A stretch of 63,886 nucleotides of DNA, the filler included, from Coriobacteriales bacterium (GTDB taxonomy: Bacteria; Actinomycetota; Coriobacteriia; Coriobacteriales; UBA8131), in NCBI GenBank assembly GCA_031263105.1. It is 6 parts of 6 records of this genome, joined end to end, with 100 filler letters (N's around TTAATTAATTAA, not from the genome) between each part and the next. Parts side by side here need not be neighbours in the genome. Positions count along the whole stretch, not along the records: positions 29,494 to 48,449 come from JAISGJ010000163.1; 5 more parts are not named here. One strand, written 5' to 3'. Numbering within the stretch: position 1 is the stretch's first letter; each line of letters starts with the position of its first letter. The translations under genes were made by a program, and so were the position numbers. Shown in pieces: positions 1 to 63,886 of the stretch. Below the pieces are notes generated by a model, which was given only the letters and a program-made list of their open reading frames with translations, was not told the DNA's origin and did not search any database.

Positions 1-629
1 CCCACTGCGTTCTGGGCCTTCCAAAGCAGGCCTCCGTTGAACAGCATGCACACGAGAACCGTTCCATAGAGCACGTCGTCGGGCATACAGGCGAGCAGGG
101 CCCCGATGGCGATGCTAGCCGCCGCATTGCTGAGGACAAGGACGAGCACGAGCTCCCACATCGTCCCGTTGTTCCTGAACAGACGGAACATCGACAAGAA
201 GAGCCAGGCATAGCCGAGACCTGTGAGCACGGCTCCCAAGGCCGCCATGGCCCTCTGGTCGATGAGGCTCTGATGGGCGGAGAGCATCAGGAACGTCGCA
301 CCGAGAAGCACGGACGTCGTCATTGCGGGGACGAGGGCGCGGTTGTAGCGCCGCGCTGCTCTGCCGAAGACGACGAGGAACAGGCAGCCGGCCAATGCCG
401 CTACGTGCACCATGGTCTGTTCGACCGTGACCCCGGGCAGGAGCGCGGACGAGAACACCGTGCCGAAGGTGATGAGCTGGAACCATACGGTGTGGACGAA
501 GTAGAGGGGGACGACCACCACAAGCAGGGCACCCAGAGGCCTTAGCCTTCGCGCACTGCCCTCATGGCGTCCAAGACGGATCCCCGAGCTTCCGTTGGGC
601 GACTCTGGGTCGATGACGCTCTCTCGCAA
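1..629 (-). CDS. Multi-pass membrane protein (partial, runs off window start); probable N-terminal TM sensor domain of an Eggerthellaceae-type transmembrane LuxR regulator
   Basis: Not in the ORF track; translated by hand. TTG start at 629 with AAAAGGAG RBS; open to the window edge with successive hydrophobic helices (LGALLVVVVPLYFVHTVW...AALGAVLTGLGYAWLFL...). Divergent from the molybdoenzyme operon. The HTH is not visible, so the LuxR call is inference. Confidence 0.65.
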   Translation of the reverse strand, partial: MRESVIDPESPNGSSGIRLGRHEGSARRLRPLGALLVVVVPLYFVHTVWFQLITFGTVFSSALLPGVTVEQTMVHVAALAGCLFLVVFGRAARRYNRALVPAMTTSVLLGATFLMLSAHQSLIDQRAMAALGAVLTGLGYAWLFLSMFRLFRNNGTMWELVLVLVLSNAAASIAIGALLACMPDDVLYGTVLVCMLFNGGLLWKAQNAV

Positions 630-926
630 CCCTGCTCCTTTTCGCGTTGCGTTGTCTCGCCTTCGTCGAGGACGGCGTCCCCTACGGATGGTGGCGCACA
701 ATCAATCGGTGCTTCCCTATCCGCCTCCCTCTCCGTCCCTATTGTATACAAGGCTGAGGGGAAGACTGCTGCGATATGTAGGGGCAGGCGGGCCCTTACG
801 GTGCGTAACGCCACGTCGGGACAAAAAATACCCCAAACGGGTGAGGCGGAGGAGGCCGCAGGACGAAGCGAAGATAACCCGAATGCGCGATTCACCTCCA
901 GGCGGCAGGTCGCATAGACTGCCCTT

Positions 927-1001
927 CGGCACCGTTCGGGAACGGGCGGACAGGTGCCGTTCGCGTTCGGGAACGGGACCCCACAGGATGCGGGACCCCA
1001 C
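927..1001. promoter_or_regulatory. Candidate operator repeats upstream of the dmsA-like gene
   Basis: CGTTCGGGAACGGG at 933-946 and 964-977 (the first lies within palindrome CCGTTC-GG-GAACGG); CGGGACCCCAC at 974-984 and 991-1001. Confidence 0.4.
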
Positions 1002-1025
1002 GTTTTGTGTTGAAGGGAGAAAGAT

Positions 1026-3710
1026 ATGGAGAAGAGCAGGGCAGGTACCCAGGGCATCGACCGGCGCAGCTTCCTTGCGTGGGGCGCGGTGCTGGGCGGG
1101 AGTGCCGCCTTGGCCGGCGGCTTTGTGGGCTGTGCGCCCAGTGAGGACGGATCCGCAGACGGGCCTGCGGGTGGAACAACTCCCTCCGCAGCCCTTCCCG
1201 TCGAAGAGGGCGAATGGAAGTCCGCCCTCTGCAGGAACATGAGCGGCTGCGGCTCCTCCTGCGCCAACTTCGCCTTGGTCAAGGACGGCGTCGTCACGCG
1301 GATGAAGACGGACGACCGCTACGAGGACAGCCGTGAGAACCCCCAGAGAAGGGGCTGCCATCGTGGCATGGCCCACCGGCAGAGGGTCTATGGCGAGGAG
1401 CGCCTGAAGTACCCCATGAAGCGCAAGAGCTGGAACCCGGGCGGAACCGAGCACAACGGCCATCTGCGCGGCATCGACGAGTGGGAGCGAATCAGCTGGG
1501 ACGAGGCCTTGGAGCTCACGGCCTCCGAGCTCAAGCGGATCATCGAGAACTACGGGAACAGCGCGATCTATGCGCAGAACCAGGTCCTCTCACATGTCGG
1601 GGGCGCCACGGATTTGTTTGGGACCACCTCGACGGGCGACTCGATCCTTGCGATAAAGCTGTTTCAGGGGGACATTGCCAAGAATCCGGGAAACGACCGC
1701 TTCCTCTCCCCAAAGAACACGAAACTCATGGTTCTCTGGGGCCAGAACACGGCGTTCACCAGTGCGACGACGCGTTTCTATTTCACCCAGCTGCTCAAAC
1801 AGGACTCGGGTGCCAAGGTCTACTCCATTGCCCCGGACTACAACAACAGCGCCGTGGCGCTCGGAGCGACGTGGGTGCCGGTGCGTCCGGGAACCGACTG
1901 CGCGTTGTTCTTGGCTGTGGCGTATCACATGATAGAGAACGACCTGCAGGACCAGGACTTCCTTGACCGCTGCTGCATCGGCTTCGATGCCGACCATATG
2001 CCCGAAGGCGCGCCTGCGGAGGACAACTTCAAGGACTACGTGCTCGGGATCCACGACGGCACCCCTAAGACCCCGGAGTGGGCTTCGGAGATATGCGGCA
2101 CCGACCCCGCCCTCATCAGGGAGCTTGCGACCGACCTGGCCACCATCAAACCCTGCTTCTTCCATATCAACGGCCGCGCTCCTTGGCGTACCAGCAACGG
2201 GAGGTGCTCCGGGCATGCGGCCTATGTCGTCGGTTGGATGAGCGGGAACGTCGGAATCGAAGGCGGGGGCGTCAACGAGGGCCCCACTCAAAGCGGGAGC
2301 CTGGGGGGAGACGGCGGCGGCTGGCTCTATGCCGGCCAGAGCCCGGACCCGAGGATACTCAACCCCATCTTCCCCAAGACGGCCGTATGGGGCGGCTATG
2401 GCTACGACGACCCCTTCGACGAGACCATCACGGCGATCGCGTATTCGGACACTTGGAACGCCATCCTCAAAAAGGAGCGTGTCGCCCCTTCGCGCGGCAA
2501 GGTTCCTATAGACATCCGCTGCGTCCTCAACATATGCAACATCAGTCTCGGCAACAACTTCATCAACACCACCATGGGCACCGTGCAGGCCATCGAGGCG
2601 TATCGGAGCTTGGAGTTCGTGGTCTGCCACGACCTGTCGCTCTCCGCAAAGTCGAAGTACGCAGACATCGTCTTCCCTGACACCTTCGCGTGGGAGGAGG
2701 AGGGCTATGTGCTGCCTATGGGAGACCCCAACGTGATATACCTTCAGGAACAGATCATCGAACCTCCCTACGAATGCCAGACCGTGCGGTATCTGGAGCG
2801 CGAACTGGCCCGTAAGCTCGGTGTCGATCCCGACGTGGTGCACCCGTATTCCGACAAGCAGCTCTTCTTCGACCAGGTGGCAGGATCGATCTACCTCAGC
2901 CCGGAAGCGCAGGGCATGGTGCCGTTGGTCACCATCACCCAGGAGGACATCGACAGCTACGGCGTCGAAGGCACACCGCAGGAGGGAATTGTCGGCTTCG
3001 ACGAGATCAGGGAGCAGGGCGGCTACGTCCTCCACCGGGAGCCGGGCGACTTCTACGAGCAGGTGAGCCAGGCCGCCACCAACGCCGCCTTCCGCGAGGA
3101 TCCGGAGAACAACCCCCTCAGCACCCAGAGCGGCAAGCTGGAGATCTACTGCTCCGAGCTCAAGAGGATATTCGAGGCCTTCATGTTCGAGACGGACGTG
3201 AAATGCATCCCCTACTACCGCAAGACCCTCCACAGCTACGAGGACTCCTTTACCGACTGGGAGAACAAGGTCAAGGGTCCGTACCCGATCCAGATAGTCA
3301 CGCCGCACTCGATACGGGGCACCCACAGCTGCCTCAACGACGTGCCGTGGCTGCGCAAGGCCCATCCTCGGGAGTTCGTCATGAACCGCCTGGATGCCGA
3401 GGCCCGAGGCCTCAAAACGGGGGACACCGTCCTGATTTCGAGCCTCTATGGGAAGATCCTCCGCAACGTGGCCGTCACCGACTCCGTCATGCCGGGGGTT
3501 GCCCAGGTCTGGCATGGGTCGTGGAACGATTTCGATGAGGACGGCATCGACCGAGGCGGTTGCTCGAACACGCTCATCGGGGCGAACACCATGGGCTACG
3601 GCTCGCAGCCGTACAACTCGACCTTGGTGGAAGTGGAGAAATGGACCGGGGACCCGCTGCCCGCCGACTACACGTGGCCCGCACGAGTCCCTCTGAAGGA
3701 TGAGGAGTGA
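1026..3710 (+). CDS. Tat-exported molybdopterin oxidoreductase catalytic subunit, DMSO reductase (DmsA-like) family
   Basis: Twin-arginine signal IDRRSFL with lipobox-like FVGC; N-terminal Cys cluster CRNMSGCGSSC...GC; RLKYPMKR, WERISWDEAL, PVRPGTDCA, ADIVFP; C-terminal molydopterin-binding domain. Confidence 0.93.
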   Translation: MEKSRAGTQGIDRRSFLAWGAVLGGSAALAGGFVGCAPSEDGSADGPAGGTTPSAALPVEEGEWKSALCRNMSGCGSSCANFALVKDGVVTRMKTDDRYEDSRENPQRRGCHRGMAHRQRVYGEERLKYPMKRKSWNPGGTEHNGHLRGIDEWERISWDEALELTASELKRIIENYGNSAIYAQNQVLSHVGGATDLFGTTSTGDSILAIKLFQGDIAKNPGNDRFLSPKNTKLMVLWGQNTAFTSATTRFYFTQLLKQDSGAKVYSIAPDYNNSAVALGATWVPVRPGTDCALFLAVAYHMIENDLQDQDFLDRCCIGFDADHMPEGAPAEDNFKDYVLGIHDGTPKTPEWASEICGTDPALIRELATDLATIKPCFFHINGRAPWRTSNGRCSGHAAYVVGWMSGNVGIEGGGVNEGPTQSGSLGGDGGGWLYAGQSPDPRILNPIFPKTAVWGGYGYDDPFDETITAIAYSDTWNAILKKERVAPSRGKVPIDIRCVLNICNISLGNNFINTTMGTVQAIEAYRSLEFVVCHDLSLSAKSKYADIVFPDTFAWEEEGYVLPMGDPNVIYLQEQIIEPPYECQTVRYLERELARKLGVDPDVVHPYSDKQLFFDQVAGSIYLSPEAQGMVPLVTITQEDIDSYGVEGTPQEGIVGFDEIREQGGYVLHREPGDFYEQVSQAATNAAFREDPENNPLSTQSGKLEIYCSELKRIFEAFMFETDVKCIPYYRKTLHSYEDSFTDWENKVKGPYPIQIVTPHSIRGTHSCLNDVPWLRKAHPREFVMNRLDAEARGLKTGDTVLISSLYGKILRNVAVTDSVMPGVAQVWHGSWNDFDEDGIDRGGCSNTLIGANTMGYGSQPYNSTLVEVEKWTGDPLPADYTWPARVPLKDEE

Positions 3711-3713
3711 ACC

Positions 3714-4337
3714 ATGGCGCAAATGGCTTTCTATGTCGATTCGAGCGTCTGCACGAGCTGTAAGACCTGCCAGGTGGTCTGCCAACAGAAGAACGAGCTG
3801 CCGACAGACATCCTGTGGCGCAGGGTGCTGCACTATGGAGGCGGGACGTGGACGGACAAGGGCACCTACCATGTGCCGGACGGCGTGTTCCGCTACTTCG
3901 TCTCCCTCTCGTGCAACCACTGCGCCGCCCCTGCCTGCATGGCCGTATGCCCCGTCAGCGCCATACTCAAGGACGAGGACACCGGAGCGGTCTGGATAGA
4001 CCAGGAGGCGTGCATCGGCTGCAGGAGCTGCGAGGAGGCATGCCCCTACGCCATCCCCGTGCTCGATGAGGAGACGGGCAAGGAGGTCAAGTGCGATATG
4101 TGCAGGGACTATCTTGCACAGGGCAAAACGCCCCTCTGCGTCGTCACCTGCAGCCAGCGCGTTCTGGACTTCGGCGACATCGACGAGCTGCGGGCGAAGT
4201 ACCCCGACGCCACCGACGCCATCGAGCCTCTGCCCGTACCCACCACCGGCCCCTCGCTTCTGGTGCGCCCGCACAAGGACGCGCAGAAGTCGGGGGAGGG
4301 CACGGGCCAGCTCCTGAACCTGCCGTATGAGCTCTAA
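3714..4337 (+). CDS. 4Fe-4S dicluster electron-transfer subunit (DmsB-like)
   Basis: CTSCKTCQVVC, SCNHCAAPACMAVCP, CIGCRSCEEACP, KCDMC...C..TC. Confidence 0.93.
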   Translation: MAQMAFYVDSSVCTSCKTCQVVCQQKNELPTDILWRRVLHYGGGTWTDKGTYHVPDGVFRYFVSLSCNHCAAPACMAVCPVSAILKDEDTGAVWIDQEACIGCRSCEEACPYAIPVLDEETGKEVKCDMCRDYLAQGKTPLCVVTCSQRVLDFGDIDELRAKYPDATDAIEPLPVPTTGPSLLVRPHKDAQKSGEGTGQLLNLPYEL

Positions 4338-4358
4338 GGGGGCTTGGTGAGCGGGGCC

Positions 4359-5138
4359 ATGGTGTCGGGTGCGCAGCCGGGTGCGCAACCGGGTGCGGCG
4401 CCCTCGGCCCCGCCGCCCCCGCTGTCCGATGCGACCCTCCTCGCCGCATCGCTGCAATTCGGCGTCCTCGGCAAGTCCTTGTACCGCGAGCAGACCAGCG
4501 AGGAGCTCGACCGGATGCTCGAAGCCCGGATGTTCGCCGAGGCCCCCTTCGCAGACGACCAAGAGGACACGCTGCGGGGCCTCTCGCTCCTGAGCCTTTG
4601 GGCCGAGGCATGTGCGGACGGAGTGGGCGAGGGCGTTTTGGACGAGGGCCCCTTGGGCGACATACGGCACGACCACTTCTATCTGTTCGCCGGCGTGGGA
4701 CGTCCGCTGGCGTCCCCGTGGGAGTCGACCTATTTCAACGAGGCCCGGCTGACCTTCGAGAAGCAGACCCTCGAAGTCCGCGACTGGTACCGGCGCTACG
4801 GCCTGATGATCGGCCTCAAGAACAAGGAGCCCGACGACCATATTGGCTACGAGCTGGGCTTCATCGCCCATCTGGCCCAGCTCGCCCTTGATGCCTCGAA
4901 GGCCGGGGATCCTGCCGCCTGCGAGGCCACACTGCACGCCCTCGGGGGTTTTCTGACCGAGCACCCCCTTCGCTGGGCCTTCGTATGGTCGGAGCGGGTT
5001 CAGATACATGCCCGCTCGGACTTCTATCGAGGACTGGCACTGCTGGTCAGCGGCTCGCTGCGGGGCCTTTCCGAGAGGCTCGGCATCGATATGCGCAGCA
5101 TCAGGCAATGCGCCCTGTCGCAGCATTCTGCGGTCTGA
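4359..5138 (+). CDS. TorD/DmsD-family redox enzyme maturation chaperone
   Basis: SPWESTY and EPDDHIGYEL motifs; start uncertain (TTG 4344 or ATG 4359). Confidence 0.88.
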   Translation: MVSGAQPGAQPGAAPSAPPPPLSDATLLAASLQFGVLGKSLYREQTSEELDRMLEARMFAEAPFADDQEDTLRGLSLLSLWAEACADGVGEGVLDEGPLGDIRHDHFYLFAGVGRPLASPWESTYFNEARLTFEKQTLEVRDWYRRYGLMIGLKNKEPDDHIGYELGFIAHLAQLALDASKAGDPAACEATLHALGGFLTEHPLRWAFVWSERVQIHARSDFYRGLALLVSGSLRGLSERLGIDMRSIRQCALSQHSAV

Positions 5139-5180
5139 TGTCCGTGGGCGGATTGTGATGTACGGAGACTATCGGAGAAC

Positions 5181-5855
5181 ATGATGGTACTGATAACACT
5201 TGCCTTGGTGTCGCTCGTCGTGACCGCCTGCAGCTCTCTCATCAAGAAGCACCCTGTGCCGTTCTACGCGCTGGCCCTGGCCCTTGATGCCGTCTACCTC
5301 TTCTTCCGCTTCTTTGCCTCATACAGCCCCTTGGTCCTCTCGGCCCTGCAGGTGATGCAGAAGGGGCTCATCGCCTATGCGCTCTTTGTGGTGGTCATGT
5401 TCATCGGTGCGCTCGACGAGTCCTCCCGGCTCAGAGCGCGGCTGTATCCGATACGCGGCGAGCTGTCCCTTCTGGGCTGCCTGTTCGTCTTAGGGCATGT
5501 CGGCGGCTATCTCACGTCATATCTGATGACGCTGCTTCGGGACTCGGGGGTCATACCTCCCTCGGTACTGGCGTCGATACTGGTCTCCCTCGCCTCCCTT
5601 GTCCTGCTGCTCGTCCTTGGGTTCACGACCTTCACCTTCGTGCGCTCAAGGATGAACCCGACGATCTGGAAGCGGATACAACGCCTCTCATACCCGTTCT
5701 TCGGCTTGATCCATGTCCATCTCGCGCTCATGCTCGTGCCGACGATGAGAAACGACGCCGCAGGCTCCGCCCTGTCCCTCGCGGTCTACGCCGTGGTGCT
5801 CATAGCCTACGTGTTCGCGAGGCTGGTCAGGCCGCGCCTCAAAAGAGCACGATAG
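5181..5855 (+). CDS. Ferric-reductase-like (MsrQ-like) heme b membrane protein
   Basis: About six TM helices; RGELSLLGCLFVLGH and WKRIQRLSY...IHVH with candidate heme-ligand His residues. Confidence 0.75.
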   Translation: MMVLITLALVSLVVTACSSLIKKHPVPFYALALALDAVYLFFRFFASYSPLVLSALQVMQKGLIAYALFVVVMFIGALDESSRLRARLYPIRGELSLLGCLFVLGHVGGYLTSYLMTLLRDSGVIPPSVLASILVSLASLVLLLVLGFTTFTFVRSRMNPTIWKRIQRLSYPFFGLIHVHLALMLVPTMRNDAAGSALSLAVYAVVLIAYVFARLVRPRLKRAR

Positions 5856-5891
5856 GTACCGCCCCCCTCTGCGTTACTGTGTGTTCACACT

Positions 5892-6122
5892 CTGTCATCC
5901 CGAGCCCTTCGGCTGCGCTCAGGGTAAACTCCGGGGCGAAGCCCCGCAGCCGAGGGATCCTCGGGTTCGAGCGCCCGGAGAACAGTCCGGCGGACTGTTC
6001 TCAGCGAGAACGGGCCGACAGGCCCACGGGATGCGAAGCAGCCGACCGCAGGTCGAAGCGCCTCCCGGTCACAGTCGACCGCTTGCGCGGTCGAAGATCC
6101 CTCGGCAGGCTCGGGATGACAG
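5892..6122. repeat. Modular palindromic REP/MITE-like element (family A)
   Basis: Terminal inverted repeats CTGTCATCCCGAGCC / GGCTCGGGATGACAG with nested hairpins; near-identical ends at 53427-53617. Confidence 0.85.
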
Positions 6123-6170
6123 TGAGGGTGAACAGTTGACGTGAACAGTTGACCCTCTGCCTCGTCCCGC

Positions 6171-6250
6171 CTGTCATTGCGAGGAGCGAAGCGACGAAGT
6201 ATACTTCAGGAAGGAGATTTGACCTCACCGGGCGGAGGCTCGCAGGCGTA
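6171..6250. repeat. Degenerate TGTCATTGCGAG-type REP-like element
   Basis: CTGTCATTGCGAGGAGCGAAGCGACGAAG ... GGCTCGCAG, same TGTCAT-tagged style as family A. Confidence 0.5.
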
Positions 6251-6267
6251 ACGTGGGAGGGGAAGGT

Positions 6268-7485
6268 ATGGCAACCTACGAGATCGAGGGACAGGGCATC
6301 GACTCCGTCGAACTCAAGTGCCTGCTCGTGAGCAGGGGCGTCAAGGTCGACAAATCCCTCTATAAGAGCGTCGGTGCGACCGCGCGGCTCTCGATGAACC
6401 CCCTGTGCTGCAACTGCCTCATCCTCTCCGACGGCACCATCGCCCAGCTCACCGACCTGAGCTTCCACCTGCGCCTCCTCGCCGGCATGCTCTCGTGGAG
6501 CCAGCTCAAGCTCCTCAGGTACGCATCGGACCTCGACACCCCCTTTGCCCTCAAGCCCCTTCTCGACGGGGATGTGGAGAAGGTCGGCCTGTTCTGGAAG
6601 GGCGAGCTGCTCGATTTCGTCAGCTTCCCTCCTCACACGGGCTTCTACGAGCAGCGCACGAGCGGCGGCCTGCGCTTTGTGGGCAACACCGTGCTGCAGG
6701 GCCTTGACTGGGTGGCCTTCCAATGCCTGTGGCCCTGCGAGTACGCCGCTGCAGGCAAGCCCTGCGAGTTCTGCTTCTCGGGGGCCGACTTCGAGACCCT
6801 GCAGAAGAAGGGCAAGCCCCTGCCCGCCGCAGTCTGCGCCGCCGACGTGGCGGACGTCGTGGCCTATGCGGTGCAGGAGGTGGGCGTGAGCCACCTGCAG
6901 ATAACCGGCGGCTCGACCTTCGACGGCGCGTCCGAGTCCGCACATATCCGCTCCTATCTCGAGGCGCTGGCCGCACGGCAGGAGGCCCGGCTGCCGGGCG
7001 AGACGCTGCTGTACATCACGCCGCCGACGGACACCGGCCTGCTCGACGAGTACTTCGCCCTCGGCGCCAGCCGCGTCGCCTGTAGCCTTGAGCTTTGGGA
7101 CGAGCAGTGCGCCGAGGCGGTGACCGCAGGCAAGATGGCCTTCACGACCCGCGAGCGGCACCTGCGGGCGCTCGAATACGTGGCCCGGCGCTACGGCCCC
7201 GCCAAGGCGTTCTCGAACTTCATCATCGGGATCGAGGACTTCGAGACCCTTGCCGAGGGCGCACGTTACCTGGCCGAGCGAGGCGTGCTGCCCACGGCAT
7301 CGGTCTGGATGCCGATGGGACGCCCCGTGCAGGGCAGCATGAAGGCCCCCGACATCGACTACTACCGGCGGGTCAAGGAGCTGTTCGCGGAACTGTACGT
7401 CCGCCACGGCCTTGAGCCCACCGCCTCACGCGGCCTCAACGTCTGCATCGAACGCGACATCTGGAACTACGCCCAGTCCGCCTAA
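6268..7485 (+). CDS. Radical SAM protein with non-canonical CX8CX2C motif
   Basis: CEYAAAGKPCEFC, QITGG, SLELWD, FSNFIIG; GGAGG RBS before ATG 6268. Confidence 0.8.
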   Translation: MATYEIEGQGIDSVELKCLLVSRGVKVDKSLYKSVGATARLSMNPLCCNCLILSDGTIAQLTDLSFHLRLLAGMLSWSQLKLLRYASDLDTPFALKPLLDGDVEKVGLFWKGELLDFVSFPPHTGFYEQRTSGGLRFVGNTVLQGLDWVAFQCLWPCEYAAAGKPCEFCFSGADFETLQKKGKPLPAAVCAADVADVVAYAVQEVGVSHLQITGGSTFDGASESAHIRSYLEALAARQEARLPGETLLYITPPTDTGLLDEYFALGASRVACSLELWDEQCAEAVTAGKMAFTTRERHLRALEYVARRYGPAKAFSNFIIGIEDFETLAEGARYLAERGVLPTASVWMPMGRPVQGSMKAPDIDYYRRVKELFAELYVRHGLEPTASRGLNVCIERDIWNYAQSA

Positions 7486-7569
7486 GCCCCAGATGCTTGG
7501 GTTATCTGCATAAAATCAAAGAGATCCTATGCAGATAATGAGCCTCGCTGCCTGTTTCTCTGCATATTC

Positions 7570-7725
7570 CTTCTCGTGCCGTGCTTCATCCTCGACTTCC
7601 TCTGCATCCATCCGTTCTCCGACGGCAACGGCAGGATGTCCCGACTGCTCTCCCTGCTCCTGCTCCACAAAAACGGCTTCGACGCAGGGAGGTACCTCTC
7701 CTTCGAGGAGCAGATCAACGCATGA
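7570..7725 (+). pseudogene. Fic-domain gene fragment
   Basis: Hand translation [27 protein letters not shown]...EEQINA*; intact Fic motif but only about 50 codons and no N-terminal region. Confidence 0.8.
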
Positions 7726-7794
7726 CCTGTCAGTGTCGTCCCGTTTCGCCGTCCCCCTGTTACCCTGTGCTATACTTCGGGAAGGAGGTTTGTT

Positions 7795-8073
7795 ATGAGG
7801 TACTTCTTCTCGGAGGATCGCTTCGGCAACATGGTGACGTTCAACGACGTCCAGTCGGTCGGCGGGGCGGAGCGCATCCCTGTGTACGTCGAGCAGATGC
7901 GCATCGGCGATGCGAGGGAGCCTTTTAACTATGCGGAGGGCTATCTGCCCGAGGCACGGTTCACGAGGACCTTCGGCTTCTCGCCGTCGGAGCTGGAGAA
8001 GCTCCAGGGCTATCTGCTGCGCAACTCCGACCTGCTCTTCGAGATAGCCCGCGAGAGGGCGGCGTCTTCGTGA
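7795..8073 (+). CDS. Hypothetical 92-aa protein, partner of the DUF4160 gene (putative TA component)
   Basis: AAGGAGG RBS, upstream TGnTATACT (7768-7776), 4-nt overlap with the next gene. Confidence 0.7.
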   Translation: MRYFFSEDRFGNMVTFNDVQSVGGAERIPVYVEQMRIGDAREPFNYAEGYLPEARFTRTFGFSPSELEKLQGYLLRNSDLLFEIARERAASS

Positions 8074-8345
8074 GTCCCAAGTACGGGCGCTTCCTCCAGT
8101 ACGGCATCTTCTTCTTCTCGAACGAGGTCGACGAGCCTCCTCACGTGCACGTCTCACTTCCCGGCACCCCAAACAGCTCAAGCAAGTTCTGGCTGGATGC
8201 GACCAGCGTGAGGCTTGCCCATAACGATGCCCGCATACCATCCCATGACCTCACGAGAATCGAGAGGTACCTGAACGAGAACGTGGCGGACATACTCGAG
8301 TTCTGGGAGGCGTTCTTTAAGGGAGGCGGCAACGACCCTCGATAA
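8070..8345 (+). CDS. DUF4160-domain protein
   Basis: IFFFSNEVDEPPHVHV and KFWL motifs. Confidence 0.8.
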   Translation: MSPKYGRFLQYGIFFFSNEVDEPPHVHVSLPGTPNSSSKFWLDATSVRLAHNDARIPSHDLTRIERYLNENVADILEFWEAFFKGGGNDPR

Positions 8346-9209
8346 CGTAGGAAGCCCCCCCGGCCCCCCCCCCCCCCCCCCCGCCCCCGCCCGGGCCGCC
8401 CCCCCCCCCCCGCAAGGGCTAGGAGTCTCCAAAGTTATTAGGGGCACAGGCTTGCTGACACCAGAATGTGATGGCATCAAGAGCCGTCCCCAGCATCTTC
8501 TCATAAGGTAGTGTTGGACAATTCCTTGTCTGCGAGAGGCACAATGTAGGCCTTACGACTATGTAGAATAATTGAATTCGTACGTGTTGTTATCTGAATG
8601 GAACTGTTTGTGTGAAGAAAGACGAATGGAAGTTTTAAACTTATTCCTGGACATAGATACTTACAGGAGACTCAACGGCTCTCTGGGCCACAGAATGTAC
8701 CGCAAACCAACCCATACGAATCTTTACCTAAACGGGTGATGGGCCCATCACCACCCATCCAACAAACAAGCTGTACTTTCCACACTGGTCCATAGGGCAG
8801 GGCTAGAGCTCTATGCAATGGAAACAACCTGCTTGTGGAGTTGGTGTTCCTGAGGGACGTTTTCAGACAGAACGGTTGGTTACAGAGACCGGCAGATTCA
8901 CATTATCCATAACCTTCGCCCAGATGTCAGCAAACCGGATAATAAGCCCCGCTCAGTCGCCTTCTTGCTGTATGTTCTTCTCAGCAAGTCATGGAAGCCT
9001 CTGATCATCTCCCTGCAGAAATCTCTATAACATGACGCCAGATACCTGCCGCGAGGCTACTACGCGCTGCTGTGTTTTCTCGATGGGAGCAATTTTTAAA
9101 TCCTCCCCCACACCTTATTGCACTGGCCGTTGGTCTGGCCTTGATCACCACAGAACAACCCCCCCCCCCACAGCCCGCCTCTGCCCTCCCAAAGTTATCA
9201 TTCAGCGCT

Positions 9210-9375
9210 GTCCGAACCGTCTAACACTTTTTCTCGCTCGCGTTATTTCTTCTACGCCAAAGATGGAAGCAACACATTCCTCCGAAACGTCGATTTATAA
9301 TAAACCCACACGGCGCCACATCCCAGAAGACGGCATTCTACATATTCACCGCCGTGAAGACCTCAGATCTTACAT
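9210..9375 (+). repeat. Termite-like SINE/interspersed repeat
   Basis: Translates as ...KMEATHSSETSIYNKPTRRHIPEDGILHIHRREDLRSY, matching from memory a high-copy termite genomic repeat. Confidence 0.65.
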
Positions 9376-9914
9376 TTATAAAAATTGTTTTAGAACAATC
9401 TGTATGTAGTTAAACATTGGAATGTTTATAAGAAATTCAAACACTACTCACTACTGGGACCGTTGAGCCTGCACTGGAGATGCGAAGCCTTTCAATTTTG
9501 ATGTGATGGTTGCTGTGAGCATTGGAAAGACTGATGACCCGAGGTTTTCATGTCATCCGTCACGTTCTGTAGGCTGTTTCTTTTCATCGGTGAGAAGTAA
9601 AATCCGCTTGCTCAACAAACTATTATGTCATAGCCTTTACAGGTAATCTTATGGAAAAGGGGTCCTATGCGTTTTGTTTATTTCCCCACCATCATATGAA
9701 TACAGAAAGTGTATTACAAGCGGAATCTAGTAACTTTCTAATGAAGACGGTAGTCAGTAAGTGAAGATTGTGCATAGAATGATACAAAAGAGTTGCATTT
9801 GTTTCTTTGCAATCGCAAATCTCCCGAACGAAGCAATATTTGAGAAATCTGCGAAGTAGTTTTGGACGCCAAAAGTTACCAACGATACGTCGTTAGAAGG
9901 AACATATATATATT

Positions 9915-10033
9915 AAAAAAAAAAAAAAAAAACTCCATGGTCTGAGTCCGTGAGCGAACTATACCGACCGAGCGACCGCCGCTTCTCGGCGAAGTGTTGC
10001 CAACTTGTGCGGATAGAAGGTGCCACGTGGTCA
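9915..10033 (+). repeat. Second termite-like interspersed repeat (truncated by contig end)
   Basis: Poly-A followed by CTCCATGGTCTGAGTCCGTGAGCGAACTATACCGACCGAGCGACCGCCGCT, recalled as a termite repeat. Confidence 0.6.
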
Positions 10034-10133
10034 NNNNNNNNNNNNNNNNNNNNNNNNNNNNNNNNNNNNNNNNNNNNTTAATTAATTAANNNNNNNNNNN
10101 NNNNNNNNNNNNNNNNNNNNNNNNNNNNNNNNN
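10034..10133. other. Artificial contig linker (also 19865-19964, 29394-29493, 48450-48549, 59780-59879)
   Basis: 100 nt of N flanking TTAATTAATTAA, identical at five positions. Confidence 0.98.
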
Positions 10134-10222
10134 TTGAGCTCCCACGGTTCTTTCTCTTGAAGGTAGGTAAGCAGATCGACCTCGCGTGCCTGGGCGACCT
10201 GCTCTGCGCTCACGCCCGGCAC
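10134..10222 (-). CDS. N-terminus of a DUF3991/Toprim-type ICE/IME protein (partial)
   Basis: Hand translation MPGVSAEQVAQAREVDLLTYLQEKEPWEL, overlapping the upstream ORF end; resembles Firmicutes ICE Toprim protein N-termini. Confidence 0.6.
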
Positions 10223-10416
10223 GACTGTTCCCTGTCATGGAGGGCGGTTGTCGTCTCGCGCCTGAGCGCTTCATCCCGCTCCTTTTGACAGCAACAGATG
10301 TCAAGCAGACAGCCGCACCGCCGTCCCTGCCAGTAAAGGCAGAGATCGCACCTGCAGTCAGCAACGCTGTAGTAGAGAAAGCGGTTGTATATCCTCGTGG
10401 TGCTCCTGCTCTTCAT
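10210..10416 (-). CDS. Small Cys-rich hypothetical protein (68 aa), mobile-element associated
   Basis: AAGGAGG RBS before ATG 10416; DCRCDLCLYW...CGCLLDICCC. Confidence 0.6.
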   Translation of the reverse strand: MKSRSTTRIYNRFLYYSVADCRCDLCLYWQGRRCGCLLDICCCQKERDEALRRETTTALHDREQSCRA

Positions 10417-10440
10417 GATGTCCCTCCTTCGATTGCAGGT

Positions 10441-10490
10441 AAGAAAAAAGACCGGTTCCGTCATCCTGAATTCGATGACGGAACCGGTCT
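10441..10490 (-). terminator. Perfect 17-bp hairpin followed by a T tract
   Basis: AGACCGGTTCCGTCATC (10449-10465) / GATGACGGAACCGGTCT (10474-10490); TTTTTTCTT follows on the minus strand. Confidence 0.7.
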
Positions 10491-10638
10491 CGTGGTGTAT
10501 TATGGTTTTCAGTGAGCAGGCAACAAAAAGCCGCGAGTACGCTTGTTTGCGCAGGTCGCGGCTAATGTTGTTGGCGGCTCATTTTTAGCTTTTCAAATTT
10601 CTAGACCCTGTGTGCCCTTGTAGCGAATGGCAGCCAAA

Positions 10639-10676
10639 GATTCCTCGACTTCGCTACGCTACGCTCGGAATGACAG
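10639..10676. repeat. Half copy of a TGTCAT-type REP element
   Basis: GATTCCTCGACTTCGCTACGCTACGCTCGGAATGACAG. Confidence 0.55.
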
Positions 10677-10707
10677 TAGGGTGTGAATGGTAGCCCCTAT
10701 CGTCTTC

Positions 10708-11514
10708 CTACATCGTGGGGTGAAGGCTGTAGGAGGGGGAGGCGTCCGGGGCGGGGGCGGGGTTGGGGTGAACGCTCACGTGGAAGGCCTCCTCGATGGC
10801 GCGGCTTGCGAGGACCTCGGGCACGGTGCCCTCTTGGAGCAGGCGGCCATGCGTCATGACGGCAAGGCGGTCCGAGTAGCGCAGGGCCAGGTCGAGGTCG
10901 TGGATTATCACGACGACGGTCTTGCCGTCGTTGCGGTTGAGCTGTCGCAGGAGCAGCATCGTCTCGTGGCAGGCATGCACGTCGAGGAAGGTCGTGGGCT
11001 CGTCGAGCACGATGATGCGCGTGTCCTGTGCGAGCGTCATGGCGATGAAGGCGCGTTGCCGCTCGCCGCCGGAGAGCCGTCGCACGTCCACATCCCTGAA
11101 GCGCTCCACGCCGCAGCGCCGCATCGCCTCGTCGACAAGGGCGCGGTCATGTGCGTCCAGCGGGCCCTGATGGCCGTGAGAGGGGAAGCGTCCGCAGGCG
11201 ACAAGGCCCTCGACGCTCATGGCGGGCTGGTTGCCGCCCTGTGTGAGGTAGGCGAGATGCCGCGCACGCTCGCGCGGCTTGAAGCTCAGGGTTGGGCGGC
11301 CCTCGATGAGCACTTCGCCGGACTGCGGGCGTTCCAAGCCGACGGCGAGGCGCGTGAGGGTCGATTTGCCGCAGCCGTTGGGGCCGATGATGCCGGTGAC
11401 AAGGCCCTCGTGCACTGCGAGCCCGAAATCCCTGATGAAGGGCTCGCGCCGGTAACTGAAGGTCAGATTCGCGAAGCGCAGCGCAGCGGTTCCGGACGTG
11501 GTGTCAGTGGCCAT
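10708..11514 (-). CDS. Fe-chelate/cobalamin/heme ABC transporter ATP-binding protein
   Basis: GPNGCGKST, LSGGERQR, IIVLDEPT, IIHDL; ATG 11514 coupled to the permease. Confidence 0.92.
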   Translation of the reverse strand: MATDTTSGTAALRFANLTFSYRREPFIRDFGLAVHEGLVTGIIGPNGCGKSTLTRLAVGLERPQSGEVLIEGRPTLSFKPRERARHLAYLTQGGNQPAMSVEGLVACGRFPSHGHQGPLDAHDRALVDEAMRRCGVERFRDVDVRRLSGGERQRAFIAMTLAQDTRIIVLDEPTTFLDVHACHETMLLLRQLNRNDGKTVVVIIHDLDLALRYSDRLAVMTHGRLLQEGTVPEVLASRAIEEAFHVSVHPNPAPAPDASPSYSLHPTM

Positions 11515-12532
11515 CGGCGTAGCCTCGGTTACGGATGATGAGGTAGATGAAGAAGGGGCCGCCCAAAAAGGCCATCGTGAGGCCCACGGGCAGCTCGTAG
11601 GGGGAGAACAGCACGCGTGCCGCAAGGTCGCACAGCACGACGAACGCGCCGCCGACCAGTGCGCTCGCGGGAACCACCAGGCGGTTGTCGTGTCCTGCAA
11701 GGAAGCGCACGAGGTGCGGAACCACCAGTCCCACAAAGCCGAGCAGCCCCGCAAAGCTCACGGCGGCACCCGCGAGCAGTGCCGCCAGTGCCAGATAGCA
11801 CAGCCGCGCCCGCTTGACGTTCATGCCCAATGCGTGTGCCCGCGCGTCTCCCAGCGACATGATGTTGAGGCGTCCTGAGCACACGGCCGAGACGGCCAGC
11901 CCCACAATGATGAGCCCGGCGGGCCAGAGCAGGCTGCGTGTTCCCACGCCCGCCAGCCCGCCCACGAGAAAGCCGGCGGCGTTCACGTAGGCATCGGGCT
12001 CGATGATGAGCACCGCGTTCATCCCCGCACCGAAGACCGTGCTGATGGCGATGCCCGCCAGCACCACCGTGAGTCGTGATATCTGCGTGCCAAAGGAGAT
12101 GGCAAAGATGAGCAGTGCGCTTATCAGCGCTCCGCAGAAGGCGGCAAGCGGCGGCAGGAAGAGCATGTGCGGGAACAGCGCGCCTGCGAGCAGCACGGCA
12201 AGCCCCGCCCCCGAGTTGATGCCGATGATGTTGGGGCTGGCCATGGGGTTGTCGAGCACCGCCTGGATGATGGCCCCGGCCACCGCCAGCGCGCTCCCGG
12301 CGAGCAGGGCGGCCGCCACGCGGGGAAAGCGCACGTTGAGCAGGATGCTCTGTGCGGAAGCGCTGAGGGGCCCGCCGGTCGCCAGCGCCCAAAGGTCTCC
12401 CAGGCCCACTGCGCTCGAGCCTGCGAGGCAGCCCGTCACAGTGGCAAGCAGCACCAGCAGTGCGGCGCCGACGATGAGCGCGGTGCCGTGCTGCGCGAAG
12501 GGCGGCTGGGGGTGGCGACGTGTCCTGGTCAT
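11504..12532 (-). CDS. FecCD/BtuC-family ABC permease
   Basis: RFPR, NPMASPNIIG, GFVGLVVPH, ELPVG motifs. Confidence 0.92.
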   Translation of the reverse strand: MTRTRRHPQPPFAQHGTALIVGAALLVLLATVTGCLAGSSAVGLGDLWALATGGPLSASAQSILLNVRFPRVAAALLAGSALAVAGAIIQAVLDNPMASPNIIGINSGAGLAVLLAGALFPHMLFLPPLAAFCGALISALLIFAISFGTQISRLTVVLAGIAISTVFGAGMNAVLIIEPDAYVNAAGFLVGGLAGVGTRSLLWPAGLIIVGLAVSAVCSGRLNIMSLGDARAHALGMNVKRARLCYLALAALLAGAAVSFAGLLGFVGLVVPHLVRFLAGHDNRLVVPASALVGGAFVVLCDLAARVLFSPYELPVGLTMAFLGGPFFIYLIIRNRGYADGH

Positions 12533-12653
12533 GGAAGCGGGAGGGTCTCGAACGGTTTGCGCCCGGGCTTATCCGCACAAAAGGGCGGGCAGGCGCAGGC
12601 TATGGGATGTGCGCGGGCCATGCTGTGCACGCAGGCCATGCGATGTGCGCGGC

Positions 12654-13742
12654 TCATGAGTAGAGGGCATCATAGAGCACCTGGTAGGCCTCGGACCAGC
12701 GGTCGTTGGGCTTGTAGAGGAAGAGGCTGGGGTCGAGGGTGAGGTAGCGGTTGTTCTTCACCGCGTCGAGGCCGGCCCACGCAGGATTTGCTTCTGTGGC
12801 GGCGTTGAGGTTCTCGAGCGCCGCCTGCTCGTCGTTGCCCATGGGGATCACGAATATGTACTGCGGGTCGCGCTCGATGATGGCTTCGAGGCTGAAGTCC
12901 TTGAGCAGGGAGGGGTTGGAGCTGGCGAGGTTGTCCGCTCCCAGCTCGGCCAGCATCGCGCCGGTCATCGTGCTGGAGTCCTGCACGCGCGTGCCGCCCG
13001 AGTAGGTGGCCATGAGCAGCACGGTGGGAGCGGGGGCTGCGGCCGCAGCGGGGGCGGCTTTCTCGATGATGCGGTCGATGACGATCTGCTGATTGGTGCC
13101 GTAGGCATCGTAACGCTCGCGCAGGCCGGTGATCTGGGTGCAGATGTCGAGCATGGCGAGGTAGTCTTCGAACACGGTCACCTCGAAGTAGGCGGCGGTG
13201 ATGCCGGATGCCTCGAGTCCCTCCTTGAGCTCCGTCTGGCTGGCGGTTCCGGCGCGTCCCGTGCTGGCGGCGGTGAGGATCACGAAGTCCGGCTCAAGGG
13301 CGATGATGCTCTCAAGGTTGGGAGAGGAGAAGTCGCCGATGTCGATGGCGGGGGAGTTGAGGGAGTAGTCGAGCAGCGCGTCGTTCGTGACGCCCACGAG
13401 CTGCCCTCCGGAGAGCTCCCAGATGGCTGCGAGGCTGCCCATGCAGGCGACGACGCGCTGAGGATTGTCCACGGTCACCTGTGTGCCGAGCGCGTCGGTG
13501 AAGGTGACGGGGGCGGGGGTGGAGGACGAGGGCGTGCCTTGGCTGTTTTCGTCCTCGCTGCCCTCGCTGCCTCCGTTGGGTTGGGCGGGGTTCGAGGCGG
13601 AGGAGTCGCCGCTGGTATCCGTAGGGCCTGCCGTCGTGCACGCGGCGAGCGGCAGAGCCAGGGCGAGGGCCAAGGCTGTGGCAAGGACATGCGGCAGGAT
13701 GTGCCGCGAGGGGTGCGGTCGGACAGGTGTCTTTTGGTTCAT
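12654..13742 (-). CDS. ABC substrate-binding lipoprotein (Fe-chelate/B12 type)
   Basis: Lipobox LAAC; FTDALG...PQRVV, PNLESIIALEPD, LDAVKNNR. Confidence 0.9.
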   Translation of the reverse strand: MNQKTPVRPHPSRHILPHVLATALALALALPLAACTTAGPTDTSGDSSASNPAQPNGGSEGSEDENSQGTPSSSTPAPVTFTDALGTQVTVDNPQRVVACMGSLAAIWELSGGQLVGVTNDALLDYSLNSPAIDIGDFSSPNLESIIALEPDFVILTAASTGRAGTASQTELKEGLEASGITAAYFEVTVFEDYLAMLDICTQITGLRERYDAYGTNQQIVIDRIIEKAAPAAAAAPAPTVLLMATYSGGTRVQDSSTMTGAMLAELGADNLASSNPSLLKDFSLEAIIERDPQYIFVIPMGNDEQAALENLNAATEANPAWAGLDAVKNNRYLTLDPSLFLYKPNDRWSEAYQVLYDALYS

Positions 13743-13868
13743 TCTGGTCTCTCCGTTCGTTCTGTTCTCTCTGATGGTGCTGGTTCTGTTGCTGGCCCTT
13801 CTCCTGCCGCCCCTGCCGTCCTGTTGCCGCCCTGCCGCCCCTGCCGCCCTGTTGCCGCCCTGCCGTCC

Positions 13869-14870
13869 CTACCGCTGATGCAGCATCTGCTGGCCGTGCA
13901 GGCAGTAGTCGTCCTGCGCCAGGTAGTCGCCGTCATGACAGTGAGCGGCACGGGCCCGGCAACCGCCGCAGGTATCGTTGAATTCGCACACGCCGCAGGA
14001 GCCGCCGTAGGCCTGGCCGCGCAGACGCTCGAACAGGGGGCTCGTGTGCCATATCTCGTCAAAGGGCGTCGTGCGCACGTCGCCCGCCTCCTCGGTCATG
14101 TAGGCGCAGGGGCGCACGATGCCCTGCGAGCCGATCACGCAGTAGGTGAGGCCCGCGAGGCAGCCTCGGGCGAAGCGCGTCTCGATGCCCAGCTGCCGCG
14201 CGATGCGCGTGAACTGCGGGGCGCAGGTGGGCTTGACGTCGATGGAGACCTCGGCCTGCGTGCGCATGATGTCCTGCAGCAGCGCCTCGTTCTCGCGCAC
14301 GGCCAGCGAGGTGCCCTCGATGGCAAGGCCGCGTCCCACGGGGATGAGGAAGAATATGTAGTGCGCGATGGCGCCGATCTGCTCGGCGTAGCCGGTGATG
14401 TCGCATATCTCGTCGCGGTTCCAGTCGACCACCGTGGTGTGCAGTTGGAAGGGCAGCCCCGCCTGCTTGCAGTTCTCGATGCCGGCGAGTGTGAGCGCGT
14501 GCGCGTTCTCCAGCTTGCGGAAGCGGTCGTGCTTGGCGGCATCGAGGCTGTCGACGCTTATCCCCATCGCTGCGGCGCCGCATTCCTTGAGGCGTGCGGC
14601 GACTTCTGCGGTGATGAGCGTCCCGTTGCTGCCGAAGACCGGGCGCAGCCCGCGCGAGGCGGCATGAGCGACGAGCTCGAAGATGTCGGGGCGCAGCAGG
14701 GGCTCGCCGCCGCTGAATATCATGATCTTGAACCCTGCGCGCGCGATCTGGTCGATCATCACGCGCGCCTCCCCGGTGCCGAGCTCGCGCTCCTCGGCCA
14801 CGCTGGCGTCCTGGTAGCAGTGCTCGCAGGCGAGGTTACAGCTGTTGGTGGTCATCCATGAGACTATCAT
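13869..14870 (-). CDS. Radical SAM/SPASM heme biosynthesis protein, AhbD/NirJ2-like
   Basis: MIVSWMTTNSCNLACEHCY, SGGEPLLRPD, KPTCAPQF, RGCLAG, CGVC...CGGCRARA. Confidence 0.85.
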   Translation of the reverse strand: MIVSWMTTNSCNLACEHCYQDASVAEERELGTGEARVMIDQIARAGFKIMIFSGGEPLLRPDIFELVAHAASRGLRPVFGSNGTLITAEVAARLKECGAAAMGISVDSLDAAKHDRFRKLENAHALTLAGIENCKQAGLPFQLHTTVVDWNRDEICDITGYAEQIGAIAHYIFFLIPVGRGLAIEGTSLAVRENEALLQDIMRTQAEVSIDVKPTCAPQFTRIARQLGIETRFARGCLAGLTYCVIGSQGIVRPCAYMTEEAGDVRTTPFDEIWHTSPLFERLRGQAYGGSCGVCEFNDTCGGCRARAAHCHDGDYLAQDDYCLHGQQMLHQR

Positions 14871-15065
14871 AGGTGTTCTGGCCTTATCTTTGTATCGTGC
14901 GGGGCCTGGATAAGCGTGGTGGAGTGAATTGGACTCTCCCCTTCTTGCTCAAGACAAGCCCCAAATGACGTAGAATATATTAGAGTACCACAGTCTCAAT
15001 TATAAAGCCCGAAGCCGTCCGTGAACTGTTGCTTGACGTGCCGCTGCGGCTACTGTTCACCTCCA

Positions 15066-15141
15066 TTGCCACCCCGGGTCCCCACTGTCGTCCCGAGCCT
15101 GCCGAGGGATCTTCGACCGCGCAAGCGGTCGACTGCGGTCG
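15066..15141. repeat. Truncated family A element abutting the IS
   Basis: CACTGTCGTCCCGAGCCTGCCGAGGGATCTTCGACCGCGCAAGCGGTCGACTG is the reverse complement of the right arm of 5892-6122. Confidence 0.8.
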
Positions 15142-15188
15142 GCTGTCCTTACAGACTCAAAAGAAGAAATATATGACCAATCCAGCAG

Positions 15189-16186
15189 TCACGCATCGTG
15201 CGGTAGAGAAATACCCCTTGAACAGCGATAAGTTGCATCGACCAGCATCAAATGGCGCACCACTCTTTCCACTTTGGGCCATTTCCTCTTATCGCGGGTC
15301 ACCCGAAACAGGTAGACGTACCAGTTCAGGTACGATTGCAGGCTATCGACCTTCATGCCCGGGAAGCGCCAAAGATACCTTTTAAGCCACGAGCAGAAGT
15401 TGTTTGTCATCTCCATCCCCTCGAGGTAGGCCGGGTCCTTCGTATCCGCTCGATACGGCTCGTCAATTCCTGAAACCGCCTTCACCAAGGACTTATGTGA
15501 CTTCTCTAAGTCATGGACGATGGTCGAGCCTTTGGCGATGCGGTCTCGGAGTGCGTCTTTTATGCGTTTGGAGGTCGGCTTCCCATGACCGCAGACGACG
15601 GCAACCGGGTTTTGCGGGTATCGATGCCAACGGCGATGCATATCTTGTTCCTGGGCAACCCCCTCCTGGGACGCCAGTCAGAATCTCCCAGCAGCGAGGT
15701 GTCGGTGACATACGTCTCGTCAATCCATACACGATCGCGCAGCACGATGCGATCCTGGTAGCCGTCAATCGTCGCCATCACCCTGTGGCGCCACCCAAAC
15801 GCCGTGTGGTGCGATATGCCGCACATATCCGCCGCCGTGTCCACCTGTACGTTATGGCACATCATGGTGATGAAATCCACCCAGGTCGACAACTCCTTTT
15901 TGCTGTACTCAAAGACCGTGCCGGTCAGTGAGCTGTACCTGCTGTTGCATGCCTTGCAGAAATATCTCTGGTGGCCAGATGGCGTGCTCCCATCCCTGCG
16001 GTAGTTATCAGATGCGCAGCAAGGGCAGATGCGGTTGGGCCTATAGGCGGCGATTGCTTCCTCGTATGTGCTGAAGCCGACCTTGCCCTTGCATCCCCTT
16101 GCGGCGACCGCGCTTCTCAATAGCTTGAAGTCGTCATAAGGCAGGGCATCGACATATCCCGATTGCGGGTTCAAGTGCCTGTCCAT
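15189..16186 (-). pseudogene. IS1595-family (ISXO2-like) transposase, frameshifted
   Basis: Zn ribbon CPCC...YFCKAC, HTH, VWIDETYV, IVHD, NNFCSWLKRYL; the frame changes at the A4 run (plus strand TTTT 15610-15613). Element ends are only approximately definable (about 15150-16285). Confidence 0.85.
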
Positions 16187-16384
16187 GGCAGACTCCCATC
16201 TGCCCAGGCACCCATCCAACCGGGATGTCGCCAAACAAAGGATCAGATGGGCACCTGGGCACATCTTTGTTTGGCTCTTGAGTCATAGCATCTAAGATCG
16301 TCTGGGGTCACCTACATGCAACCGCACGATGCGTGACTGCTGGATAAGGAAAAAGGTATTGAATACCTGCAAGAATCAAAACAG

Positions 16385-16684
16385 ATGATTATGAAAGAGC
16401 AATCAAAAGTCGTTACGCCCACCCAACAGGTTCAGGAGCAAGCGCAAGGACTCTATGTGGAATCCGAACGAAAGAGCAAGGTGTTTACTGGTCTACTCGG
16501 TATCTTTCTCGGAGGGCTCGGCGTGCATCGTTTCTATCTCGGATATAAAATGATTGGGATTATTCAGATCGCTGTAAGTTTTGTAACGTTGGGATATGGA
16601 GCACTATGGGGGATTATAGAGGGGATACTCATTTTGGCGGGTGTGGCCATAAAGACTGATGCGAAAGGCATGCCCTTGAAGTGA
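16385..16684 (+). CDS. TM2-domain membrane protein
   Basis: KSKVFTGLLGIFLGGLGVHRFYLG; lower GC than core genes. Confidence 0.88.
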   Translation: MIMKEQSKVVTPTQQVQEQAQGLYVESERKSKVFTGLLGIFLGGLGVHRFYLGYKMIGIIQIAVSFVTLGYGALWGIIEGILILAGVAIKTDAKGMPLK

Positions 16685-16774
16685 TAGCATAAGTTCGGCA
16701 ATCTGGAGGTACGAGCCGCCGCCCATGTATAGTAGAATGTGAGACGAAGGAGCTACTCTTCTTAGGAGTCCGGT

Positions 16775-16999
16775 TTGCTCGAACGTGAGACATACGACAA
16801 GGGACTTTTCCTCGGCTTGCTGCTAAAGGATGTACGGCAGCGCTATGACCTGTCCTATGAGGAGCTGCCGCTGGTCGTGAGGCGCGAGCGCTTGCTCGAC
16901 ATCGTCATGCAGCATTACGGCACCCTTCATTACTATGGCAATGAGGGCGTCATGGACATCTTGGAGGACGATCTCAGTGTCTGCTTCGATAGACCTTGA
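16775..16999 (+). CDS. DUF3791-like small protein
   Basis: AGGAG RBS; LLDIVMQHYGTLHYYG pattern; overlaps the DUF3990 gene. Confidence 0.65.
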   Translation: MLERETYDKGLFLGLLLKDVRQRYDLSYEELPLVVRRERLLDIVMQHYGTLHYYGNEGVMDILEDDLSVCFDRP

Positions 17000-17549
17000 C
17001 GGGCCTCTGTACCACGGTTCCTACACGGAAATCAAGGTTCCGGATCTCTCGTTCGCGCGCAGGGCAACCGATTTCGGACAGGGGTTCTACCTGACCGACG
17101 ACAGGGCGCAGGCCGACGAGATAGCGCTTGACCGAGGCGACCTGAAGGGCCTGGCCTACGGTGTCAGCAACCAGTACGCGTATTCCGGGAAAAACGCAGT
17201 CCTGTGCTTCGACTTCGGAGAAGCTGACGTGCAGTGGTTGGAGTTCGTGCTTTTCAACAGGGATGCCCGTTCCAGGGAATACGTCAACCAAACGAGATGC
17301 CAGGAGCTGCTCGCAACCTACGATATCATCATCGGTCCCGTCGCCGACGACGATCTCTCGCCTACCATCAATGAACTGATAATCGCGCTTCAAAACCTGC
17401 CTGCCGACAATCCCGAGAGGGTGGCGCGGATAAAGTCGGACACCATCTCGGATCTAAGACCGTACCGCTACAAGTACCAGGCATGCTTCAGGACGCCTGA
17501 AGCCTTGGGCAACCTCGTCCTTGCGAGGAGCCGAAATGTTGTCAGATGA
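16977..17549 (+). CDS. DUF3990-domain protein (putative ADP-ribosyltransferase-like toxin)
   Basis: LYHGS...DFGQGFYLT...WLEFV..NR...YDIIIGPVADD...Q.CF; GTG 16977 with GGAGG RBS. Confidence 0.85.
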   Translation: MSASIDLDGPLYHGSYTEIKVPDLSFARRATDFGQGFYLTDDRAQADEIALDRGDLKGLAYGVSNQYAYSGKNAVLCFDFGEADVQWLEFVLFNRDARSREYVNQTRCQELLATYDIIIGPVADDDLSPTINELIIALQNLPADNPERVARIKSDTISDLRPYRYKYQACFRTPEALGNLVLARSRNVVR

Positions 17550-17751
17550 CAGGATGGACAACTATATCGCCAGGCTGTCGGCTTATCTCGCAAGCAGGCT
17601 TTCGCAGGAACTGGGGACAGGTGTCGCCGAGAGCATGGGCATGGTCGTCGGCTCCGACCTGTACAGGATGCTGACCGACCGCAGGCACCACCATTATCGG
17701 ATGAGTCTGGAGGAAACCTACGAGCGCCTAAGAGGCGAGGTTGCTCCGTGA
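17536..17751 (+). CDS. Small protein of the type that accompanies DUF3990 genes
   Basis: AGGAG RBS, overlap with DUF3990 end, SDLYRMLTD motif. Confidence 0.6.
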   Translation: MLSDDRMDNYIARLSAYLASRLSQELGTGVAESMGMVVGSDLYRMLTDRRHHHYRMSLEETYERLRGEVAP

Positions 17752-17766
17752 GCTCTAAGGAGCCGC

Positions 17767-18250
17767 TTGCGCAATGCCTTCAAGGGCGGGGTCAGCACCT
17801 TCAGCGCTGTGGTCTACTTCGTCCGTAAGGCGCACAGCATGGAGATACTCTGGGGCACCAGTTCGCCCATTCAGGTGCGCGACCCGATTATGCACATCAT
17901 GACCAGCGCGCGGTCCCGTGGTTCGTACAAGGTGCAGATCGATAACGGCGCGAAGTTTTTGGCGAAGCTGTTGGGCAACAACATCTCGTTTGCGTTGCAG
18001 GACGAGCTCAACCGTTACTTCGACAACGAGTTCCAGCAACACGTGAAATCGAGCCTTGCCAAGGCGATTATGGACTCCGGTCAGGAAATCCTTGGGATTG
18101 TGGCACAGCAGGATGAACTTGCGTATCGCATCCAGCCGATCCTTCAGGAGATTCTTGACGACTACGGGCTCAAGCTCGTGGTGTTCGCGATATCGGGAAT
18201 CGACATTCCGGAGGATGCCCCCAATCGTCAGCGGCTCGAGGATGCCTTTC
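17767..18250 (+). pseudogene. Internal fragment of an SPFH/'virion core protein'-like gene
   Basis: FSAVVYFV...WGTSSPIQVRDP...RGSYKVQI; no RBS or N-terminus; degenerates after about 18250. Confidence 0.65.
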
Positions 18251-18425
18251 ATTGCGGTGCCTTGCTACCATTGGGGGCGTATCGTTTTTACGGACATCCC
18301 CACTGACCGCCGTGCGCACCGGCACGTATTCTGACTTGCTCTGAAGTCAAGAGATTGGCAAGAACCAAAGCCAGAGAAAGGCCGACAGGGGGAACGATCC
18401 CTTGCAAACCCTGCCAATTGTGCGC

Positions 18426-18602
18426 CTATCGGCACCCGGGCTTGAGGTGCCGGTCGGCCTCCTTGGGCGTCAGTGCGCGGCCTTTCGCGGCGGCATCGGC
18501 AGCAAGAGTGCGAAAGTTATAGCGGCGCAGGTCGTTTACGCCGCCCGGTACCAAGCTTGGGTTAGGCAGTGTCCTAGAGGTACGTTTCGATGTCTTTGAC
18601 AT
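18426..18602 (-). CDS. 58-aa basic protein coupled to the GNAT gene (putative antitoxin)
   Basis: Not in the ORF track. AGGAGG RBS, MSKTSKRTSR...YNFRTLAADAAAKGRALTPKEADRHLKPGCR*. Confidence 0.55.
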   Translation of the reverse strand: MSKTSKRTSRTLPNPSLVPGGVNDLRRYNFRTLAADAAAKGRALTPKEADRHLKPGCR

Positions 18603-19020
18603 AATCGCCTCCTAGGTATCGATGGATGAGGTTGACGCTGGCCTCGGTTCCGAAGAACAGCTTGCGCCCGACAAGGGGCCTTGCCCCGTATTTGGCAATG
18701 TAGTAGTTGTAGATGAGGGTCTTCGGCTCGAATGCCACGAACCCCTCAAAGCCGTTGACAACTGAATCCCAAGCGACATAGGCCAACATCTGCCCGGCGA
18801 CCTCAGTTCCGCGATACTCCGGTATCACCTCGAGCAGATGGAGGTAGTTGTACAAATCCTCCGGGACGTGCTCGTACTCGGCTAAGGCGACAGAGCGGCC
18901 ATCAATAACATTGGAAACCGTGATGGTGTTCGGGCTGTCGGGCATGTCCCATTTGAACTCGAATCCAGCAGCATCCCTCAAAGATGCCCTGTCCTCAATC
19001 TGTTTGAAAGTCAGTGCCAC
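18574..19020 (-). CDS. GNAT-fold acetyltransferase-like protein
   Basis: YLHLLEVIPEYRGTEVAGQML...GFEGFVAFEPKT...YY.AKYGA. Confidence 0.7.
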   Translation of the reverse strand: MALTFKQIEDRASLRDAAGFEFKWDMPDSPNTITVSNVIDGRSVALAEYEHVPEDLYNYLHLLEVIPEYRGTEVAGQMLAYVAWDSVVNGFEGFVAFEPKTLIYNYYIAKYGARPLVGRKLFFGTEASVNLIHRYLGGDYVKDIETYL

Positions 19021-19259
19021 TATCCTTCTCTTTCCTAGAAAAAACCTTTGTTTTCATTATAGAAGACAGCGTCTCAAACTGGCCATTTCGTATGTGAATC
19101 GTAGCAAATCCCATCTTGCCTGGACAACCTCATGGATGCCCTGCCCTGGCTTGCCAGATGCACCAACCGTCAGCTTGTTGATTGATTCCGCTCTGCCGAT
19201 TACGAGGACGCCATAATGTGGGACAGACGAGTTCGGCCATAGAGCGAAAGAGATTTGCC

Positions 19260-19400
19260 GTGAGATACACGTATCCCGAGATCAGGTCGCGGATAGCCCC
19301 TGTTGCAGAGAAGTACGGCATCCCCGCAGTCTACCTCTTCGGCTCCTACGCCCGCGACGAGGCGAACGACGACAGCGACATCGACATCATCTATGAGCGT
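19260..19400 (+). pseudogene. Truncated minimal nucleotidyltransferase (MNT antitoxin-like)
   Basis: VYLFGSYARDEANDDSDIDI, then similarity is lost; no HEPN partner. Confidence 0.75.
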
Positions 19401-19465
19401 CGGCGACCGACAGCAAGGGCGCCCCAGCCCTTGCCGCATTTTGTATGCAATGGTTGTCCTCTTGT

Positions 19466-19660
19466 CTAAACGTATATGTCGCCGTTGGTGCCTGCCTGCT
19501 TCGTGAGGGCGGCGATGCCCTCCACGAGTCCGATGATCGCCGGTATGAAGGTCCAGCAGAACAGGATGCAGACGATCCCCAGCCCGGTCTTCCCCGCCAT
19601 GAACTTATGCGCGCCGATGCCGCCAAGGAAGATGGCCAGCAGGCCGTATGTCAGCTTGTT
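19466..19660 (-). pseudogene. Second TM2-domain sequence lacking a canonical start
   Basis: Hand translation NKLTYGLLAIFLGGIGAHKFMAGKTGLGIVCILFCWTFIPAIIGLVEGI...IYV*; in-frame stop 14 codons upstream, no ATG/GTG/TTG in between. Confidence 0.7.
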
Positions 19661-19964
19661 GGCTGAGGCGACGCGAGAACTGGTAATTTCGTTCCCTATT
19701 ACTTATTATAGCTTTTGTGAAAAGGTGCCTTGTCGCTGGATTGCTCTAGGGAAGCGCCGATTTATTCATTGTGCACCATCTCACGCCTGATCTGCCCCAG
19801 CTCTGCCCGTGAACGCAACGCCATTACCGCAAGTAGTGGCGTTGCGCCCCCGAACAGACCTGGGNNNNNNNNNNNNNNNNNNNNNNNNNNNNNNNNNNNN
19901 NNNNNNNNTTAATTAATTAANNNNNNNNNNNNNNNNNNNNNNNNNNNNNNNNNNNNNNNNNNNN

Positions 19965-20160
19965 TATGAACGATGCCTCAGATGCGATGTGTCGCACAGG
20001 TGAGCCTGTGCTTGCCTGCGATGTCGAGGCCAAGCTCCGTCGTATGTCGGCTTCCGCCATCGACCGCCTTCTTGCCTGTGAGAGGAAGGAGCTGTGCCTT
20101 AAAGGGCGGGCCACCACCAAGCCCGGTAGCCTGTTGAAATCCAATGTCCCCATCCGATCC
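19965..20160 (+). pseudogene. Integrase-core transposase fragment
   Basis: KLRRMSASAIDRLL...TTKPGSLLKSNVPIR, breaking off before the DDE core. Confidence 0.65.
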
Positions 20161-20359
20161 TTTATAATCATGCAATCAGACCTCAGGGAAGAAGGGAGGG
20201 AAGGCATACCCTTTAAGTACCTTTATTTCTGAGGTAACGAATGGTGTTTGGAGTACTTTTTATTTTGAGGCAATACGGTGGGTAAAGGAGAAAAAGGCGG
20301 TGCCAGATGTGCCGAGGGGTGTATACTGTGAACGAAAAGGAACTACAGGAGGTGCAGAG

Positions 20360-20563
20360 ATGTCGCCAATCACATTCGAGGCCGAGGCCACGGGCGGGAC
20401 GATAACCATACCGCCGCAATACGCCGGACAGGTCGAATCCAGGGTGCGGGTCATGCTGTTCCCCGTGCCTGCACCGCCCGTCAGGAAGAGCGACCGCATC
20501 CCCTTCTACGGGTTCGACACAAGCGGCTACGCCTTCGACAGGGACGAAGCCAATGCGCGGTAA
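20360..20563 (+). CDS. Putative antitoxin of the PIN toxin
   Basis: AGGAGG RBS, upstream TATACT (20322-20327), C-terminal FDRDEANAR, overlap with the PIN gene. Confidence 0.75.
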   Translation: MSPITFEAEATGGTITIPPQYAGQVESRVRVMLFPVPAPPVRKSDRIPFYGFDTSGYAFDRDEANAR

Positions 20564-20978
20564 GGCGTTCATCGACACCAACGTGCTTGTCTACCTCCAG
20601 TCCGCCACCGATGCCGGGAAACGGGATGTGTCGAGAAGGGCTATCGACGCACTTGACTGCGTGTGCAGCACGCAGGTCCTCAGCGAGTTGGCGAACGTGC
20701 TGGTCAGAAAGGCGAAGATTCCCCACGACCGAGTGGGGGAGATAATCGACGGCACGGTGCAGGCCTGCGACCTTGCGGTGGTGACCCACGCCACCGTGCA
20801 GAACGCCCTGAGGATAGCGAAGGAGAACGTCCTCGGCGTCTACGACAGCCTCATCGTCGCGTCTGCGCTCGAATCCGGCTGCGAGTACTTGGTGAGCGAG
20901 GACCTGACTGACGGCCAGAGAATCGAGGGCAAGCTGACCATAGTGAACGTCTACGCCCACCCAGAGTTTTTTGATTAG
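20553..20978 (+). CDS. vapC: PIN-domain (VapC-like) toxin
   Basis: FIDTNVLVY, STQVLSE, YDSLIVASA, SEDL. Confidence 0.88.
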   Translation: MRGKAFIDTNVLVYLQSATDAGKRDVSRRAIDALDCVCSTQVLSELANVLVRKAKIPHDRVGEIIDGTVQACDLAVVTHATVQNALRIAKENVLGVYDSLIVASALESGCEYLVSEDLTDGQRIEGKLTIVNVYAHPEFFD

Positions 20979-21577
20979 GGAAGCGCCAACTTGCGGCTGC
21001 CGGGGGCGGAGAGGGCGATGCCCTGTTGACAGAGGACGCAGTCTTCGGGAGCCCATGAGGGGACCTCGAGGCGCAGGAGGGGGTAGTAGGGCACGGGGAA
21101 GGCGGGGGCGGAGCCTCGGTCGATGAGGGTGAGGACGGCTGCGGGCTCCCCTCCCTGGGCGGCCACGAGGCGGCAGACCTCCTGCACCGAGCCGCCGGTG
21201 GTCACGACGTCCTCCGCCACGAGCACGCGGGCACCGGGCGGCACCTCGAAGGAGCGGCGGAACGCCATCTCGCCGTCTGTGCGCTCGCTGAACACGAAGG
21301 GGACGTCGAGGGCGGCCGCGACGGCGAAGCCGAAGAGGATGCCGCCGATCGCCGGGGAGGCGACGAGGTCTATGGCGAGGCCCTTGGGGAGACGGGCGGC
21401 CGCCTCTGCGGCAAGGCGGTTGGTGAGCCGGGGGTGCTCGAGCACGCGGGCGCACTGGACGTAGGTGTCGGAGTGACGGCCGCTCGTCAGACGGAAGTGC
21501 CCTTGCCGTATCGCCTCGGTGCCCTTCAGTGCCTGAAGCACGTCCTCGTCGGTCATGCGCTCAAAGGCCTCGCTCAT
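20975..21577 (-). CDS. pyrE: Orotate phosphoribosyltransferase
   Basis: GHFRLTSGRHS, VAEDVVTTGGS. Confidence 0.95.
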   Translation of the reverse strand: MSEAFERMTDEDVLQALKGTEAIRQGHFRLTSGRHSDTYVQCARVLEHPRLTNRLAAEAAARLPKGLAIDLVASPAIGGILFGFAVAAALDVPFVFSERTDGEMAFRRSFEVPPGARVLVAEDVVTTGGSVQEVCRLVAAQGGEPAAVLTLIDRGSAPAFPVPYYPLLRLEVPSWAPEDCVLCQQGIALSAPGSRKLALP

Positions 21578-21698
21578 CCTGGTCTCCTGTCTCTCGTCCC
21601 GGCAAAGCTGCCGGTCGTCTCTGTTGGTGCCCTGCTTCGCGTGCCCTGTATGAGGCGATGCCGCGCCTGCTTGACAGGCTGCCCGTCGGCCTCGATGG

Positions 21699-22574
21699 TC
21701 AATGCCCTGCGTGCAGCGATGCCGCTATCGCCTCGAAGGCGGCGGCAGGGTCTGTGGCGGCGGTTATCGGACGGCCGATGACGAGGTGGCTCGCACCGGC
21801 CCTGAGCGCCTCGGCGGGGGTCGCGGTGCGGGACTGGTCGTCGAGGGCGGAGCCTGCGGGGCGGACGCCGGGCGTGACGATGGCGGCAGCGGGGCCGAGG
21901 AGCGTGCGGAGTGCCTGCGCCTCCTGCGGCGAGGAGACGACGCCGTCGAGGCCTGCCTGTCGCGCGAGCAGGGCAAGGGCGAGGGCCTGCTCGTCCAAGG
22001 GGCGCGCCACGCCTGTCTGGGCGAGGGATGCGGCATCCATCGAGGTGAGCACCGTTATGGCGACGACCAGGGGGCGGGTGCCCTCGCCGTCCTCACAAGC
22101 GAAACGCGCCCCTTCCGCAGCCGCCTGCATCATGGCAAGGCCGCCTGCGGCGTGGACGGTGAGCAGGTCGGCGCCGGCGCGCACGACCGAGGCTGCGGCC
22201 CCGCGCACCTGATGCGGTATGTCGTGCAGCTTCAGGTCGACGAAGACCTTGAAGCCCTGCTCCTTGAATTCGCGGACAATGGCGGGGCCGGCCTCGTAGT
22301 AGAGCGTCATGCCGACCTTGAGCCAGTGCGCCCTGCCCGCCAGCTGGTGCGCGAACAGGCGGGCCTCGTCGGGCGGACAGTCCAAGGCGACGATGATGCG
22401 CTGTGCGGCATCAGGCCCCCAGAAGGCGCTGGTCGCCGCCGCTCCGGCCGCCGCCGCTGTCCCGGTCGTCGCCACCGCTCCGACCGTCGGCCCTCCGATC
22501 GCCGCCGCCTCGCCCGCCGCCGCTGTTGCCGCCGCCCCTCCTGCCGCCGCCCCCGCCGCCCTGCCCTCGCTCAC
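21699..22574 (-). CDS. pyrF: Orotidine-5'-phosphate decarboxylase
   Basis: IIVALD, FVDLKLHDIP, VTPGVRP, VIGRPI; Ala-rich N-terminal extension. Confidence 0.95.
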   Translation of the reverse strand: MSEGRAAGAAAGGAAATAAAGEAAAIGGPTVGAVATTGTAAAAGAAATSAFWGPDAAQRIIVALDCPPDEARLFAHQLAGRAHWLKVGMTLYYEAGPAIVREFKEQGFKVFVDLKLHDIPHQVRGAAASVVRAGADLLTVHAAGGLAMMQAAAEGARFACEDGEGTRPLVVAITVLTSMDAASLAQTGVARPLDEQALALALLARQAGLDGVVSSPQEAQALRTLLGPAAAIVTPGVRPAGSALDDQSRTATPAEALRAGASHLVIGRPITAATDPAAAFEAIAASLHAGH

Positions 22575-23566
22575 CTGAGTCCTCCTATCAGCTCATGCAC
22601 ATCCGCCACGCCCTGCTCCTCGCACCATGCCTCCAAGCCTTCGAGCAGGTGCGGCAGCGCAAGGGGGTCGTGGAAGTTCCAGGTGCCGACCGCGACGGCT
22701 GTAGCGCCTGCGAGCAGGAACTCCACGACGTCCTCCACGGTCGCGACGCCGCCCATCCCCAGCAGCGGGAGCCCCACCGCACGGGAGACCCTGTGCACCG
22801 CGTACAGCGCCACCGGTTTGACGGCGGGGCCGGAGAGGCCCGCGACCACGCGGTCGAACACCGGCCTGCGCGCGCGCGCGTCTATCGCCATGCCCGCCAC
22901 CGTGTTGATGAGGGAGAGCGCGTCCGCGCCCCCCGCCTCACAGGCGCGCGCTATCTCGGTGACGTCGGTCACGTTCGGGGTGAGCTTGACGACGAGCGGG
23001 CGGGCGGTGGCCTCGCGGCAGGCGCGGGTGACGCGCTCGGCGGCGGCGGGTGACGTGCCGAAGGCCATGCCGCCGCAATCCACGTTGGGGCAGGAGATGT
23101 TCAGCTCGTAGGCGCTGACGGCCTTCTCCCGCTCAAGGCGTTCGACGACCGCGCAGTACTCCTCGACGCTGTGACCGGAGACGTTGACGATGACGGGCAC
23201 GTCCTGGGCCGCAAGCCAGGCGAGGTCGCCGGAGCAGAAGGCCTCGACCCCGGGGTTCTGCAGGCCGATGGAGTTGAGGATGCCGCTTGCGGACTCGGCG
23301 ATGCGGACGCCGACGTTGCCCTCCCAGGGCCTCGCGGAGACGCCCTTGGTGGTGAGGGCCCCGAGAAGGGAGAGGGGCGGGGCGGGAGAGCCCCCGCCGA
23401 GCGTCCCCTGCCAGAGCGCGGCGTACTCCCTGCCGGAGGCGAAGGTACCCGAGGCGACCGTGAGGGGGTTCTTCATCGCCAGGCCGCCGAGGTCGACGGC
23501 AAGGCGCAGCCCGTCCGCTGGAGCAGCAGTCGAGGCAATCGCCGGAGCGTTCGTCACATCGCTCAC
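22571..23566 (-). CDS. pyrD: Dihydroorotate dehydrogenase 1B catalytic subunit
   Basis: NSIGLQNPG, ELNISCPN, KLTPN, LINT, GLSGPAVKP; GTG 23566 coupled to pyrK. Confidence 0.93.
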   Translation of the reverse strand: MSDVTNAPAIASTAAPADGLRLAVDLGGLAMKNPLTVASGTFASGREYAALWQGTLGGGSPAPPLSLLGALTTKGVSARPWEGNVGVRIAESASGILNSIGLQNPGVEAFCSGDLAWLAAQDVPVIVNVSGHSVEEYCAVVERLEREKAVSAYELNISCPNVDCGGMAFGTSPAAAERVTRACREATARPLVVKLTPNVTDVTEIARACEAGGADALSLINTVAGMAIDARARRPVFDRVVAGLSGPAVKPVALYAVHRVSRAVGLPLLGMGGVATVEDVVEFLLAGATAVAVGTWNFHDPLALPHLLEGLEAWCEEQGVADVHELIGGLR

Positions 23567-24501
23567 CACAGCACCTCCCTCGCATCGAACACCGGGCCGT
23601 CGGCGCAGGCGCGGCGCAGGCCTGTGCGCGTGGGGACCGCGCAGGAGAGGCAGGCGCCGATGCCGCAGGCCATGCGCCGCTCCAGCGAGACTTCGCAGGG
23701 CACGCCTGCCGCAAGGGCCAGCTCGGCGACGATGCGCAGCATCGGCTCCGGCCCGCAGGTCGCCACATAGTCGAAGGCCTCCTGTTGCAGCAGCTCGCGC
23801 GTCACGTCGGTCGTGAGGCCCTTGCAGCCTGCACTGCCGTCGTCGGTGACCGTGACGGTTCCGAGGCGGCCTGCGCCCACGCCGACGGGCACCGCAAGGG
23901 GCACGAGGCAGTCCGCGCTGCGGGCCCCGACAACGAGATGGACGCCCCCTTCTTCCAAGAGCCGCGCCACGAGCATGTTCAGCGGGGCCATGCCGACGCC
24001 GCCCGCCACCACAAGGGCCTTGCGCGTGCCCGGAGGCACCTGCCAGCCCCGCCCGAGCGGGGCGACGAGGTCGAGCGCCGTGCCGGGCCGCACGCCCGCG
24101 AGGAAGCGCGTGCCTGCGCCGACGGTCTGGTAGACGACCTCGACGAAGCCGTTGGAGGCATCCGTCCTGTACACGCTGAAGGGACGTCGCAGCAGACGGG
24201 ATTCGGAACCCGGAAGCGGGAGGTGGACGAACTGCCCCGGCTCCAGGCAGCCCGCCGTGCGCGGCGCGCCGAGCACGAGGCGGAAGATGCCGGAGGCGAA
24301 GGCGCCGTTCTCCTCCACAACGGCCTGCTCGAGGAAGGATGCGGCGGCGGCAGGTCGCGCACCGCCAGCGGGACACGCACCGCCAGCGGGAGGCGCAGGG
24401 CAGGGCGGAAGCCCCGCCGTGCCCTCTCCCCCGTCCGCAGCGCCCACGGCGTCCGCAGCGCCCACGGCGCCCGCAGCGCCCAAGCCCGTACTCCTCATCA
24501 T
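23563..24501 (-). CDS. pyrK: Dihydroorotate dehydrogenase electron-transfer subunit
   Basis: [42 protein letters not shown]. Confidence 0.93.
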
Positions 24502-27500
24502 GCCTCCCATTGTTCGAGGTCCTGCAGGGCCACGGGGTCGAGCTCCCCCGTGCCGGCGGCATCGCGCTGCGCGACCTCGATGGCGCGTATCATGGCGCTC
24601 GCCCCCGCGAGGGTCGTCGCGTAGCAGATGCCGTGACGCACGGCGGCGGTGCGCAGGTGGAAGCCGTCGGAGCGCGTCTGTTGCCCGAACGGCGTGTTGA
24701 CCATGAGGGCGACCATGCCGTTGGCGATCTCGTCGGCGATGTTCGGGCGCTGCTCCTGCACCTTGCGCACGCGGCGCACGGGTATGCCGGCGGCCTCGAG
24801 CGCACGTGCGGTTCCTGCGGTCGAGAGCAGCTCGAAGCCGAGATGGTGCAGGGAGTTCGCCAGCGATATGACCTGACGCTTGTCCCGGTCGCAGACGCTG
24901 ATGAAGGCCGCCCCCTCGGTGGGCAGCGAGTAGTCGATGGCAAGCGCCGCCTTCGCGTAGGCGGTGGGGTAGCTGCGGCCGATGCCCATGACCTCGCCGG
25001 TCGACTTCATCTCAGGGCCCAGGACGATGTCTGCGCCGGGGAAGCGCCCGAAGGGCATGACGGCCTCCTTGACGCTGAAGTGGTCGAGCTCGCGCGCATC
25101 GGACGGCAGCCCGAGCGAGGCGAGGGTCGCGCCCGCCATGATGCGGGCGGCGCACTTCGCGAGCGGGACGCCCGTCGCCTTCGAGGTGAAGGGGACCGTC
25201 CTGCTCGCGCGCGGGTTGACCTCTATGACGTGGACGGCCGTGTCCTTGACGGCGAACTGGATGTTCACGAGCCCGCGCACGCCGACGGCCAGCGCGAGCC
25301 GCACCGTGTGGTCCCTGATCGTGGCGATGATGCTCTCGGAAAGCGAGAAGGGCGGGGTGCAGCAGCTCGAGTCGCCGCTGTGGATGCCGGCCTCCTCGAT
25401 GTGCTCGAGCAGCCCGCCGATGTAGACCTCGGCGCCGTCGCAGAGCGCGTCGACGTCGACCTCGATGGCGCCTTCGAGGAAGCGGTCGAGGTAGACCGGG
25501 TGGTCCGGCGTCACCCTGGCCGCCGCGAGCAGGTGCTTCTCAAGGTAGCGGGTGTTGTAGGCGATGACCATGCCCCGCCCGCCGAGCACGTAGCTCGGAC
25601 GCACGAGCAGGGGGAAGCCCAGCCGCTCGGCGACCTCGCAGGCCTCGTCGAGGGACTCGGCCGTGCCGGCCTCGGGGTAGTCTATCCCCATCCCGTCGAG
25701 CAATGCCGCGAAGCGCTCGCGGTCCTCGGCGAGGTCGATGGCCTCGGGCCTCGTCCCCATGATGCTCACTCCCGCCGCCTCGAGCGCCCGGGCGAGCTTC
25801 AAAGGGGTCTGCCCGCCGAGGGTGACGACGACGCCCTCGGGCCGCTCCGCATCGACGACGTCCATGACGTCCTCGTAGGTGAGCGGCTCGAAGTACAGGC
25901 GGTCGGAGGTGTCGTAGTCCGTCGAGACGGTCTCGGGGTTGCAGTTGACCATGACGGTCTCATAGCCCATCTCGGACAAGGCGTAGGCCGCGTGCACGCA
26001 GCAGTAGTCGAACTCAATCCCCTGCCCGATGCGGTTGGGGCCGGCGCCGAGGATCATCGCGCGCGGCTTGACGGCGGGGCGCACCTCGTCCGTCTCCTCG
26101 TAGGTCTTGTAGCAGTAGCCCGTCTGGCTGTCGAACTCCGCAGCGCAGGTGTCGACGGTCTTGAAGGTGGGGAGAACACCGAGCTGTTTGCGGTATGTGC
26201 GCACCTCGAGTTCGGCATCGGCCCCGTCCAGGCCGCACAGATGCGCGACCTGCGCGTCCGAAAGCCCGAAGCGCTTGGCCTCTCGCAGCTCCTCGGCACC
26301 GAGGCCCGCGAGCGCACGGCCCTCAAGCCCCTGTGCGACGGCGACGATGGCCGCTATCCGATGGAGGAACCAGGGGTCGATGCGCGACGCCTCGGCGACC
26401 TCGGCCACGCTCCAGCCCCGGCGCAGCGCCTCGGCGACGTAGAACAGGCGCTGCTCGGTCGGCACGCCCACCATCTGCGTGAAGCGCTGCTCGTCGAAGG
26501 AGCCCTTCCCGTCGAAGCCGAGCCCCGCACGGCCGTTCTCCAGCGAGCGCATGGCCTTTCCGAGCGCCTCCTCGAAGGTGCGCCCGATGGCCATGACCTC
26601 GCCGACGGCCTTCATGCGCGTCGTCAGCGTGGTGTCGGTTCCCTCGAACTTCTCGAAGGCGAAGCGCGGCACCTTCACGACCACGTAGTCGATGGCCGGC
26701 TCGAAGCAGGCCGGCGTCGCCTTCGTGATGTCGTTGGGCATCTCGTCGAGGGTGTAGCCGACCGCCAGCTTGGCCGCGAACTTCGCGATGGGGAACCCCG
26801 TCGCCTTCGACGCGAGCGCCGAGGAGCGCGAGACGCGCGGGTTCATCTCGATGACCACCATGCGCCCCGTCTGCGGCTCCACGGCGAACTGCACGTTGGA
26901 GCCGCCGGTGGCGACCCCTATCTTCTCAAGGATGGCCAGCGAGGCCACGCGCATGCGCTGGTACTCGATGTCCGTGAGCGTCATCGCGGGCGCGACCGTG
27001 ATGCTGTCGCCGGTGTGCACGCCCATCGCGTCCACGTTCTCGATGGAGCAGACGATGATGCCGTTGCCCTTGGCATCGCGCATCACCTCCATCTCGTACT
27101 CCTTCCAGCCGAGCATGCTCTCCTCGACGAGCACCTCGCCGGCCGGGCTGAGGTCGAGGCCCTGCGCGACCGTCTCACGGAGCTCGGCCAAGGTGTAGGC
27201 GACGCCGCCGCCCGCGCCGCCGAGCGTGTAGGAGGGCCTGAGCACGAGCGGGAAGCCCAGCTCGCGCACAAGCTCCTCGGCGTCCTCGACGCTGTAGGCG
27301 TAGCCCCCGTGCGCGGTGTCGAGGCCGATCTCGGCCATCGCCTCGGCAAAGAGCCTGCGGTCCTCGCCGCGCTCGATGGCCGCGAGGTCGCAGCCGATCA
27401 TCTCGACGCCGTGCTCGTCGAGCACGCCCGAGCGCGCGAGGGCGACGGCGCAGTTGAGGCCCGTCTGCCCCCCGAGCGTCGGCAGCAGCGCATCGGGGCG

Positions 27501-27743
27501 CTCCCGCTCGATGATGCGCCGCACGCTGTCGGGCGTGACGGGCTCGACATAGGTGCGCGTCGCCATCTTCGGGTCGGTCATGATGGTCGCAGGGTTGGAG
27601 TTGACGAGGACGACCTCGAAGCCGTCATCCATCAGCACCTTGCAGGCCTGCGCCCCCGAGTAGTCGAACTCGCAGGCCTGCCCTATGACGATGGGGCCCG
27701 ATCCGATGACCAGTATGCGCCTGATGTCGGTGCGTCTCGGCAT
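24498..27743 (-). CDS. carB: Carbamoyl-phosphate synthase large subunit
   Basis: [28 protein letters not shown]; duplicated ATP-grasp halves; MGS domain. Confidence 0.97.
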
Positions 27744-27748
27744 CCCCC

Positions 27749-29050
27749 TCACCTCCATTCGGCGAGACGGTCGCCCGCCAGGTCGATGTCGAGGTAGTCC
27801 GCACGCCCGTCCATGAGCCGCATGAAGGCCGTGAACAGGTAGTGCGCGTCCGTGGGGCCCGGACTCGCCTCGGGGTGGTACTGCACGCCGAACACCGGAT
27901 GGTCGAGGAAGGCCAGGCCCTCCGGCGTGCCGTCGTTGAGGTTGACGTGCGTGAGCTGTATGCGGCCGAACTCCGCGTTTCGCACGACGGGGGCGCAGCC
28001 GCGCTCTGCCCAGAGGCGCAGGTCGCCTTCGTGCTCCGCAGCGCCGTCGCTCGCCTCGGGGACGAGCGGCCCAAGCGAGGGGAACACGATGCCGAAGCCG
28101 TGGTTCTGGGCGGTTATCTCCACGCGGCGGGTGCGCAGGTTCATCACCGGATGGTTCGCGCCGCGATGGCCGAACCTGAGCTTCTCGGTCTGCGCCCCCG
28201 CGCCGAGCGCGATGAGCTGGTGCCCGAGGCAGATGCCGAACAGCGGCAGCCTGCCGATGAGCGCGCGCGCCGCCGCCGCCGTCTCCCTGACGGGCTCGGG
28301 GTCGCCGGGGCCGTTGGAGAAGAACACGCCGTCCGGCTCCAGCGCCAGCACGTCTGCGGCGGGCGTGTCCCAAGGGACGACGGTCACGCGGCAGCCCGCC
28401 CGATGCAGGTTGCGGAGTATCCCGCGTTTCATGCCGCAGTCGTAGGCGACGACGTGGCGGCGCGGCGCGGGGGCGGGCTTGAGCAGGAAGGCGTAGGCCG
28501 CATCGTCAGCATCGGCGGCGTACTCAAAGGGCTCGCGCACGCTCACGGTACGGGCGAGGTTGAGCGCGACGAGCGACGATGCGGCCTGCGCCTTCGCAAG
28601 CAGGGAGGACACATCGGTATCGACGGTCGAGACGACGGCGCGCATCGCCCCGTTGTCGCGGACATGGCGCGTGAGCCTGCGGGTGTCGACGCCCTCGATC
28701 GCGACGACGCCCTGCTCGACAAGGAAATCCGGCAGGGGGCATTCGGAGCGGAAGTTCGAGGGCTCACGGCACATGTCGCGCACCACGAGCCCGCGCAAGG
28801 CGGGCGTGTCACGTTGCAGGTCGGCACGGGCCACGCCGTAGTTGCCGATCTGCGGATAGGTCATCGCGAGTATCTGCCCGGCATAGCTCGGGTCGCTTAT
28901 GACCTCGGGGTAGCCGACCATCGAGGTGTTGAAGCACAGCTCGCCCGCAACCTCGCCCGCAGCGCCGCAGCCTGTGCCTGCAAAGGACGTGCCGTCCTCC
29001 AGCACCAGCATCGCCGGCGCAGCTGCCCTTGTCCCGCCCGATCCCGTCAT
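27749..29050 (-). CDS. carA: Carbamoyl-phosphate synthase small subunit
   Basis: LEDGT, DPSYAGQ, SNGPGDP, GICLGHQ, QYHPE; start approximate. Confidence 0.96.
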
Positions 29051-29493
29051 CTTCCCACCGTCGTTCTCCGCATGCCCACTCCTCACCGCACATCATGAAG
29101 CGTACAACAAAATGCCCTCATCGTATCGCACGACAAGGGCATGTTGACACGATTCTGGCAATCCCCGCCCGCAGGTGCGTCGAACCGTTGTATACACTTT
29201 ACCTTGTCGGCCTCACGGTACCGCTCTTAAAGGCTCCGTCCATGATACGCCACTGCGCCCCCGATAACAACCGGCCGCGTCGCCTCACAATAAAAGTACT
29301 CCAACCCCCTTCGTTTCCTCAAAATGAAAAAGTACTTGAAAATCGTCTCATCTAAAAGGGAAGGAATGAGATGATATGCCGCTTACCATGTCANNNNNNN
29401 NNNNNNNNNNNNNNNNNNNNNNNNNNNNNNNNNNNNNTTAATTAATTAANNNNNNNNNNNNNNNNNNNNNNNNNNNNNNNNNNNNNNNNNNNN

Positions 29494-29579
<86 letters not shown>

Positions 29580-29718
29580 ATCCGGGGGGATAGGAGAGTG
29601 CGTACAGAGGAGTGTACGTATGGTTGGGGACGTGTCTACGCCTGCATTCCATGTCTTCATCCAAGGATGGTTTTCCTGATTCGCTTCAGGAAAGAGGATT
29701 GCTAGAAAGGGAGATCGT

Positions 29719-31608
29719 ATGGGGAATACAACTGTCTCATCACGTCGAAGCGGTGCTGGTCTGAGTGGCCTGGGAATTGGTGGGGGGATACGTGCGGCGT
29801 TGGCCGCGCTCCTGCTGACCCTGATGTTGGTGCCGACCACGGCCTATGCCGCAGAGTCGCAGGCGGTGACCGCCGACAGGGACGGGGTGGTGAACGTCGC
29901 CCTGTATTACATCTCTGACATCGACGGCACTGCTGTAAAGATTCATCTCGGCCCGGGCTTTCTTATCAACGACAGGCACCTGGTGACCAGCTATAACAAC
30001 GTCAATAACGTCCCCAATAACGGGGGCGCTTCCATTCTCGAACAGCGCTTCATGGACGAGTATGGCAGAGCAAAGGGGATTCTCAGCTTTCGCTCGGATC
30101 ACTTGGAAGCAAGGCTCGTTGTCATGCGGGACGTAGAAATCAAGCTGAGTGTGGTCAACCAGTCCGAAGAAATGGGCTTCAGCATCATGAGGCTCGAACA
30201 GCCCATCAGCGGCAGGACCGCGCTTGCGCTCGGTGACAGCGCGACGATTGCGCAGACCGCAGGCGTCTACGCCCTCGGCTTCCCGGTTCTGAGTACGACG
30301 GAGACGTACACCCCCGCTGACGTGACCATCGAGAGCGGTGCAGTTTCCAGGTCTCTCACCACCGTCAGAGGCATCGACTACATCCAGCACGATGCGAAGC
30401 TCCTCTCGGACGACAGCACAAGCGGCCTTCCCATCGGGGGTGGCAGCGACGGCGGCCCCTTGGTCGACGAGAACGGTGCGGTCGTGGGGATAAACACGCC
30501 CGACCGCAACTCCAACACCGACAGCGGCTTTAGCGGCGGCTACTATTACTCGGTCTCCATAAACCAGATCAAGAACGCCCTTGATGCCCTGAACATCAAT
30601 TACGATACCGCTGCGGAGGCCTCCACGCCCCAACCTGCAGGCGGCAGCTCCACCGGTTCCACGCCTGCGGATTCCACAGAGCCCGACACTCCCGTAGAGC
30701 CCGAGCCGATCGACAAGACGCATCTCACGGCGTGCATCGCCGAATTCACGCCGCTTGCGGACGACCTGAACGCCTACACGGAGGAGTCGGCAAGCCGTTT
30801 CACGGGCGCTCTCAATGCGGCAAAGGCGGTCGCAGCCGATGACACGGCGACCCAGAGGGAGGTGGACAGCTCCGTCAGCACGCTCACCGACGCGCGGCAG
30901 GGCCTCACGGAGAAACCCGGGCTGCCGTTGCCGCTCATACTCGGTATCGGGGCGGCTGCTGTGGTCGTCATAGCCGCTGTGGTCGTCATCGTCATCATCA
31001 ACTCGAAGAAGAAGAAGGCGGCGCCTCTGTCTCAGCCCTCCTTCCCCATGGGCGCCGCGCCGCCCTTCGCGGCCGCGCCGCCCTTCGCGGCCGGTGCCGC
31101 TCCTGCGGCGTCTTCCGGGTTCGATGCGCCCGCTGCCGCCCAGCAGCCGCTCTACACCCCCCCTGCCAACACCCCGAGCGGCGCACCTGCGGCACCCCCC
31201 AGCTTTCAGCCGCCCTCCTACGTGCCGCTTGCCTCCGCCATTGACACGGCAGGGGTGGGCGAGACGACCGTGCTCTATCCTGCGGTGGGCGAGACGAGCC
31301 TGCTCGGCGGCGGCCCGGATGTCATCCTGCTGCGGACGTCGAACGGCGAGCGAGTGCGCATAGACCGCGCCGAGTTCGTCATCGGCAAGGAGCGGAGCAA
31401 GGTGAACTACGTGATTCCTGACAACGGGACCATCTCGCGCCGCCATGCGAAGATCACCCAGCACGACGGCCAGTTCTTCATCACCGACCTGGGCACGACC
31501 AACTTCACCTTCGTCAACGGCAAGAAGATCGCGGCGAACATGGAGAGCCCCCTTGTGAACGGCGATAAGGTGACGCTCTCGGACGAAGAGTTCGTTTTCG
31601 AGGCGTAG
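29719..31608 (+). CDS. Membrane protein: signal peptide, trypsin-like domain with degenerate triad, FIVAR-like helical module, TM helix, Pro/Ala linker, C-terminal FHA domain
   Basis: GFLIN..LVTSYNNV, VYALGFP, GSDGGPLVDENGAVVGIN; YTEES...ALNAAKAV..D..ATQ.EVD; IGKE...ISRRHA...DLGTTNFTFVNG. Confidence 0.88.
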   Translation: MGNTTVSSRRSGAGLSGLGIGGGIRAALAALLLTLMLVPTTAYAAESQAVTADRDGVVNVALYYISDIDGTAVKIHLGPGFLINDRHLVTSYNNVNNVPNNGGASILEQRFMDEYGRAKGILSFRSDHLEARLVVMRDVEIKLSVVNQSEEMGFSIMRLEQPISGRTALALGDSATIAQTAGVYALGFPVLSTTETYTPADVTIESGAVSRSLTTVRGIDYIQHDAKLLSDDSTSGLPIGGGSDGGPLVDENGAVVGINTPDRNSNTDSGFSGGYYYSVSINQIKNALDALNINYDTAAEASTPQPAGGSSTGSTPADSTEPDTPVEPEPIDKTHLTACIAEFTPLADDLNAYTEESASRFTGALNAAKAVAADDTATQREVDSSVSTLTDARQGLTEKPGLPLPLILGIGAAAVVVIAAVVVIVIINSKKKKAAPLSQPSFPMGAAPPFAAAPPFAAGAAPAASSGFDAPAAAQQPLYTPPANTPSGAPAAPPSFQPPSYVPLASAIDTAGVGETTVLYPAVGETSLLGGGPDVILLRTSNGERVRIDRAEFVIGKERSKVNYVIPDNGTISRRHAKITQHDGQFFITDLGTTNFTFVNGKKIAANMESPLVNGDKVTLSDEEFVFEA

Positions 31609-31630
31609 GGCCTCGGGCGCAGGGATCCGT

Positions 31631-32398
31631 TTGGACTTTATCAGCACATACCATACCGACGTGGGGATCAAGAAGAAGACGAACCAGGACTCGTTGTTCC
31701 TCGCGGAGGCACAGAGCGCCCAGGGCAAGGTGTTCCTCGCGGTGATATGCGACGGCATGGGAGGGCTCTCCCAGGGCGAGGTGGCAAGCGCCGCGCTGGC
31801 GAGGGCCTTCCAGGACTGGTTCCGGACGGAACTCCCTCACCTGCTCCAGGAGGGCATCGCCTCCGAGGCACTCTGTGCCAGCTGGCACCAGCTCATCAAC
31901 GGGATGAACACGAGGGTGCTGGAGTACAGCGCACTCAACCATGTGAGCCTGGGGACGACGGTCGTTGCGCTCCTGCTTGTGGAAGGACGCTTCTTCATCC
32001 TTAACGTGGGGGACTCGCGTGTCTATCGTTTCTTCGATGCCCTGCTCCAACTGACGAAGGACCAGACGGTGGTTCAGAGCGAGGTCGACAGGGGCCTGCT
32101 CACGCCCGAGCAGGCGCAGCAGGACTCCCGGCGCAACGTGCTGCTCCAGTGCGTGGGCGCAAGCACGGTCGTCGAGCCGGAGTTCACGCAGGGCAGCTTT
32201 GAGCCGGGCTCGCTGTTCATGCTGTGTTCGGACGGCTTCCGGCACCTGATCACGCCTGCTGAGTTCTGGGAGGCGCTCGACCCTGGGCAGGAAGCTGACG
32301 AGCAGCAACTCTATAACAGCATCGTTTATCTGACGGACATGAACAAGTACCGCCGTGAGGAGGACAACATCTCGGCGATCGTGGTGAAGGCGCAGTAG
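31631..32398 (+). CDS. PP2C-family Ser/Thr phosphatase
   Basis: NQDS, CDGMGG, NVGDSRVY, LCSDG, DNIS. Confidence 0.93.
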   Translation: MDFISTYHTDVGIKKKTNQDSLFLAEAQSAQGKVFLAVICDGMGGLSQGEVASAALARAFQDWFRTELPHLLQEGIASEALCASWHQLINGMNTRVLEYSALNHVSLGTTVVALLLVEGRFFILNVGDSRVYRFFDALLQLTKDQTVVQSEVDRGLLTPEQAQQDSRRNVLLQCVGASTVVEPEFTQGSFEPGSLFMLCSDGFRHLITPAEFWEALDPGQEADEQQLYNSIVYLTDMNKYRREEDNISAIVVKAQ

Positions 32399-32511
32399 GC
32401 GCAGGAGGCGCGGCAAGGGACGGGACACGGCGGGATACGGGGGATACAAGCGGGGTACAAGCGGGGCACGGGCGGGACACGGCGAGAGACAGGGACAGGG
32501 CAGGGCGCAAC

Positions 32512-34275
32512 GTGTTGGAAGTCGGCACACTCATAGACGGCAAGTACAAGGTGCTCAACCAGATAGGACGAGGCGGCATGAGCGTCGTCTACCTGGTCAT
32601 GAACGAGCGCGCCAACAAACAGTGGGCGGTCAAGGAGATCCGCAAGGACGGCGTGGACAACTACGAGATCGTCAAGCAGAGCCTCATCGCCGAGACCGAA
32701 TACCTCAAGCGTCTGCACCACGCCAACCTCCCTTCCATCGTCGACGTCATCGATGCCGACGACACCATCCTCATCGTCATGGACTACATCGAGGGCAACT
32801 CCCTGAACCAGGCGCTCAGGGACTACGGGGCCCTGCCTCAGGACGACGTGGTGAAGTGGGCCAAGCAGCTCGCCGACGTGTTGGGCTACCTCCACGCGCG
32901 CAAGCCTCCGATAATCTATAGGGACATGAAGCCCTCCAACGTGATGCTCCAGCCCAACGGGGACGTGAAGATAATCGACTTCGGCACGGCGCGCGAGTTC
33001 AAGGAGGGACGCTCCGACGACACCGTGCCCCTGGGCACCCAGGGCTATGCGGCGCCCGAGCAGTACGGAAAGCACCAGACGGACGCGCGCACCGACATCT
33101 ACAACCTGGGGGCCACGATGTATCACCTGGTCACCGGGCACAACCCCTGCGAGCCGCCCTATGTGATGCATCCCATCCGTCGATGGAACCCCCAGCTCTC
33201 CTCCGGCCTTGAAAGCATCATCCTCAAGTGCACGCAGCGCGACCCCGACGACCGTTATGCCTCCTGCGCCGAGCTGCTGTACGACCTCGAGCACTACCGT
33301 GAGCTGGACTACGAGTACCGCAGGAAGCGCACCGTCCAGTGGCGCCTGTTTTTGGCCGCCGCCGTGCTCGCGCTGCTCAACGCCCTGGGTGCGGGCGGAT
33401 TCGCCTTCGCGGAGCAGGCCCAGTTGCAAAGTAGCTACGACGTTCTGTTGCAGAGGGCCCAAGAGCAGGGCGCGGGCGGCGACGTCTCGACGGTAGGGGA
33501 CTACTACTGGCAGGCCATCATGCTCGACCCTGTCAACGAGAGGGCCTACAACAGCTTCCTCGACCTCGCGAAGCGCGACCAGGCCTTCGGCAGGGACGAG
33601 AACGAGATGCTGCAGAGGATGCTCTCCGAGCGCACCAGCGACGGTGCCGCGACCAACGTAGAGCGCTTCAAGGCCCGCAACCCCGTCGCCTACGACGCCT
33701 TCGCCTACGATTTGGGCATCGCGTACTACTTTGCCTACGACGAGCGGGGCGGAGGCAGCGAGGGCGGGCAGGGCGACAAGGGCAAGGCCGAGGGCTGGCT
33801 CGGCATCGCGGCGGACTCGGAAACGCTCGACGTGCAGAAGAGCGAGCTGGCGCGTCGTCTCGCCTTCATCGCCACGAACTATGAGCGCTTTTTAAACCCC
33901 AGCGGGGGTGGCAAGGGGAGCGTGCTGAACTCCGAAGAGGTCAGCGCCCGTGACATCTGGACGCAGATGGCGGAATTCAGCGACGGCGACCTCGTCGCCA
34001 CGACCGGCTCCACCTTTGTGGCCATCAAGATCTACTCCGAGGTCATCTACCAGATATACGCACACAACAGCCTCTTCGCAGGAGACGGCGTGACCGAGGC
34101 AGAGATGCTCGGGCAGCTCGACAAGGCGGAGCGTGGCCTTGAAGGGCTGAGCACCCAGAGCGCCGACGAGCAGCAGGAGATAGACGCTGCGCTGGTGCAG
34201 GTCGTGTCTGCCCGGACGAACGTGGGGACCGCCTTCAGGAACCGAGGCTTCAACGGGGGAGGGCAGTCCTCGTGA
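32512..34275 (+). CDS. Hanks-type Ser/Thr kinase with TM helix and helical C-terminal domain
   Basis: GRGGMS, AVKE, YRDMKPSN, DFG, GTQGYAAPE; TM LFLAAAVLALLNALGAGGFAFA. Confidence 0.95.
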   Translation: MLEVGTLIDGKYKVLNQIGRGGMSVVYLVMNERANKQWAVKEIRKDGVDNYEIVKQSLIAETEYLKRLHHANLPSIVDVIDADDTILIVMDYIEGNSLNQALRDYGALPQDDVVKWAKQLADVLGYLHARKPPIIYRDMKPSNVMLQPNGDVKIIDFGTAREFKEGRSDDTVPLGTQGYAAPEQYGKHQTDARTDIYNLGATMYHLVTGHNPCEPPYVMHPIRRWNPQLSSGLESIILKCTQRDPDDRYASCAELLYDLEHYRELDYEYRRKRTVQWRLFLAAAVLALLNALGAGGFAFAEQAQLQSSYDVLLQRAQEQGAGGDVSTVGDYYWQAIMLDPVNERAYNSFLDLAKRDQAFGRDENEMLQRMLSERTSDGAATNVERFKARNPVAYDAFAYDLGIAYYFAYDERGGGSEGGQGDKGKAEGWLGIAADSETLDVQKSELARRLAFIATNYERFLNPSGGGKGSVLNSEEVSARDIWTQMAEFSDGDLVATTGSTFVAIKIYSEVIYQIYAHNSLFAGDGVTEAEMLGQLDKAERGLEGLSTQSADEQQEIDAALVQVVSARTNVGTAFRNRGFNGGGQSS

Positions 34276-34706
34276 GCTTGGAGAGGATGCAGGAGACCAT
34301 CGCCCTGCTGCACGGCGGCATCATAGTCTGCATCGTCCTGGCGGTGTTCTTCTTGGGGCTCGCCGTCCTGTTCTTCTTCCGCTTTCACATCCTCCAGATA
34401 ATCCAGCAAAAGACCGGCGTGACGGCCCGGCGGGAGCTTGCCGCCTTCAACGAGCAGAACAGCATGGCCACGGGCCAACTGGCGAGGAGCAACAGCATCG
34501 CGCTGGGGGAGCGGACTCCGGCGGGTCTCGCGGCCGCGCCCTCGAAGGGGCTGGGGAAGCCCCGCTCTCGCCGCCTCGGCTCGAAGAGGCTCAGCGGTGC
34601 TCCGCCACCCGCCCCGCCTCCGCTGCAACCCCCGCCTCCGGTACCGGAGGGGTTCGTACTGATAAAAGAAGCACTCGTCATTCACACCGACGCAGGGATA
34701 TCCTAA
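34272..34706 (+). CDS. Single-TM hypothetical protein
   Basis: GTGA overlap with the kinase stop; N-terminal TM; Pro-rich tract; C-terminal FVLIKEALVIHTD. Confidence 0.75.
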   Translation: MSLERMQETIALLHGGIIVCIVLAVFFLGLAVLFFFRFHILQIIQQKTGVTARRELAAFNEQNSMATGQLARSNSIALGERTPAGLAAAPSKGLGKPRSRRLGSKRLSGAPPPAPPPLQPPPPVPEGFVLIKEALVIHTDAGIS

Positions 34707-34724
34707 AAGAGAGGGGCACCAACG

Positions 34725-37700
34725 ATGAAGAAGCAGACGCAGGAGCCAAGGGAGCGCGTGCGGAACGCACAAGGCGCACAAGGCGCACAAGGCGCACAGG
34801 GTGCGCGGAACGCACGGGCCGTGCGGAACGTGCGGAGGCGGGAGCCGGCCAAGAGGGCGTTGAGCGTGCTCTGCTCCTTGGCGCTCGTTGCCACGCTCGT
34901 CCCCGCGAACCTCGTGTTCGCGACCGACGCGGCCGCGAAGGACACGTCCCCACAGGGAACCGTCTTCGACACGCCGGTTGCGGACAGGGCCGCCCCGGCA
35001 GCGGCGGAGGAGGAAACGGCCCCAGCAGATGAAGTGGCAGAGGATGCGCCCATATCCGAGGATGCCAAATTCCCCTCCCTCGGAGGGGTGCCCCGAAGGG
35101 GCGGGGTGGTTTCCCCCGATGCGGATGCCACACCTGCTCCCGCCACGGAGGCTCTCCCCGATGCGGATTCCGCACCCACTTCGATTCCAGAGGCAACGGA
35201 TGCTGCGTCTGAGACCACCCCGGCGCTTCGCGCCACCCCTCCGGAGGAGGGGAATGTCGATGCCGCAGCATCGAACGCGGCAAAGGACGCAGAGATCCCG
35301 GCAGCAGAGGATGCCCCATTCCCCTCCGGAGGGGCGGCGCAGAGCGCCGGGGTGGTTCTCCCCGACGCGGGCTCCGCACCCGCCTCCGCCTCCACGACCC
35401 AAGGCGCCTCCACCCTCCAAAGCCAGCTCGACGCCCGCTCCTTCATCCCCTCCCGCACCGCCAAGAGCCTGGGCTTCTCAATACAGAGCGCGGAGGACTA
35501 TGAAGTCACGGCAAGCGCGGTGACCGTGAGCACTTCGGTTTCTCCTACCGCTGTCGAGCCCGATATCACCATTACGGCCACGGGCAATCCGTCGGACACG
35601 CTGACGATCCCTTTCACCGACCTTACGACGGCAAACGGGATAGAGCTCGACTGGGATGCGGCAGGCTTCAAAGGGAGTGCTGGGACCGCCTATGAGACGG
35701 GATGGACGTTTGAGGATGCAAGCCCCAGCGGCAAGCAGATCTCATGGTCGGGTGCGACTCTCGGATACGCCCGCTACCAAGTTGACTTGCAGGGCGCCAA
35801 GCTGAAGGTCACCAACAGCGGCGGTGAGTTCGACGCCTATCTCTCCAGCAAAAGCGTCTCATGGATTTCTGGCGTATCTGATTTGGACGCAGCGAGCGTC
35901 AATGATGTACCTGTGCAGTTCGACCTCACCGGCATCTCGGGGGCGGCGACTGCGGTGCTCGCCGACGCTTCCTCCCTATCATACGTCATCAGCAGCACCA
36001 ACTCACTGGATGCCGACATCTCCGTCGTGGTCACAGAAGCCAGCCAAACAAAGCTCGGCATCGTCAAAGTAGAGGGGCAGATGCAGTACGACAGCGGCGG
36101 CGGCAACTGGCAGGACGTCGGCAGCCCAATCCCGTTTGACGTCTCCGGCGCTCCCGCATACGAGGGCTCCGCCTACCTCTTTCCCACATTCGCCGAACTG
36201 GGCACTCTCAGCGACTCGGAAGGACTGACGCTCACAGGGAAGATACCGTCCAGCAACGGCACAGCCTATGATACCAACCCCCCCTCACGGATGGCGGTCA
36301 CCGTGACCTTCGCCGACGGCACGTCCCAGTCCGCTTCCTCCCCAATCACGGGCATCACCGTGACAGACGACACGGCAGCCCCGACGGTGACGTTGGAATT
36401 TTACGCAGGAACACAAAACCCTTCCACTGAATCCTCCTCCTACTACTACACCGCACGGTCTCTGAAGCTCACCATCGACGACAACGGCATCGAGCTTCCT
36501 CCCGTATATCTGGCCTCGACCTATTCTCCTGACAACGCAGGGCTTATCGAGGCAGCCAGCGCGGACGCTGCTTCGGAATGGGAGAAAGACGACGCCACCA
36601 GCACTTCCAGCAAACTGGTCTTCACGATGGAGCTGCCCGAAGGGGTGTACGACTTCGCTACCACCACTGACGGCTTCGGCGATGCTCTGGACGATTATCT
36701 GCTCACGATTACGGATGCGGGCGGGAACACTCCTGCCACAACCGTTTTCAGCGAATCCATCAAAGCCTTCACCGTCGACGACACGCCGCCCACCGCGACC
36801 ATAACCGGTGTCGCAAGCTTGGGCAATGACCTCGAAGAGAACGGCCTTGAGACCGACCGTTCCGTCACGTATGGGGACTCCGGCAAAAGCTCGTCCGTCA
36901 CTCTCGTGGGCACAGACGCAGGCTCGGACGTGTGGAAGTACACATGGGTGCGCCTCTCCGAGGCCGACTATGCGGGCATCAGCGGCGCGATGCCGTTCTC
37001 GGGCCTCGTGAGCAGCCATTCAGGCAGTAGCGACGTGATCGATGCAACGGACGGGAGCTTCGACCCGAACAACGACCTCAAACTTGATCGGGGCGGCGAC
37101 GACCGCTTCGTCTACGTGCTCCAAGTGATGGACAAGGCAGGCAACACCGCCTACGCCATCTCCAACGGCATCATCGTCGATACTGCGCCCCCGAAGATTC
37201 TTGCGGATTCGATTGTGGTCATGGGTACGGAGGCAAACGGTTTCTATACCGGCGACGTAACTGTGGGCTTCCAGGCCTACGACGACGAGCAGGACGCCGC
37301 TACGGGGACGTCTCAAAAGACCGCTTCTGGCTTGGCAGGGGTGGCCTACGAGCTGTATTACCTCGATGCGAACGGATATAGGGTCGGCGGGGTCACCGCG
37401 CCGTTCAGCTCGGGCGATGCCGCACTGACTGCTGCCCATGCTGCTGAGGATCTTAGTGATAACCTTAATCCGACGTGGGATGAGATACAGGAGAGCTGCA
37501 AATCCACTTCCACCGACGCCTGGGAGTACGAGTTCGCCATTTCGGCGGCGGACGACTACGACCTCTACCCCGGGGTCGAGATCGTGCTCACGGCCACCGA
37601 CCGTGCGGGCAACAGCAACGACCCGGTCAACGGTGCCGATGCTGACGATGCCAAGAAGGAAATCAAGATAGACGCCACGAAACCGAAGGTCGAGCTCAGC

Positions 37701-40700
37701 TTCGACGAGAACGACAAGGCGAACACCTCCAGCGGGGTACCGGTGTACAAGCTCGGCCGCACGGCCACCATCACGGTCACCGAGATGAACTTCGATCCCG
37801 ACGGCGCCAATACCTTCGCCGTGCTGTATAAAGCCTACGAACCGGTGTTGTCCACTACAGAAATTGCCTCCATGACACTCAGCGCTACCGATTGGAACTC
37901 TCTCGGCGGCAGCAAGAAGGACGACACCAAGTATCAGGCAACCATCATCTTCCCCGACGGCGACTACCGCTTGGAGGATTTGTGGGTCACCGATGCAGCG
38001 GGCCATAAGACCGACGAGGCGGTGCCTGCGGATTGGACTAGCTCCGACTTCACGCTTGCCTTTGGAACCAAAGACTACGACAACTTCATCGTTGACACCG
38101 CGGCCCCGAAGGTGACGTTGGAATTTGACGCAGGAACACAAAACCCTTCCACTGAATCATCCACCACCTACTACACCAAAAGGACCGCGAAGCTCACCAT
38201 CGACGACGGCATCTCTCCGCTCCCTGACACATATCAGGACAGCGACCTACCCAGCACTGCCCTCATCGAGAAGGCAGGCGCGACTCCTGGTTCGTGGGTT
38301 AAGGACGCTGTCAACAGCACTGCTGAAAAGCTGGTTTTCACGATGGAGTTGCTCGAAGGGAACTACGACTTCACCAACCAAGGCTTCATCGCTGAGGTGG
38401 ACACCTATCTGGCCACCATTGTGGACATAGGCACGAACAGCCCGCTCAGAGCCTCTGACTTCACGTTCACCGCGACCCCCAAAATCTTCACCGTCGACCA
38501 TACGGCCCCCACTTCGGCCATGGACATCGCAGCTTCGGACGATGCTTGGGGCGCTCCTTCTCTTGAGGATGGCATCGCCTACGGGAACGTGGGCCAGACC
38601 TCGACGGCCATCTTCAGGGGCACGGACGAGGACGCGAGCGTGAACTCGGGCGTGTGGAAGTACCGGTACGTGAGGCTCACCCCGGTCGAGTATGCGGCCA
38701 TCAACGGCAGCACGGACTTTGATACCCTTTACACCACTACTGAAAGCAACGACAGCAGCAATGTCGGCACCAAGGACTCGGACCCCCTTGACCCCTTCGA
38801 GGCGACCCAGCCCCCCGACGCCCGGTTCGTCTACGTGCTGCAGGTGCTGGACAAGGCGGGCAACGCCGCCTACTGCATCTCCAGCGGCACCATCGTCGAT
38901 ACGACGGAACCGGCGATTGACACCTCCGATGGCGACAAGTCCATCAAGGTGTTCGCGCCCAACGCGCTTGACGTGGATGACTTCGTCACTGCGGACGCCA
39001 CGGTGAGCTTCAAGGCCTACGACGTGGAGAACGCTGCAACCGGATGGCAGGGCGTCGCAACCGCCTCCGGCCTTGCGAAGGCGGACTGGAAGCTCTACGG
39101 GATCGATGCGGGCGGCAACAGGGTGGGCAATCCGTTCAAGGTGGGCACTGCCGTCTGGGACGCCAACGGCCAGACGGCGCTTGACGCGGGCTCGACATGG
39201 GCCGACATACAGAAAAGCCTCGACACTTCGACCCCTTGGGACTACCACTTCGAGATAGGGAGCCCCCTCAGCGACTACGACCGCTACCCCCAGGTCGAGA
39301 TCGAGGTCACGGCCACCGACCGCGCAGGCAACGAGAGCGCCCCGGTGTCGAGGAAGGTCAGGATAGACGCCACGAAGCCGAAGGTCGAGCTCAGCTTCGA
39401 CGAGAACGACAAGGTGGCCACCTACAGCGGGGTGCCGGTGTACAAGGTCGGCCGCATGGCCACCCTCACCCTCACCGAGCTGCACTTCGACCCCCGCAAG
39501 CCCGCCTCGTACCGCATCGCCTACGACGCGTACAAGCCGATGACGCAGGGCATCGACCCCAACAGGGCACAGCCTGCCGTCAGCGCCTGGACGCTCGTCG
39601 GCGGGGCGGTGGGCAACAAGGACAGCACCACGTACCAAGCCACCGTCACCTTCCCGGACGGCGACTACCATCTGAACAGCCTGTGGGTCGTCGATGAGGC
39701 GGGCCATCGCACGGACGTGGCAGTGCCCGCAGACCTGGCAGGCGGCGACGTCACGCTCGGCACCGATGTCTACGACTTCGTCATCGACACGGTCGAGCCT
39801 GTGCTCGCCCTCTCGTATCCCACGGAGCTTGTCAGCCCCGCCCGCTACGACAAGACCTACTTCCAGGACCGCAAGGCCCGGGTCGTGATAACGGACGAGG
39901 GCGGCTTCAGACTCTCGCCGGATGGCTACACGATAGAGTACCAAAGGGACGGCAAGCCGGTCTTCGCCTCCCTCACGAGGACTGACAACTACACCCTGAG
40001 CTGGGACCTCGACCTCGGCGATGCCGTGCGGTACGACTTCAGCGGCATTACCGTGACGGCCACGGCGCGCGACCGGGCGCACACCGCGCCCGTGGGCGGC
40101 CAGGGCTTCTCCGCATCCGACATCAACGTCTTTGCGGTGGACGGCGTGAGGCCAAGGGGCGACATACGGCTCGACGACGCTTCCATCGCGTCCAACCCCG
40201 CCAGATCGGAGGCCCGCTACGCTGACTCGCGCTCGAAGCAGAGCGTGACCGTCGAGCTTGCAGGCAACGATGCCGAGGGCACCGGCGTGCAGAAGTACGA
40301 GTACTTCCGCGCCACGCCCGAGGAGGTCGAGGCGATACCCGACGACGTCCGCTTCGACGCTCTGGAGGCGCGTTTCTCCAGCACCGCAGTGGCCATGGTT
40401 CTGCCTGCCTCGCTGCCTGCCGCAGAGCGGACGTTCACGAGGAGCGACACCCAGGACAAGAACGACCGCTACGTCTACGTGCTCAAGGTCACGGACATGG
40501 CGGGCAACGCCGACTATTGGGCAAGCAACGGCATCATCACCGACACCTCCGTGCCAGACGTGCCCACCTTCACCTTCACGGGCACGGACCGCACAGGCAA
40601 CGGCATCTTCTCCAGCGACGTGCGCGTGCGTTTCGAGGCCAACGACCGCACGAGGGCGGCTGCGACCGGCAGCGCACAGACGGCTTCCGGCCTCACGGCG

Positions 40701-42716
40701 AACGCGACCTACCAGGTCGAGTACGTGCGTCCCGACGGCTCCACCGAGCCCATCGTCACCGACGGGGTTGCCCGGACGACCTCGGCCGTTCTCAGCGCGA
40801 ACCCCACCTGGGGCGACATACAGACGGATCTCACGGGGACCAAGGAGTTCGGCTTCACCATAGACGGCTCCAACGACCTCTACCGCACCGTCCGGGTGAG
40901 CGCCACCGTGACGGACCGCGCGGGCAACACGCGCACGGGCACGGACACGCTCTCCATCGACACCACGCGCCCCGTGATACGGGTCTCCTACGACAACAAC
41001 GCCGTCGAGAACAGCCGCTACTTCAAGGCGGCGCGCACCGCGACCCTCTCCGTCACCGAGTTGAACTTCGATTCCTCCCGCGTGCAGGTGACAAGCCAGC
41101 GGCAGGCCGCTTGGGGCGCCGCGCTCGGCACGAGCAAGCGCGACACGAGGGCCACGGGCACCGTCGTGTACGCCGACGATGCCGAGTACACTCTTAGCGT
41201 CGCCGCGACGGACAGGGCGGGCAACCTCGCGGTCGTTTCCTACGAGGGGGCCGCGCCGCAGGACTTCGTCGTCGACACGACGATGCCCGTGCTCTCGCTT
41301 GCCTACGACAACAACAATGCGCGCAACGACCGCTACTACAATGCAGCGCGCACGGGGACCCTCACGGTCGTCGAGCAGAACTTCAGCGACGCAGGGGCCG
41401 CCGTGACCGCGACCCGCGACGGCGCGGGCTTCTCCTCGGGCGGCACGTGGTCGTCGGCGGGCACCGTCCATACGAGCAGCATAGGCTTCACGACCGACGG
41501 CGACTACGGCCTCACCGCCGCCTACACCGACCTCGCGGGCAACCCCGCGAACGTGCTGCCGCCCGAGGACTTCGTCGTCGACCTCACGGCCCCCGTCATC
41601 ACCTTCGGCGAGGCCGTGCAGGATCGCACCGCCTATGCGGACGTGGTGACCCCCGAGGTTCTCTTCACCGACCGCAACTACGACAGCACCGGCAAGGCCA
41701 TCACCATCGAGGGCTACAAGAACCCCGAGGTCTCCTTCGGCACGGATGCCAGCACCATAAGCGACGGCGACGCCACGGGCGAGCAGGTGACCGTTGCCGA
41801 TCTTGAGCACACGAGCGCCAACGACGACATATACACGCTGACAGCGACGCTCATGGATCTCGCGGGCAACGAGGCCGAGGAAGGCATCATGTACTCGGTC
41901 AACCGTTACGGCTCGACCTGGCGCATCGAGGGCGCGTCCAAGGACCTCGTCGACGGCCACTACTCCAACGCCTCGCGCGCCTTTGAGATACACGAGGTCA
42001 ACGTCAACGAGGTCGTCTCTCACGAGGCGACGCTCAGCCACAACGGCGACCTCAACAAGCTGGGACAGGAGGAGGGCTACCAGGTGGCGGCCAGCGGCGA
42101 CGAGGCGAGCTGGAAGGAGTACACCTACACCTTCGCAGCGGACAACTTCCAGAACGAGGGCCTGTACGAGCTCACGCTGCTGACGACCGACGCGGCCCAG
42201 AACACCTCTTCGAACGTCTCGCCGCGCGTGGCGGAGAGCGCAGCTCCCGTGAGCTTTGTCATCGACAAGACGGCCCCGAGCGTCGTGATAACCGGTGTCG
42301 AGGCCGGCGCCCAGTACGCCGAGGAGTCCCGGACGGCCCTCATAGACGTCCAAGACAACACGGCCGTCGACAGGATAGACGTCTATCTCAACAACGGCGC
42401 CGCCCCCGTGGCGAGCTACTCGGCCGACGAGATCGAGGGCGCGAAGTCGGAGAGCGGGCAGATACCCTGCGTGATACCGGCTTCCAACGAGCAGCAGAGC
42501 ATCGCGGTCGTTGCCCGGGACGTCGCGGGCAACAGCACCGAGAGCATCGGCGTGCGAGACATATTCGTCAGCCCGACCAACATCTTGATCCTCGGCCTCT
42601 CGGTGCCGCGCGTCGCCGCCGTGGGCGGCGGCATCGGCTTGGGCGCACTCGTCTTGGCGGGGCTGGGTTTCCTGGTAGTGCTGCCCTGGTGGCGCCGCTC
42701 GCGCAAAGAGCTGTAG
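34725..42716 (+). CDS. Giant (2663 aa) Ig-like-repeat surface protein with N-terminal signal and C-terminal TM anchor
   Basis: KRALSVLCSLALVATLVPANLVFA; many DxAGN and (I/V)DxTxP module motifs; C-terminal hydrophobic helix plus WWRRSRK. Confidence 0.9.
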   Translation: MKKQTQEPRERVRNAQGAQGAQGAQGARNARAVRNVRRREPAKRALSVLCSLALVATLVPANLVFATDAAAKDTSPQGTVFDTPVADRAAPAAAEEETAPADEVAEDAPISEDAKFPSLGGVPRRGGVVSPDADATPAPATEALPDADSAPTSIPEATDAASETTPALRATPPEEGNVDAAASNAAKDAEIPAAEDAPFPSGGAAQSAGVVLPDAGSAPASASTTQGASTLQSQLDARSFIPSRTAKSLGFSIQSAEDYEVTASAVTVSTSVSPTAVEPDITITATGNPSDTLTIPFTDLTTANGIELDWDAAGFKGSAGTAYETGWTFEDASPSGKQISWSGATLGYARYQVDLQGAKLKVTNSGGEFDAYLSSKSVSWISGVSDLDAASVNDVPVQFDLTGISGAATAVLADASSLSYVISSTNSLDADISVVVTEASQTKLGIVKVEGQMQYDSGGGNWQDVGSPIPFDVSGAPAYEGSAYLFPTFAELGTLSDSEGLTLTGKIPSSNGTAYDTNPPSRMAVTVTFADGTSQSASSPITGITVTDDTAAPTVTLEFYAGTQNPSTESSSYYYTARSLKLTIDDNGIELPPVYLASTYSPDNAGLIEAASADAASEWEKDDATSTSSKLVFTMELPEGVYDFATTTDGFGDALDDYLLTITDAGGNTPATTVFSESIKAFTVDDTPPTATITGVASLGNDLEENGLETDRSVTYGDSGKSSSVTLVGTDAGSDVWKYTWVRLSEADYAGISGAMPFSGLVSSHSGSSDVIDATDGSFDPNNDLKLDRGGDDRFVYVLQVMDKAGNTAYAISNGIIVDTAPPKILADSIVVMGTEANGFYTGDVTVGFQAYDDEQDAATGTSQKTASGLAGVAYELYYLDANGYRVGGVTAPFSSGDAALTAAHAAEDLSDNLNPTWDEIQESCKSTSTDAWEYEFAISAADDYDLYPGVEIVLTATDRAGNSNDPVNGADADDAKKEIKIDATKPKVELSFDENDKANTSSGVPVYKLGRTATITVTEMNFDPDGANTFAVLYKAYEPVLSTTEIASMTLSATDWNSLGGSKKDDTKYQATIIFPDGDYRLEDLWVTDAAGHKTDEAVPADWTSSDFTLAFGTKDYDNFIVDTAAPKVTLEFDAGTQNPSTESSTTYYTKRTAKLTIDDGISPLPDTYQDSDLPSTALIEKAGATPGSWVKDAVNSTAEKLVFTMELLEGNYDFTNQGFIAEVDTYLATIVDIGTNSPLRASDFTFTATPKIFTVDHTAPTSAMDIAASDDAWGAPSLEDGIAYGNVGQTSTAIFRGTDEDASVNSGVWKYRYVRLTPVEYAAINGSTDFDTLYTTTESNDSSNVGTKDSDPLDPFEATQPPDARFVYVLQVLDKAGNAAYCISSGTIVDTTEPAIDTSDGDKSIKVFAPNALDVDDFVTADATVSFKAYDVENAATGWQGVATASGLAKADWKLYGIDAGGNRVGNPFKVGTAVWDANGQTALDAGSTWADIQKSLDTSTPWDYHFEIGSPLSDYDRYPQVEIEVTATDRAGNESAPVSRKVRIDATKPKVELSFDENDKVATYSGVPVYKVGRMATLTLTELHFDPRKPASYRIAYDAYKPMTQGIDPNRAQPAVSAWTLVGGAVGNKDSTTYQATVTFPDGDYHLNSLWVVDEAGHRTDVAVPADLAGGDVTLGTDVYDFVIDTVEPVLALSYPTELVSPARYDKTYFQDRKARVVITDEGGFRLSPDGYTIEYQRDGKPVFASLTRTDNYTLSWDLDLGDAVRYDFSGITVTATARDRAHTAPVGGQGFSASDINVFAVDGVRPRGDIRLDDASIASNPARSEARYADSRSKQSVTVELAGNDAEGTGVQKYEYFRATPEEVEAIPDDVRFDALEARFSSTAVAMVLPASLPAAERTFTRSDTQDKNDRYVYVLKVTDMAGNADYWASNGIITDTSVPDVPTFTFTGTDRTGNGIFSSDVRVRFEANDRTRAAATGSAQTASGLTANATYQVEYVRPDGSTEPIVTDGVARTTSAVLSANPTWGDIQTDLTGTKEFGFTIDGSNDLYRTVRVSATVTDRAGNTRTGTDTLSIDTTRPVIRVSYDNNAVENSRYFKAARTATLSVTELNFDSSRVQVTSQRQAAWGAALGTSKRDTRATGTVVYADDAEYTLSVAATDRAGNLAVVSYEGAAPQDFVVDTTMPVLSLAYDNNNARNDRYYNAARTGTLTVVEQNFSDAGAAVTATRDGAGFSSGGTWSSAGTVHTSSIGFTTDGDYGLTAAYTDLAGNPANVLPPEDFVVDLTAPVITFGEAVQDRTAYADVVTPEVLFTDRNYDSTGKAITIEGYKNPEVSFGTDASTISDGDATGEQVTVADLEHTSANDDIYTLTATLMDLAGNEAEEGIMYSVNRYGSTWRIEGASKDLVDGHYSNASRAFEIHEVNVNEVVSHEATLSHNGDLNKLGQEEGYQVAASGDEASWKEYTYTFAADNFQNEGLYELTLLTTDAAQNTSSNVSPRVAESAAPVSFVIDKTAPSVVITGVEAGAQYAEESRTALIDVQDNTAVDRIDVYLNNGAAPVASYSADEIEGAKSESGQIPCVIPASNEQQSIAVVARDVAGNSTESIGVRDIFVSPTNILILGLSVPRVAAVGGGIGLGALVLAGLGFLVVLPWWRRSRKEL
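35069..35356. repeat. Three palindromic elements (family B) inserted in frame in the giant CDS
   Basis: ATTCCCCTCC(N3)GGAGGGG-hairpin-GGGGTGGT at 35069-35110 (+), 35214-35255 (-), 35318-35356 (+). Confidence 0.85.
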
Positions 42717-42793
42717 AAAGCGTGGCAGCTTTGGCACAGCGGAGGGTCGGCAGGGGAAGCGCCCCCTGTCGACTCCCCGCAGCTGGATAAGAC

Positions 42794-44812
42794 ATGGGAG
42801 TCCGAGCCGCAAGTGGGTATCCCTTTGAGCTGCTGCAGGAGATCGGTCGCGGTGGGCTGGGTGTGGTATATCTGGCCTACCACCACCGCCTGCAGAAGCA
42901 CGTCGTTCTCAAACGGGTTCCAACGGGGCCTCTGCGGCTGGACAAACTGCGAGTCGAGGTTGACCTCCTCAAGAACCTGCGCCACAGCTACCTGCCGCAG
43001 GTCTACGACTTCATACAGGTGGGCAATGACGTGTTCACCGTCATGGAGCACGTCCAGGGTGTAAGCCTTGCACATTATCTGAGGGAGGGCATCCGTCCGT
43101 CGCAGGCACAGATGATAACGTGGATGTGCCAGCTCGGGGAGGTCCTCGACTATCTCCACTCGTGCGACCCGCCGGTCATCCACAGCGACATCAAGCCGGA
43201 CAACATCATGATAACCCCGCGCGGCGACGTCTGTCTCATTGACTTCAGCATATCTCAGGGCGAGGGATCGACGGCCCTTCTCGGCATCAGCGACCTCTAC
43301 GCCTCTCCGGAGCAGGCGGCCTTGGCCCACGAGGTGCGGATGGGTGCCCGTGCAGGTGCAGGTCAGGACATGTGGGGCGGGGCTGCTGTTTCGCCGCTTC
43401 AGCGGCAGGGCGAGCATTCCCGCCCCATGCGCACCGCCCGCCTGTCTCCCCAGTCGGACATCTACAGCCTTGGTGCGACTTTCTACTGGCTTGTCCTCGG
43501 CATACAGCCGGTTCAGGTCGTCTGCCCCTTGCCTCCGCTGGAGGAGTACGCAGAGGACTACGCGCTCCCGTATGACCGGGCCTTTCTCCGTGTCATCGAC
43601 CAGGCGGTCGGCGCACGGGGCAAGCGCATCACGTCGGCGGTGAGGTTTTTGGAAGTGCTGGGGAACCTCCAGCGCCTTGATGCGCACTACCAATGGAACC
43701 GGCGTTTGCAGTGGGCGACGGGTGCCACATCGGCGCTGCTGCTGCTCGTGGGCTTCCTACTCTCCTTGTACGGATGGTCGTACATGCAGAATGCCGCCTT
43801 CCAGGACACCCTGCGCGAGTTCAGGCAGCTGGTGGCCGTCGGCACCAACGACGCCATCGTCAGCAGGGGCTATCAGGTGCTGAACGACCCCGCCCTCCGC
43901 CCTCTGTTCGAGGAGCGGCCGCAGGACAAGGCGGAGGTGCTGCACACCATGGGGGACTGCTACTTCCAAAACGACGACTACGCCGCCGCGCTGCCGCTGT
44001 ACGCCGAGGCGCTTGACGTGGGGAAGGGCACGCAGGAGGCGGCGGCCTATTATCGCGATTACGCCATAGCGCTTGCTCGCGGGGGGTCTTACGACGAGGC
44101 CCTTGTCGTGCTCTGGGATGCGGAGGCCCGTGGGGTCACGGAGGCCTCGTTGCTGCTTGTCCGAGCCGAGATAGCCTACGCGACGGCATCGCGCACGGGC
44201 GGTACGCGCGATGGGCAGGCTGCGTTCGAGCTCGCCTTCGCGCTTCTTGCAAGAGGGGGCAACGAGCCCGAGCTGGTGCAGCGCGTCCACATCCTCCTCT
44301 CCCAGATATACCGTGAGCGCGGGGACTGGGAGGCCAGCATCGAGAGTCTGAGGAAGGCCAACGCCGCGCTCCCGAGCGCTGTGACGCTGCGCCGCCTGGC
44401 CGATGCCTGCGCACTGTATGCGCCCATGACGACCAGGGAGGGCGAGAAGGAGCGGCTGCTCAAAGAGGCGCGGTCGAACTACGAGGCGTTGTGCGCGCTG
44501 TCTGCCCCCGCGCCGGGCGATCGCCTCAACCTGGCAATCGTCCTGCGCTCGCTGGGCGAGTACCCCACGAGCGAACGGATGCTCAAGGACCTTCTCGCCG
44601 AGGGGCTTGACGACTATCGGGTAGCCATGAACCTCGCCTTCCTCTACGAGATGACCGGCAAGGAGGATGATGCCCTTTCCTTCGGCACATACGCGCGGCG
44701 GGCATACGACAACACTCCGGCCCCAAGCCGGGAGGCGCATGACAGCGCCAATATACAGGCGCTCGACAAGCTGCTCAGGAGGCTGGGCTCGAGGGAGGGG
44801 TCAGATGGATGA
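42794..44812 (+). CDS. Second Ser/Thr kinase (non-RD) with TM helix and TPR-like repeats
   Basis: GRGGLG, VLKR, HSDIKPDN, DFS, YASPE, SDIYSLGAT; TPR-like MGDCYFQNDDYAAA, YAIALARGGSYDEA. Confidence 0.9.
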   Translation: MGVRAASGYPFELLQEIGRGGLGVVYLAYHHRLQKHVVLKRVPTGPLRLDKLRVEVDLLKNLRHSYLPQVYDFIQVGNDVFTVMEHVQGVSLAHYLREGIRPSQAQMITWMCQLGEVLDYLHSCDPPVIHSDIKPDNIMITPRGDVCLIDFSISQGEGSTALLGISDLYASPEQAALAHEVRMGARAGAGQDMWGGAAVSPLQRQGEHSRPMRTARLSPQSDIYSLGATFYWLVLGIQPVQVVCPLPPLEEYAEDYALPYDRAFLRVIDQAVGARGKRITSAVRFLEVLGNLQRLDAHYQWNRRLQWATGATSALLLLVGFLLSLYGWSYMQNAAFQDTLREFRQLVAVGTNDAIVSRGYQVLNDPALRPLFEERPQDKAEVLHTMGDCYFQNDDYAAALPLYAEALDVGKGTQEAAAYYRDYAIALARGGSYDEALVVLWDAEARGVTEASLLLVRAEIAYATASRTGGTRDGQAAFELAFALLARGGNEPELVQRVHILLSQIYRERGDWEASIESLRKANAALPSAVTLRRLADACALYAPMTTREGEKERLLKEARSNYEALCALSAPAPGDRLNLAIVLRSLGEYPTSERMLKDLLAEGLDDYRVAMNLAFLYEMTGKEDDALSFGTYARRAYDNTPAPSREAHDSANIQALDKLLRRLGSREGSDG

Positions 44813-44975
44813 CGGTCTTGCCCTGCTGGTGGCCGGGGTCGTTCTGATGGCGCTTGCCCTTTGCGCCTTTGTGGCGGGGGAGTTCCTGCTCGCCCGGCGT
44901 CAGAGGGCGCTGAGGGAGCGCTACCAGCTGCCATGCGTCGACATGCGGCTCCGACAGGCAGGCAAGGAACGGTAA
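44805..44975 (+). CDS. 56-aa single-TM protein
   Basis: GGAGG RBS, overlap with the kinase end, LALLVAGVVLMALALCAFVAG followed by a basic tail. Confidence 0.65.
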   Translation: MDDGLALLVAGVVLMALALCAFVAGEFLLARRQRALRERYQLPCVDMRLRQAGKER

Positions 44976-45015
44976 GGTAATCAGTTCCCAAGGACAGAGA
45001 GGCCAGGTAGGGACA

Positions 45016-46242
45016 ATGGAGGGCAGCTCGGAGGACAGGCGGAGAAAGACGGTCGTCACCGTCGCGATGGCTGCGCTCATTCTGGTGGTCCTGGCGATTG
45101 TGGGCAGCCTGGTCATCACCAGTTGCGACCTCTCTGTGGACGTAGGCTACGAGGAGCGCCTGCGCCAAGCACAGGTCGCGCTGGACAAAGGGGAGTACGA
45201 GACGGCCATCCTGATATACGAGCAGGCCATCGAGGAGAGGATTGCGGAGCCCGAGGCCTATCTGGGGCTCGCACGGGTCTATCGGATGACCGCGCGGATT
45301 GAGCAGGCGCTGGAGGTGCTCCGGAGGGGGTTCAGGTACACCGGTTCGGATCGCATATCGTGGATGCTGGCGGAGATCGAGCAGATGTGGAAGGATGCCC
45401 AGGCGGCGGACTCGAAGAGAGGCGCAGGAGCGCCCCCGGCGGCGGACGAGGAGCCGCAGGAGGAGCCGGACGAGGAGCTGCAGGAGGACATCCCGTCGCT
45501 GACGCCGCCCTTGTTAAGGATGCCTTCGGCGCCTCGGAGCGTCGGACCCGGGATGATGCTCGAATCCAAGGTGACGCTGTACGGAACGGTCGTCGATGCG
45601 GCAACCGGCGAGGGCTTGGCCTCGGCAACGTTGGACATGCGTTCCGCCTCCTCCCTCGCCAGCAGCTCCCTCGCCTCGGCCGAAACCGATCGTGACGGCA
45701 CCTACTCCGTCCTCCTTGAGCAGGGGGAATACTGGGTGACGGTCACCAAGGACGGCTACCTCCAGGAGGACTTCAGGGTCGCGCTTGCAGATTCGATCGT
45801 AGAGCAGCAGGAGGACTTTGTGGTGACCTCGGAGCTTGCAGTGGACGAGATCCGCATCGTGCTGGCCTGGGGTCCCTCTCCCAGCGATCTCGACGCGCAC
45901 TTGACGGGCTCGCTTGACAGCGGCACCAGCGTCGGGGTGGATTTCCGCAACAAGGAGGCTTATGACGCTGAGGGCAACCTTGTGGCCGACCTTGATCTGG
46001 ACGACACCAACGGCGAAGGCCCCGAGACCCTCACCCTGCACGACCCCGTCGGGAGTTTCGAGTACTACGTGCAGGACTACACCTTCAGCGGCACCATGTC
46101 CGACTCGCACGCGCAGGTGAAGATATACGTTAGGGGCGGCGCACCCATAGTGGTGAACGTGCCCGAGGGCATCCACAACGAGTGGAGCGTCTGCCGCATA
46201 GAGCACGGCAGGGTCTCTGTGACCAACACTGCACGAGACTGA
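45016..46242 (+). CDS. Membrane-anchored TPR + carboxypeptidase-regulatory-like + DUF2135/YfaP-like protein
   Basis: EAYLGLARVY; GTVVDAATGEGL...TDRDGTY...KDGY; IRIVLAWG..PSDLDAHL...DLDDTNGEGPETLTL. Confidence 0.82.
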   Translation: MEGSSEDRRRKTVVTVAMAALILVVLAIVGSLVITSCDLSVDVGYEERLRQAQVALDKGEYETAILIYEQAIEERIAEPEAYLGLARVYRMTARIEQALEVLRRGFRYTGSDRISWMLAEIEQMWKDAQAADSKRGAGAPPAADEEPQEEPDEELQEDIPSLTPPLLRMPSAPRSVGPGMMLESKVTLYGTVVDAATGEGLASATLDMRSASSLASSSLASAETDRDGTYSVLLEQGEYWVTVTKDGYLQEDFRVALADSIVEQQEDFVVTSELAVDEIRIVLAWGPSPSDLDAHLTGSLDSGTSVGVDFRNKEAYDAEGNLVADLDLDDTNGEGPETLTLHDPVGSFEYYVQDYTFSGTMSDSHAQVKIYVRGGAPIVVNVPEGIHNEWSVCRIEHGRVSVTNTARD

Positions 46243-46272
46243 CAGCTGGCCCATGCAGGAGCAGGCAGCACT

Positions 46273-46475
46273 GATAAAGCAAGGGTCTTGCGACGTTTGG
46301 AGCGGATCAAGGGGTGCGGCGAATTGGGGGACTGGTCTTCTGTCGGCGATGGCGTCAACGAACTCAGGTTCCCTTTCGGGCCAGGCTTGCCGTCGATGGC
46401 AACCCCAGCTTCTTTACGGTGAAGAAGGTGCTCGACGCAATGAATGCGAGCCTTGTGCCCACCGCCAAGGCGTGA
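46273..46475 (+). pseudogene. Internally deleted HigB/HigA-like addiction module (killer N-part joined to antidote C-part)
   Basis: Hand translation DKARVLRRLERIKGCGELGDWSSVGDGVNELRFPFGPG (46273-46386), then in a shifted frame LAVDGNPSFFTVKKVLDAM...* (46386-46475). Confidence 0.7.
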
Positions 46476-46479
46476 GGCG

Positions 46480-46848
46480 TCAGGCGTGGAGGCCCCGTTG
46501 TATGGCGGTGTTCAGGTAGGCGTTGAGTGAGACGCCCTCAAGGGTCGCCCGCTCGGCCGCCTGCCGGTGCAGGCTTCTGGGGATGCGCAGCGTCACCCTC
46601 CCGCTGTAGCTGGCTGTCTGCGTGAACGCAGGGTCTGGCTGCGGGACGGTGACTCCCTTCGCCTTGGCAAAGGCGAGCCATTCCCTTCGCGCCCCGTCGA
46701 GCCCGGCGAGCGCCTCTTCGGGCGTCTCCCCAATCGACTCCACGGCCGGAATGTCGATCAGGAACGCCCGAAACCCTGTGAAGTCCTCATCGACGAACGG
46801 GGCGACTGCGAGCGGATACCTCTCGTCGACACACTGATCATAAGCCAT
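46480..46848 (-). CDS. hicB: HicB-family antitoxin
   Basis: GETPEEAL, YSGRVTLRIPRSLH, EGVSLN. Confidence 0.9.
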   Translation of the reverse strand: MAYDQCVDERYPLAVAPFVDEDFTGFRAFLIDIPAVESIGETPEEALAGLDGARREWLAFAKAKGVTVPQPDPAFTQTASYSGRVTLRIPRSLHRQAAERATLEGVSLNAYLNTAIQRGLHA

Positions 46849-47122
46849 TCTGCACACCCTCCTCCAACTCTCTCACGCGCTCAATCCACCTGATGGCCCT
46901 TCTTGCATACACGGGCAGGACAGGGGGCTTGCGCCTTGGGATACTGTTCGGCTCCATAGAATCGATAACAGGGTGCAGGGGGTGCGAAACAGAGAAGTGG
47001 CTCCCCCCTGAGTAGTTTTTGACCTCGAAGCCAAACGCCTTCAACGTAGCAGCCAGTTCCTCGAAGGAAACAGCTCTGGGGTTTGCCTTGAGGCTTTCGA
47101 AGCGCTTGTCCCTATGGGCCAA
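46838..47122 (-). CDS. hicA: HicA-family toxin
   Basis: NPRAVSFEEL, GGSHF, V.PVYAR; TTG start with GGAG RBS. Confidence 0.82.
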   Translation of the reverse strand: MAHRDKRFESLKANPRAVSFEELAATLKAFGFEVKNYSGGSHFSVSHPLHPVIDSMEPNSIPRRKPPVLPVYARRAIRWIERVRELEEGVQNGL

Positions 47123-47149
47123 CCTGTACTCCAATCTGACACTACATAC

Positions 47150-47184
47150 GGTGCCATTATAGCAAGGCACCCATCGGCGTGCAA
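47150..47184 (-). promoter_or_regulatory. hicAB sigma70 promoter with an operator palindrome over the -10
   Basis: TTGCAC-17-TATAAT; GGTGCC (47150-47155) / GGCACC (47166-47171). Confidence 0.75.
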
Positions 47185-47362
47185 CATGCGGTTTCACGGG
47201 AGCACAAAAGGGGAACACGAGGGGACGGTAGCATCATAATAACAGGATAGCCCAGCGTTTTCGGGAGTGCACCCGAAAATGTCGAGTTTCTCGCCAACAC
47301 TCATTAGGAAAATGTCGCAATTTGAGTAACGGGTCCCTTGGTTTTGTGCTACTAGGGTGGGC

Positions 47363-47685
47363 ATGGAACGATACATCTACCAAGACCTGCTGAGCTGGAA
47401 AGCCGAGGGCATGAAGAGGCCCTTGCTGGTGCTCGGTGCCCGGCAAGTGGGGAAGCCCCGGAGTTCCTTCTGGCCACGGAAAGCCCTGCCTCTGTGCAGC
47501 AGATCCGGCAGTGCCACCAAGACGGCATGGCGACGCTGCCGACGATGCACGAGGAGCTGATGCGCCTGTACAGGGCCTATATCTGCATCGGCGGTATGCC
47601 GGAGGCAGTGCAGCGCCATGTGGGCAGCGGCAATGCCGTGCAGGAGTTCGACAGTTCCTTCTTCGATGCGCTCTGCCTGCGGTGA
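47363..47685 (+). pseudogene. AAA+ ATPase (DUF4143-type) remnant with internal deletion
   Basis: PLLVLGARQVGK, then a jump to Y.CIGGMPEAV in another frame. Confidence 0.75.
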
Positions 47686-47769
47686 CAAACCGTCCCCCTT
47701 TCTTGAGGGCGTTGCACCAGTGCTCGACAGAAGCCGCGCTCCTACGACAAATACCCCGCGTTCTTGTCT

Positions 47770-47835
47770 CGGATTACCAATCTTTGAATATGCGGCAGAG
47801 ATAAGGATGTTGGTATCGATGAGAACTTTCTTCAT
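47770..47835 (-). pseudogene. Truncated PIN toxin
   Basis: MKKVLIDTNILISAAYSKIGNP coupled to the antitoxin, then similarity is lost. Confidence 0.7.
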
Positions 47836-48095
47836 CTGCCTTCGACTTCCTCGCGGACTTCGCGGCATAGCTCTAGAATGTCATCTTCGCCTTGGATGCC
47901 CGCTTTTTCCCACTCGCCCTCCATCGCTTGGGTAAAGTTGTCCATAGCGTATATGGCGGGATTCATCATGACGACCCGCTCGTTCTCGTAAATCAGGGCT
48001 ACTCGGTCGCCAGTTTTGAGTTTCAGTTTTTGGCGAATATCAATAGGCAGGGTAATCTGCCCTTTTGACATGACTTTTGCTGTATTGAATTGCAT
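47832..48095 (-). CDS. AbrB/MazE/SpoVT-family antitoxin
   Basis: AKVMSKGQITLPIDIRQKLKLKTGDRV. Confidence 0.9.
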   Translation of the reverse strand: MQFNTAKVMSKGQITLPIDIRQKLKLKTGDRVALIYENERVVMMNPAIYAMDNFTQAMEGEWEKAGIQGEDDILELCREVREEVEGR

Positions 48096-48111
48096 CGTCG
48101 CTTCTCTTTTT

Positions 48112-48162
48112 GGTAGGGTTTGCCCTACCTCATAGTATACGCAGGGGTTTTGTCGATTGCAA
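48112..48162 (-). promoter_or_regulatory. Antitoxin promoter and operator
   Basis: TTGCAA-17-TATACT (48162-48134); palindrome GGTAGGG-TTTG-CCCTACC (48112-48129). Confidence 0.78.
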
Positions 48163-48221
48163 CAGGCGTTTCCCCAGCAAACCTGTATCTTCTTTGTTAC
48201 AGGTCACACCCTCCACGGACA

Positions 48222-48380
48222 GCCCACTGCAGCCCCCGGCCCCCACTGCCGCCCCCGGCCCCCACTGCCGCCCCGGCCCCCCACTGCCGCCCCGGGCCCC
48301 CACTGCCGCCCCGGGCCCCCACTGCCGCCCCGAGCCCCTCACTGTCATTCCGAGCCTGTCGTGGAATCTTCGACCGCGCC
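48222..48380. repeat. Tandem 18-19-bp C-rich units running into a family A arm
   Basis: About six CCCCCACTGCCGCCCCGG(G) units, then CACTGTCATTCCGAGCC. Confidence 0.85.
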
Positions 48381-48597
48381 AGCGGGCGCCCGCCGGGCGG
48401 AGGGGGGGCCCCCCCCCCCCCCCCGCGGCGCGCGGGCCGGCCGGGGTGGNNNNNNNNNNNNNNNNNNNNNNNNNNNNNNNNNNNNNNNNNNNNTTAATTA
48501 ATTAANNNNNNNNNNNNNNNNNNNNNNNNNNNNNNNNNNNNNNNNNNNNGGGGGGGGCGTGTTCACTTCGCGCGCAGAGGTCTCCCCGGCGGGCGGG

Positions 48598-48626
48598 TTG
48601 CATTCACCCGAGGTAAATCCCATACT
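48598..48626 (+). promoter_or_regulatory. Candidate sigma70 promoter
   Basis: TTGCAT-17-CATACT upstream of 48679. Confidence 0.5.
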
Positions 48627-48678
48627 GAGTAGCTAACATGATTATCCTCGGACGGCGACAACGGGAAAGGACGGGCGC

Positions 48679-49911
48679 ATGAGGGAGCACGCAGGCGCGA
48701 AGGGGCATACGGGTGCGGGCGAGCAGGCCGGGGCGGCGGGCCGCGCCCCCGCCGGGGGGAGGCCCTGCTCGCGCAGGGAGGCGCTGGCCGTGCTGGCGCC
48801 GCTGCTGGCCGTGCCGCTCCTGGGGGCCTCCGGCTGCCGGTTCTCGAGCCTCGTAAGCGGCGCGAAGGACGGGGTCGGCTTCCCCGGCGACTACGCCGTT
48901 GCCGTGGTCAAGTCGAACGTCTCGAACATATCCACCTACATCGAGTGCTACGACGGTGCCCTTGACCTCGTGGCGAAGCTGGAGTACCCCTACTCGACCC
49001 TGGAGAACAGCTGGGGCAGGCCCGAGCGCTCGGGCGGCGAGGTCCTCCTCTGCAACCAGGGGGTCGAGGGATTCCGCACCTCCACGACGGTGGTGGGGAT
49101 CGACACGCTCACCGGCAGGGTGCGCGAGTACGACACGGGCATCAGCGCCCTGAAGGGCTGCACGGCCACGGAGCGCTACGTCTACGCCACGCGGAACCTC
49201 AACTTGAGCGCACCGATCGCCAGGGTCGACAGGCGGACGGGCGAGAGGGTGCAGGCGGAGTACCCCGGGCTGCTATATCCGCTTGCGTATGGTGAGAAAG
49301 TCTATGCGTTCAACGACTTCATCCCCGGAAAGAAGGACCAGTCATTCCTCCTCACGCTCAGTGAAGACCTGGAGCTGTTGGACTCCATCGACTTCGGAAG
49401 TGTTTCCAAAGTTCCTCAAGTGACAGGCTTCATAGACGACAGGCTGTATTTCGTCATGACACAGGACACTGATGACATCGAATGGGCGGACATAGTGTGG
49501 CACCTCAACTACTACTCCCCTGAAGGCGGCCAGATGCATCAGGTCACGGAGGCCAGAGGCATGCGCCTCGGTCGCATTGCCGCACATGCCGACACGCTGT
49601 TCGTGCTGGGCAGCGCCAACGTCTCGGGCGGCCCGCGCAACAAGGTGCTGGCCGTCGATGCCAGGAGCGGGGAGACCGTGGCGGAGCAGCCCCTGTCGTT
49701 CGAGCCCAAGCACCTGCTCGTCGTCGGCGACGCGCTCTACGTCGCAGGCTACGACGACGACGTGAACGGCACCGGCCGCATGGCGATGGCGCTCGTCGCC
49801 TTCGACGTCGCCGAGGGGGGCCTCACGGAGACGGGGAAGGTGTTCCTGGAAAACTCGGAGAAGGACAGGCCCGGGCGCTACTACCTCACCGGCCTGTTCG
49901 CGGAAAGATGA
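48679..49911 (+). CDS. Lipoprotein, probable beta-propeller, function unknown
   Basis: SRREAL...LLGASGC signal/lipobox; repeated xDxxTG/SG strand-turn motifs. Confidence 0.72.
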   Translation: MREHAGAKGHTGAGEQAGAAGRAPAGGRPCSRREALAVLAPLLAVPLLGASGCRFSSLVSGAKDGVGFPGDYAVAVVKSNVSNISTYIECYDGALDLVAKLEYPYSTLENSWGRPERSGGEVLLCNQGVEGFRTSTTVVGIDTLTGRVREYDTGISALKGCTATERYVYATRNLNLSAPIARVDRRTGERVQAEYPGLLYPLAYGEKVYAFNDFIPGKKDQSFLLTLSEDLELLDSIDFGSVSKVPQVTGFIDDRLYFVMTQDTDDIEWADIVWHLNYYSPEGGQMHQVTEARGMRLGRIAAHADTLFVLGSANVSGGPRNKVLAVDARSGETVAEQPLSFEPKHLLVVGDALYVAGYDDDVNGTGRMAMALVAFDVAEGGLTETGKVFLENSEKDRPGRYYLTGLFAER

Positions 49912-49927
49912 CGGAGAGGAGACGAGG

Positions 49928-52900
49928 ATGGACGAGCGGCAAGGGCAGGGCACGGGCGCGGGCAGGCATGCCAGGACGGGAGGCGGGAAGACGCAGGGAG
50001 GGCCGAGGGGCGGGGCCGGCAAGGGAAGGGCGCGCCTGCTCACGGCGGCCGTGCTCGCCGTGCTCGCCTGCGCCGTAGGCGCCGCAGTGCTTTTGGCGCA
50101 GGGCGATGCGCCTGCCGTGGCGGACGGGCAGGTCCCCGAGCAACAGTCGCCCGCGCAACAGGCGTCCGAGCGACAGGTGCCCGAAGGGCAGGCACCCGAG
50201 GGACAGGAGCCCGAGGCCGCAGAGGGGCAAGGGGCCGCCGGCCCTGCCGAAGAGGCGCCCGCGCAGCCCCCCGACAAGGGGGACGCGGACGCATACGACG
50301 ACTGGCTCCTCGGCCTCGACGGGCGCTACTTCCTCGAGCATGTGGGCGAGCACTACAGCGGCAACGCCCCGGGCATCGACGATGCCCTCGCCACGGCCAC
50401 CGAGGAGGACATCGAGACGGCGGCGGCGTACTACAAGGGGGTCGTGATGTTCGAGCTCGCCGACGAGCAGGGCAGGGAGCTCACCCGGAAGGAGAAGGAC
50501 CACATCGCCCGCGTGCAGGAGCTGCTGTTCGGGGAGAGCGCGGACTGGCTGCACGACCAGGGCGCCGACGTCGGCGCCGCGCAGGAGGGCGGCGCGACGG
50601 CCCCGTCCGACGGCCTGACGGTGCTGGGCGGCTCCGGGCCGGTGCCGGGGGACCCCGACTACCAGTACGACGGGCCGTTCGTCGGCACGTACCCGATCGA
50701 GGACGACTTCGTCAAGGGCAGGGTGCTCGTGACCGACGACGGGGCGTTCGGGTGGCTGCCCACCGGGCATGCGGCGATGACGTATGACAAGCAATACAAC
50801 AAGGCCATCACCGCCATGGGCGGCGCGTCCTCGGGCTCGGGCTCGTCGGGCGGCAGCTCGGCAGGGGGCAGCTCGTCGGGCGCCGTGGGCGAAGGCACCG
50901 GCGTCGTCCTGGAGGACAACGACTGGAACCACCGCCACGCCACCTGCTTCGTCGTCGACGTCATAGGGACGGACGAGGAGGAGGAGGCGGCCGTCGCCGA
51001 CTGGTGCCACGGCCACCTCGGAAAGCCCTACTCGATAGAGTTCTTCGACACCGCCTCGCGCGACACCTTCTACTGCTCGAAGCTGGTGTGGGCGGGCTTC
51101 CTGGACTGCTACGGCATCGACCTGAACACCGAGGAGTACAGCATCCCCGGCGTCGGCGACGCCGTCCACCCGATGGAGCTGGTGCGCACGCCCCTGACGC
51201 GGCTGCTCTACCAGCACGGCGACGTGGCGGATGCCGAGACGGGCTGGCTCGACATCTCGGGTCGCCGCTACTACGTGGACGAGCTCGGGCAGCCCCTGGC
51301 CGGCCTGCAGGTGATCGACGGCTCCACCTACTGCTTCCGGACAGGCAACGGCCTCCCGAGCCCGGGCCCGGAGTACAGCATGGTCACCGGCAAGCAGTAC
51401 GTAGGCGGCACGTACTACGCGGGCGAGGACGGGCAGTACCACAGCACAGGCTCCGGCGGGCACTGGTACTACTTCAACGCCAGCGGGGCGGCGCTGTCAG
51501 GCTGGCGGACCATAGGCGGCTCCGAACACTACTTCCGCCACACGGCGAACTGGGCCTCAGCAGGCCCCAAGTACTCCGCAGTCACAGGCCCGATGTCGCT
51601 CGGCGGCTTCACCTACTCCTTCGGTTCCGACGGGGTTCTCCTCTCCTGCACCTCCAACGGCCCCGACCTCCTCACGACCTACGGCGTGCGCGACGGCAGC
51701 GCGGGGCCGGACTTCTTGGGTATCAGCAACACGAACTTCGACTTCACGCTGGGGTCGCCCTTCACGAACACGCAGTACACGGGCATGACATCCATGCAGC
51801 TTAGCACCGCGAGGGGTGCGGGCCTCGCGATATGGGCCACATCGGTCAACGAGGAGACGAACCTCTACTACCAGAACCTGTACTACGACATAGCGCTCGC
51901 CCTGACCCCGGCCCCCCCGCACGCCACCACCTGGATGTCCAACCCCATCGGCTCCTGGGGCGACTCCAACGGGACCGCGAGCAACAAGTACAACGTGAGC
52001 ACGGGCGCCCCCACCATCGCGGGCTTGGAGTACGACCCCGAGATAATCTTCGGTGCCAACAAGCTCACCAACTGGCAGGACGAGCTGCCGGACGGCTCGA
52101 ACTCGCAGACCGTGACCTATAACTACCTGGCGGGCGGTGCCGAGCCGGGCTACGAGCCCACGTTCACGAGCAACGACGCCACGAACATCTGGACCCAGGT
52201 CTACACGATGGGCCGCCTCGCCGAGGCCGCCGAGAACCTGAAGGCCGTGCACGAGGACAAGGAGACCCGCTACGGCAACGACGCCGTCGCAGCGGCCGTG
52301 GACTACGAGAAGGCCATCCGCGGCAACCTGCTCTACGTCGCGTCCCAGATCGACCTCGGCAACGCCCAGAGGAAGACCGTCGCCTACCTCTACTCCATCG
52401 ACCAGAATGGCGTGGGCTACTTCTTCACCCCCCAGGCCTCGGGCCTGCTCGTGGGCGACGACACGGGCGCGCCCCCCACCTCCGTCGTCAACTACGCCGC
52501 CAACAACGGTACGATAGGCTACGGCTACCGCGCCACGCTGCCTTTCGTCACCGACACCTTCGACTCCGGCACCCCCTTCTACGGCGGCATCGTCATGTGG
52601 GTGGAGAACATCCGCAAGTCCAACCCCGCCTGCATCGTGCCCTCCACCGCCACAGGGGCGCTCGCGGGCGTGGACACCGTCATCTACAACACCACCCTGC
52701 TCACCGACCCCGCCGGCGTCACGGACGGCAGGAACAGCTCCGGCGTGGGCATCAGCCCGAACTACCAGGCCAACGACTTCGCGCTCGTGTCCAACTGGCT
52801 CGCCGCCCGCGGCCTCCCCGCCACCAGCGCCGTCATAGCGGGCGACGACTTCGGCACGAGCTCCAGCCAGGGCTTCGGCACCGTCAACACGACCGCGACC

Positions 52901-53314
52901 GGCATGTCGCCCCTGCTGTACTGCCAGCGCAACTACACCGCCGACAAGAACGCCAAGGCGGCATGGGCCTTCGCGCGGGTCTACCCCGAACTCTACGGCG
53001 GCAACCCCGACGCCACCTACTGCTGGTGGGTGGACAGGGTCTACCATGTGAGGATGGCCGACGTGCCGACGGTCGCGAGGTACATGCTCAACAAGACCGG
53101 TGCCGTCACCTACGGCCAGGCCACCGCCGCCCTCCTCGAGGCGTGCTTCGCGGCGGGCCACCAGTGGTGGGAGGCCTCCGGCTCCACCGACCCCTACTGG
53201 TCGCAGTTCGCCTACTACAACGGCTCCTCGCGCGCCTCCTACTACTCGGACGACCCCTATAGCGAGGAGGCGGAGGACGAAATCGGCATCTTCGCCCCCT
53301 CGGTATTCTGGTGA
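49928..53314 (+). CDS. Exported protein: permuted NlpC/P60 (YiiX/YycO-like) domain, cell-wall-binding repeats, about 550-aa unknown C-terminal domain
   Basis: GHAAM...LGKPY...FYCSKLVW; GWLDISGRRYYVD, GLQVIDGSTYCF, HWYYFNASG, GWRTIGG. Confidence 0.8.
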   Translation: MDERQGQGTGAGRHARTGGGKTQGGPRGGAGKGRARLLTAAVLAVLACAVGAAVLLAQGDAPAVADGQVPEQQSPAQQASERQVPEGQAPEGQEPEAAEGQGAAGPAEEAPAQPPDKGDADAYDDWLLGLDGRYFLEHVGEHYSGNAPGIDDALATATEEDIETAAAYYKGVVMFELADEQGRELTRKEKDHIARVQELLFGESADWLHDQGADVGAAQEGGATAPSDGLTVLGGSGPVPGDPDYQYDGPFVGTYPIEDDFVKGRVLVTDDGAFGWLPTGHAAMTYDKQYNKAITAMGGASSGSGSSGGSSAGGSSSGAVGEGTGVVLEDNDWNHRHATCFVVDVIGTDEEEEAAVADWCHGHLGKPYSIEFFDTASRDTFYCSKLVWAGFLDCYGIDLNTEEYSIPGVGDAVHPMELVRTPLTRLLYQHGDVADAETGWLDISGRRYYVDELGQPLAGLQVIDGSTYCFRTGNGLPSPGPEYSMVTGKQYVGGTYYAGEDGQYHSTGSGGHWYYFNASGAALSGWRTIGGSEHYFRHTANWASAGPKYSAVTGPMSLGGFTYSFGSDGVLLSCTSNGPDLLTTYGVRDGSAGPDFLGISNTNFDFTLGSPFTNTQYTGMTSMQLSTARGAGLAIWATSVNEETNLYYQNLYYDIALALTPAPPHATTWMSNPIGSWGDSNGTASNKYNVSTGAPTIAGLEYDPEIIFGANKLTNWQDELPDGSNSQTVTYNYLAGGAEPGYEPTFTSNDATNIWTQVYTMGRLAEAAENLKAVHEDKETRYGNDAVAAAVDYEKAIRGNLLYVASQIDLGNAQRKTVAYLYSIDQNGVGYFFTPQASGLLVGDDTGAPPTSVVNYAANNGTIGYGYRATLPFVTDTFDSGTPFYGGIVMWVENIRKSNPACIVPSTATGALAGVDTVIYNTTLLTDPAGVTDGRNSSGVGISPNYQANDFALVSNWLAARGLPATSAVIAGDDFGTSSSQGFGTVNTTATGMSPLLYCQRNYTADKNAKAAWAFARVYPELYGGNPDATYCWWVDRVYHVRMADVPTVARYMLNKTGAVTYGQATAALLEACFAAGHQWWEASGSTDPYWSQFAYYNGSSRASYYSDDPYSEEAEDEIGIFAPSVFW

Positions 53315-53397
53315 GCAGATGTCGGCCCTGTGCCGACAGGCGGCGCAGCCGCGCGCTACGGCTCACGCTCCCGCTGCCGCCCCGGGTTCCCGCTGTC

Positions 53398-53645
53398 TCC
53401 CGAGCCCTCGCTGCCGCCCCGAGCCCCACTGTCATCCCGAGCCCTTCGGCTACGCTCAGGGTAAACTCCGGGGCGAAGCCCCCGCAGCCGAGGGATCCTT
53501 GGGTCCGGGCGCCCGGAAAGGGAACGCGAAGCAGCCGGCTGCGGGCCGAGGCGCCTTCTGGCCGCAGTCGACCGCTTGCGCGGTCGAGGATCCCTCGGCA
53601 GGCTCGGGATGACAGTGGGGCTCGGGAGGCAGTGGGGGCTCGGGG
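53398..53645. repeat. Complete family A element with C-rich outer arms, between convergent genes
   Basis: CCCGAGCCCCACTGTCATCCCGAGCC ... GGCTCGGGATGACAGTGGGGCTCGGG. Confidence 0.88.
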
Positions 53646-53650
53646 TGAAC

Positions 53651-53692
53651 GGTAGACAGGGAACCGTCCTCTGTCTACCCACCCTGTCTACC
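53651..53692. repeat. ACCGTCC-loop hairpin with duplicated right arm (family C)
   Basis: GGTAGACAG-GGAACCGTCCT-CTGTCTACC followed by a second CTGTCTACC. Confidence 0.6.
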
Positions 53693-53706
53693 GGGCGCCC
53701 TCCCCC

Positions 53707-54180
53707 TCAGCCCTCGGCCCCGGTGCCCTCCCCCTCGGCCTTGGCGGCGTCGCGGGCGGCTTTGGCGGCCATGGCCTGGGCGATGCGCTCGGCCTTCTTT
53801 CGCTCGGCGGCCTCCTTGGCGAGCTTCTCCTCGGGGGTCAGCTCGGGCTTTCGCACGGTCACGAGGCTCTTCTCGCGGGAGGGCTTCGCGTACTCAGGCT
53901 CCATGGTGAGGCATTTCGTGGGGCAGTTGCGCACGCAGCTCAGGCACTGGATGCAGGCGAAGCGGTCGATGGTCCAGGTCTCGTCCTGCTTGTTCACCGT
54001 TATCGCGTGGGTGGGGCAGCGGCTCGGGCAGACGTTGCAGAGGATGCAGCCCTTTATGTCGTTGGACACCAGCCCCTTGGACCTGCTCGTGTAGGCCGGC
54101 GGGACGACCGGGTACATCTTGGTCGCCGGCTTCCTGAACAGGTTGCGAAGCGACATCCTCATCAGATGGAAACTGCCCAT
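53707..54180 (-). CDS. echF: Ech hydrogenase 2x[4Fe-4S] subunit
   Basis: CILCNVCPSRCP, CIQCLSCVRNCP. Confidence 0.88.
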   Translation of the reverse strand: MGSFHLMRMSLRNLFRKPATKMYPVVPPAYTSRSKGLVSNDIKGCILCNVCPSRCPTHAITVNKQDETWTIDRFACIQCLSCVRNCPTKCLTMEPEYAKPSREKSLVTVRKPELTPEEKLAKEAAERKKAERIAQAMAAKAARDAAKAEGEGTGAEG

Positions 54181-54188
54181 GGTCCGGC

Positions 54189-55277
54189 CTACCTCTCCGT
54201 GCAGCTGATGCAGGGGTCGATGGTCAACACGTTAAGCGGCACGTCAGCCAAGTCGCAGCCTTGGAGCGTCTGCACCATGCCCGCGACGTTCTGCGACGTG
54301 GGGGTGCGGATGCGGAAGCGCTCGAGGAACTTGGTGCCGTTCCCCTTGGCGAAGTAGTAGCATTCGCCGCGCGGCTGTTCGAGGCGCGAGGCGGCATAGG
54401 AGCCTGCCTCGGGTACGCCTTTGACCTTCTGGCCGAAGGGGCCGTCCGGTATCTTGTCGACCATCTCCTTGATGATGTCGATGGACTGGATCACCTCGAG
54501 TGCGCGAACCTCGCAGCGCGCGTAGCCGTCCCCGTCGTTGGAGACGACGGGCTGGAAGTCCGCAAGGTCGCCGTAGGCGCCGAAGCCAAAGGAGCGGATG
54601 TCGCTGGCGAGGCCCGAGGCGCGACCGAAGGGGCCCACGCAGCCGAAGCGGAAGGCGTCGTCCTTCGAGAGGTAGCCCACGCCCACAAGGCGGCTTTTCA
54701 CCGAGCGGTCTTTGAGGAAGGCCCCAAGCAGCTCGCCGTACTCGGAGTGCAGGCCGTCGAGGCGCTGCACGATGCCCGCAAGCTCGCCGTTCTCGATGTC
54801 CTGCTCCACGCCTCCCACGTTGCAGGCGGTGAGGATGACGCGCCCCCCGGTCGTCTCCTCGAATATGTCGAGCACGCGCTCGCGCAGGCGCCAGCACTGC
54901 ATGAACAGGTTCTCGTAGCCGAACGCGTCCGCCAGAAGGCCCATCCAGAGCAGGTGGCTGTGTATCCGTGAGAGCTCGTGCCAGACGACGCGCAGGTACT
55001 CGGCGCGCTTGGGCACCTCGATGCCCATGAGGGCCTCTACGGTCTCGGAGTAGCCGAGGCTGTGGCCGAAGGCGCAGATGCCGCAGATGCGCTCGGCGAC
55101 GAGCACGAACTGCGTGAAGTCCTTCTTCGAGACGAGCTTCTCGAGCCCGCGATGGATGAAGCCCACCTGGGGGATGGCCTCGACGACCCGCTCGTCCTCG
55201 ATGACGAGGTCGAGGTGCATGGGCTCGGGCAGGACGGGGTGCTGCGGCCCAAAGGGGATGACGGTTCTCTTGCCCAT
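54189..55277 (-). CDS. echE: Ech [NiFe]-hydrogenase large subunit (group 4)
   Basis: FGPQHPVLPEP, ERICGIC, DPCISCTER at the C-terminus. Confidence 0.94.
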   Translation of the reverse strand: MGKRTVIPFGPQHPVLPEPMHLDLVIEDERVVEAIPQVGFIHRGLEKLVSKKDFTQFVLVAERICGICAFGHSLGYSETVEALMGIEVPKRAEYLRVVWHELSRIHSHLLWMGLLADAFGYENLFMQCWRLRERVLDIFEETTGGRVILTACNVGGVEQDIENGELAGIVQRLDGLHSEYGELLGAFLKDRSVKSRLVGVGYLSKDDAFRFGCVGPFGRASGLASDIRSFGFGAYGDLADFQPVVSNDGDGYARCEVRALEVIQSIDIIKEMVDKIPDGPFGQKVKGVPEAGSYAASRLEQPRGECYYFAKGNGTKFLERFRIRTPTSQNVAGMVQTLQGCDLADVPLNVLTIDPCISCTER

Positions 55278-55279
55278 CG

Positions 55280-55711
55280 TCACACCTCCTCGTCTGCGGC
55301 TGCGGGCGCGTCTGCAGCCGCGTCTGCGCCTGCGGCCTGTAACGCTTCGCGCGCCTTCTCAGAGCGGGGGTTCATCGGCGTGGGGACGGAGACGGTGTAG
55401 AACTCGCCGTTGAAGTCGATCGAGATGTCCAGGAAGCGCACCCCGAACAGGTCGTGGGTCTCGTTCTCGAAGAAGAACGCGTTGGGGAAGCGGTGGGACA
55501 CCGAGGGTATCTCGGTCGCGTTGTCGATGGTGAGGCGCAGGTTCTCCAGGGGGAGGCCGTCGGAGAAGGAGTAGATGAGCTCGACGCCCCCCTCCACCGT
55601 GCTGCCGCAGATGTTGACGAAGCGCCAGCCGCGCCTGTCGTAGTCCTCGACGCGTGCGGCCAGCTCGTGGTGGTCTATGTCGATGAAGGTCTGGGGTTTC
55701 TCGTTATGCAT
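55280..55711 (-). CDS. echD: Ech subunit D (NuoC-like)
   Basis: IPSVS..FPNAFFFENETHDLFG. Confidence 0.88.
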   Translation of the reverse strand: MHNEKPQTFIDIDHHELAARVEDYDRRGWRFVNICGSTVEGGVELIYSFSDGLPLENLRLTIDNATEIPSVSHRFPNAFFFENETHDLFGVRFLDISIDFNGEFYTVSVPTPMNPRSEKAREALQAAGADAAADAPAAADEEV

Positions 55712-56249
55712 GATCGGGTTCGCCTTCCGTTGCCTGCAGTGCCTCGGCGCGGACGGTCCGGCCATCGACGACCTTGTCGGCGGCGGTGACGCAGGCCTCC
55801 AGTGTGACGCCCAGGTCCTTGCCGGCAGCGAGGGCGCAGCGCTTCTCCTCCAGCACCCCCAGGCCTTCGACGACGGCGTCTATGATGGCCTCGGGACGGA
55901 CGGCGCAGCCGGGCGCGTACACGTCCACGGGGATGGCGACGTCCACCCCGCCGAGCGTGTTGTAGCATTCCTTGAAGATGCCGCCCGAGCAGGCGCAGAT
56001 GCCGCAGGCGATGACGACCTTCGGCTCTATCATCTGCTCGTAGATCTGCCGCACGACCGCTATGTTGCGCTCGTTGACCGAGCCGGTCACGAGGAAGAGG
56101 TCGGCGTGCTTGGGATTGCCCGTGTTGATGACGCCGAAGCGCTCTGCGTCATACATCGGCGTGAGGCAGGCGAGCACCTCGATGTCGCAGCCGTTGCAGC
56201 TGGAGGCGTCGTAATGGATGAGCCAAGGAGATTTTGCCGTCGATGACAT
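55704..56249 (-). CDS. echC: Ech small subunit (NuoB-like)
   Basis: SCNGCDIE, GICACSGG, PGCAVRPE. Confidence 0.93.
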   Translation of the reverse strand: MSSTAKSPWLIHYDASSCNGCDIEVLACLTPMYDAERFGVINTGNPKHADLFLVTGSVNERNIAVVRQIYEQMIEPKVVIACGICACSGGIFKECYNTLGGVDVAIPVDVYAPGCAVRPEAIIDAVVEGLGVLEEKRCALAAGKDLGVTLEACVTAADKVVDGRTVRAEALQATEGEPDHA

Positions 56250-56262
56250 TGACCATCGCCTC

Positions 56263-57156
56263 CTATATAAAGACCATCTTGAGGATGACCAGGTTCGCCA
56301 CGACGCAGACGAGGGTGACTGCCCAGCTCGATTTCAGCATGAGCTGCCACTTCACGCGTGCGAAGTTGTTGTCGATGAGCACCTCGAGCAGATAGACGAG
56401 GACGACGCCGAGCAGGGCGACCAGCCAGCCGACCCAGCTTCCCCACACCAGGAAAAGGCCCACCCAGCCGAGGAAGAGCACGGTCTCGCACCAGTGCGTG
56501 ACCTCGACGAGGGCCAGCGTGCGCCCCGTCATCTCGGTGGAGATGCCCTTGACGAGCTCGGTGTGGGCATGGTGGGTGTAGCTGAGGTCGAAGGGCGACT
56601 TGCGCAGTTTTATGGTGAGGATGAACAGCAGCCCCACGAAGACGAAGGGCAGCGCGACGACGAGCGGGCGGTCGAGCGCAAGCACCGCGCCCACATCGAA
56701 GGTGCCCACGCCAAGGAGCGCCCTTGTCGCCATGAAGAAGGTGACCGCCATGAGGATGACCATGGGTTCGTAGCTCATGACCTGGACGATCTCGCGCTCG
56801 GCGCCTGCCTCGGCGAAGGGCGAGCGGGTGGAGTAGGCCGCCACGACGAAGAACAGGGTCGAGAGCATGAGGATGAAGACCACGAGGAGGAAGTTGCCCC
56901 CCGCAAAGAAGAAGGCGCCCGCGAAGAGGGTAAAGGCGAACGACATGGCGACATAGACGCCTTGGAAGGCGTTGACCGCGACGTCGTCCTTCGCAAGCAG
57001 CTTGCGGACGTCGTAGAGGGGCTGGAGCAGGGGAGGGCCGACCCGCCCTTGCAGGCGTGCGGTGACGATGCGGTCGAGCCCGGCGATGAGGCAGCCGAGG
57101 ACGGGTGCCGCCACCGCAAAGGCGACGAGCGCGACGACGAAGGACAGTGCGGTCAC
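56263..57156 (-). CDS. echB: Ech membrane subunit B (NuoH-like)
   Basis: ARLQGRVGPPLLQPLYD..KL, KLRKSPFD; GTG 57156 overlaps the echA stop. Confidence 0.9.
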   Translation of the reverse strand: MTALSFVVALVAFAVAAPVLGCLIAGLDRIVTARLQGRVGPPLLQPLYDVRKLLAKDDVAVNAFQGVYVAMSFAFTLFAGAFFFAGGNFLLVVFILMLSTLFFVVAAYSTRSPFAEAGAEREIVQVMSYEPMVILMAVTFFMATRALLGVGTFDVGAVLALDRPLVVALPFVFVGLLFILTIKLRKSPFDLSYTHHAHTELVKGISTEMTGRTLALVEVTHWCETVLFLGWVGLFLVWGSWVGWLVALLGVVLVYLLEVLIDNNFARVKWQLMLKSSWAVTLVCVVANLVILKMVFI

Positions 57157-59309
57157 AGCGACCACCCCCAAAGGCCCAGTGCGGCGCACACCGTGCCGAA
57201 CAGCAGGACGGTGACGCACATGGTGTTCATCACCATGGTCAGGCGCCCCTCGCCGAACCATGACTCCATATACCAGTTGCGCTGCGAGGCCACGCCCTCC
57301 TGCGAAAGCGCGTTGCGGTAGGTGCGCTTCTCGAAGTCCAGGCCGACGCCCCCCAGGTAGATGGGGACCGTGCGGCCCTTGGGCCTCCTCGGTCGCCTGA
57401 AGAGCAGGGCGAGCACGGTCACGGTCGCGAGCACGATAAGCGCCATGATGAGCAGGTTGTCGAAGTCGATGGCCGCCAGCGCGCCTGTGTCCCAGGCCCC
57501 GAAGCCGAAGGGAGCGACGCCCACCTCGAGCATGACGAGGTAGGGCACGACCACGTACTGGGAGACGAAGGGGAAGGTGGCGCTCAGGGCGACGGCAAGG
57601 ACGGCCATGAGGGCGATGGCCGACCACTCCGAGCGGTGGACGGCCTTCTCCCCGGCCTTCTCCCCGATGCTCTCCCCCTCTTCGTCACGCTTGCCCTGTT
57701 GCGCGACGGAGAGCAGCTTGCCGAGCCACTTCGCCCAGAACATGAAGGTCAGCGCCGAGCCGAAGGCGAGGATGACGAGCAGGACGAAGTTGTCGGTCTC
57801 CACGAGGGAGACGATGGTGGCCCATTTGGAGATGAGCATGCCGAAGGGCGCCGCGAACATGACCAGGATGCCGAGGGCCATGAACCGCGCCAGCACGGGC
57901 ATGCGGACGAACAGGTTGTCCATGTCCTCGATGTCGCGGCTTTCGATGCGGTGCTCGGCGGTGCCGACGCAGAGGAAGAGCAGGGACTTCGCCACCGCGT
58001 GGAAGACGAGCAGGAAGATGGCGGCCCAGACCGCCTCGGGCGTGCCGACGCCGGCGCAGGTGACGATGAGGCCGAGGTTCGCGACGGTCGAATAGGCGAG
58101 CACCCGCTTGGCGTTGGACTGCGATATGGCGACGGCCGAGCAGAAGAGGAAGGTCAGCGCGCCGACGAACATGACCATGATGCCGTTCGTGCTCCAGCCG
58201 AGGCACGGCGCGAGCTTGATGAGCAAAAACACGCCCGCCTTGACCATGGTCGAGGAGTGGAGCAGCGCGGACGTGGGGGTCGGCGCCACCATCGCACCGA
58301 GCAGCCAGCTCTGGAAGGGCACCTGCGCCGCCTTGGTCATGGCTGCGAAGGCGATGAGCGCGACAGGCAGCGCCAGCATCCCCACGCCCCCCGTGCCGAT
58401 GAGCTGGTCGAGCTCGAGGATGCCCTGGCTCCCCAGGAAGAACAGGGCGACCGCGAAGGCGAGCCCGCCTGCCAGGTTCATGACGATCTGCCGGAACGAG
58501 TTGTCGATGGCCTCTTGGCTGCGGGTGTACCCGATGAGGGCGAACGAGCACACGGTCGTGACCTCCCAGGCGCAGAGCAGCCACCCGAGGTTGTTGAAGA
58601 AGACGATGCCGAACATCGCCGAGAGGAAGAGGAACATGAGGGAGAAGAAGACCGGGCGGCGGTCCTGGGCCGCGCCGGGTGCGCCGGGCGCAGCGGGTGC
58701 GCCGGGCGCGGTGGAGGCCGCGTCGGGGGCGGAAGCCGCCGGGGCGCCGCCAGGGACGGCCGCCGGGGCCGCGTCGCCCGCTTGCCTCCCCAGATGCCCT
58801 TCAGCGTGCGCGTGGAAGTCCCTCATGTAGCCGAGGGCGTAGATGCAGATGCCGCCGCCGACGATGCCGATGACGAGCGCCATGATGACGGAGAGCCCGT
58901 CGATGGCAAAGTCGCTCTCGACGGGTATCGCGTGTCCGAGCGTGAACTCGAATATCAGGAGGAGCACCACCTGGGAGACGGCGAGCACCCCTGCGACGAC
59001 CCTCCGGTACCGGATGCTCTTCGCCACTATATAGGCCCCGACGGCCACGTCGACGAGCACGGTGAGCCAGGTGACGGTCTCCCCGTTGACGACCGCGCCG
59101 TCGACGGACCCGCTCCAAAAGACCCCGACAAGGTAGTTCGCCGCCAGCCAGACGGTGCCGAGCATGACAAGGAGCGCCGAGCCTATGACTACGACGGTGC
59201 GCCCCCGGTCATTGCGAACCACGAGCAGCAAACCCGCTGCAAGGAGAGGGAACAGAACCAAGAACCCTATAATCGTCAAAGACAGAGCAGCCACACACGC
59301 TCCCTCCAT
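57153..59309 (-). CDS. echA: Ech antiporter-like membrane subunit A (NuoL-like)
   Basis: KAAQVPFQSWLLGAMVAPTPTSALLHSSTMVKAG, KRVLAYST. Confidence 0.92.
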   Translation of the reverse strand: MEGACVAALSLTIIGFLVLFPLLAAGLLLVVRNDRGRTVVVIGSALLVMLGTVWLAANYLVGVFWSGSVDGAVVNGETVTWLTVLVDVAVGAYIVAKSIRYRRVVAGVLAVSQVVLLLIFEFTLGHAIPVESDFAIDGLSVIMALVIGIVGGGICIYALGYMRDFHAHAEGHLGRQAGDAAPAAVPGGAPAASAPDAASTAPGAPAAPGAPGAAQDRRPVFFSLMFLFLSAMFGIVFFNNLGWLLCAWEVTTVCSFALIGYTRSQEAIDNSFRQIVMNLAGGLAFAVALFFLGSQGILELDQLIGTGGVGMLALPVALIAFAAMTKAAQVPFQSWLLGAMVAPTPTSALLHSSTMVKAGVFLLIKLAPCLGWSTNGIMVMFVGALTFLFCSAVAISQSNAKRVLAYSTVANLGLIVTCAGVGTPEAVWAAIFLLVFHAVAKSLLFLCVGTAEHRIESRDIEDMDNLFVRMPVLARFMALGILVMFAAPFGMLISKWATIVSLVETDNFVLLVILAFGSALTFMFWAKWLGKLLSVAQQGKRDEEGESIGEKAGEKAVHRSEWSAIALMAVLAVALSATFPFVSQYVVVPYLVMLEVGVAPFGFGAWDTGALAAIDFDNLLIMALIVLATVTVLALLFRRPRRPKGRTVPIYLGGVGLDFEKRTYRNALSQEGVASQRNWYMESWFGEGRLTMVMNTMCVTVLLFGTVCAALGLWGWSL

Positions 59310-59568
59310 CGTTACTTAATGAGATAGAGCAGACGGGACAAGACAGGCGCGTATGCGCACGAGAGTCAGTGCCTGTCCGACAGAACCCCTTGAAATGCCC
59401 GCTGCCTCCCCTTTGGCCAGGGGAGCTGTGAAGAGCGAACCTGACTGAATGGTACCCAAGGAGGACAGGGGCGAACCTAGGTTGCCCGAGGAAGTGGGAA
59501 GATGGTCGGCAAGCGGTGGTTTTATCGGGAAACGCCTGAAAAGTGCGCCGGTAAAAGGTAGGGAGAGG

Positions 59569-59779
59569 GGCGTGGGCGGACGGGCCCGAGGGCGTGGGCG
59601 GACGGGCCCGAGGGCGTGGGCGGACGGGGCACGGTTACCGCCCACGCCCCCACTGCCGCCCCGCCCCCCACTGCCCCGCTGCCGCCCCGCCCCCCACTGC
59701 CGCCCCGACCCCCCACTGCCCCGCTGCCGCCCCGGCCCCCACTGCCGCCCCGACCCCCCACTGCCCCGCTGCCGCCCCG
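59569..59779. repeat. 22-bp tandem repeat followed by C-rich tandem units at the contig end
   Basis: GGCGTGGGCGGACGGGCCCGAG x2.5; CCCCCACTGCCGCCCCG variants. Confidence 0.8.
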
Positions 59780-59879
59780 NNNNNNNNNNNNNNNNNNNNN
59801 NNNNNNNNNNNNNNNNNNNNNNNTTAATTAATTAANNNNNNNNNNNNNNNNNNNNNNNNNNNNNNNNNNNNNNNNNNNN

Positions 59880-59944
<65 letters not shown>

Positions 59945-62416
59945 ACCTCGGGCGTAGCCGGTCCAGACATTGTTAACGGACAATGGATCTCGGCGGCCTG
60001 CTGGCATAACTGCGGCGGCCGCTGCGTAAACAAGGTACTTGTCCAAGACGGTGTGATCGTCCGCCAGAAGACCGACGACACGCATGAGGACAGCATGGAC
60101 TATCCTCAGCAGCGCGCCTGCGTGCGCGGTCGCTCCCAGCGCAACCAGGTGCTTGCGACCGACCGGCTCAAGTTCCCCATGAAGCGCAAGGGCTGGCAAC
60201 CGGGAGGCGGTGTCAGCAGCAACGGCCAGATGCGTGGGAACGACGAATGGGAGCGCATCAGCTGGGACGAGGCAATCCAGTACATAGCCGACGAGGTCAA
60301 ACGCGTTGTCGATGCCTATGGCAACCGCTCCATCTTCGGGCTCAGCGGCAGCGTGTGCTCACGGGTGTTCGCCTCGTATGGAGGCTTCATACCCCGCTGG
60401 GGCACCACCTCGCAGGGCTCATGGACCTACACCCCTCGCCCCATGGGCAACTCGAACAGCGGCAACAACGACCGCTTCGACTTCTACAACTGCGACTACG
60501 TCGTCCTTGGAGGCGAGAACCCCGTCTGGTCGTCGGCGGGCCTGCCGGGCTACTTCGCCAAGGGCTTCAAGGACGCAGGGGTCAAGTTCATCGGCATCGA
60601 CCCGTTCTATAACGACACCTATGCGCTTCTCGATGCCGAGTGGATCCCCATCCGGCCCTCGACCGACACGGCGCTGTATCTGGGCATCGCTCACGCGATG
60701 CTTGCGCTCGATGCCACCGAGCAGCTCATCGACTGGGACTTCCTCGACCGCTGCACCCTCGGCTTCGATGCCGAGCACATGCCCGAAGGCGAGGACCCCA
60801 ACGGCAACTTCAGGGACTATGTGCTGGGCACCTACGACGGCATTCCCAAGACGGCTGAATGGGCGAGCGAGATCTGCGGCGTCGCGCCCGAGGACATCGA
60901 GAAGCTCGCACGTATCCTCGGCAAGGACAACAAGGTCGCCCTGCTTGCCGCGACGGCCGCAGCCCGCACGCAGAGCTCCGATGCCCTCCCACAGGTCTTC
61001 CTCACCATCGGCATGATGGGCGGCCACTATGGCAAGAGCGGCCATATGTGCGGAGCGAACTACCACTCCAACGCCTTCACAGGCGGTCCCTCGATCGTCA
61101 GCCCCGGCAGCAACGGCCTTGAGAGCATCAAGAACCCCTTGGCCGAAGGCGACACGATCTGCGACGCCGAGGTCTGGCGCGCCATTGTGAGCGGCACGTA
61201 CACCATGGCAGGCGTGGGCACGAAGAAGCAGCCCGGCGTCGAGAAGGACGTGGACATCAAGATCATCTACCACGACAACCGGGCCCTCCTCCAGACCTGC
61301 GACGGGCAGACGACGGGAATAGAGGCGCATCGCAAGGTCGACCTTGTCGTGAGCCATGCGATGTTCATGACGACCAACGCGGCCTACTCCGACATCGTGC
61401 TGCCCCTCACCTCGTACTGGGAGCGCGAAGGCGGCTTCCTCACGGGGAACCGCGAGATGGTCATCGTCTATTCGAAGATCATGGATCCCCTGTACGAATG
61501 CAAGAGCGACGACGAGATCGCCTATCTGCTCGCGGGGGCGCTCGGCCTTGACCCCGAGGAGGTCTATCCCATCAGCGAGAAGCAGCGCTTCATGAACGAG
61601 ATACTCGGATGCGTGACGACGGAGAGCGGGGAAGAGGAGCCGCTCGTCAGCGTCACGGCCGACGACCTGAGCGCATGGGGCTGCGAGGGAGAGCCACAGG
61701 AGGGCAAGATCGCCCTGGCCGACTTCATAGCCCAGGGCGTCTACCAGGTGCCGCGCAAGGCCGGCGACCAGTTCGACTACATCGCCTATAAGAAATTCGT
61801 GGAGGATCCCGAGGCGAACCCCTTGGAGTCCGAGAGCGGCAAGATGGAGATCTATTGCCGGAAGCTCCGCGACGACATCAACGGCATCGGCTACTCGACG
61901 ATCGAGGCCATCCCCACCTACACCCAGCCGCCGGAAGGCTTCGAGGCGACCTTCAGCGACTGGGGGTCCAAGGCGAAGGGCGAGTTCCCCTATCAGGTGT
62001 ACAACCCCCACTACCTGCGTCGTTCCCACACGGTGTTCGACAACGTCCAGTGGCTGCGCGAGGCCTGGCCCAACCCCGTCTTCGTCTCCGCGACGGACGC
62101 GAGGGAGAAGGGCGTGGCCTCCGGCGACGTCGTGCTCCTGACGAGCAAGCACGGCAGGACGCTGCGCACCGCCTGCGTGACGGAGCGCTTCATGCCCGGC
62201 GTCATAGGGCTGCCGCACGGCGCGTGGGTCAGCATCGACCCCTCGACCGGCATCGACACCGCCGGCTCCGACAACATCCTGACCGGCGTCGTCCCTACCG
62301 GCCAGGGAACCTCGGGGTGGAACACCTGCGTCTGCAACATGGAGAAGTACACCGGCGCAGCCCTGGCCCCCGACGTCGAAGTCGCCCTGCGGATTCTCGC
62401 TGCCCAGATGGCTTAG
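59945..62416 (+). CDS. Second DmsA-like molybdopterin oxidoreductase (5' truncated by the contig edge)
   Basis: Frame open upstream of 60053, giving WISAACWHNCGGRC; WERISWDEA, IRPSTDTA, SDIVLP, HYLRRSHT. Confidence 0.92.
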   Translation, partial: TSGVAGPDIVNGQWISAACWHNCGGRCVNKVLVQDGVIVRQKTDDTHEDSMDYPQQRACVRGRSQRNQVLATDRLKFPMKRKGWQPGGGVSSNGQMRGNDEWERISWDEAIQYIADEVKRVVDAYGNRSIFGLSGSVCSRVFASYGGFIPRWGTTSQGSWTYTPRPMGNSNSGNNDRFDFYNCDYVVLGGENPVWSSAGLPGYFAKGFKDAGVKFIGIDPFYNDTYALLDAEWIPIRPSTDTALYLGIAHAMLALDATEQLIDWDFLDRCTLGFDAEHMPEGEDPNGNFRDYVLGTYDGIPKTAEWASEICGVAPEDIEKLARILGKDNKVALLAATAAARTQSSDALPQVFLTIGMMGGHYGKSGHMCGANYHSNAFTGGPSIVSPGSNGLESIKNPLAEGDTICDAEVWRAIVSGTYTMAGVGTKKQPGVEKDVDIKIIYHDNRALLQTCDGQTTGIEAHRKVDLVVSHAMFMTTNAAYSDIVLPLTSYWEREGGFLTGNREMVIVYSKIMDPLYECKSDDEIAYLLAGALGLDPEEVYPISEKQRFMNEILGCVTTESGEEEPLVSVTADDLSAWGCEGEPQEGKIALADFIAQGVYQVPRKAGDQFDYIAYKKFVEDPEANPLESESGKMEIYCRKLRDDINGIGYSTIEAIPTYTQPPEGFEATFSDWGSKAKGEFPYQVYNPHYLRRSHTVFDNVQWLREAWPNPVFVSATDAREKGVASGDVVLLTSKHGRTLRTACVTERFMPGVIGLPHGAWVSIDPSTGIDTAGSDNILTGVVPTGQGTSGWNTCVCNMEKYTGAALAPDVEVALRILAAQMA

Positions 62417-62453
62417 CAACCGGCCCGGTGACCGGCCACAGAAAGGTGGAACC

Positions 62454-63029
62454 ATGAGTCTCGGATTCTATTACGACCAGACCAGCTGCATCGGCTGCAA
62501 GGCCTGTCAGGTGGCGTGCAAGGACAAGAACGGCCTCGACATGGGCGTGCTCTTCCGGCGCATCTCCGACTACGAGGCGGGGAGCTACCCTGCGCCCGGC
62601 GTGTTCTACATCTCACGCTCGTGCAACCACTGCGCGGCCCCGGCCTGCATGGCCTCCTGCCCCGTGGAGGCCATCTCGAAGACCGAGGACGGGGTCGTCC
62701 TCATCGACCCTGCGATCTGCAACGGCTGCCAGAGCTGCGTGACGGCCTGTCCCTACGGCATACCCGTCATGCTCCCTTCGACGAGCGTTGCAGGCAAGTG
62801 CGACTCGTGCATCCAGCTGCGCGAGAGCGGCGAGGTGAACGCCTGCGTCGGCGCCTGCTCGATGCGCGCGCTCGACTTCGGCGAGCTCGAGGAGCTCAAG
62901 GGCAGGCACGGCGGCTCGATGGTCGATGCGTTGCCGCCCTATCTCTCTGATGGGGGCACAGGGCCCAGTCTTGTGATCAGTCCCAAGCAGATCGCCACGA
63001 GGGACGGCGCTGCGGCGATGGTCTACTGA
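62454..63029 (+). CDS. DmsB-like 4Fe-4S subunit
   Basis: CIGCKACQVAC, SCNHCAAPAC, CNGCQSCVTACP, KCDSC. Confidence 0.92.
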   Translation: MSLGFYYDQTSCIGCKACQVACKDKNGLDMGVLFRRISDYEAGSYPAPGVFYISRSCNHCAAPACMASCPVEAISKTEDGVVLIDPAICNGCQSCVTACPYGIPVMLPSTSVAGKCDSCIQLRESGEVNACVGACSMRALDFGELEELKGRHGGSMVDALPPYLSDGGTGPSLVISPKQIATRDGAAAMVY

Positions 63030-63055
63030 GTCCGCACAAGGCACCGATCTCTCCT

Positions 63056-63086
63056 CGAAGGGCCCCGTCATCGGCGGGGCCCTTCG
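63056..63086. terminator. Hairpin between convergent dmsB-like genes
   Basis: CGAAGGGCCCCG-TCATCGG-CGGGGCCCTTCG. Confidence 0.65.
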
Positions 63087-63123
63087 TCATGCGGCGGGCG
63101 AGGGCTCTGCGGCGGGGCCCTGC

Positions 63124-63166
63124 GAACACAAAAACCACCGTCCCCTTTGTGTTCCCTTTGTGTTCC
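63124..63166. repeat. Family C hairpin with duplicated right arm
   Basis: GAACACAAA-AACCACCGTCCCC-TTTGTGTTC followed by a second TTTGTGTTC. Confidence 0.6.
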
Positions 63167-63173
63167 TTTCGCG

Positions 63174-63743
63174 TCAGGTCGTCTGCGCGGGAAGGAGGGC
63201 CGCCTCGTTGGGGTCTATGAGCAGCGAGGGCTGCGTATAGGCGGGCGAGGGCAGGGAGGGGAGGGCGTCCGTTGCGTCCGGGTGCCGCTCCCTCAGCTCC
63301 TCCAAGGGCCCGAACTCCAGGGCCCGCATCGGGCAGGCCGCCACGCAGGCGGGCCGCTCCGCATGCGTGCGCAGCGGTATGCAGGCATCGCATTTATGGA
63401 CCACCATGAGGGCCATGAGATAGCGTGGGTTGCCGTAAGGGCAGGCGGTCACGCAGTACTGGCAGCCGATGCACATGCTGTCGTCGTGCTGCACGGTCCC
63501 GTCCGTCCCGTCGGAGAACATCGCTCCCGTCGGGCAGACCGAGACGCAGGCGGGGTTGGCGCAATGGTTGCACGTGGCGGCGAAATGGAAGACACGGGGA
63601 GAGGGGAACGTGCCGCGCTCATGGGTCTCGACCCGGCGGAAAAGGGTGCCGACATCGAGATGGTTGCGGTCCTTGCAGGCGATCTGGCAGGTCTTGCAGC
63701 CTATGCAACTGGTTTGGTCGTAATAGAATCCTTGCTTCGCCAT
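63174..63743 (-). CDS. Third DmsB-like 4Fe-4S subunit
   Basis: MAKQGFYYDQTSCIGCKTCQIAC, TCNHCANPAC, CIGCQYCVTACP; AGGAG RBS before ATG 63743. Confidence 0.9.
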   Translation of the reverse strand: MAKQGFYYDQTSCIGCKTCQIACKDRNHLDVGTLFRRVETHERGTFPSPRVFHFAATCNHCANPACVSVCPTGAMFSDGTDGTVQHDDSMCIGCQYCVTACPYGNPRYLMALMVVHKCDACIPLRTHAERPACVAACPMRALEFGPLEELRERHPDATDALPSLPSPAYTQPSLLIDPNEAALLPAQTT

Positions 63744-63886
63744 GCTCCTGCGACCCTTCGTTCGAAGCCCTTGAACACCCCCCACTGTCATCCCGACCCC
63801 CCCTCCGCCGCCCCGACCCCCCCCCCCCCCCTTCCGCCGCCCCGGGCCCCTCACTGCCTTCCGCCGCCCCGGGCCCCTCACTGTCC

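Follow-up and report, generated by a model that had tools for sequence, protein, structure and literature searches.

An eight-gene kinase, phosphatase and FHA-protein cluster of a Coriobacteriales genome as the probable membrane-embedded and regulatory half of a type VII secretion system

We assign a probability of roughly 80% to the reading that an eight-gene cluster in a metagenome-assembled genome (MAG) of a Coriobacteriales bacterium supplies the membrane-embedded, regulatory half of a type VII secretion system (T7SS) of the T7SSd/T7SSe type. The window, i.e. the whole stretch of 63,886 nucleotides that was analysed, consists of six MAG contigs (C184, C186, C188, C190, C192 and C201) linked via N spacers, and the cluster fills one of them, C190 (18,956 bp, window positions 29494–48449); the apparent flanking genes (carAB and others) are therefore not its true neighbours. 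All eight open reading frames of the original prediction were recovered, co-directional on the + strand (g1–g8, 29719–46242), with overlaps of 4 nt between g3 and g4 and of 8 nt between g6 and g7. The contig opens with a poly-C run (29494–29580) that begins 225 bp 5′ of g1 and is an assembly or sequencing artefact; the true upstream context is missing. Downstream lie HicB (46480–46857), a weak HicA-like gene (46838–47218) and a MazE/AbrB-type antitoxin (47832–48095), all on the − strand and all neighbours outside the system; the assembly graph branches at the MazE/AbrB-type gene, C190 ends in high-depth low-complexity sequence, and Logan contigs are broken downstream of g8. Domain calls given below are Pfam matches above curated cut-offs unless marked sub-threshold. 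Nearly all of those originally predicted were recovered, with hydrophobic segments in agreement with the predicted topologies; the exceptions are a FIVAR domain in g1, which is sub-threshold, and a DUF2135 domain in g8, which has no Pfam match.

The link to secretion comes from synteny with the ATPase EssC. For example, a MAG of the same family (G504) carries on one contig g1–g5 (identities of 46%, 66%, 71%, 43% and, for a g5 of 1893 aa, 45%), a small ubiquitin-like (Ubl-like) protein, a DUF6382 protein and then EssC. The closest relative of g3 outside the family, by path length, is found in a Lachnospira MAG (G434; 54% identity), where one contig carries g1, a PP2C phosphatase, g3, a 219-aa transmembrane (TM) protein resembling TsxH and a giant gene that runs to the contig end, and a second contig carries the end of a giant gene followed by a g6 orthologue, two FHA proteins and EssC (TIGR03928, 1125 bits; cut-off 778.4). 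Indeed, TsxI-like and g3-like genes repeatedly flank EssC across the family and the order. In other Coriobacteriales families, all three loci fetched contain an FHA protein, a PP2C, a g3-like kinase and a TsxI-like gene, and WXG100–EssC comes next in two of the three; the first gene encodes DUF6382 plus FHA in both loci checked, and a single-TM gene lies 3′ of the kinase in G300 and G334, the only two examined. Additionally, six of ten EssC loci examined in the family (G504 and the host's own included), and also G300, have a 97-aa Ubl-like protein next to EssC or to the giant gene. Gene order conserved with EssC in this way points to parts of fixed stoichiometry.

The host MAG has T7SS genes of its own. 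The original statement that the contig lacks EssC and WXG100 genes holds for the 19-kb C190 only, and the search of the rest of the MAG that it called for located them: contig C183 carries EssC (833.8 bits) together with four genes of the WXG100 type, a TPR protein, a paralogue of g5 (a second giant Ig protein) and a 97-aa protein whose ubiquitin-like fold matches the Ubl domain of EccD from ESX-5 (TMq 0.72, E 1.6e-5). In other words, TsxC (the ATPase EssC), the WXG100 proteins and the ubiquitin-like TsxB are encoded on C183, not C190, whereas g1–g4 and g8 are single-copy in the MAG. Adjacency of EssC and the cluster is not demonstrable across separate contigs, and with a MAG contamination of 6.5%, C190 and C183 could derive from different strains. 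The YukC family has no match in the host MAG, and the EsaA and EssA families gave no matches.

Is the cluster instead, in line with the main reading of the original prediction, an envelope receptor or adhesin complex that stands by itself, with g5 serving as adhesin or antenna and with kinases, phosphatase and FHA domain signalling to non-T7SS targets such as transcription or the envelope? We consider this unlikely. The absence of EssC and WXG100 genes from C190 is in its favour, as are a genome (G005) whose 90%-complete assembly contains g1–g5 and yielded no EssC, and the island-like character of the rare g6–g8 genes with toxin–antitoxin genes next to them. Set against these points are a g1–g5 block that runs on to EssC in G504 and, with a contig break in between, in G434, the recurrent flanking of EssC described above, and a component list that agrees with that of T7SSd/T7SSe (PMC11217815). 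The prediction that a kinase/PP2C/FHA set is coupled to extracellular TPR domains and a giant surface protein stands, and the evidence supports the export or conflict apparatus that had been offered as one option, with its association with EssC/type VII loci; the idea of a self-contained receptor complex is not supported.

Within the type VII reading, the giant g5 (2663 aa, 34725–42716, + strand) is the counterpart of TsdI/TseI, with an N-terminal Sec-type signal, Ig-like domains (Big_13, Big_3_3 and Big_3_2), a C-terminal TM segment and a basic tail; its membrane-proximal 600–800 aa are conserved with TsxI-type proteins adjoining EssC in relatives. As TsxI, g5 would be Sec-exported and C-terminally anchored, and is proposed to span the wall in the manner of EsaA. 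The TsdH/TseH counterpart g4 (144 aa, 34272–34706, + strand) has an N-terminal TM segment and a disordered Pro/Ala-rich tail that terminates in a conserved [IV]HT[DENR] motif (6/6 orthologues).

The first gene, g1 (629 aa, 29719–31608, + strand), encodes a signal peptide, a Trypsin_2-like domain (aa 79–258, 43.6 bits), a FIVAR-like region (aa 332–396; 23.1 bits, under the Pfam cut-off of 29.2), a TM segment (~aa 403–427), a Pro/Ala-rich cytoplasmic linker and an FHA domain (aa 554–620, 55.4 bits). It occupies the locus position held by a DUF6382–FHA (TsxJ-type) gene in other Coriobacteriales T7SS loci, and this bitopic protein, extracellular HtrA/trypsin-like and cytoplasmic FHA, is a substitute for the cytoplasmic TsxJ. 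Judged from its residues, the protease domain of the present copy is catalytically degenerate and predicted to be inactive: N stands in the catalytic His column and the motif reads GSDGG (D in the Ser column) vs GNSGG in relatives, and both His and Ser are retained in 13/13 compared homologues. The linker holds two invariant ETxxL motifs (aa 515–519 and 525–529); such motifs (GETTVL/GETSLL, one to three copies) precede the FHA domain in all 15 full-length proteins of the g1 family. In GarA, an ETTS motif preceding the FHA domain is a known phospho-switch (PMC5448819), and the GarA/OdhI switch resembles g1 in that the unstructured stretch ahead of the FHA domain carries a conserved E-T-T/S motif; GarA, however, is a small soluble metabolic regulator, whereas g1 is a bitopic membrane protein whose phosphorylation is putative. 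Among 34 family genomes, g1 is present in four and EssC scores above cut-off in ten, such that the two are not obligately linked.

This switch-like arrangement of ETxxL and FHA is typical of an output protein and as such is consistent with Esr-type threat sensing, in which a filamentous Ig-repeat sensor would act through a kinase and phosphatase, and the FHA output protein, once phosphorylated, would serve mainly to turn on defence genes that include the T7SS and would be no structural part of the secretion machine. A precedent exists in Schaalia, where Esx genes are induced by a surface sensor with Ig repeats, a kinase and phosphatase pair and an FHA protein as output (2026 preprint, PMC13622651). 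We nonetheless regard this explanation as quite improbable; MoxR, vWA and beta-propeller domains were not found in the cluster, none of the eight proteins has a DNA-binding domain, g5 is membrane-anchored at its C-terminus as is TsdI, and gene order is conserved with EssC.

The TsxF counterpart g2 (255 aa, 31631–32398, + strand) is a PP2C/PPM phosphatase (PP2C_2, 48.3 bits) in which, by eye, the aspartate-bearing stretches NQDS, DGMGG, GDSR, SDG and EDN are present, which we take to be PP2C motifs. The TsdD/TseD counterpart g3 (587 aa, 32512–34275, + strand) is an RD Ser/Thr kinase, as predicted (Pkinase 174.4 bits, YRD, all kinase motifs present), with a TM segment at ~aa 277–300 and an all-helical, TPR-like ectodomain of 287 aa, whose model yielded generic TPR matches only, with EssB absent from the best 50. 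A housekeeping cell-wall or cell-division operon of the PknB/Stp1/FhaA–FhaB kind can be dismissed almost outright: g2 and g3 do match NCBIfam models, Stp1 at 158 bits and PknB_PASTA_kin at 209.8 bits, but far under the cut-offs (230, equivalog, and 450), PASTA domains and FtsW/PBP genes are absent, the cluster is patchy (4/34 family genomes), and the host MAG has another PP2C/kinase pair on contig C2.

Genes g6–g8 extend the set in a lineage-specific way, adding another kinase (non-RD, with a TPR ectodomain), a tiny TM protein and a TM–TPR–beta-sandwich protein. The kinase g6 (672 aa, 42794–44812, + strand; Pkinase 107.6 bits plus TPR families; TM ~aa 305–330) is non-RD by its HSD and DFS motifs, again as predicted, and retains Lys, catalytic Asp and Asn; in an alignment with g3-type kinases it has ~25–35 additional aa behind the DFS motif, and the g6 clade is distinct from g3 (support 100/100). 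The 56-aa g7 (44805–44975, + strand) has a single TM segment and a basic tail, is TsxK-like by description only, and has an orthologue between g6 and g8 in G018. Finally, g8 (408 aa, 45016–46242, + strand) comprises an N-terminal TM segment, TPR (TPR_19), an acidic linker, CarboxypepD_reg (41 bits) and a C-terminal beta domain; DUF2135 gave no Pfam match at E ≤ 0.5, and the aligned part is named PF09906 in two ESM Atlas structure rows, making it DUF2135-like on those rows only. It is very rare, with two near-full-length close relatives in 5.8 billion clusters.

How might these parts work together? Gene content, homology, EssC synteny and motif conservation are observed here; from there, we infer kinase–substrate pairings and a phosphorylation that gates secretion. 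The ectodomains and the giant g5 would report the state of the cell surface, and g3, perhaps also g6, would phosphorylate Thr sites, with the g4 tail and the GarA-like pair of invariant ETxxL motifs a short way before the FHA domain of g1 as candidates. The FHA domains of g1 and EssC would read these marks, whereupon the secretion machine would assemble or fire, and g2 would reset the system. The FHA stretch at the N-terminus of the C183 EssC has, by eye, GARH instead of the usual SxxH, making pThr reading by this domain uncertain.

The original prediction held that no system of such composition had been characterised in Coriobacteriia; however, Garrett, Higginson and Palmer (2024) had by then defined T7SSd from Olsenella, a member of the Coriobacteriia, and T7SSe from Bacillota, with a kinase, a single-TM protein, a giant Sec/Ig/TM protein, a PPM phosphatase and FHA proteins among the parts of T7SSd/T7SSe (PMC11217815). 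By those published descriptions, g2, g3, g4 and g5 are the TsxF, TsxD, TsxH and TsxI counterparts, and the entries for TsdD, TsdH, TsdI, TseF, TseJ and TseK also fit (PMC11217815). Synteny is conserved in other genomes, and the cluster matches a characterised T7SS regulatory locus in part only, because the definition is bioinformatic, not experimental (PMC11217815); searchable literature yielded no experimental characterisation of any T7SSd/e system. The main text of that paper is without a trypsin-like/FIVAR–TM–FHA protein, a second non-RD TPR kinase, a 56-aa TM protein or a TM–TPR–CarboxypepD_reg protein (PMC11217815).

T7SSd (reference Olsenella uli) shares with the host its class, EssC with FHA domains and WXG100 proteins (PMC11217815). 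With the cluster it shares the membrane kinase TsdD, helical in its C-terminal region like g3, the single-TM protein TsdH, whose cytoplasmic stretch is unstructured as in g4, and the giant Ig-like TsdI, which has a Sec signal and a C-terminal TM as does g5 (1654 aa vs 2663 aa for g5). T7SSd is listed with five core parts only, without phosphatase, FHA protein or ubiquitin-like protein (PMC11217815), whereas the host cluster has a PP2C and an FHA protein, its family has a Ubl-like protein, and its EssC lies off the cluster contig. The T7SSe set A, B, C, D, F (PPM phosphatase), H, I, J (DUF6382 plus FHA) and K (tiny TM) is as in the host's family and other Coriobacteriales loci; T7SSe is stated to be Bacillota-only (PMC11217815), whereas the host is binned with Coriobacteriales, and in place of the DUF6382 of J, g1 has a secreted trypsin-like/FIVAR ectodomain and a TM segment. 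TsjD of T7SSj (Clostridium) resembles g6, by description only, in being a kinase with a C-terminal TPR domain; T7SSj lacks TsxH (PMC11217815), and g6, which comes in addition to a kinase of the TsxD type, is non-RD with DF[SN].

The T7SSb core (the EssB/YukC pseudokinase, EsaA, EssA, EsaB and EssC) offers analogues: EssB has the kinase-fold/TM/ectodomain topology of g3 and g6, the wall-spanning EsaA is large as is g5, EssA and g4 are small TM proteins, and EssC has FHA domains in both; unlike in EssB/YukC, the active site of g3 is intact. In T7SSa, MycP is a membrane-anchored extracytoplasmic serine protease encoded within the T7SS locus. This is a type and gene location shared with g1; MycP, however, is subtilisin-like without FHA, whereas g1 is trypsin/HtrA-like with FHA and lacks the catalytic His and Ser in the present copy. 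This mycosin is named in the Introduction of PMC11217815, and its Discussion cites the threonine-phosphorylation pathway of the T6SS, with a membrane kinase, a PP2C and an FHA protein. The T6SS machine is unrelated, belongs to a Gram-negative envelope and has no giant Ig protein; like the cluster, though, its pathway places a writer/eraser/reader triad within a secretion-system locus, and there firing is activated when the FHA protein binds to a membrane component that has been phosphorylated.

The eight plus-strand genes g1 to g8 (window 29719-46242, contig C190) form a cluster that is real and conserved. The reading that suits it best is that of a regulatory and membrane module in a secretion system of the T7SSd/e type, with the ectodomain of g1 and with g6, g7 and g8 as lineage-specific additions. 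All eight open reading frames of the original prediction are present, and the transmembrane (TM) segments lie, as hydrophobic windows, where it had put them. Its domain assignments were recovered with Pfam (Trypsin_2 and FHA in g1; PP2C_2 in g2, 48.3 bits; Pkinase in g3, 174.4 bits; Big_13, Big_3_3 and Big_3_2 in g5; Pkinase and TPR in g6; TPR and CarboxypepD_reg in g8; no Pfam family for g4 or g7), but the FIVAR region of g1 fell below the cut-off and the DUF2135 domain proposed for the C-terminus of g8 gave no Pfam match at E ≤ 0.5. The genes overlap by 4 nt at g3/g4 and by 8 nt at g6/g7, and promoter and terminator consensus counts on C190 were the same as in shuffled sequence (3 vs 2.6 and 10 vs 10.3, respectively).

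The surroundings of the cluster need to be read with the assembly in mind. The window comprises six separate contigs (C184, C186, C188, C190, C192 and C201) of a metagenome-assembled genome (MAG) of 250 contigs, 86% completeness and 6.5% contamination, and the N runs between them carry a ttaattaattaa linker; neighbourhoods that cross a spacer are therefore artificial, and carAB and the other supposed flanking genes, which sit on contigs other than C190, are unrelated to the cluster. C190 spans window 29494-48449; it opens with a poly-C run (window 29494-29580), 225 bp ahead of g1, and closes with G/C-rich low-complexity repeats (window 48200-48449) at a summed contig depth of ~1685 vs ~25 over the genes; both ends are likely to be sequencing or assembly artefacts. 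Directly after g8 come minus-strand genes for HicB, a weak HicA-like protein and a MazE/AbrB (MazE-type) antitoxin (window 46480-48095), followed by low-complexity sequence, and on the plus strand a fragment at window ~47343-47700 looks like the beginning of a gene for an AAA-type ATPase. The assembly graph forks at ~47832. The single public sequencing run that holds the stretch, X1, is labelled termite gut metagenome, and its Logan contigs break after g8 at ~46.42, 47.85, 47.95 and 48.23 kb, with no readable link from C190 to C183, the MAG contig that carries EssC. On the separate contig C192 (window 48679-53314), a 410-aa protein with a weak PQQ/beta-propeller match precedes a 1128-aa protein that has choline-binding/glucan-binding repeats and a weak C92 amidase match.

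The module reading draws on gene order in the five g1-carrying genomes that we compared (the MAG itself, G504, G005 and G018 from its family, and the Lachnospira MAG G434). In G504, a single contig reads g1-g2-g3-g4-g5, a small protein, a DUF6382 protein and EssC. The first contig of G434 carries g1, PP2C, g3, a 219-aa protein and the giant gene up to the contig end, and a second contig carries the end of the giant gene, a g6 orthologue, two FHA proteins and EssC. In G018, g1-g2-g3 lie at one contig end and the end of g6, g7 and g8 on another contig, with EssC elsewhere in the assembly as two partial genes; in G005, g1 to g5 are present and EssC was not found in the assembly. EssC thus shares the locus in two of five carriers, lies elsewhere in the assembly in two and was not found in one. 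Genes ahead of g1 are unrelated wherever they are visible (G018, G434 and G005), which makes g1 the first gene of the cluster. Orthologues of g2 occur in G504, G005, G018, G434, G300, G334 and G071, and g3-like kinases stand at EssC loci in G504, G489, G465, G300 and G334. In two further families of the order, three loci show the succession FHA protein, PP2C, kinase and giant protein, with WXG100-EssC next in two of them; the first gene encodes DUF6382 plus FHA in both loci checked, and a single-TM gene follows the kinase in both loci examined (G300 and G334).

Homologues of g1 number 36, two of them named Coriobacteriales bacterium by NCBI, and g1 is carried by 4 of the 34 genomes of the MAG's family. 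The TPR part of g6 has one clear orthologue (54% identity), and g8 is very rare, with 14 matches among 5.8 billion clusters, of which just two are both closely related and almost complete in length (76% and 49% identity). Across 401 genomes of the class, six had some match to g8, and, the MAG aside, none extended beyond residues 189-406; a scan of metagenome contigs with a g8 alignment gave nine loci, none with the full protein or the cluster. A 32,875-bp JGI contig carries homologues of g1 (P0015, 50%), g6 (P0052, 54%) and g8 (P0002, 49%). The MAG shares its family placement with G504, G005 and G018, and their order is that of the remaining genomes searched, the host assignment of C190 being that of the MAG binning. 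The open frame of the g3 orthologue in G504 (L142:2763-4553) begins just 74 residues ahead of the HRD motif, which indicates that a stop or a frameshift interrupts the N-lobe of the kinase and thus a pseudogene or an assembly error, and the GC content of this contig is 55.6% over the first 20 kb (L142; the cluster and ~3.5 kb of neighbours) vs 61.1% over the remaining 12.9 kb (L143). In the Lachnoclostridium MAG G435, tandem kinase-like matches (six at C2:8005-22070 and four at C1:20230-30229) lie near an FHA and PP2C block (L022) and belong to a different multi-kinase system.

The original prediction took the cluster to be a self-contained envelope receptor and pointed to similar kinase-PP2C-FHA blocks near EssC/type VII loci in Firmicutes, and a search of the whole MAG for essC and WXG100 genes located both on C183. 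C190 itself carries neither. The C183 locus (G000:C183:5209-21617; L119 and L120) lies off the window and adjoins rplJ/rplL; its EssC scores 833.8 bits against TIGR03928 (cut-off 778.4) and 21.7 bits for FHA, and four WXG100-type genes, at 32.4-51.7 bits, exceed the Pfam cut-off (27.3 bits). It also encodes a 462-aa TPR protein, two paralogous proteins of ~300 aa and a 1333-aa paralogue of g5 (32% identity over ~800 aa); g1 to g4 and g8 are single-copy in the MAG assembly. A 97-aa protein of this locus (L119:17296-17589) and its seven relatives (L142, L155, L157, L158, L160, L161 and L164) are modelled with a beta-grasp, ubiquitin-like fold (pLDDT 87), with matches to ubiquitin-like chains and to the Ubl domain of EccD from ESX-5. 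Pfam YukD gave nothing significant on the MAG (16.3 bits on an unrelated contig). In loci of Coriobacteriales, a gene for a small ubiquitin-like protein adjoins that of EssC or of the giant protein, and among eight further EssC loci of the family, several of them on short contigs, three have a giant-protein match, two a g3-like kinase and five the 97-aa protein. In G334, the gene for a zinc-ribbon, multi-TM (DUF4013-like) FHA protein (L165:15345-16865) separates the giant gene from WXG100-EssC, and this membrane component has no counterpart on C190.

The giant protein was at first taken for an adhesin; g5 is best read instead as TsxI, the wall-spanning component in the type VII nomenclature TsxA to TsxK of PMC11217815. 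It is large, with a Sec signal, Ig-like domains and a C-terminal TM segment, as TsxI is described, and its C-terminal 600-800 aa are 27-45% identical to giants beside EssC in G504, G002, G465, G020, G300 and G334 and on C183. A self-BLAST of g5 found no internal repeats at E ≤ 1e-5, and a PDB sequence search gave no match. Likewise, g4 has a single TM segment and a short unstructured cytoplasmic region and is encoded after the kinase, which fits the description of TsxH; its orthologues hold the same position in five other loci and have a C-terminal motif in common. TsxH tails close with an [IV]HT motif in six of six cases, and the TsxH-like tails of G300 (L163:10162-11205) and G334 (L165:10579-11454) carry about ten acidic SE(A/N/S)PTxLL repeats of the SEAPTGLL type. 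Judged from their sequences, the HT motif and the acidic repeats may be candidate pThr docking sites, perhaps as multi-site arrays.

The kinases g3 and g6 belong to the Pfam family Pkinase, not YukC. The first, g3, has a complete set of catalytic motifs, a TM segment at ~aa 277-300 and a 287-aa ectodomain that AF2 models as 13 helices (pLDDT 85.8); the model and structure searches point to an all-helical, TPR-like solenoid, so that g3, g6 and g8 all show TPR-type modules outside the cell. On homology of this ectodomain to EssB, the structure searches weigh neither way: its matches are generic, weak TPR matches (best Foldseek E 0.04; best VIA-align Z 11.5, which is below the caution level for helical repeats), with no EssB chain among the 50 best of either method. 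In the MAG, which is 86% complete, nothing matched the EssB/YukC pseudokinase family (PF10140), a part of T7SSb, at E ≤ 1. The g6 clade stands apart from g3-type kinases in the kinase tree (100/100), and HSD and DF[SN] are kept in three of three members. The tree does not resolve the inner branching of the TsxD clade, to which g3 belongs, so the idea of a transfer from Lachnospiraceae draws on identity and path length only.

The FHA protein g1 has FHA without DUF6382; in its stead, a signal peptide is followed by trypsin-like and FIVAR-like parts and by a TM segment. True DUF6382 plus FHA proteins hold its position in G334 and G300, and in G504 a DUF6382-only protein precedes EssC. The g1 of the window has lost the catalytic His and Ser, both kept in 13 of 13 homologues, and this loss makes a scaffold role likely for the copy in the window. 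All 15 full-length proteins of the g1 family have ETxxL motifs, one to three each, just N-terminal of FHA, and six motif positions are invariant in a 12-sequence alignment. By analogy, the arrangement recalls the ETTS switch of GarA, as described in PMC5448819.

We hypothesize, at a probability of roughly 0.3, that g1 is a T7SS gate of a new kind, which together with g3, g6, g8 and TsxI would turn a surface event into phospho-dependent EssC action. On this proposal, g1 would be bitopic, with a (pseudo)protease/FIVAR module outside the cell and a cytoplasmic, GarA-like ETxxL-ETxxL-FHA phospho-switch. It would act with two kinases that have TPR-type ectodomains (TsxD, of the RD type, and g6, of the non-RD type), with the TPR/beta-sandwich protein g8 and with TsxI as a giant filament. 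The input would be a cell-surface event, e.g. contact, wall damage or a competitor's product, and the output would be phospho-dependent assembly or firing of the EssC machine. If this were true, the contact between the EssB pseudokinase and the EssC FHA of classical T7SSb would be a fossil of such live signalling, and termite-gut Coriobacteriales would hold a system of the T7SSe type, for which Bacillota have been considered the only hosts, possibly acquired through inter-phylum transfer. This locus and those related to it contribute several features: a protease-FHA protein tethered to the membrane, whose GarA-like Thr motif is invariant; a second clade of kinases, of the non-RD kind; and an HT motif conserved at the C-terminus of TsxH. 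Coriobacteriales loci also encode a phosphatase and a ubiquitin-like protein, neither of which PMC11217815 reports for T7SSd. Such genes occur in many MAGs of Coriobacteriia and Lachnospiraceae from guts, termite guts included, and the TsxI reading matters for annotating these MAGs, too.

Among published systems, the closest are T7SSd and T7SSe, which Garrett, Higginson and Palmer defined in 2024, on the account in PMC11217815, from gene neighbourhoods only; in the literature searched, that paper is the sole user of both terms. Its descriptions of TsdD, TsdH, TsdI and TseF fit g3, g4, g5 and g2, a match by description. The same source states that T7SSd has no ubiquitin-like protein, and its core list for T7SSd is without a phosphatase or FHA protein; for T7SSe, of Bacillota, the extra parts are A2, B, F, J and K. 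With a phosphatase, an FHA protein and a ubiquitin-like protein, the Coriobacteriales loci look T7SSe-like in content. The PPM phosphatase TseF is present here as g2, and the ubiquitin-like TseB as the 97-aa protein of C183, off the window; TseK, described as a single TM segment with a short unstructured cytoplasmic stretch, fits g7 (56 aa, with an orthologue in G018) by description alone. However, g1 is not of the make-up of TseJ, a cytoplasmic protein with DUF6382 N-terminal and FHA C-terminal, and the host is placed in Coriobacteriales rather than in Bacillota. Proteins of the trypsin, TPR or CarboxypepD kind are absent from what the main text of PMC11217815 gives for T7SSd and T7SSe. The T7SSj protein TsjD has a TPR domain, as does g6. 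A further parallel comes from Schaalia, in which, according to a 2026 preprint (PMC13622651), experiments place Esx under the control of a sensor with Ig repeats, a kinase paired with a phosphatase, and an FHA protein; this pathway is a functional analogue of the cluster that is built from other parts, namely MoxR, vWA and beta-propeller proteins.

Follow-up and report, generated by a model that had tools for sequence, protein, structure and literature searches.

Locus and architecture of the receptor-like gene

The window, the whole stretch of 63,886 nucleotides (filler included) analysed here, comes from a Coriobacteriales MAG (GCA_031263105.1) that is 86% complete and 6.5% contaminated. Within it, a gene for a 629-aa protein heads a trio in which it is followed by genes for a PP2C-type phosphatase and a Hanks-type kinase (Table 1). 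The gene lies 226 nt from the start of its contig, which opens with an 86-nt poly-C run ending 140 nt before the ATG. By eye, a purine-rich stretch (GGGAG) stands about 5 nt upstream of this ATG. Its reading frame is uninterrupted, as the first-pass annotation had stated, and the product is a single-pass type-I membrane protein composed, in this order, of a signal peptide, a Trypsin_2 ectodomain, a FIVAR-like spacer, a TM helix, a Pro/Ala linker carrying GETT and GETS, and an FHA domain.

Table 1. Features of the gene trio and of its first product; positions count along the window and residues along the 629-aa protein
Feature	Position	Strand	Evidence
Whole gene (629 aa)	29719..31608	+	Uninterrupted ORF; Pfam domains
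Predicted Sec signal peptide, residues 1-44	29719..29850	+	By eye: RR n-region, hydrophobic core, AYA/AE site
HtrA-type (Trypsin_2, S1C-like) ectodomain without catalytic triad	29851..30618	+	Pfam PF13365, AF2, Foldseek, VIA
Codons 93-94 (AAC AAC): N93 at the catalytic His, N94 replacing a 96%-conserved Val	29995..30000	+	Homologue alignment
Lineage-specific 10-residue insertion, residues 116-125 (GRAKGILSFR), between the His and Asp positions	30064..30093	+	7-row alignment
Codon 153 (GGC): Gly at the catalytic Asp position	30175..30177	+	Homologue and HtrA/Deg alignments
Lineage-specific 11-residue acidic/Ser-rich insertion, residues 229-239 (LSDDSTSGLPI), just before the GNSGG loop	30403..30435	+	Alignment
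Codons 243-244 (AGC GAC): S243 replacing the Asn of GNSGG, D244 at the catalytic Ser	30445..30450	+	Alignments
FIVAR-like helical spacer, residues 332-396	30712..30906	+	PF07554 E 1.2e-4, 23.1 bits, below the 29.2 cut-off
TM helix, about residues 403-427, then KKKK (positive inside)	30925..30999	+	By eye; conserved in homologues
Two Thr motifs (GVGETTVL and VGETSLL), residues 512-529	31252..31305	+	7-sequence alignment
FHA domain, residues 554-620	31378..31578	+	PF00498 E 8.2e-15
PP2C-type Ser/Thr phosphatase gene, 22 nt downstream	31631..32398	+	PF13672 E 1.2e-12; conserved neighbour
Hanks-type Ser/Thr kinase gene; one TM helix (about 277-300), 287-aa ectodomain	32512..34275	+	PF00069 E 3.9e-51

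The span first annotated as trypsin-like (29878-30498) corresponds to residues 54-260, which are the protease-like domain; the Pfam match to Trypsin_2 (PF13365) covers residues 79-258 (E 6.5e-11, 43.6 bits for a cut-off of 27.6). The junction that follows the signal peptide (...SYA/AETQAVTAD) is kept in close homologues, and FIVAR (PF07554) is precomputed on many homologues of the protein. At the other end, the FHA domain scores 55.4 bits for a cut-off of 20.7 and belongs to its family. FHA domains contact phosphothreonine through an Arg, a Ser-x-x-His motif and an Asn. When aligned to GarA, the domain keeps S573, R574, H576 and N595, with a lysine, K557, at the Arg position. G556-K557 is invariant in the 7 closest sequences, and the change from R to K at 557 is family-wide. 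The topology that had been proposed, with the head outside the membrane and an FHA domain at the cytoplasmic end, is supported (Pfam, GarA alignment), the phosphothreonine-binding residues being retained except for R557K.

In the linker, both Thr motifs have a Leu at Thr+3. G512, G514, T516, T517, L519, G524, E525, T526, L528 and L529 are invariant in 7 sequences in the midst of a variable linker, and the ETT/ETS motifs are also present in the 82-sequence family consensus. They are candidate phospho-acceptor and FHA-docking sites.

The full trio, in the same order, is found in 19/79 species-representative loci, from Coriobacteriales to Oscillospiraceae, Ruminococcus and Lachnospiraceae. By its domains and its gene order, the 629-aa protein belongs to this Trypsin_2-TM-FHA/PP2C/kinase family. 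The neighbouring kinase is conserved across loci (61-85% identity); its K41 is nearly invariant, and D138, N143 and the DFG at 156-158 are invariant. No Pfam family matches its 287-aa ectodomain. Complex predictions of the head (45-300) with the kinase ectodomain (301-587), run without controls, scored 0.00, 0.40 and 0.00 for a mark of 0.32 and count neither for nor against such a contact.

Loss of the catalytic triad in a retained HtrA fold

The first-pass annotation had described a trypsin-like pseudoprotease in which LVTSYNNV (88-95), EEMGFSIMRL (150-159) and GSDGGPL (242-248) stand where the three HtrA motifs are expected. All three motifs are present as described and, in the homologue alignment and the HTRA1 profile, all three catalytic residues are replaced, H/D/S having become N93, G153 and D244. 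The proposed change of His to Asn is borne out, with the refinement that it is the first Asn of the motif that is equivalent to the His, and that the adjacent V94 has also changed to N. These residue equivalences rest on sequence and profile alignments. Among 259 aligned homologues, the triad columns hold H in 249, D in 257 and S in 249. In phmmer pairwise alignments with solved HtrA/Deg proteases, the catalytic Asp is matched by G153 and the Ser of GNSGGPL by D244. Moreover, the H, D and S of an 82-member family profile align with TNAHVV, DIALIKI and GNSGGPLV of human HTRA1 (E 8.9e-24).

The replaced residues are accompanied by changes in length, with insertions of 10 and 11 residues on either side of the former active site. 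The insertion noted before the last motif, then put at about 10 residues, comprises 11 and is missing from 6/6 of the closest homologues; the loop that holds it is presumably the HtrA L1 loop. The alignment with the closest homologues also reveals a 6-residue deletion between the His and Ser motifs. Since the canonical positions lack the H/D/S triad and Pfam finds no PDZ match in the 629-aa protein at E up to 0.1, these two features of an active S1C protease are absent.

The rest of the domain is well preserved. Of the 20 columns conserved at 95% or more in 72 homologues with H/D/S, 16 are kept and only 4 differ, namely H93N, V94N, D153G and S244D. All 4 lie at the catalytic centre; thus the damage is confined there and the pattern is not that of general decay. 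When the threshold is lowered to 90%, 5/28 columns differ, the fifth change being the conservative K211R. Codons 93, 94, 153, 243 and 244 require at least 7 nucleotide changes, which excludes a base-calling slip. The earlier description of an otherwise intact receptor is therefore consistent with the conserved-column comparison: the losses cluster at the active site, and the rest of the protein looks intact.

The assignment of the head to the HtrA fold is likewise supported. Its AF2 model has a pLDDT of 88.8 and a pTM of 0.89, though the alignment fed to the prediction consisted of active homologues, so that the model is not an independent proof of folding. The pLDDT is 67-76 at the insertion 229-239 and is lowered near the insertion 116-125. 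The top Foldseek match is HTRA1 (E 9.5e-15, TMt 0.79), and VIA superposes the model on HtrA3 with a Z of 23.7 and an rmsd of 2.4 over 189 aligned residues. Together with the Pfam score, these matches place the head in the Trypsin_2/S1C fold. With HtrA, DegP, DegS and HTRA1, it shares the chymotrypsin-type fold, and the elements noted at first pass, an L2-type G.VVGIN, the VYALGFP strand and GGPLV, are indeed kept. Unlike these proteases, it lacks the triad and a PDZ domain, and it belongs to a protein with a signal peptide and, towards the C-terminus, a TM helix followed by an FHA domain.

Relatives, divergence and recurrence of dead heads

Searches for a close orthologue returned distant homologues. 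The best hit had 48% identity in a 5.8-billion word-index search, 53% in an exhaustive HMMER search, and 56% when 40 relatives were screened, followed by all the 33 remaining genomes of the family. A scan of metagenome contigs with six 8-residue patterns gave 595 stretches, none of which was a relative. The H/D/S triad is complete in all full-length homologues that these searches recovered (48-56% identity). The first-pass annotation had held that close orthologues being all active would point to recent decay; this is literally the case for the homologues found, but at 48-56% identity they are too distant to show that a decay was recent.

The DNA of the window is present in termite-gut sequencing runs, and no RNA run is among the listed runs that contain it. 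A 5,206-nt contig of depth 25 from run X1 aligns to 29592-32400 without a single difference; since X1 is probably the source run, this match gives no independent support. Runs X2 and X3 each cover parts of the stretch only. X2 is a second, independent sample, and its contig is about 94% identical to the window over 29603-30781, with 73 substitutions. Its indels are restricted to compensating 1-nt pairs and one 3-nt deletion, so that the frame and both insertions are kept. At the insertion 229-239, the only indels are compensating 1-nt ones (30417/30421), and no gap is reported in this contig at the insertion 116-125. At the FHA end of the gene, 17/24 of the differences listed in the second-sample comparison fall on third codon positions.

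We also compared the divergence of the two ends of the protein. From the common ancestor, the path of the protease domain measures 0.519, against 0.40-0.63 in the five closest intact sisters (two farther tips reach 1.09-1.26), and that of the FHA region 0.34, against 0.29-0.45 in the sisters. In pairwise identity, the protease domain shares 50-54% with its sisters, which share 64-76% among themselves, and the FHA region 62-73%, against 61-83% among the sisters. Identity is thus reduced in the head and not in the FHA region, and constraint on the head may have relaxed somewhat. We rejected a much faster evolution of the head than of its active sisters: although its pairwise identities are lower, its path lengths lie inside the span set by the five closest sisters.

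Dead heads have arisen repeatedly in the Trypsin_2-TM-FHA receptor family. Among 81 Trypsin_2 ORFs from 79 loci, degenerate triads occur in 8/30 FHA-fused and 0/51 non-fused proteins (Fisher p 1.8e-4, with kin non-independent). Degenerate heads within the kinase trio come from 5 loci of a single Butyrivibrio/Pseudobutyrivibrio clade, and 8/30 therefore overstates the number of independent events. In the protein tree, rows other than H/D/S are found in several separate places, among them two supported clades (P0212/P0249/P0250/P0259, support 1.0; P0223/P0197, support 0.98).

Precedents and possible role of the head

Our literature search found no paper on the Trypsin_2-TM-FHA architecture or family. 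In the passages of one article that deal with them, FHA and trypsin-like domains figure only as separate effector domains of conflict systems (PMC7159879). The closest precedents for the head are MamO and the S1C sensor domain of RsgI9. MamO is described as a pseudoprotease of the HtrA/trypsin-2 family that activates MamE-dependent proteolysis without catalysis, active/inactive protease pairs having evolved repeatedly (PMC4794232). It resembles the window protein by its bacterial trypsin-2/HtrA fold, its degenerate triad, its non-catalytic role and the several independent origins seen in both families (PMC4794232). MamO differs in that it binds transition metals via a di-histidine motif, activates MamE and is encoded in the magnetosome island, whereas the head studied here is joined by one TM helix to an FHA domain and is encoded together with a kinase and a phosphatase. 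A degenerate triad is shared with the MamO-type metal-binding pseudoproteases. The contig of the gene carries no magnetosome genes and the NCBIfam MamE profile scores 27.1 bits on the 629-aa protein for a cut-off of 800; we do not file the protein as MamO.

The S1C-like domain of RsgI9 from Clostridium thermocellum is reported to bind cellulose (PMC12203970). RsgI9 and the window protein are both single-pass signalling proteins of anaerobic Gram-positives with an outward S1C protease-like head. RsgI9 differs in signalling by regulated proteolysis to a sigma-I factor and in having an RsgI N-terminal domain and an NTF2 domain. In the window protein, the cytoplasmic side bears ETT motifs and an FHA domain instead, and the partners encoded next to it are a PP2C and a Hanks kinase. 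Our head model superposes on RsgI9 (7sjy_A) with a Z of 21.3 and an rmsd of 2.5 over 186 aligned residues, at 17% identity. We take the S1C domain of RsgI9, which presumably lacks the triad, to be a non-catalytic precedent. The window protein is not an RsgI anti-sigma-I factor: neither Pfam nor NCBIfam gives a match to an N-terminal RsgI anti-sigma domain or to an autocleaving periplasmic domain, and its N-terminus is a signal peptide.

For the cytoplasmic end, the likeness is to the FHA phospho-switches GarA and OdhI of Actinobacteria, small soluble proteins that regulate enzymes of the TCA cycle and of glutamate metabolism. As in these proteins, an ETT(S/V) motif lies N-terminal to the FHA domain, here with a Hanks kinase and a PP2C encoded close by, and the FHA domain aligns to GarA/OdhI with E 4e-6 to 1e-5. 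Here, the ETT/FHA module is membrane-tethered beneath an extracellular head. Membership of the GarA/OdhI family was rejected, as the NCBIfam OdhI profile (E 1.9e-8, 34.2 bits) is far below its cut-off of 200 and the protein is a 629-aa membrane protein and not a small soluble one. The nearest relatives in architecture and in gene trio are the Trypsin_2-(FIVAR)-TM-FHA receptors of gut Clostridia and Coriobacteriales; the window protein is one of them, but most members keep H/D/S.

Several explanations of the missing triad have to be weighed. The gene could be in decay, catalysis having been lost fairly recently in one lineage with the head drifting since, which would leave a functionless remnant or a protein in which the FHA part alone matters. 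The intact triads of the full-length homologues, the stronger divergence of the head than of the FHA region from the sisters, the two lineage-specific insertions and the deletion in the head, and a terminal branch of 0.537 for a family median of 0.277 would all fit. We nonetheless consider decay unlikely, given that 16/16 non-catalytic columns at 95% conservation or more are kept, that the path length falls between the shortest and the longest of the five closest active sisters, that the ORF is intact and its relative at about 94% identity keeps the frame and both insertions, and that other dead-head lineages have persisted and diversified. An assembly, binning or sequencing artefact near the contig end, which the poly-C start and the contamination of the MAG might suggest, is hardly credible in view of the at least 7 nucleotide changes that it would require in five codons, of the same indel structure in the independent sample and, for what a probable source run is worth, of the X1 contig.

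The head might also be a non-catalytic partner and no sensor of a free ligand, presenting substrates to a true protease such as the canonical HtrA of the genome, or activating it allosterically, or pairing with the ectodomain of the kinase. MamO does so for MamE, and active/inactive pairs evolved repeatedly (PMC4794232). The genome does encode one canonical HtrA (C164), with an intact triad and a C-terminal extension read by eye as PDZ. The kinase ectodomain belongs to a strictly conserved neighbour and is fast-evolving like the head. Such a partnership is improbable in our view, as the search of this genome, which is 86% complete, gave no further FHA-fused copy; one Pseudobutyrivibrio locus does carry two FHA-fused copies, but both are degenerate (HDY, QDV) and hence do not form an active/dead pair. 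That the head is an unconventional hydrolase, for example with S243 as nucleophile and another His such as H87 or H224, appears very improbable. A Ser does stand one position before the canonical nucleophile (GGSDGG), and there are His residues at 87, 128 and 224. However, S243 sits at the Asn position of GNSGG, H224 is the family-wide His of YIQHSA, also present in proteins with a canonical triad, and the Asp and nucleophile positions are occupied by a Gly and an acidic residue. We know of no S1C enzyme with a catalytic set of this S243 type.

The explanation that we favour, with moderate confidence, is that the HtrA-like ectodomain is a dead pseudoprotease kept by selection as the outward head of an adaptor with a GarA/OdhI-like phospho-switch end. 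In this genome, the canonical HtrA covers housekeeping proteolysis. Such a head would no longer cut, but would bind something extracellular via its remodelled, acidic former active-site cleft. The binding of a peptide or protein, proposed at first pass, is a candidate function; a polysaccharide ligand is equally possible because of the RsgI9 precedent, and the kinase's own ectodomain is a further candidate. Occupancy or clustering of the head could then alter the presentation of the cytoplasmic tail to the kinase. Phosphothreonine on the ETT motifs would be written by the kinase and erased by the PP2C, and the FHA domain would read, in cis or in trans, either these motifs or the kinase in its phosphorylated form, the adaptor partners being switched as the putative output.

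More tentatively, these proteins could represent an undescribed class of single-pass receptors in gut, rumen and termite-hindgut anaerobes, in which an HtrA-like head is combined with an ETT/FHA switch and a kinase/PP2C pair, the dead heads being ligand sensors, possibly of plant polysaccharides or their breakdown products. Many members of the Trypsin_2-TM-FHA family come from fibre-degrading gut and rumen bacteria. In such a class, the head may be active in most lineages and have been repeatedly "killed" in others. Because dead heads occur only in the FHA-fused branch of our sample, this suggests that recognition rather than cutting may be the main job of the head in FHA-fused receptors. If the receptor-class reading is true, pseudoprotease sensing would feed directly into bacterial Ser/Thr phospho-signalling. 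To our knowledge, few bacterial pseudoenzymes have been described so far, and hardly any has been linked to a signalling pathway. If the gene were simply decaying, the point would be a minor one of annotation, "trypsin-like peptidase" being a misnomer for it.

The active and inactive variants form a natural set for studying how Gram-positive anaerobes couple an event outside the cell to Ser/Thr phosphorylation. Several strains with dead heads are available in culture (Butyrivibrio fibrisolvens 16/4, with HDY at the triad positions, Pseudobutyrivibrio xylanivorans DSM 14809, with DDY, and P. ruminis CF1b), which makes the question directly testable.

Catalytic centre and architecture of the receptor

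The query, a 629-aa receptor, belongs to Pfam Trypsin_2, of the S1C fold, through its HtrA-like N-terminal domain (the head). On re-reading the sequence, we found the three active-site motifs of the head exactly as the first-pass annotation had given them (LVTSYNNV, EEMGFSIMRL and GSDGGPL). Its claim that all three catalytic residues are replaced was confirmed by aligning the query with 259 homologues, 120 from a word-index search and 139 more from an exhaustive HMMER search: N93, G153 and D244 occupy the columns of the His (H in 249/259 homologues), the Asp (D in 257/259) and the Ser (S in 249/259). The conserved H, D and S of an 82-member family profile match TNAHVV, DIALIKI and GNSGGPLV of human HTRA1 (E 8.9e-24) and, in phmmer comparisons with solved Deg/HtrA proteases, the catalytic Asp aligned to G153 and the Ser of GNSGGPL to D244. 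The residue equivalent to the catalytic His is the first of the two Asn in YNNV; the next position, a 96% conserved Val, is likewise Asn in the query. Codons 93, 94, 153, 243 and 244 read AAC, AAC, GGC, AGC and GAC, at least seven base changes away from CAC, GTN, GAC, AAC and AGC. The insertion reported ahead of the last motif is also real and counts 11 residues (229-239), immediately before the former GNSGG loop. In comparison with close homologues, two more changes are likewise found in the query only: an insertion of 10 residues (116-125) and a deletion of six.

Features of the receptor, its neighbouring genes and the preceding contig
Feature	Position	Strand	Basis or remark
Receptor gene	29719..31608	+	ORF, 629 aa
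Putative Sec signal peptide	residues 1-44		RR, hydrophobic core and AYA/AE, by reading sequence
Trypsin_2	residues 79-258		Pfam, E 6.5e-11, above cut-off
FIVAR-like stretch	residues 332-396		Pfam, below cut-off
Predicted TM helix, then KKKK	residues about 403-427		by reading sequence
Pro/Ala-rich stretch	residues 430-510		by reading sequence
FHA	residues 554-620		Pfam, E 8.2e-15
PP2C phosphatase	31631-32398	+	next gene downstream
Hanks kinase	32512-34275	+	TM helix; 287-aa ectodomain matches no known family
Protein with bacterial Ig-like domains	34725-42716	+	2,663 aa
Second Ser/Thr kinase with TPR repeats	42794-44812	+	672 aa
TPR/CarboxypepD_reg protein	45016-46242	+	408 aa
carA/carB-like ORFs	24498-29086	-	separate contig

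From the layout of signal peptide, TM helix and KKKK, the head is predicted to face the exterior and the FHA domain the cytoplasm. The latter appears intact: S573, R574, H576 and N595 align to GarA, and the Arg position is occupied by Lys (K557) in the query as well as in all close relatives. Two threonine motifs, GETTVL and GETSLL, both with Leu at Thr+3, are invariant within the variable linker. This cytoplasmic linker also holds a short tandem Pro/Ala repeat, AAPPFAAAPPFAAGAAPAA (window 31040-31100, residues 441-460).

Retention of the fold and recurrence of degenerate heads

Several observations bear on whether the head is decaying or is retained as a pseudoenzyme. Among the 20 columns that are at least 95% conserved in 72 intact-triad homologues, the query deviates at four, each of them in the catalytic centre, and agrees at the remaining 16; at a threshold of at least 90% it deviates at 5/28, the fifth being K211R. 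An AF2 model of the head on the family alignment reached a pLDDT of 88.8 and a pTM of 0.89, weaker only near the insertions, and matched the protease domains of HTRA1/HtrA3 both with Foldseek (E 9.5e-15, TMt about 0.8) and with VIA (Z 23.7, rmsd 2.4 over 189 residues), although, being built on active homologues, it is no independent proof of the fold.

It is possible that constraint on the head has been somewhat relaxed in the query lineage. The head shows a lower query-sister than sister-sister identity (50-54% vs 64-76%), unlike the ETT+FHA part (62-73% vs 61-83%). However, in small maximum-likelihood trees the path from the common ancestor to the query head (0.519) falls within the range of the five nearest intact sisters (0.40-0.63), two remoter tips below the same node lying at 1.09 and 1.26; for the FHA region, the query path is 0.34 vs 0.29-0.45.

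Metagenomic reads were also considered. The termite-gut metagenome run X1 covers the full stretch with no difference at a depth of 25, and is the probable source and so not independent. In X2, which comes from a different sample of this study, a 1,175-nt contig over 29603-30781 carries 73 substitutions; its indels amount to two pairs of 1-nt changes that compensate each other, a deletion of 3 nt and, before the ATG, a deletion of 1 nt. Therefore, a relative about 94% identical retains the frame and both insertions. At the FHA end, another X2 contig differs at third codon positions in 17/24 of the in-gene differences among those listed. Pieces of the linker region are skipped in the X2 relative's contig, with joints at 31052-31130 and 31154-31247; linker length thus differs between close relatives.

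The nearest full-length homologues, from Coriobacteriales MAGs, share 48-56% identity in the head and all have H/D/S. Triad substitutions were found in ten further homologues (P0160, P0163, P0169, P0173, P0197, P0212, P0223, P0249, P0250 and P0259), leaving out four other non-H/D/S rows that are truncated or doubtful. These ten are scattered over several separate places in the tree of 259 sequences, where P0212/P0249/P0250/P0259 (support 1.0) and P0223/P0197 (support 0.98) form degenerate-only clades. We also took a census of the triad in 81 Trypsin_2 ORFs from genome loci: 22 of the 30 FHA-fused ORFs are intact and eight degenerate, whereas all 51 ORFs not fused to FHA are intact (Fisher's test, p = 1.8e-4, which overstates the case as kin are not independent). 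With residues given in His/Asp/Ser order, the degenerate ORFs come from an Atopobiaceae MAG (SDV), B. fibrisolvens 16/4 (HDY), B. proteoclasticus P6B7 (YDC), P. xylanivorans DSM 14809 and P. ruminis CF1b (both DDY), one Pseudobutyrivibrio MAG with two (HDY and QDV) and another Pseudobutyrivibrio MAG (QNN). The full trio of receptor, PP2C and kinase genes is kept in five loci with degenerate heads. Altogether, the scattered degenerate clades and the degenerate FHA-fused ORFs indicate that catalytic loss with the receptor kept is a repeated, long-lived outcome in this family.

The trio and its proposed working

The trio occurs in the same gene order in 19/79 loci from species-representative genomes, in Coriobacteriales, Oscillospiraceae, Ruminococcus, Ruthenibacterium, Lachnospira, Butyrivibrio and Pseudobutyrivibrio. 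Across these 19 loci, identity to the window proteins is 62-85% for the kinase domain, 34-66% for PP2C, 35-66% for FHA and 25-49% for the head, which is thus in general the fastest-evolving part of the module, as would be expected of an outward-facing recognition element. The catalytic residues of the window's Hanks kinase are conserved. Its ectodomain (residues 301-587) is without a Pfam family, is 24-58% identical among loci with a match and holds a few invariant residues (P340, D356 and W483). In the closest relative, the Coriobacteriales MAG locus L012, the head is catalytically intact and the kinase domain is 85% identical to the window's; the kinase orthologue contains an in-frame stop in place of Glu (2994-2996, LIA*TEYL vs LIAETEYL in the window), which reflects a sequencing error or else a kinase that is broken in this MAG. 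In the Pseudobutyrivibrio locus L043, two FHA-fused Trypsin_2 genes (6944-8527 and 11544-13076), both degenerate (HDY and QDV), flank the PP2C and kinase genes, and loci L040 and L065 have a second FHA match at the same relative place.

The GarA/OdhI switch mechanism offers a basis for comparison, and the receptor tail could act as a membrane-tethered switch of this kind. The kinase would phosphorylate the ETT/ETS threonines and PP2C would remove the phosphate, while the FHA domain would read either these phosphorylated threonines or the phosphorylated kinase. The non-cutting head would supply recognition via a cleft reshaped by the acidic insertion and D244. Candidate ligands are the peptide or protein proposed in the first-pass annotation, a polysaccharide by analogy with RsgI9, a metal, and the ectodomain of the trio kinase. 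Of the earlier view that the fold was repurposed as a sensor, the pseudoprotease on an FHA receptor stands, and the recognition role of the head is one that we infer.

Known systems and genomic setting

The query has neither the catalytic triad nor the PDZ domain, two features by which HtrA proteases are defined. In its proposed working it is closest to MamO, a known bacterial pseudoprotease (PMC4794232), and to the S1C-like sensor domain of RsgI9, an anti-sigma factor, which is reported to bind cellulose (PMC12203970); it belongs to neither family. The RsgI9 structure 7sjy matches the head model at Z 21.3. In the literature searched, mostly outside subscription journals, we found no report of a Trypsin_2/FIVAR-like/TM/FHA receptor family with PP2C and kinase. 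The query is a bacterial S1C pseudoprotease, a known sort of protein, within an uncharacterised signalling module.

The source genome is a MAG of 250 contigs (86% complete, 6.5% contaminated) and the sole genome of its genus in the comparison set. It yields two Trypsin_2 matches only, the query gene and an HtrA of canonical type (613 aa) that retains the triad and whose C-terminal part, judged by eye, is a putative PDZ domain. Of the 34 genomes in the organism's taxonomic family, many of them incomplete, four, including this one, contain a match at E 1e-15 or better.

The gene lies on a single contig of 18,956 nt (29494-48449). It is preceded by a contig join (29394-29493, two N runs around the TTAATTAATTAA linker) and an 86-nt poly-C up to 29579; the region 29394-29579 is a draft-assembly join, with the poly-C at the contig start a likely sequencing artefact. 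The carA/carB-like ORFs upstream of 29394 are not neighbours of the receptor gene because they are on another contig. Downstream, the 2,663-aa ORF starts 449 nt past the kinase gene, has Ig-like domains (Big_13, Big_3_3 and Big_3_2) near its C-terminus only and may be a surface protein of the same locus. In L012, the kinase is also trailed by a weak match to the N-terminal 600 residues of this ORF (25% identity). Ser/Thr signalling genes are unusually abundant on the receptor's contig.
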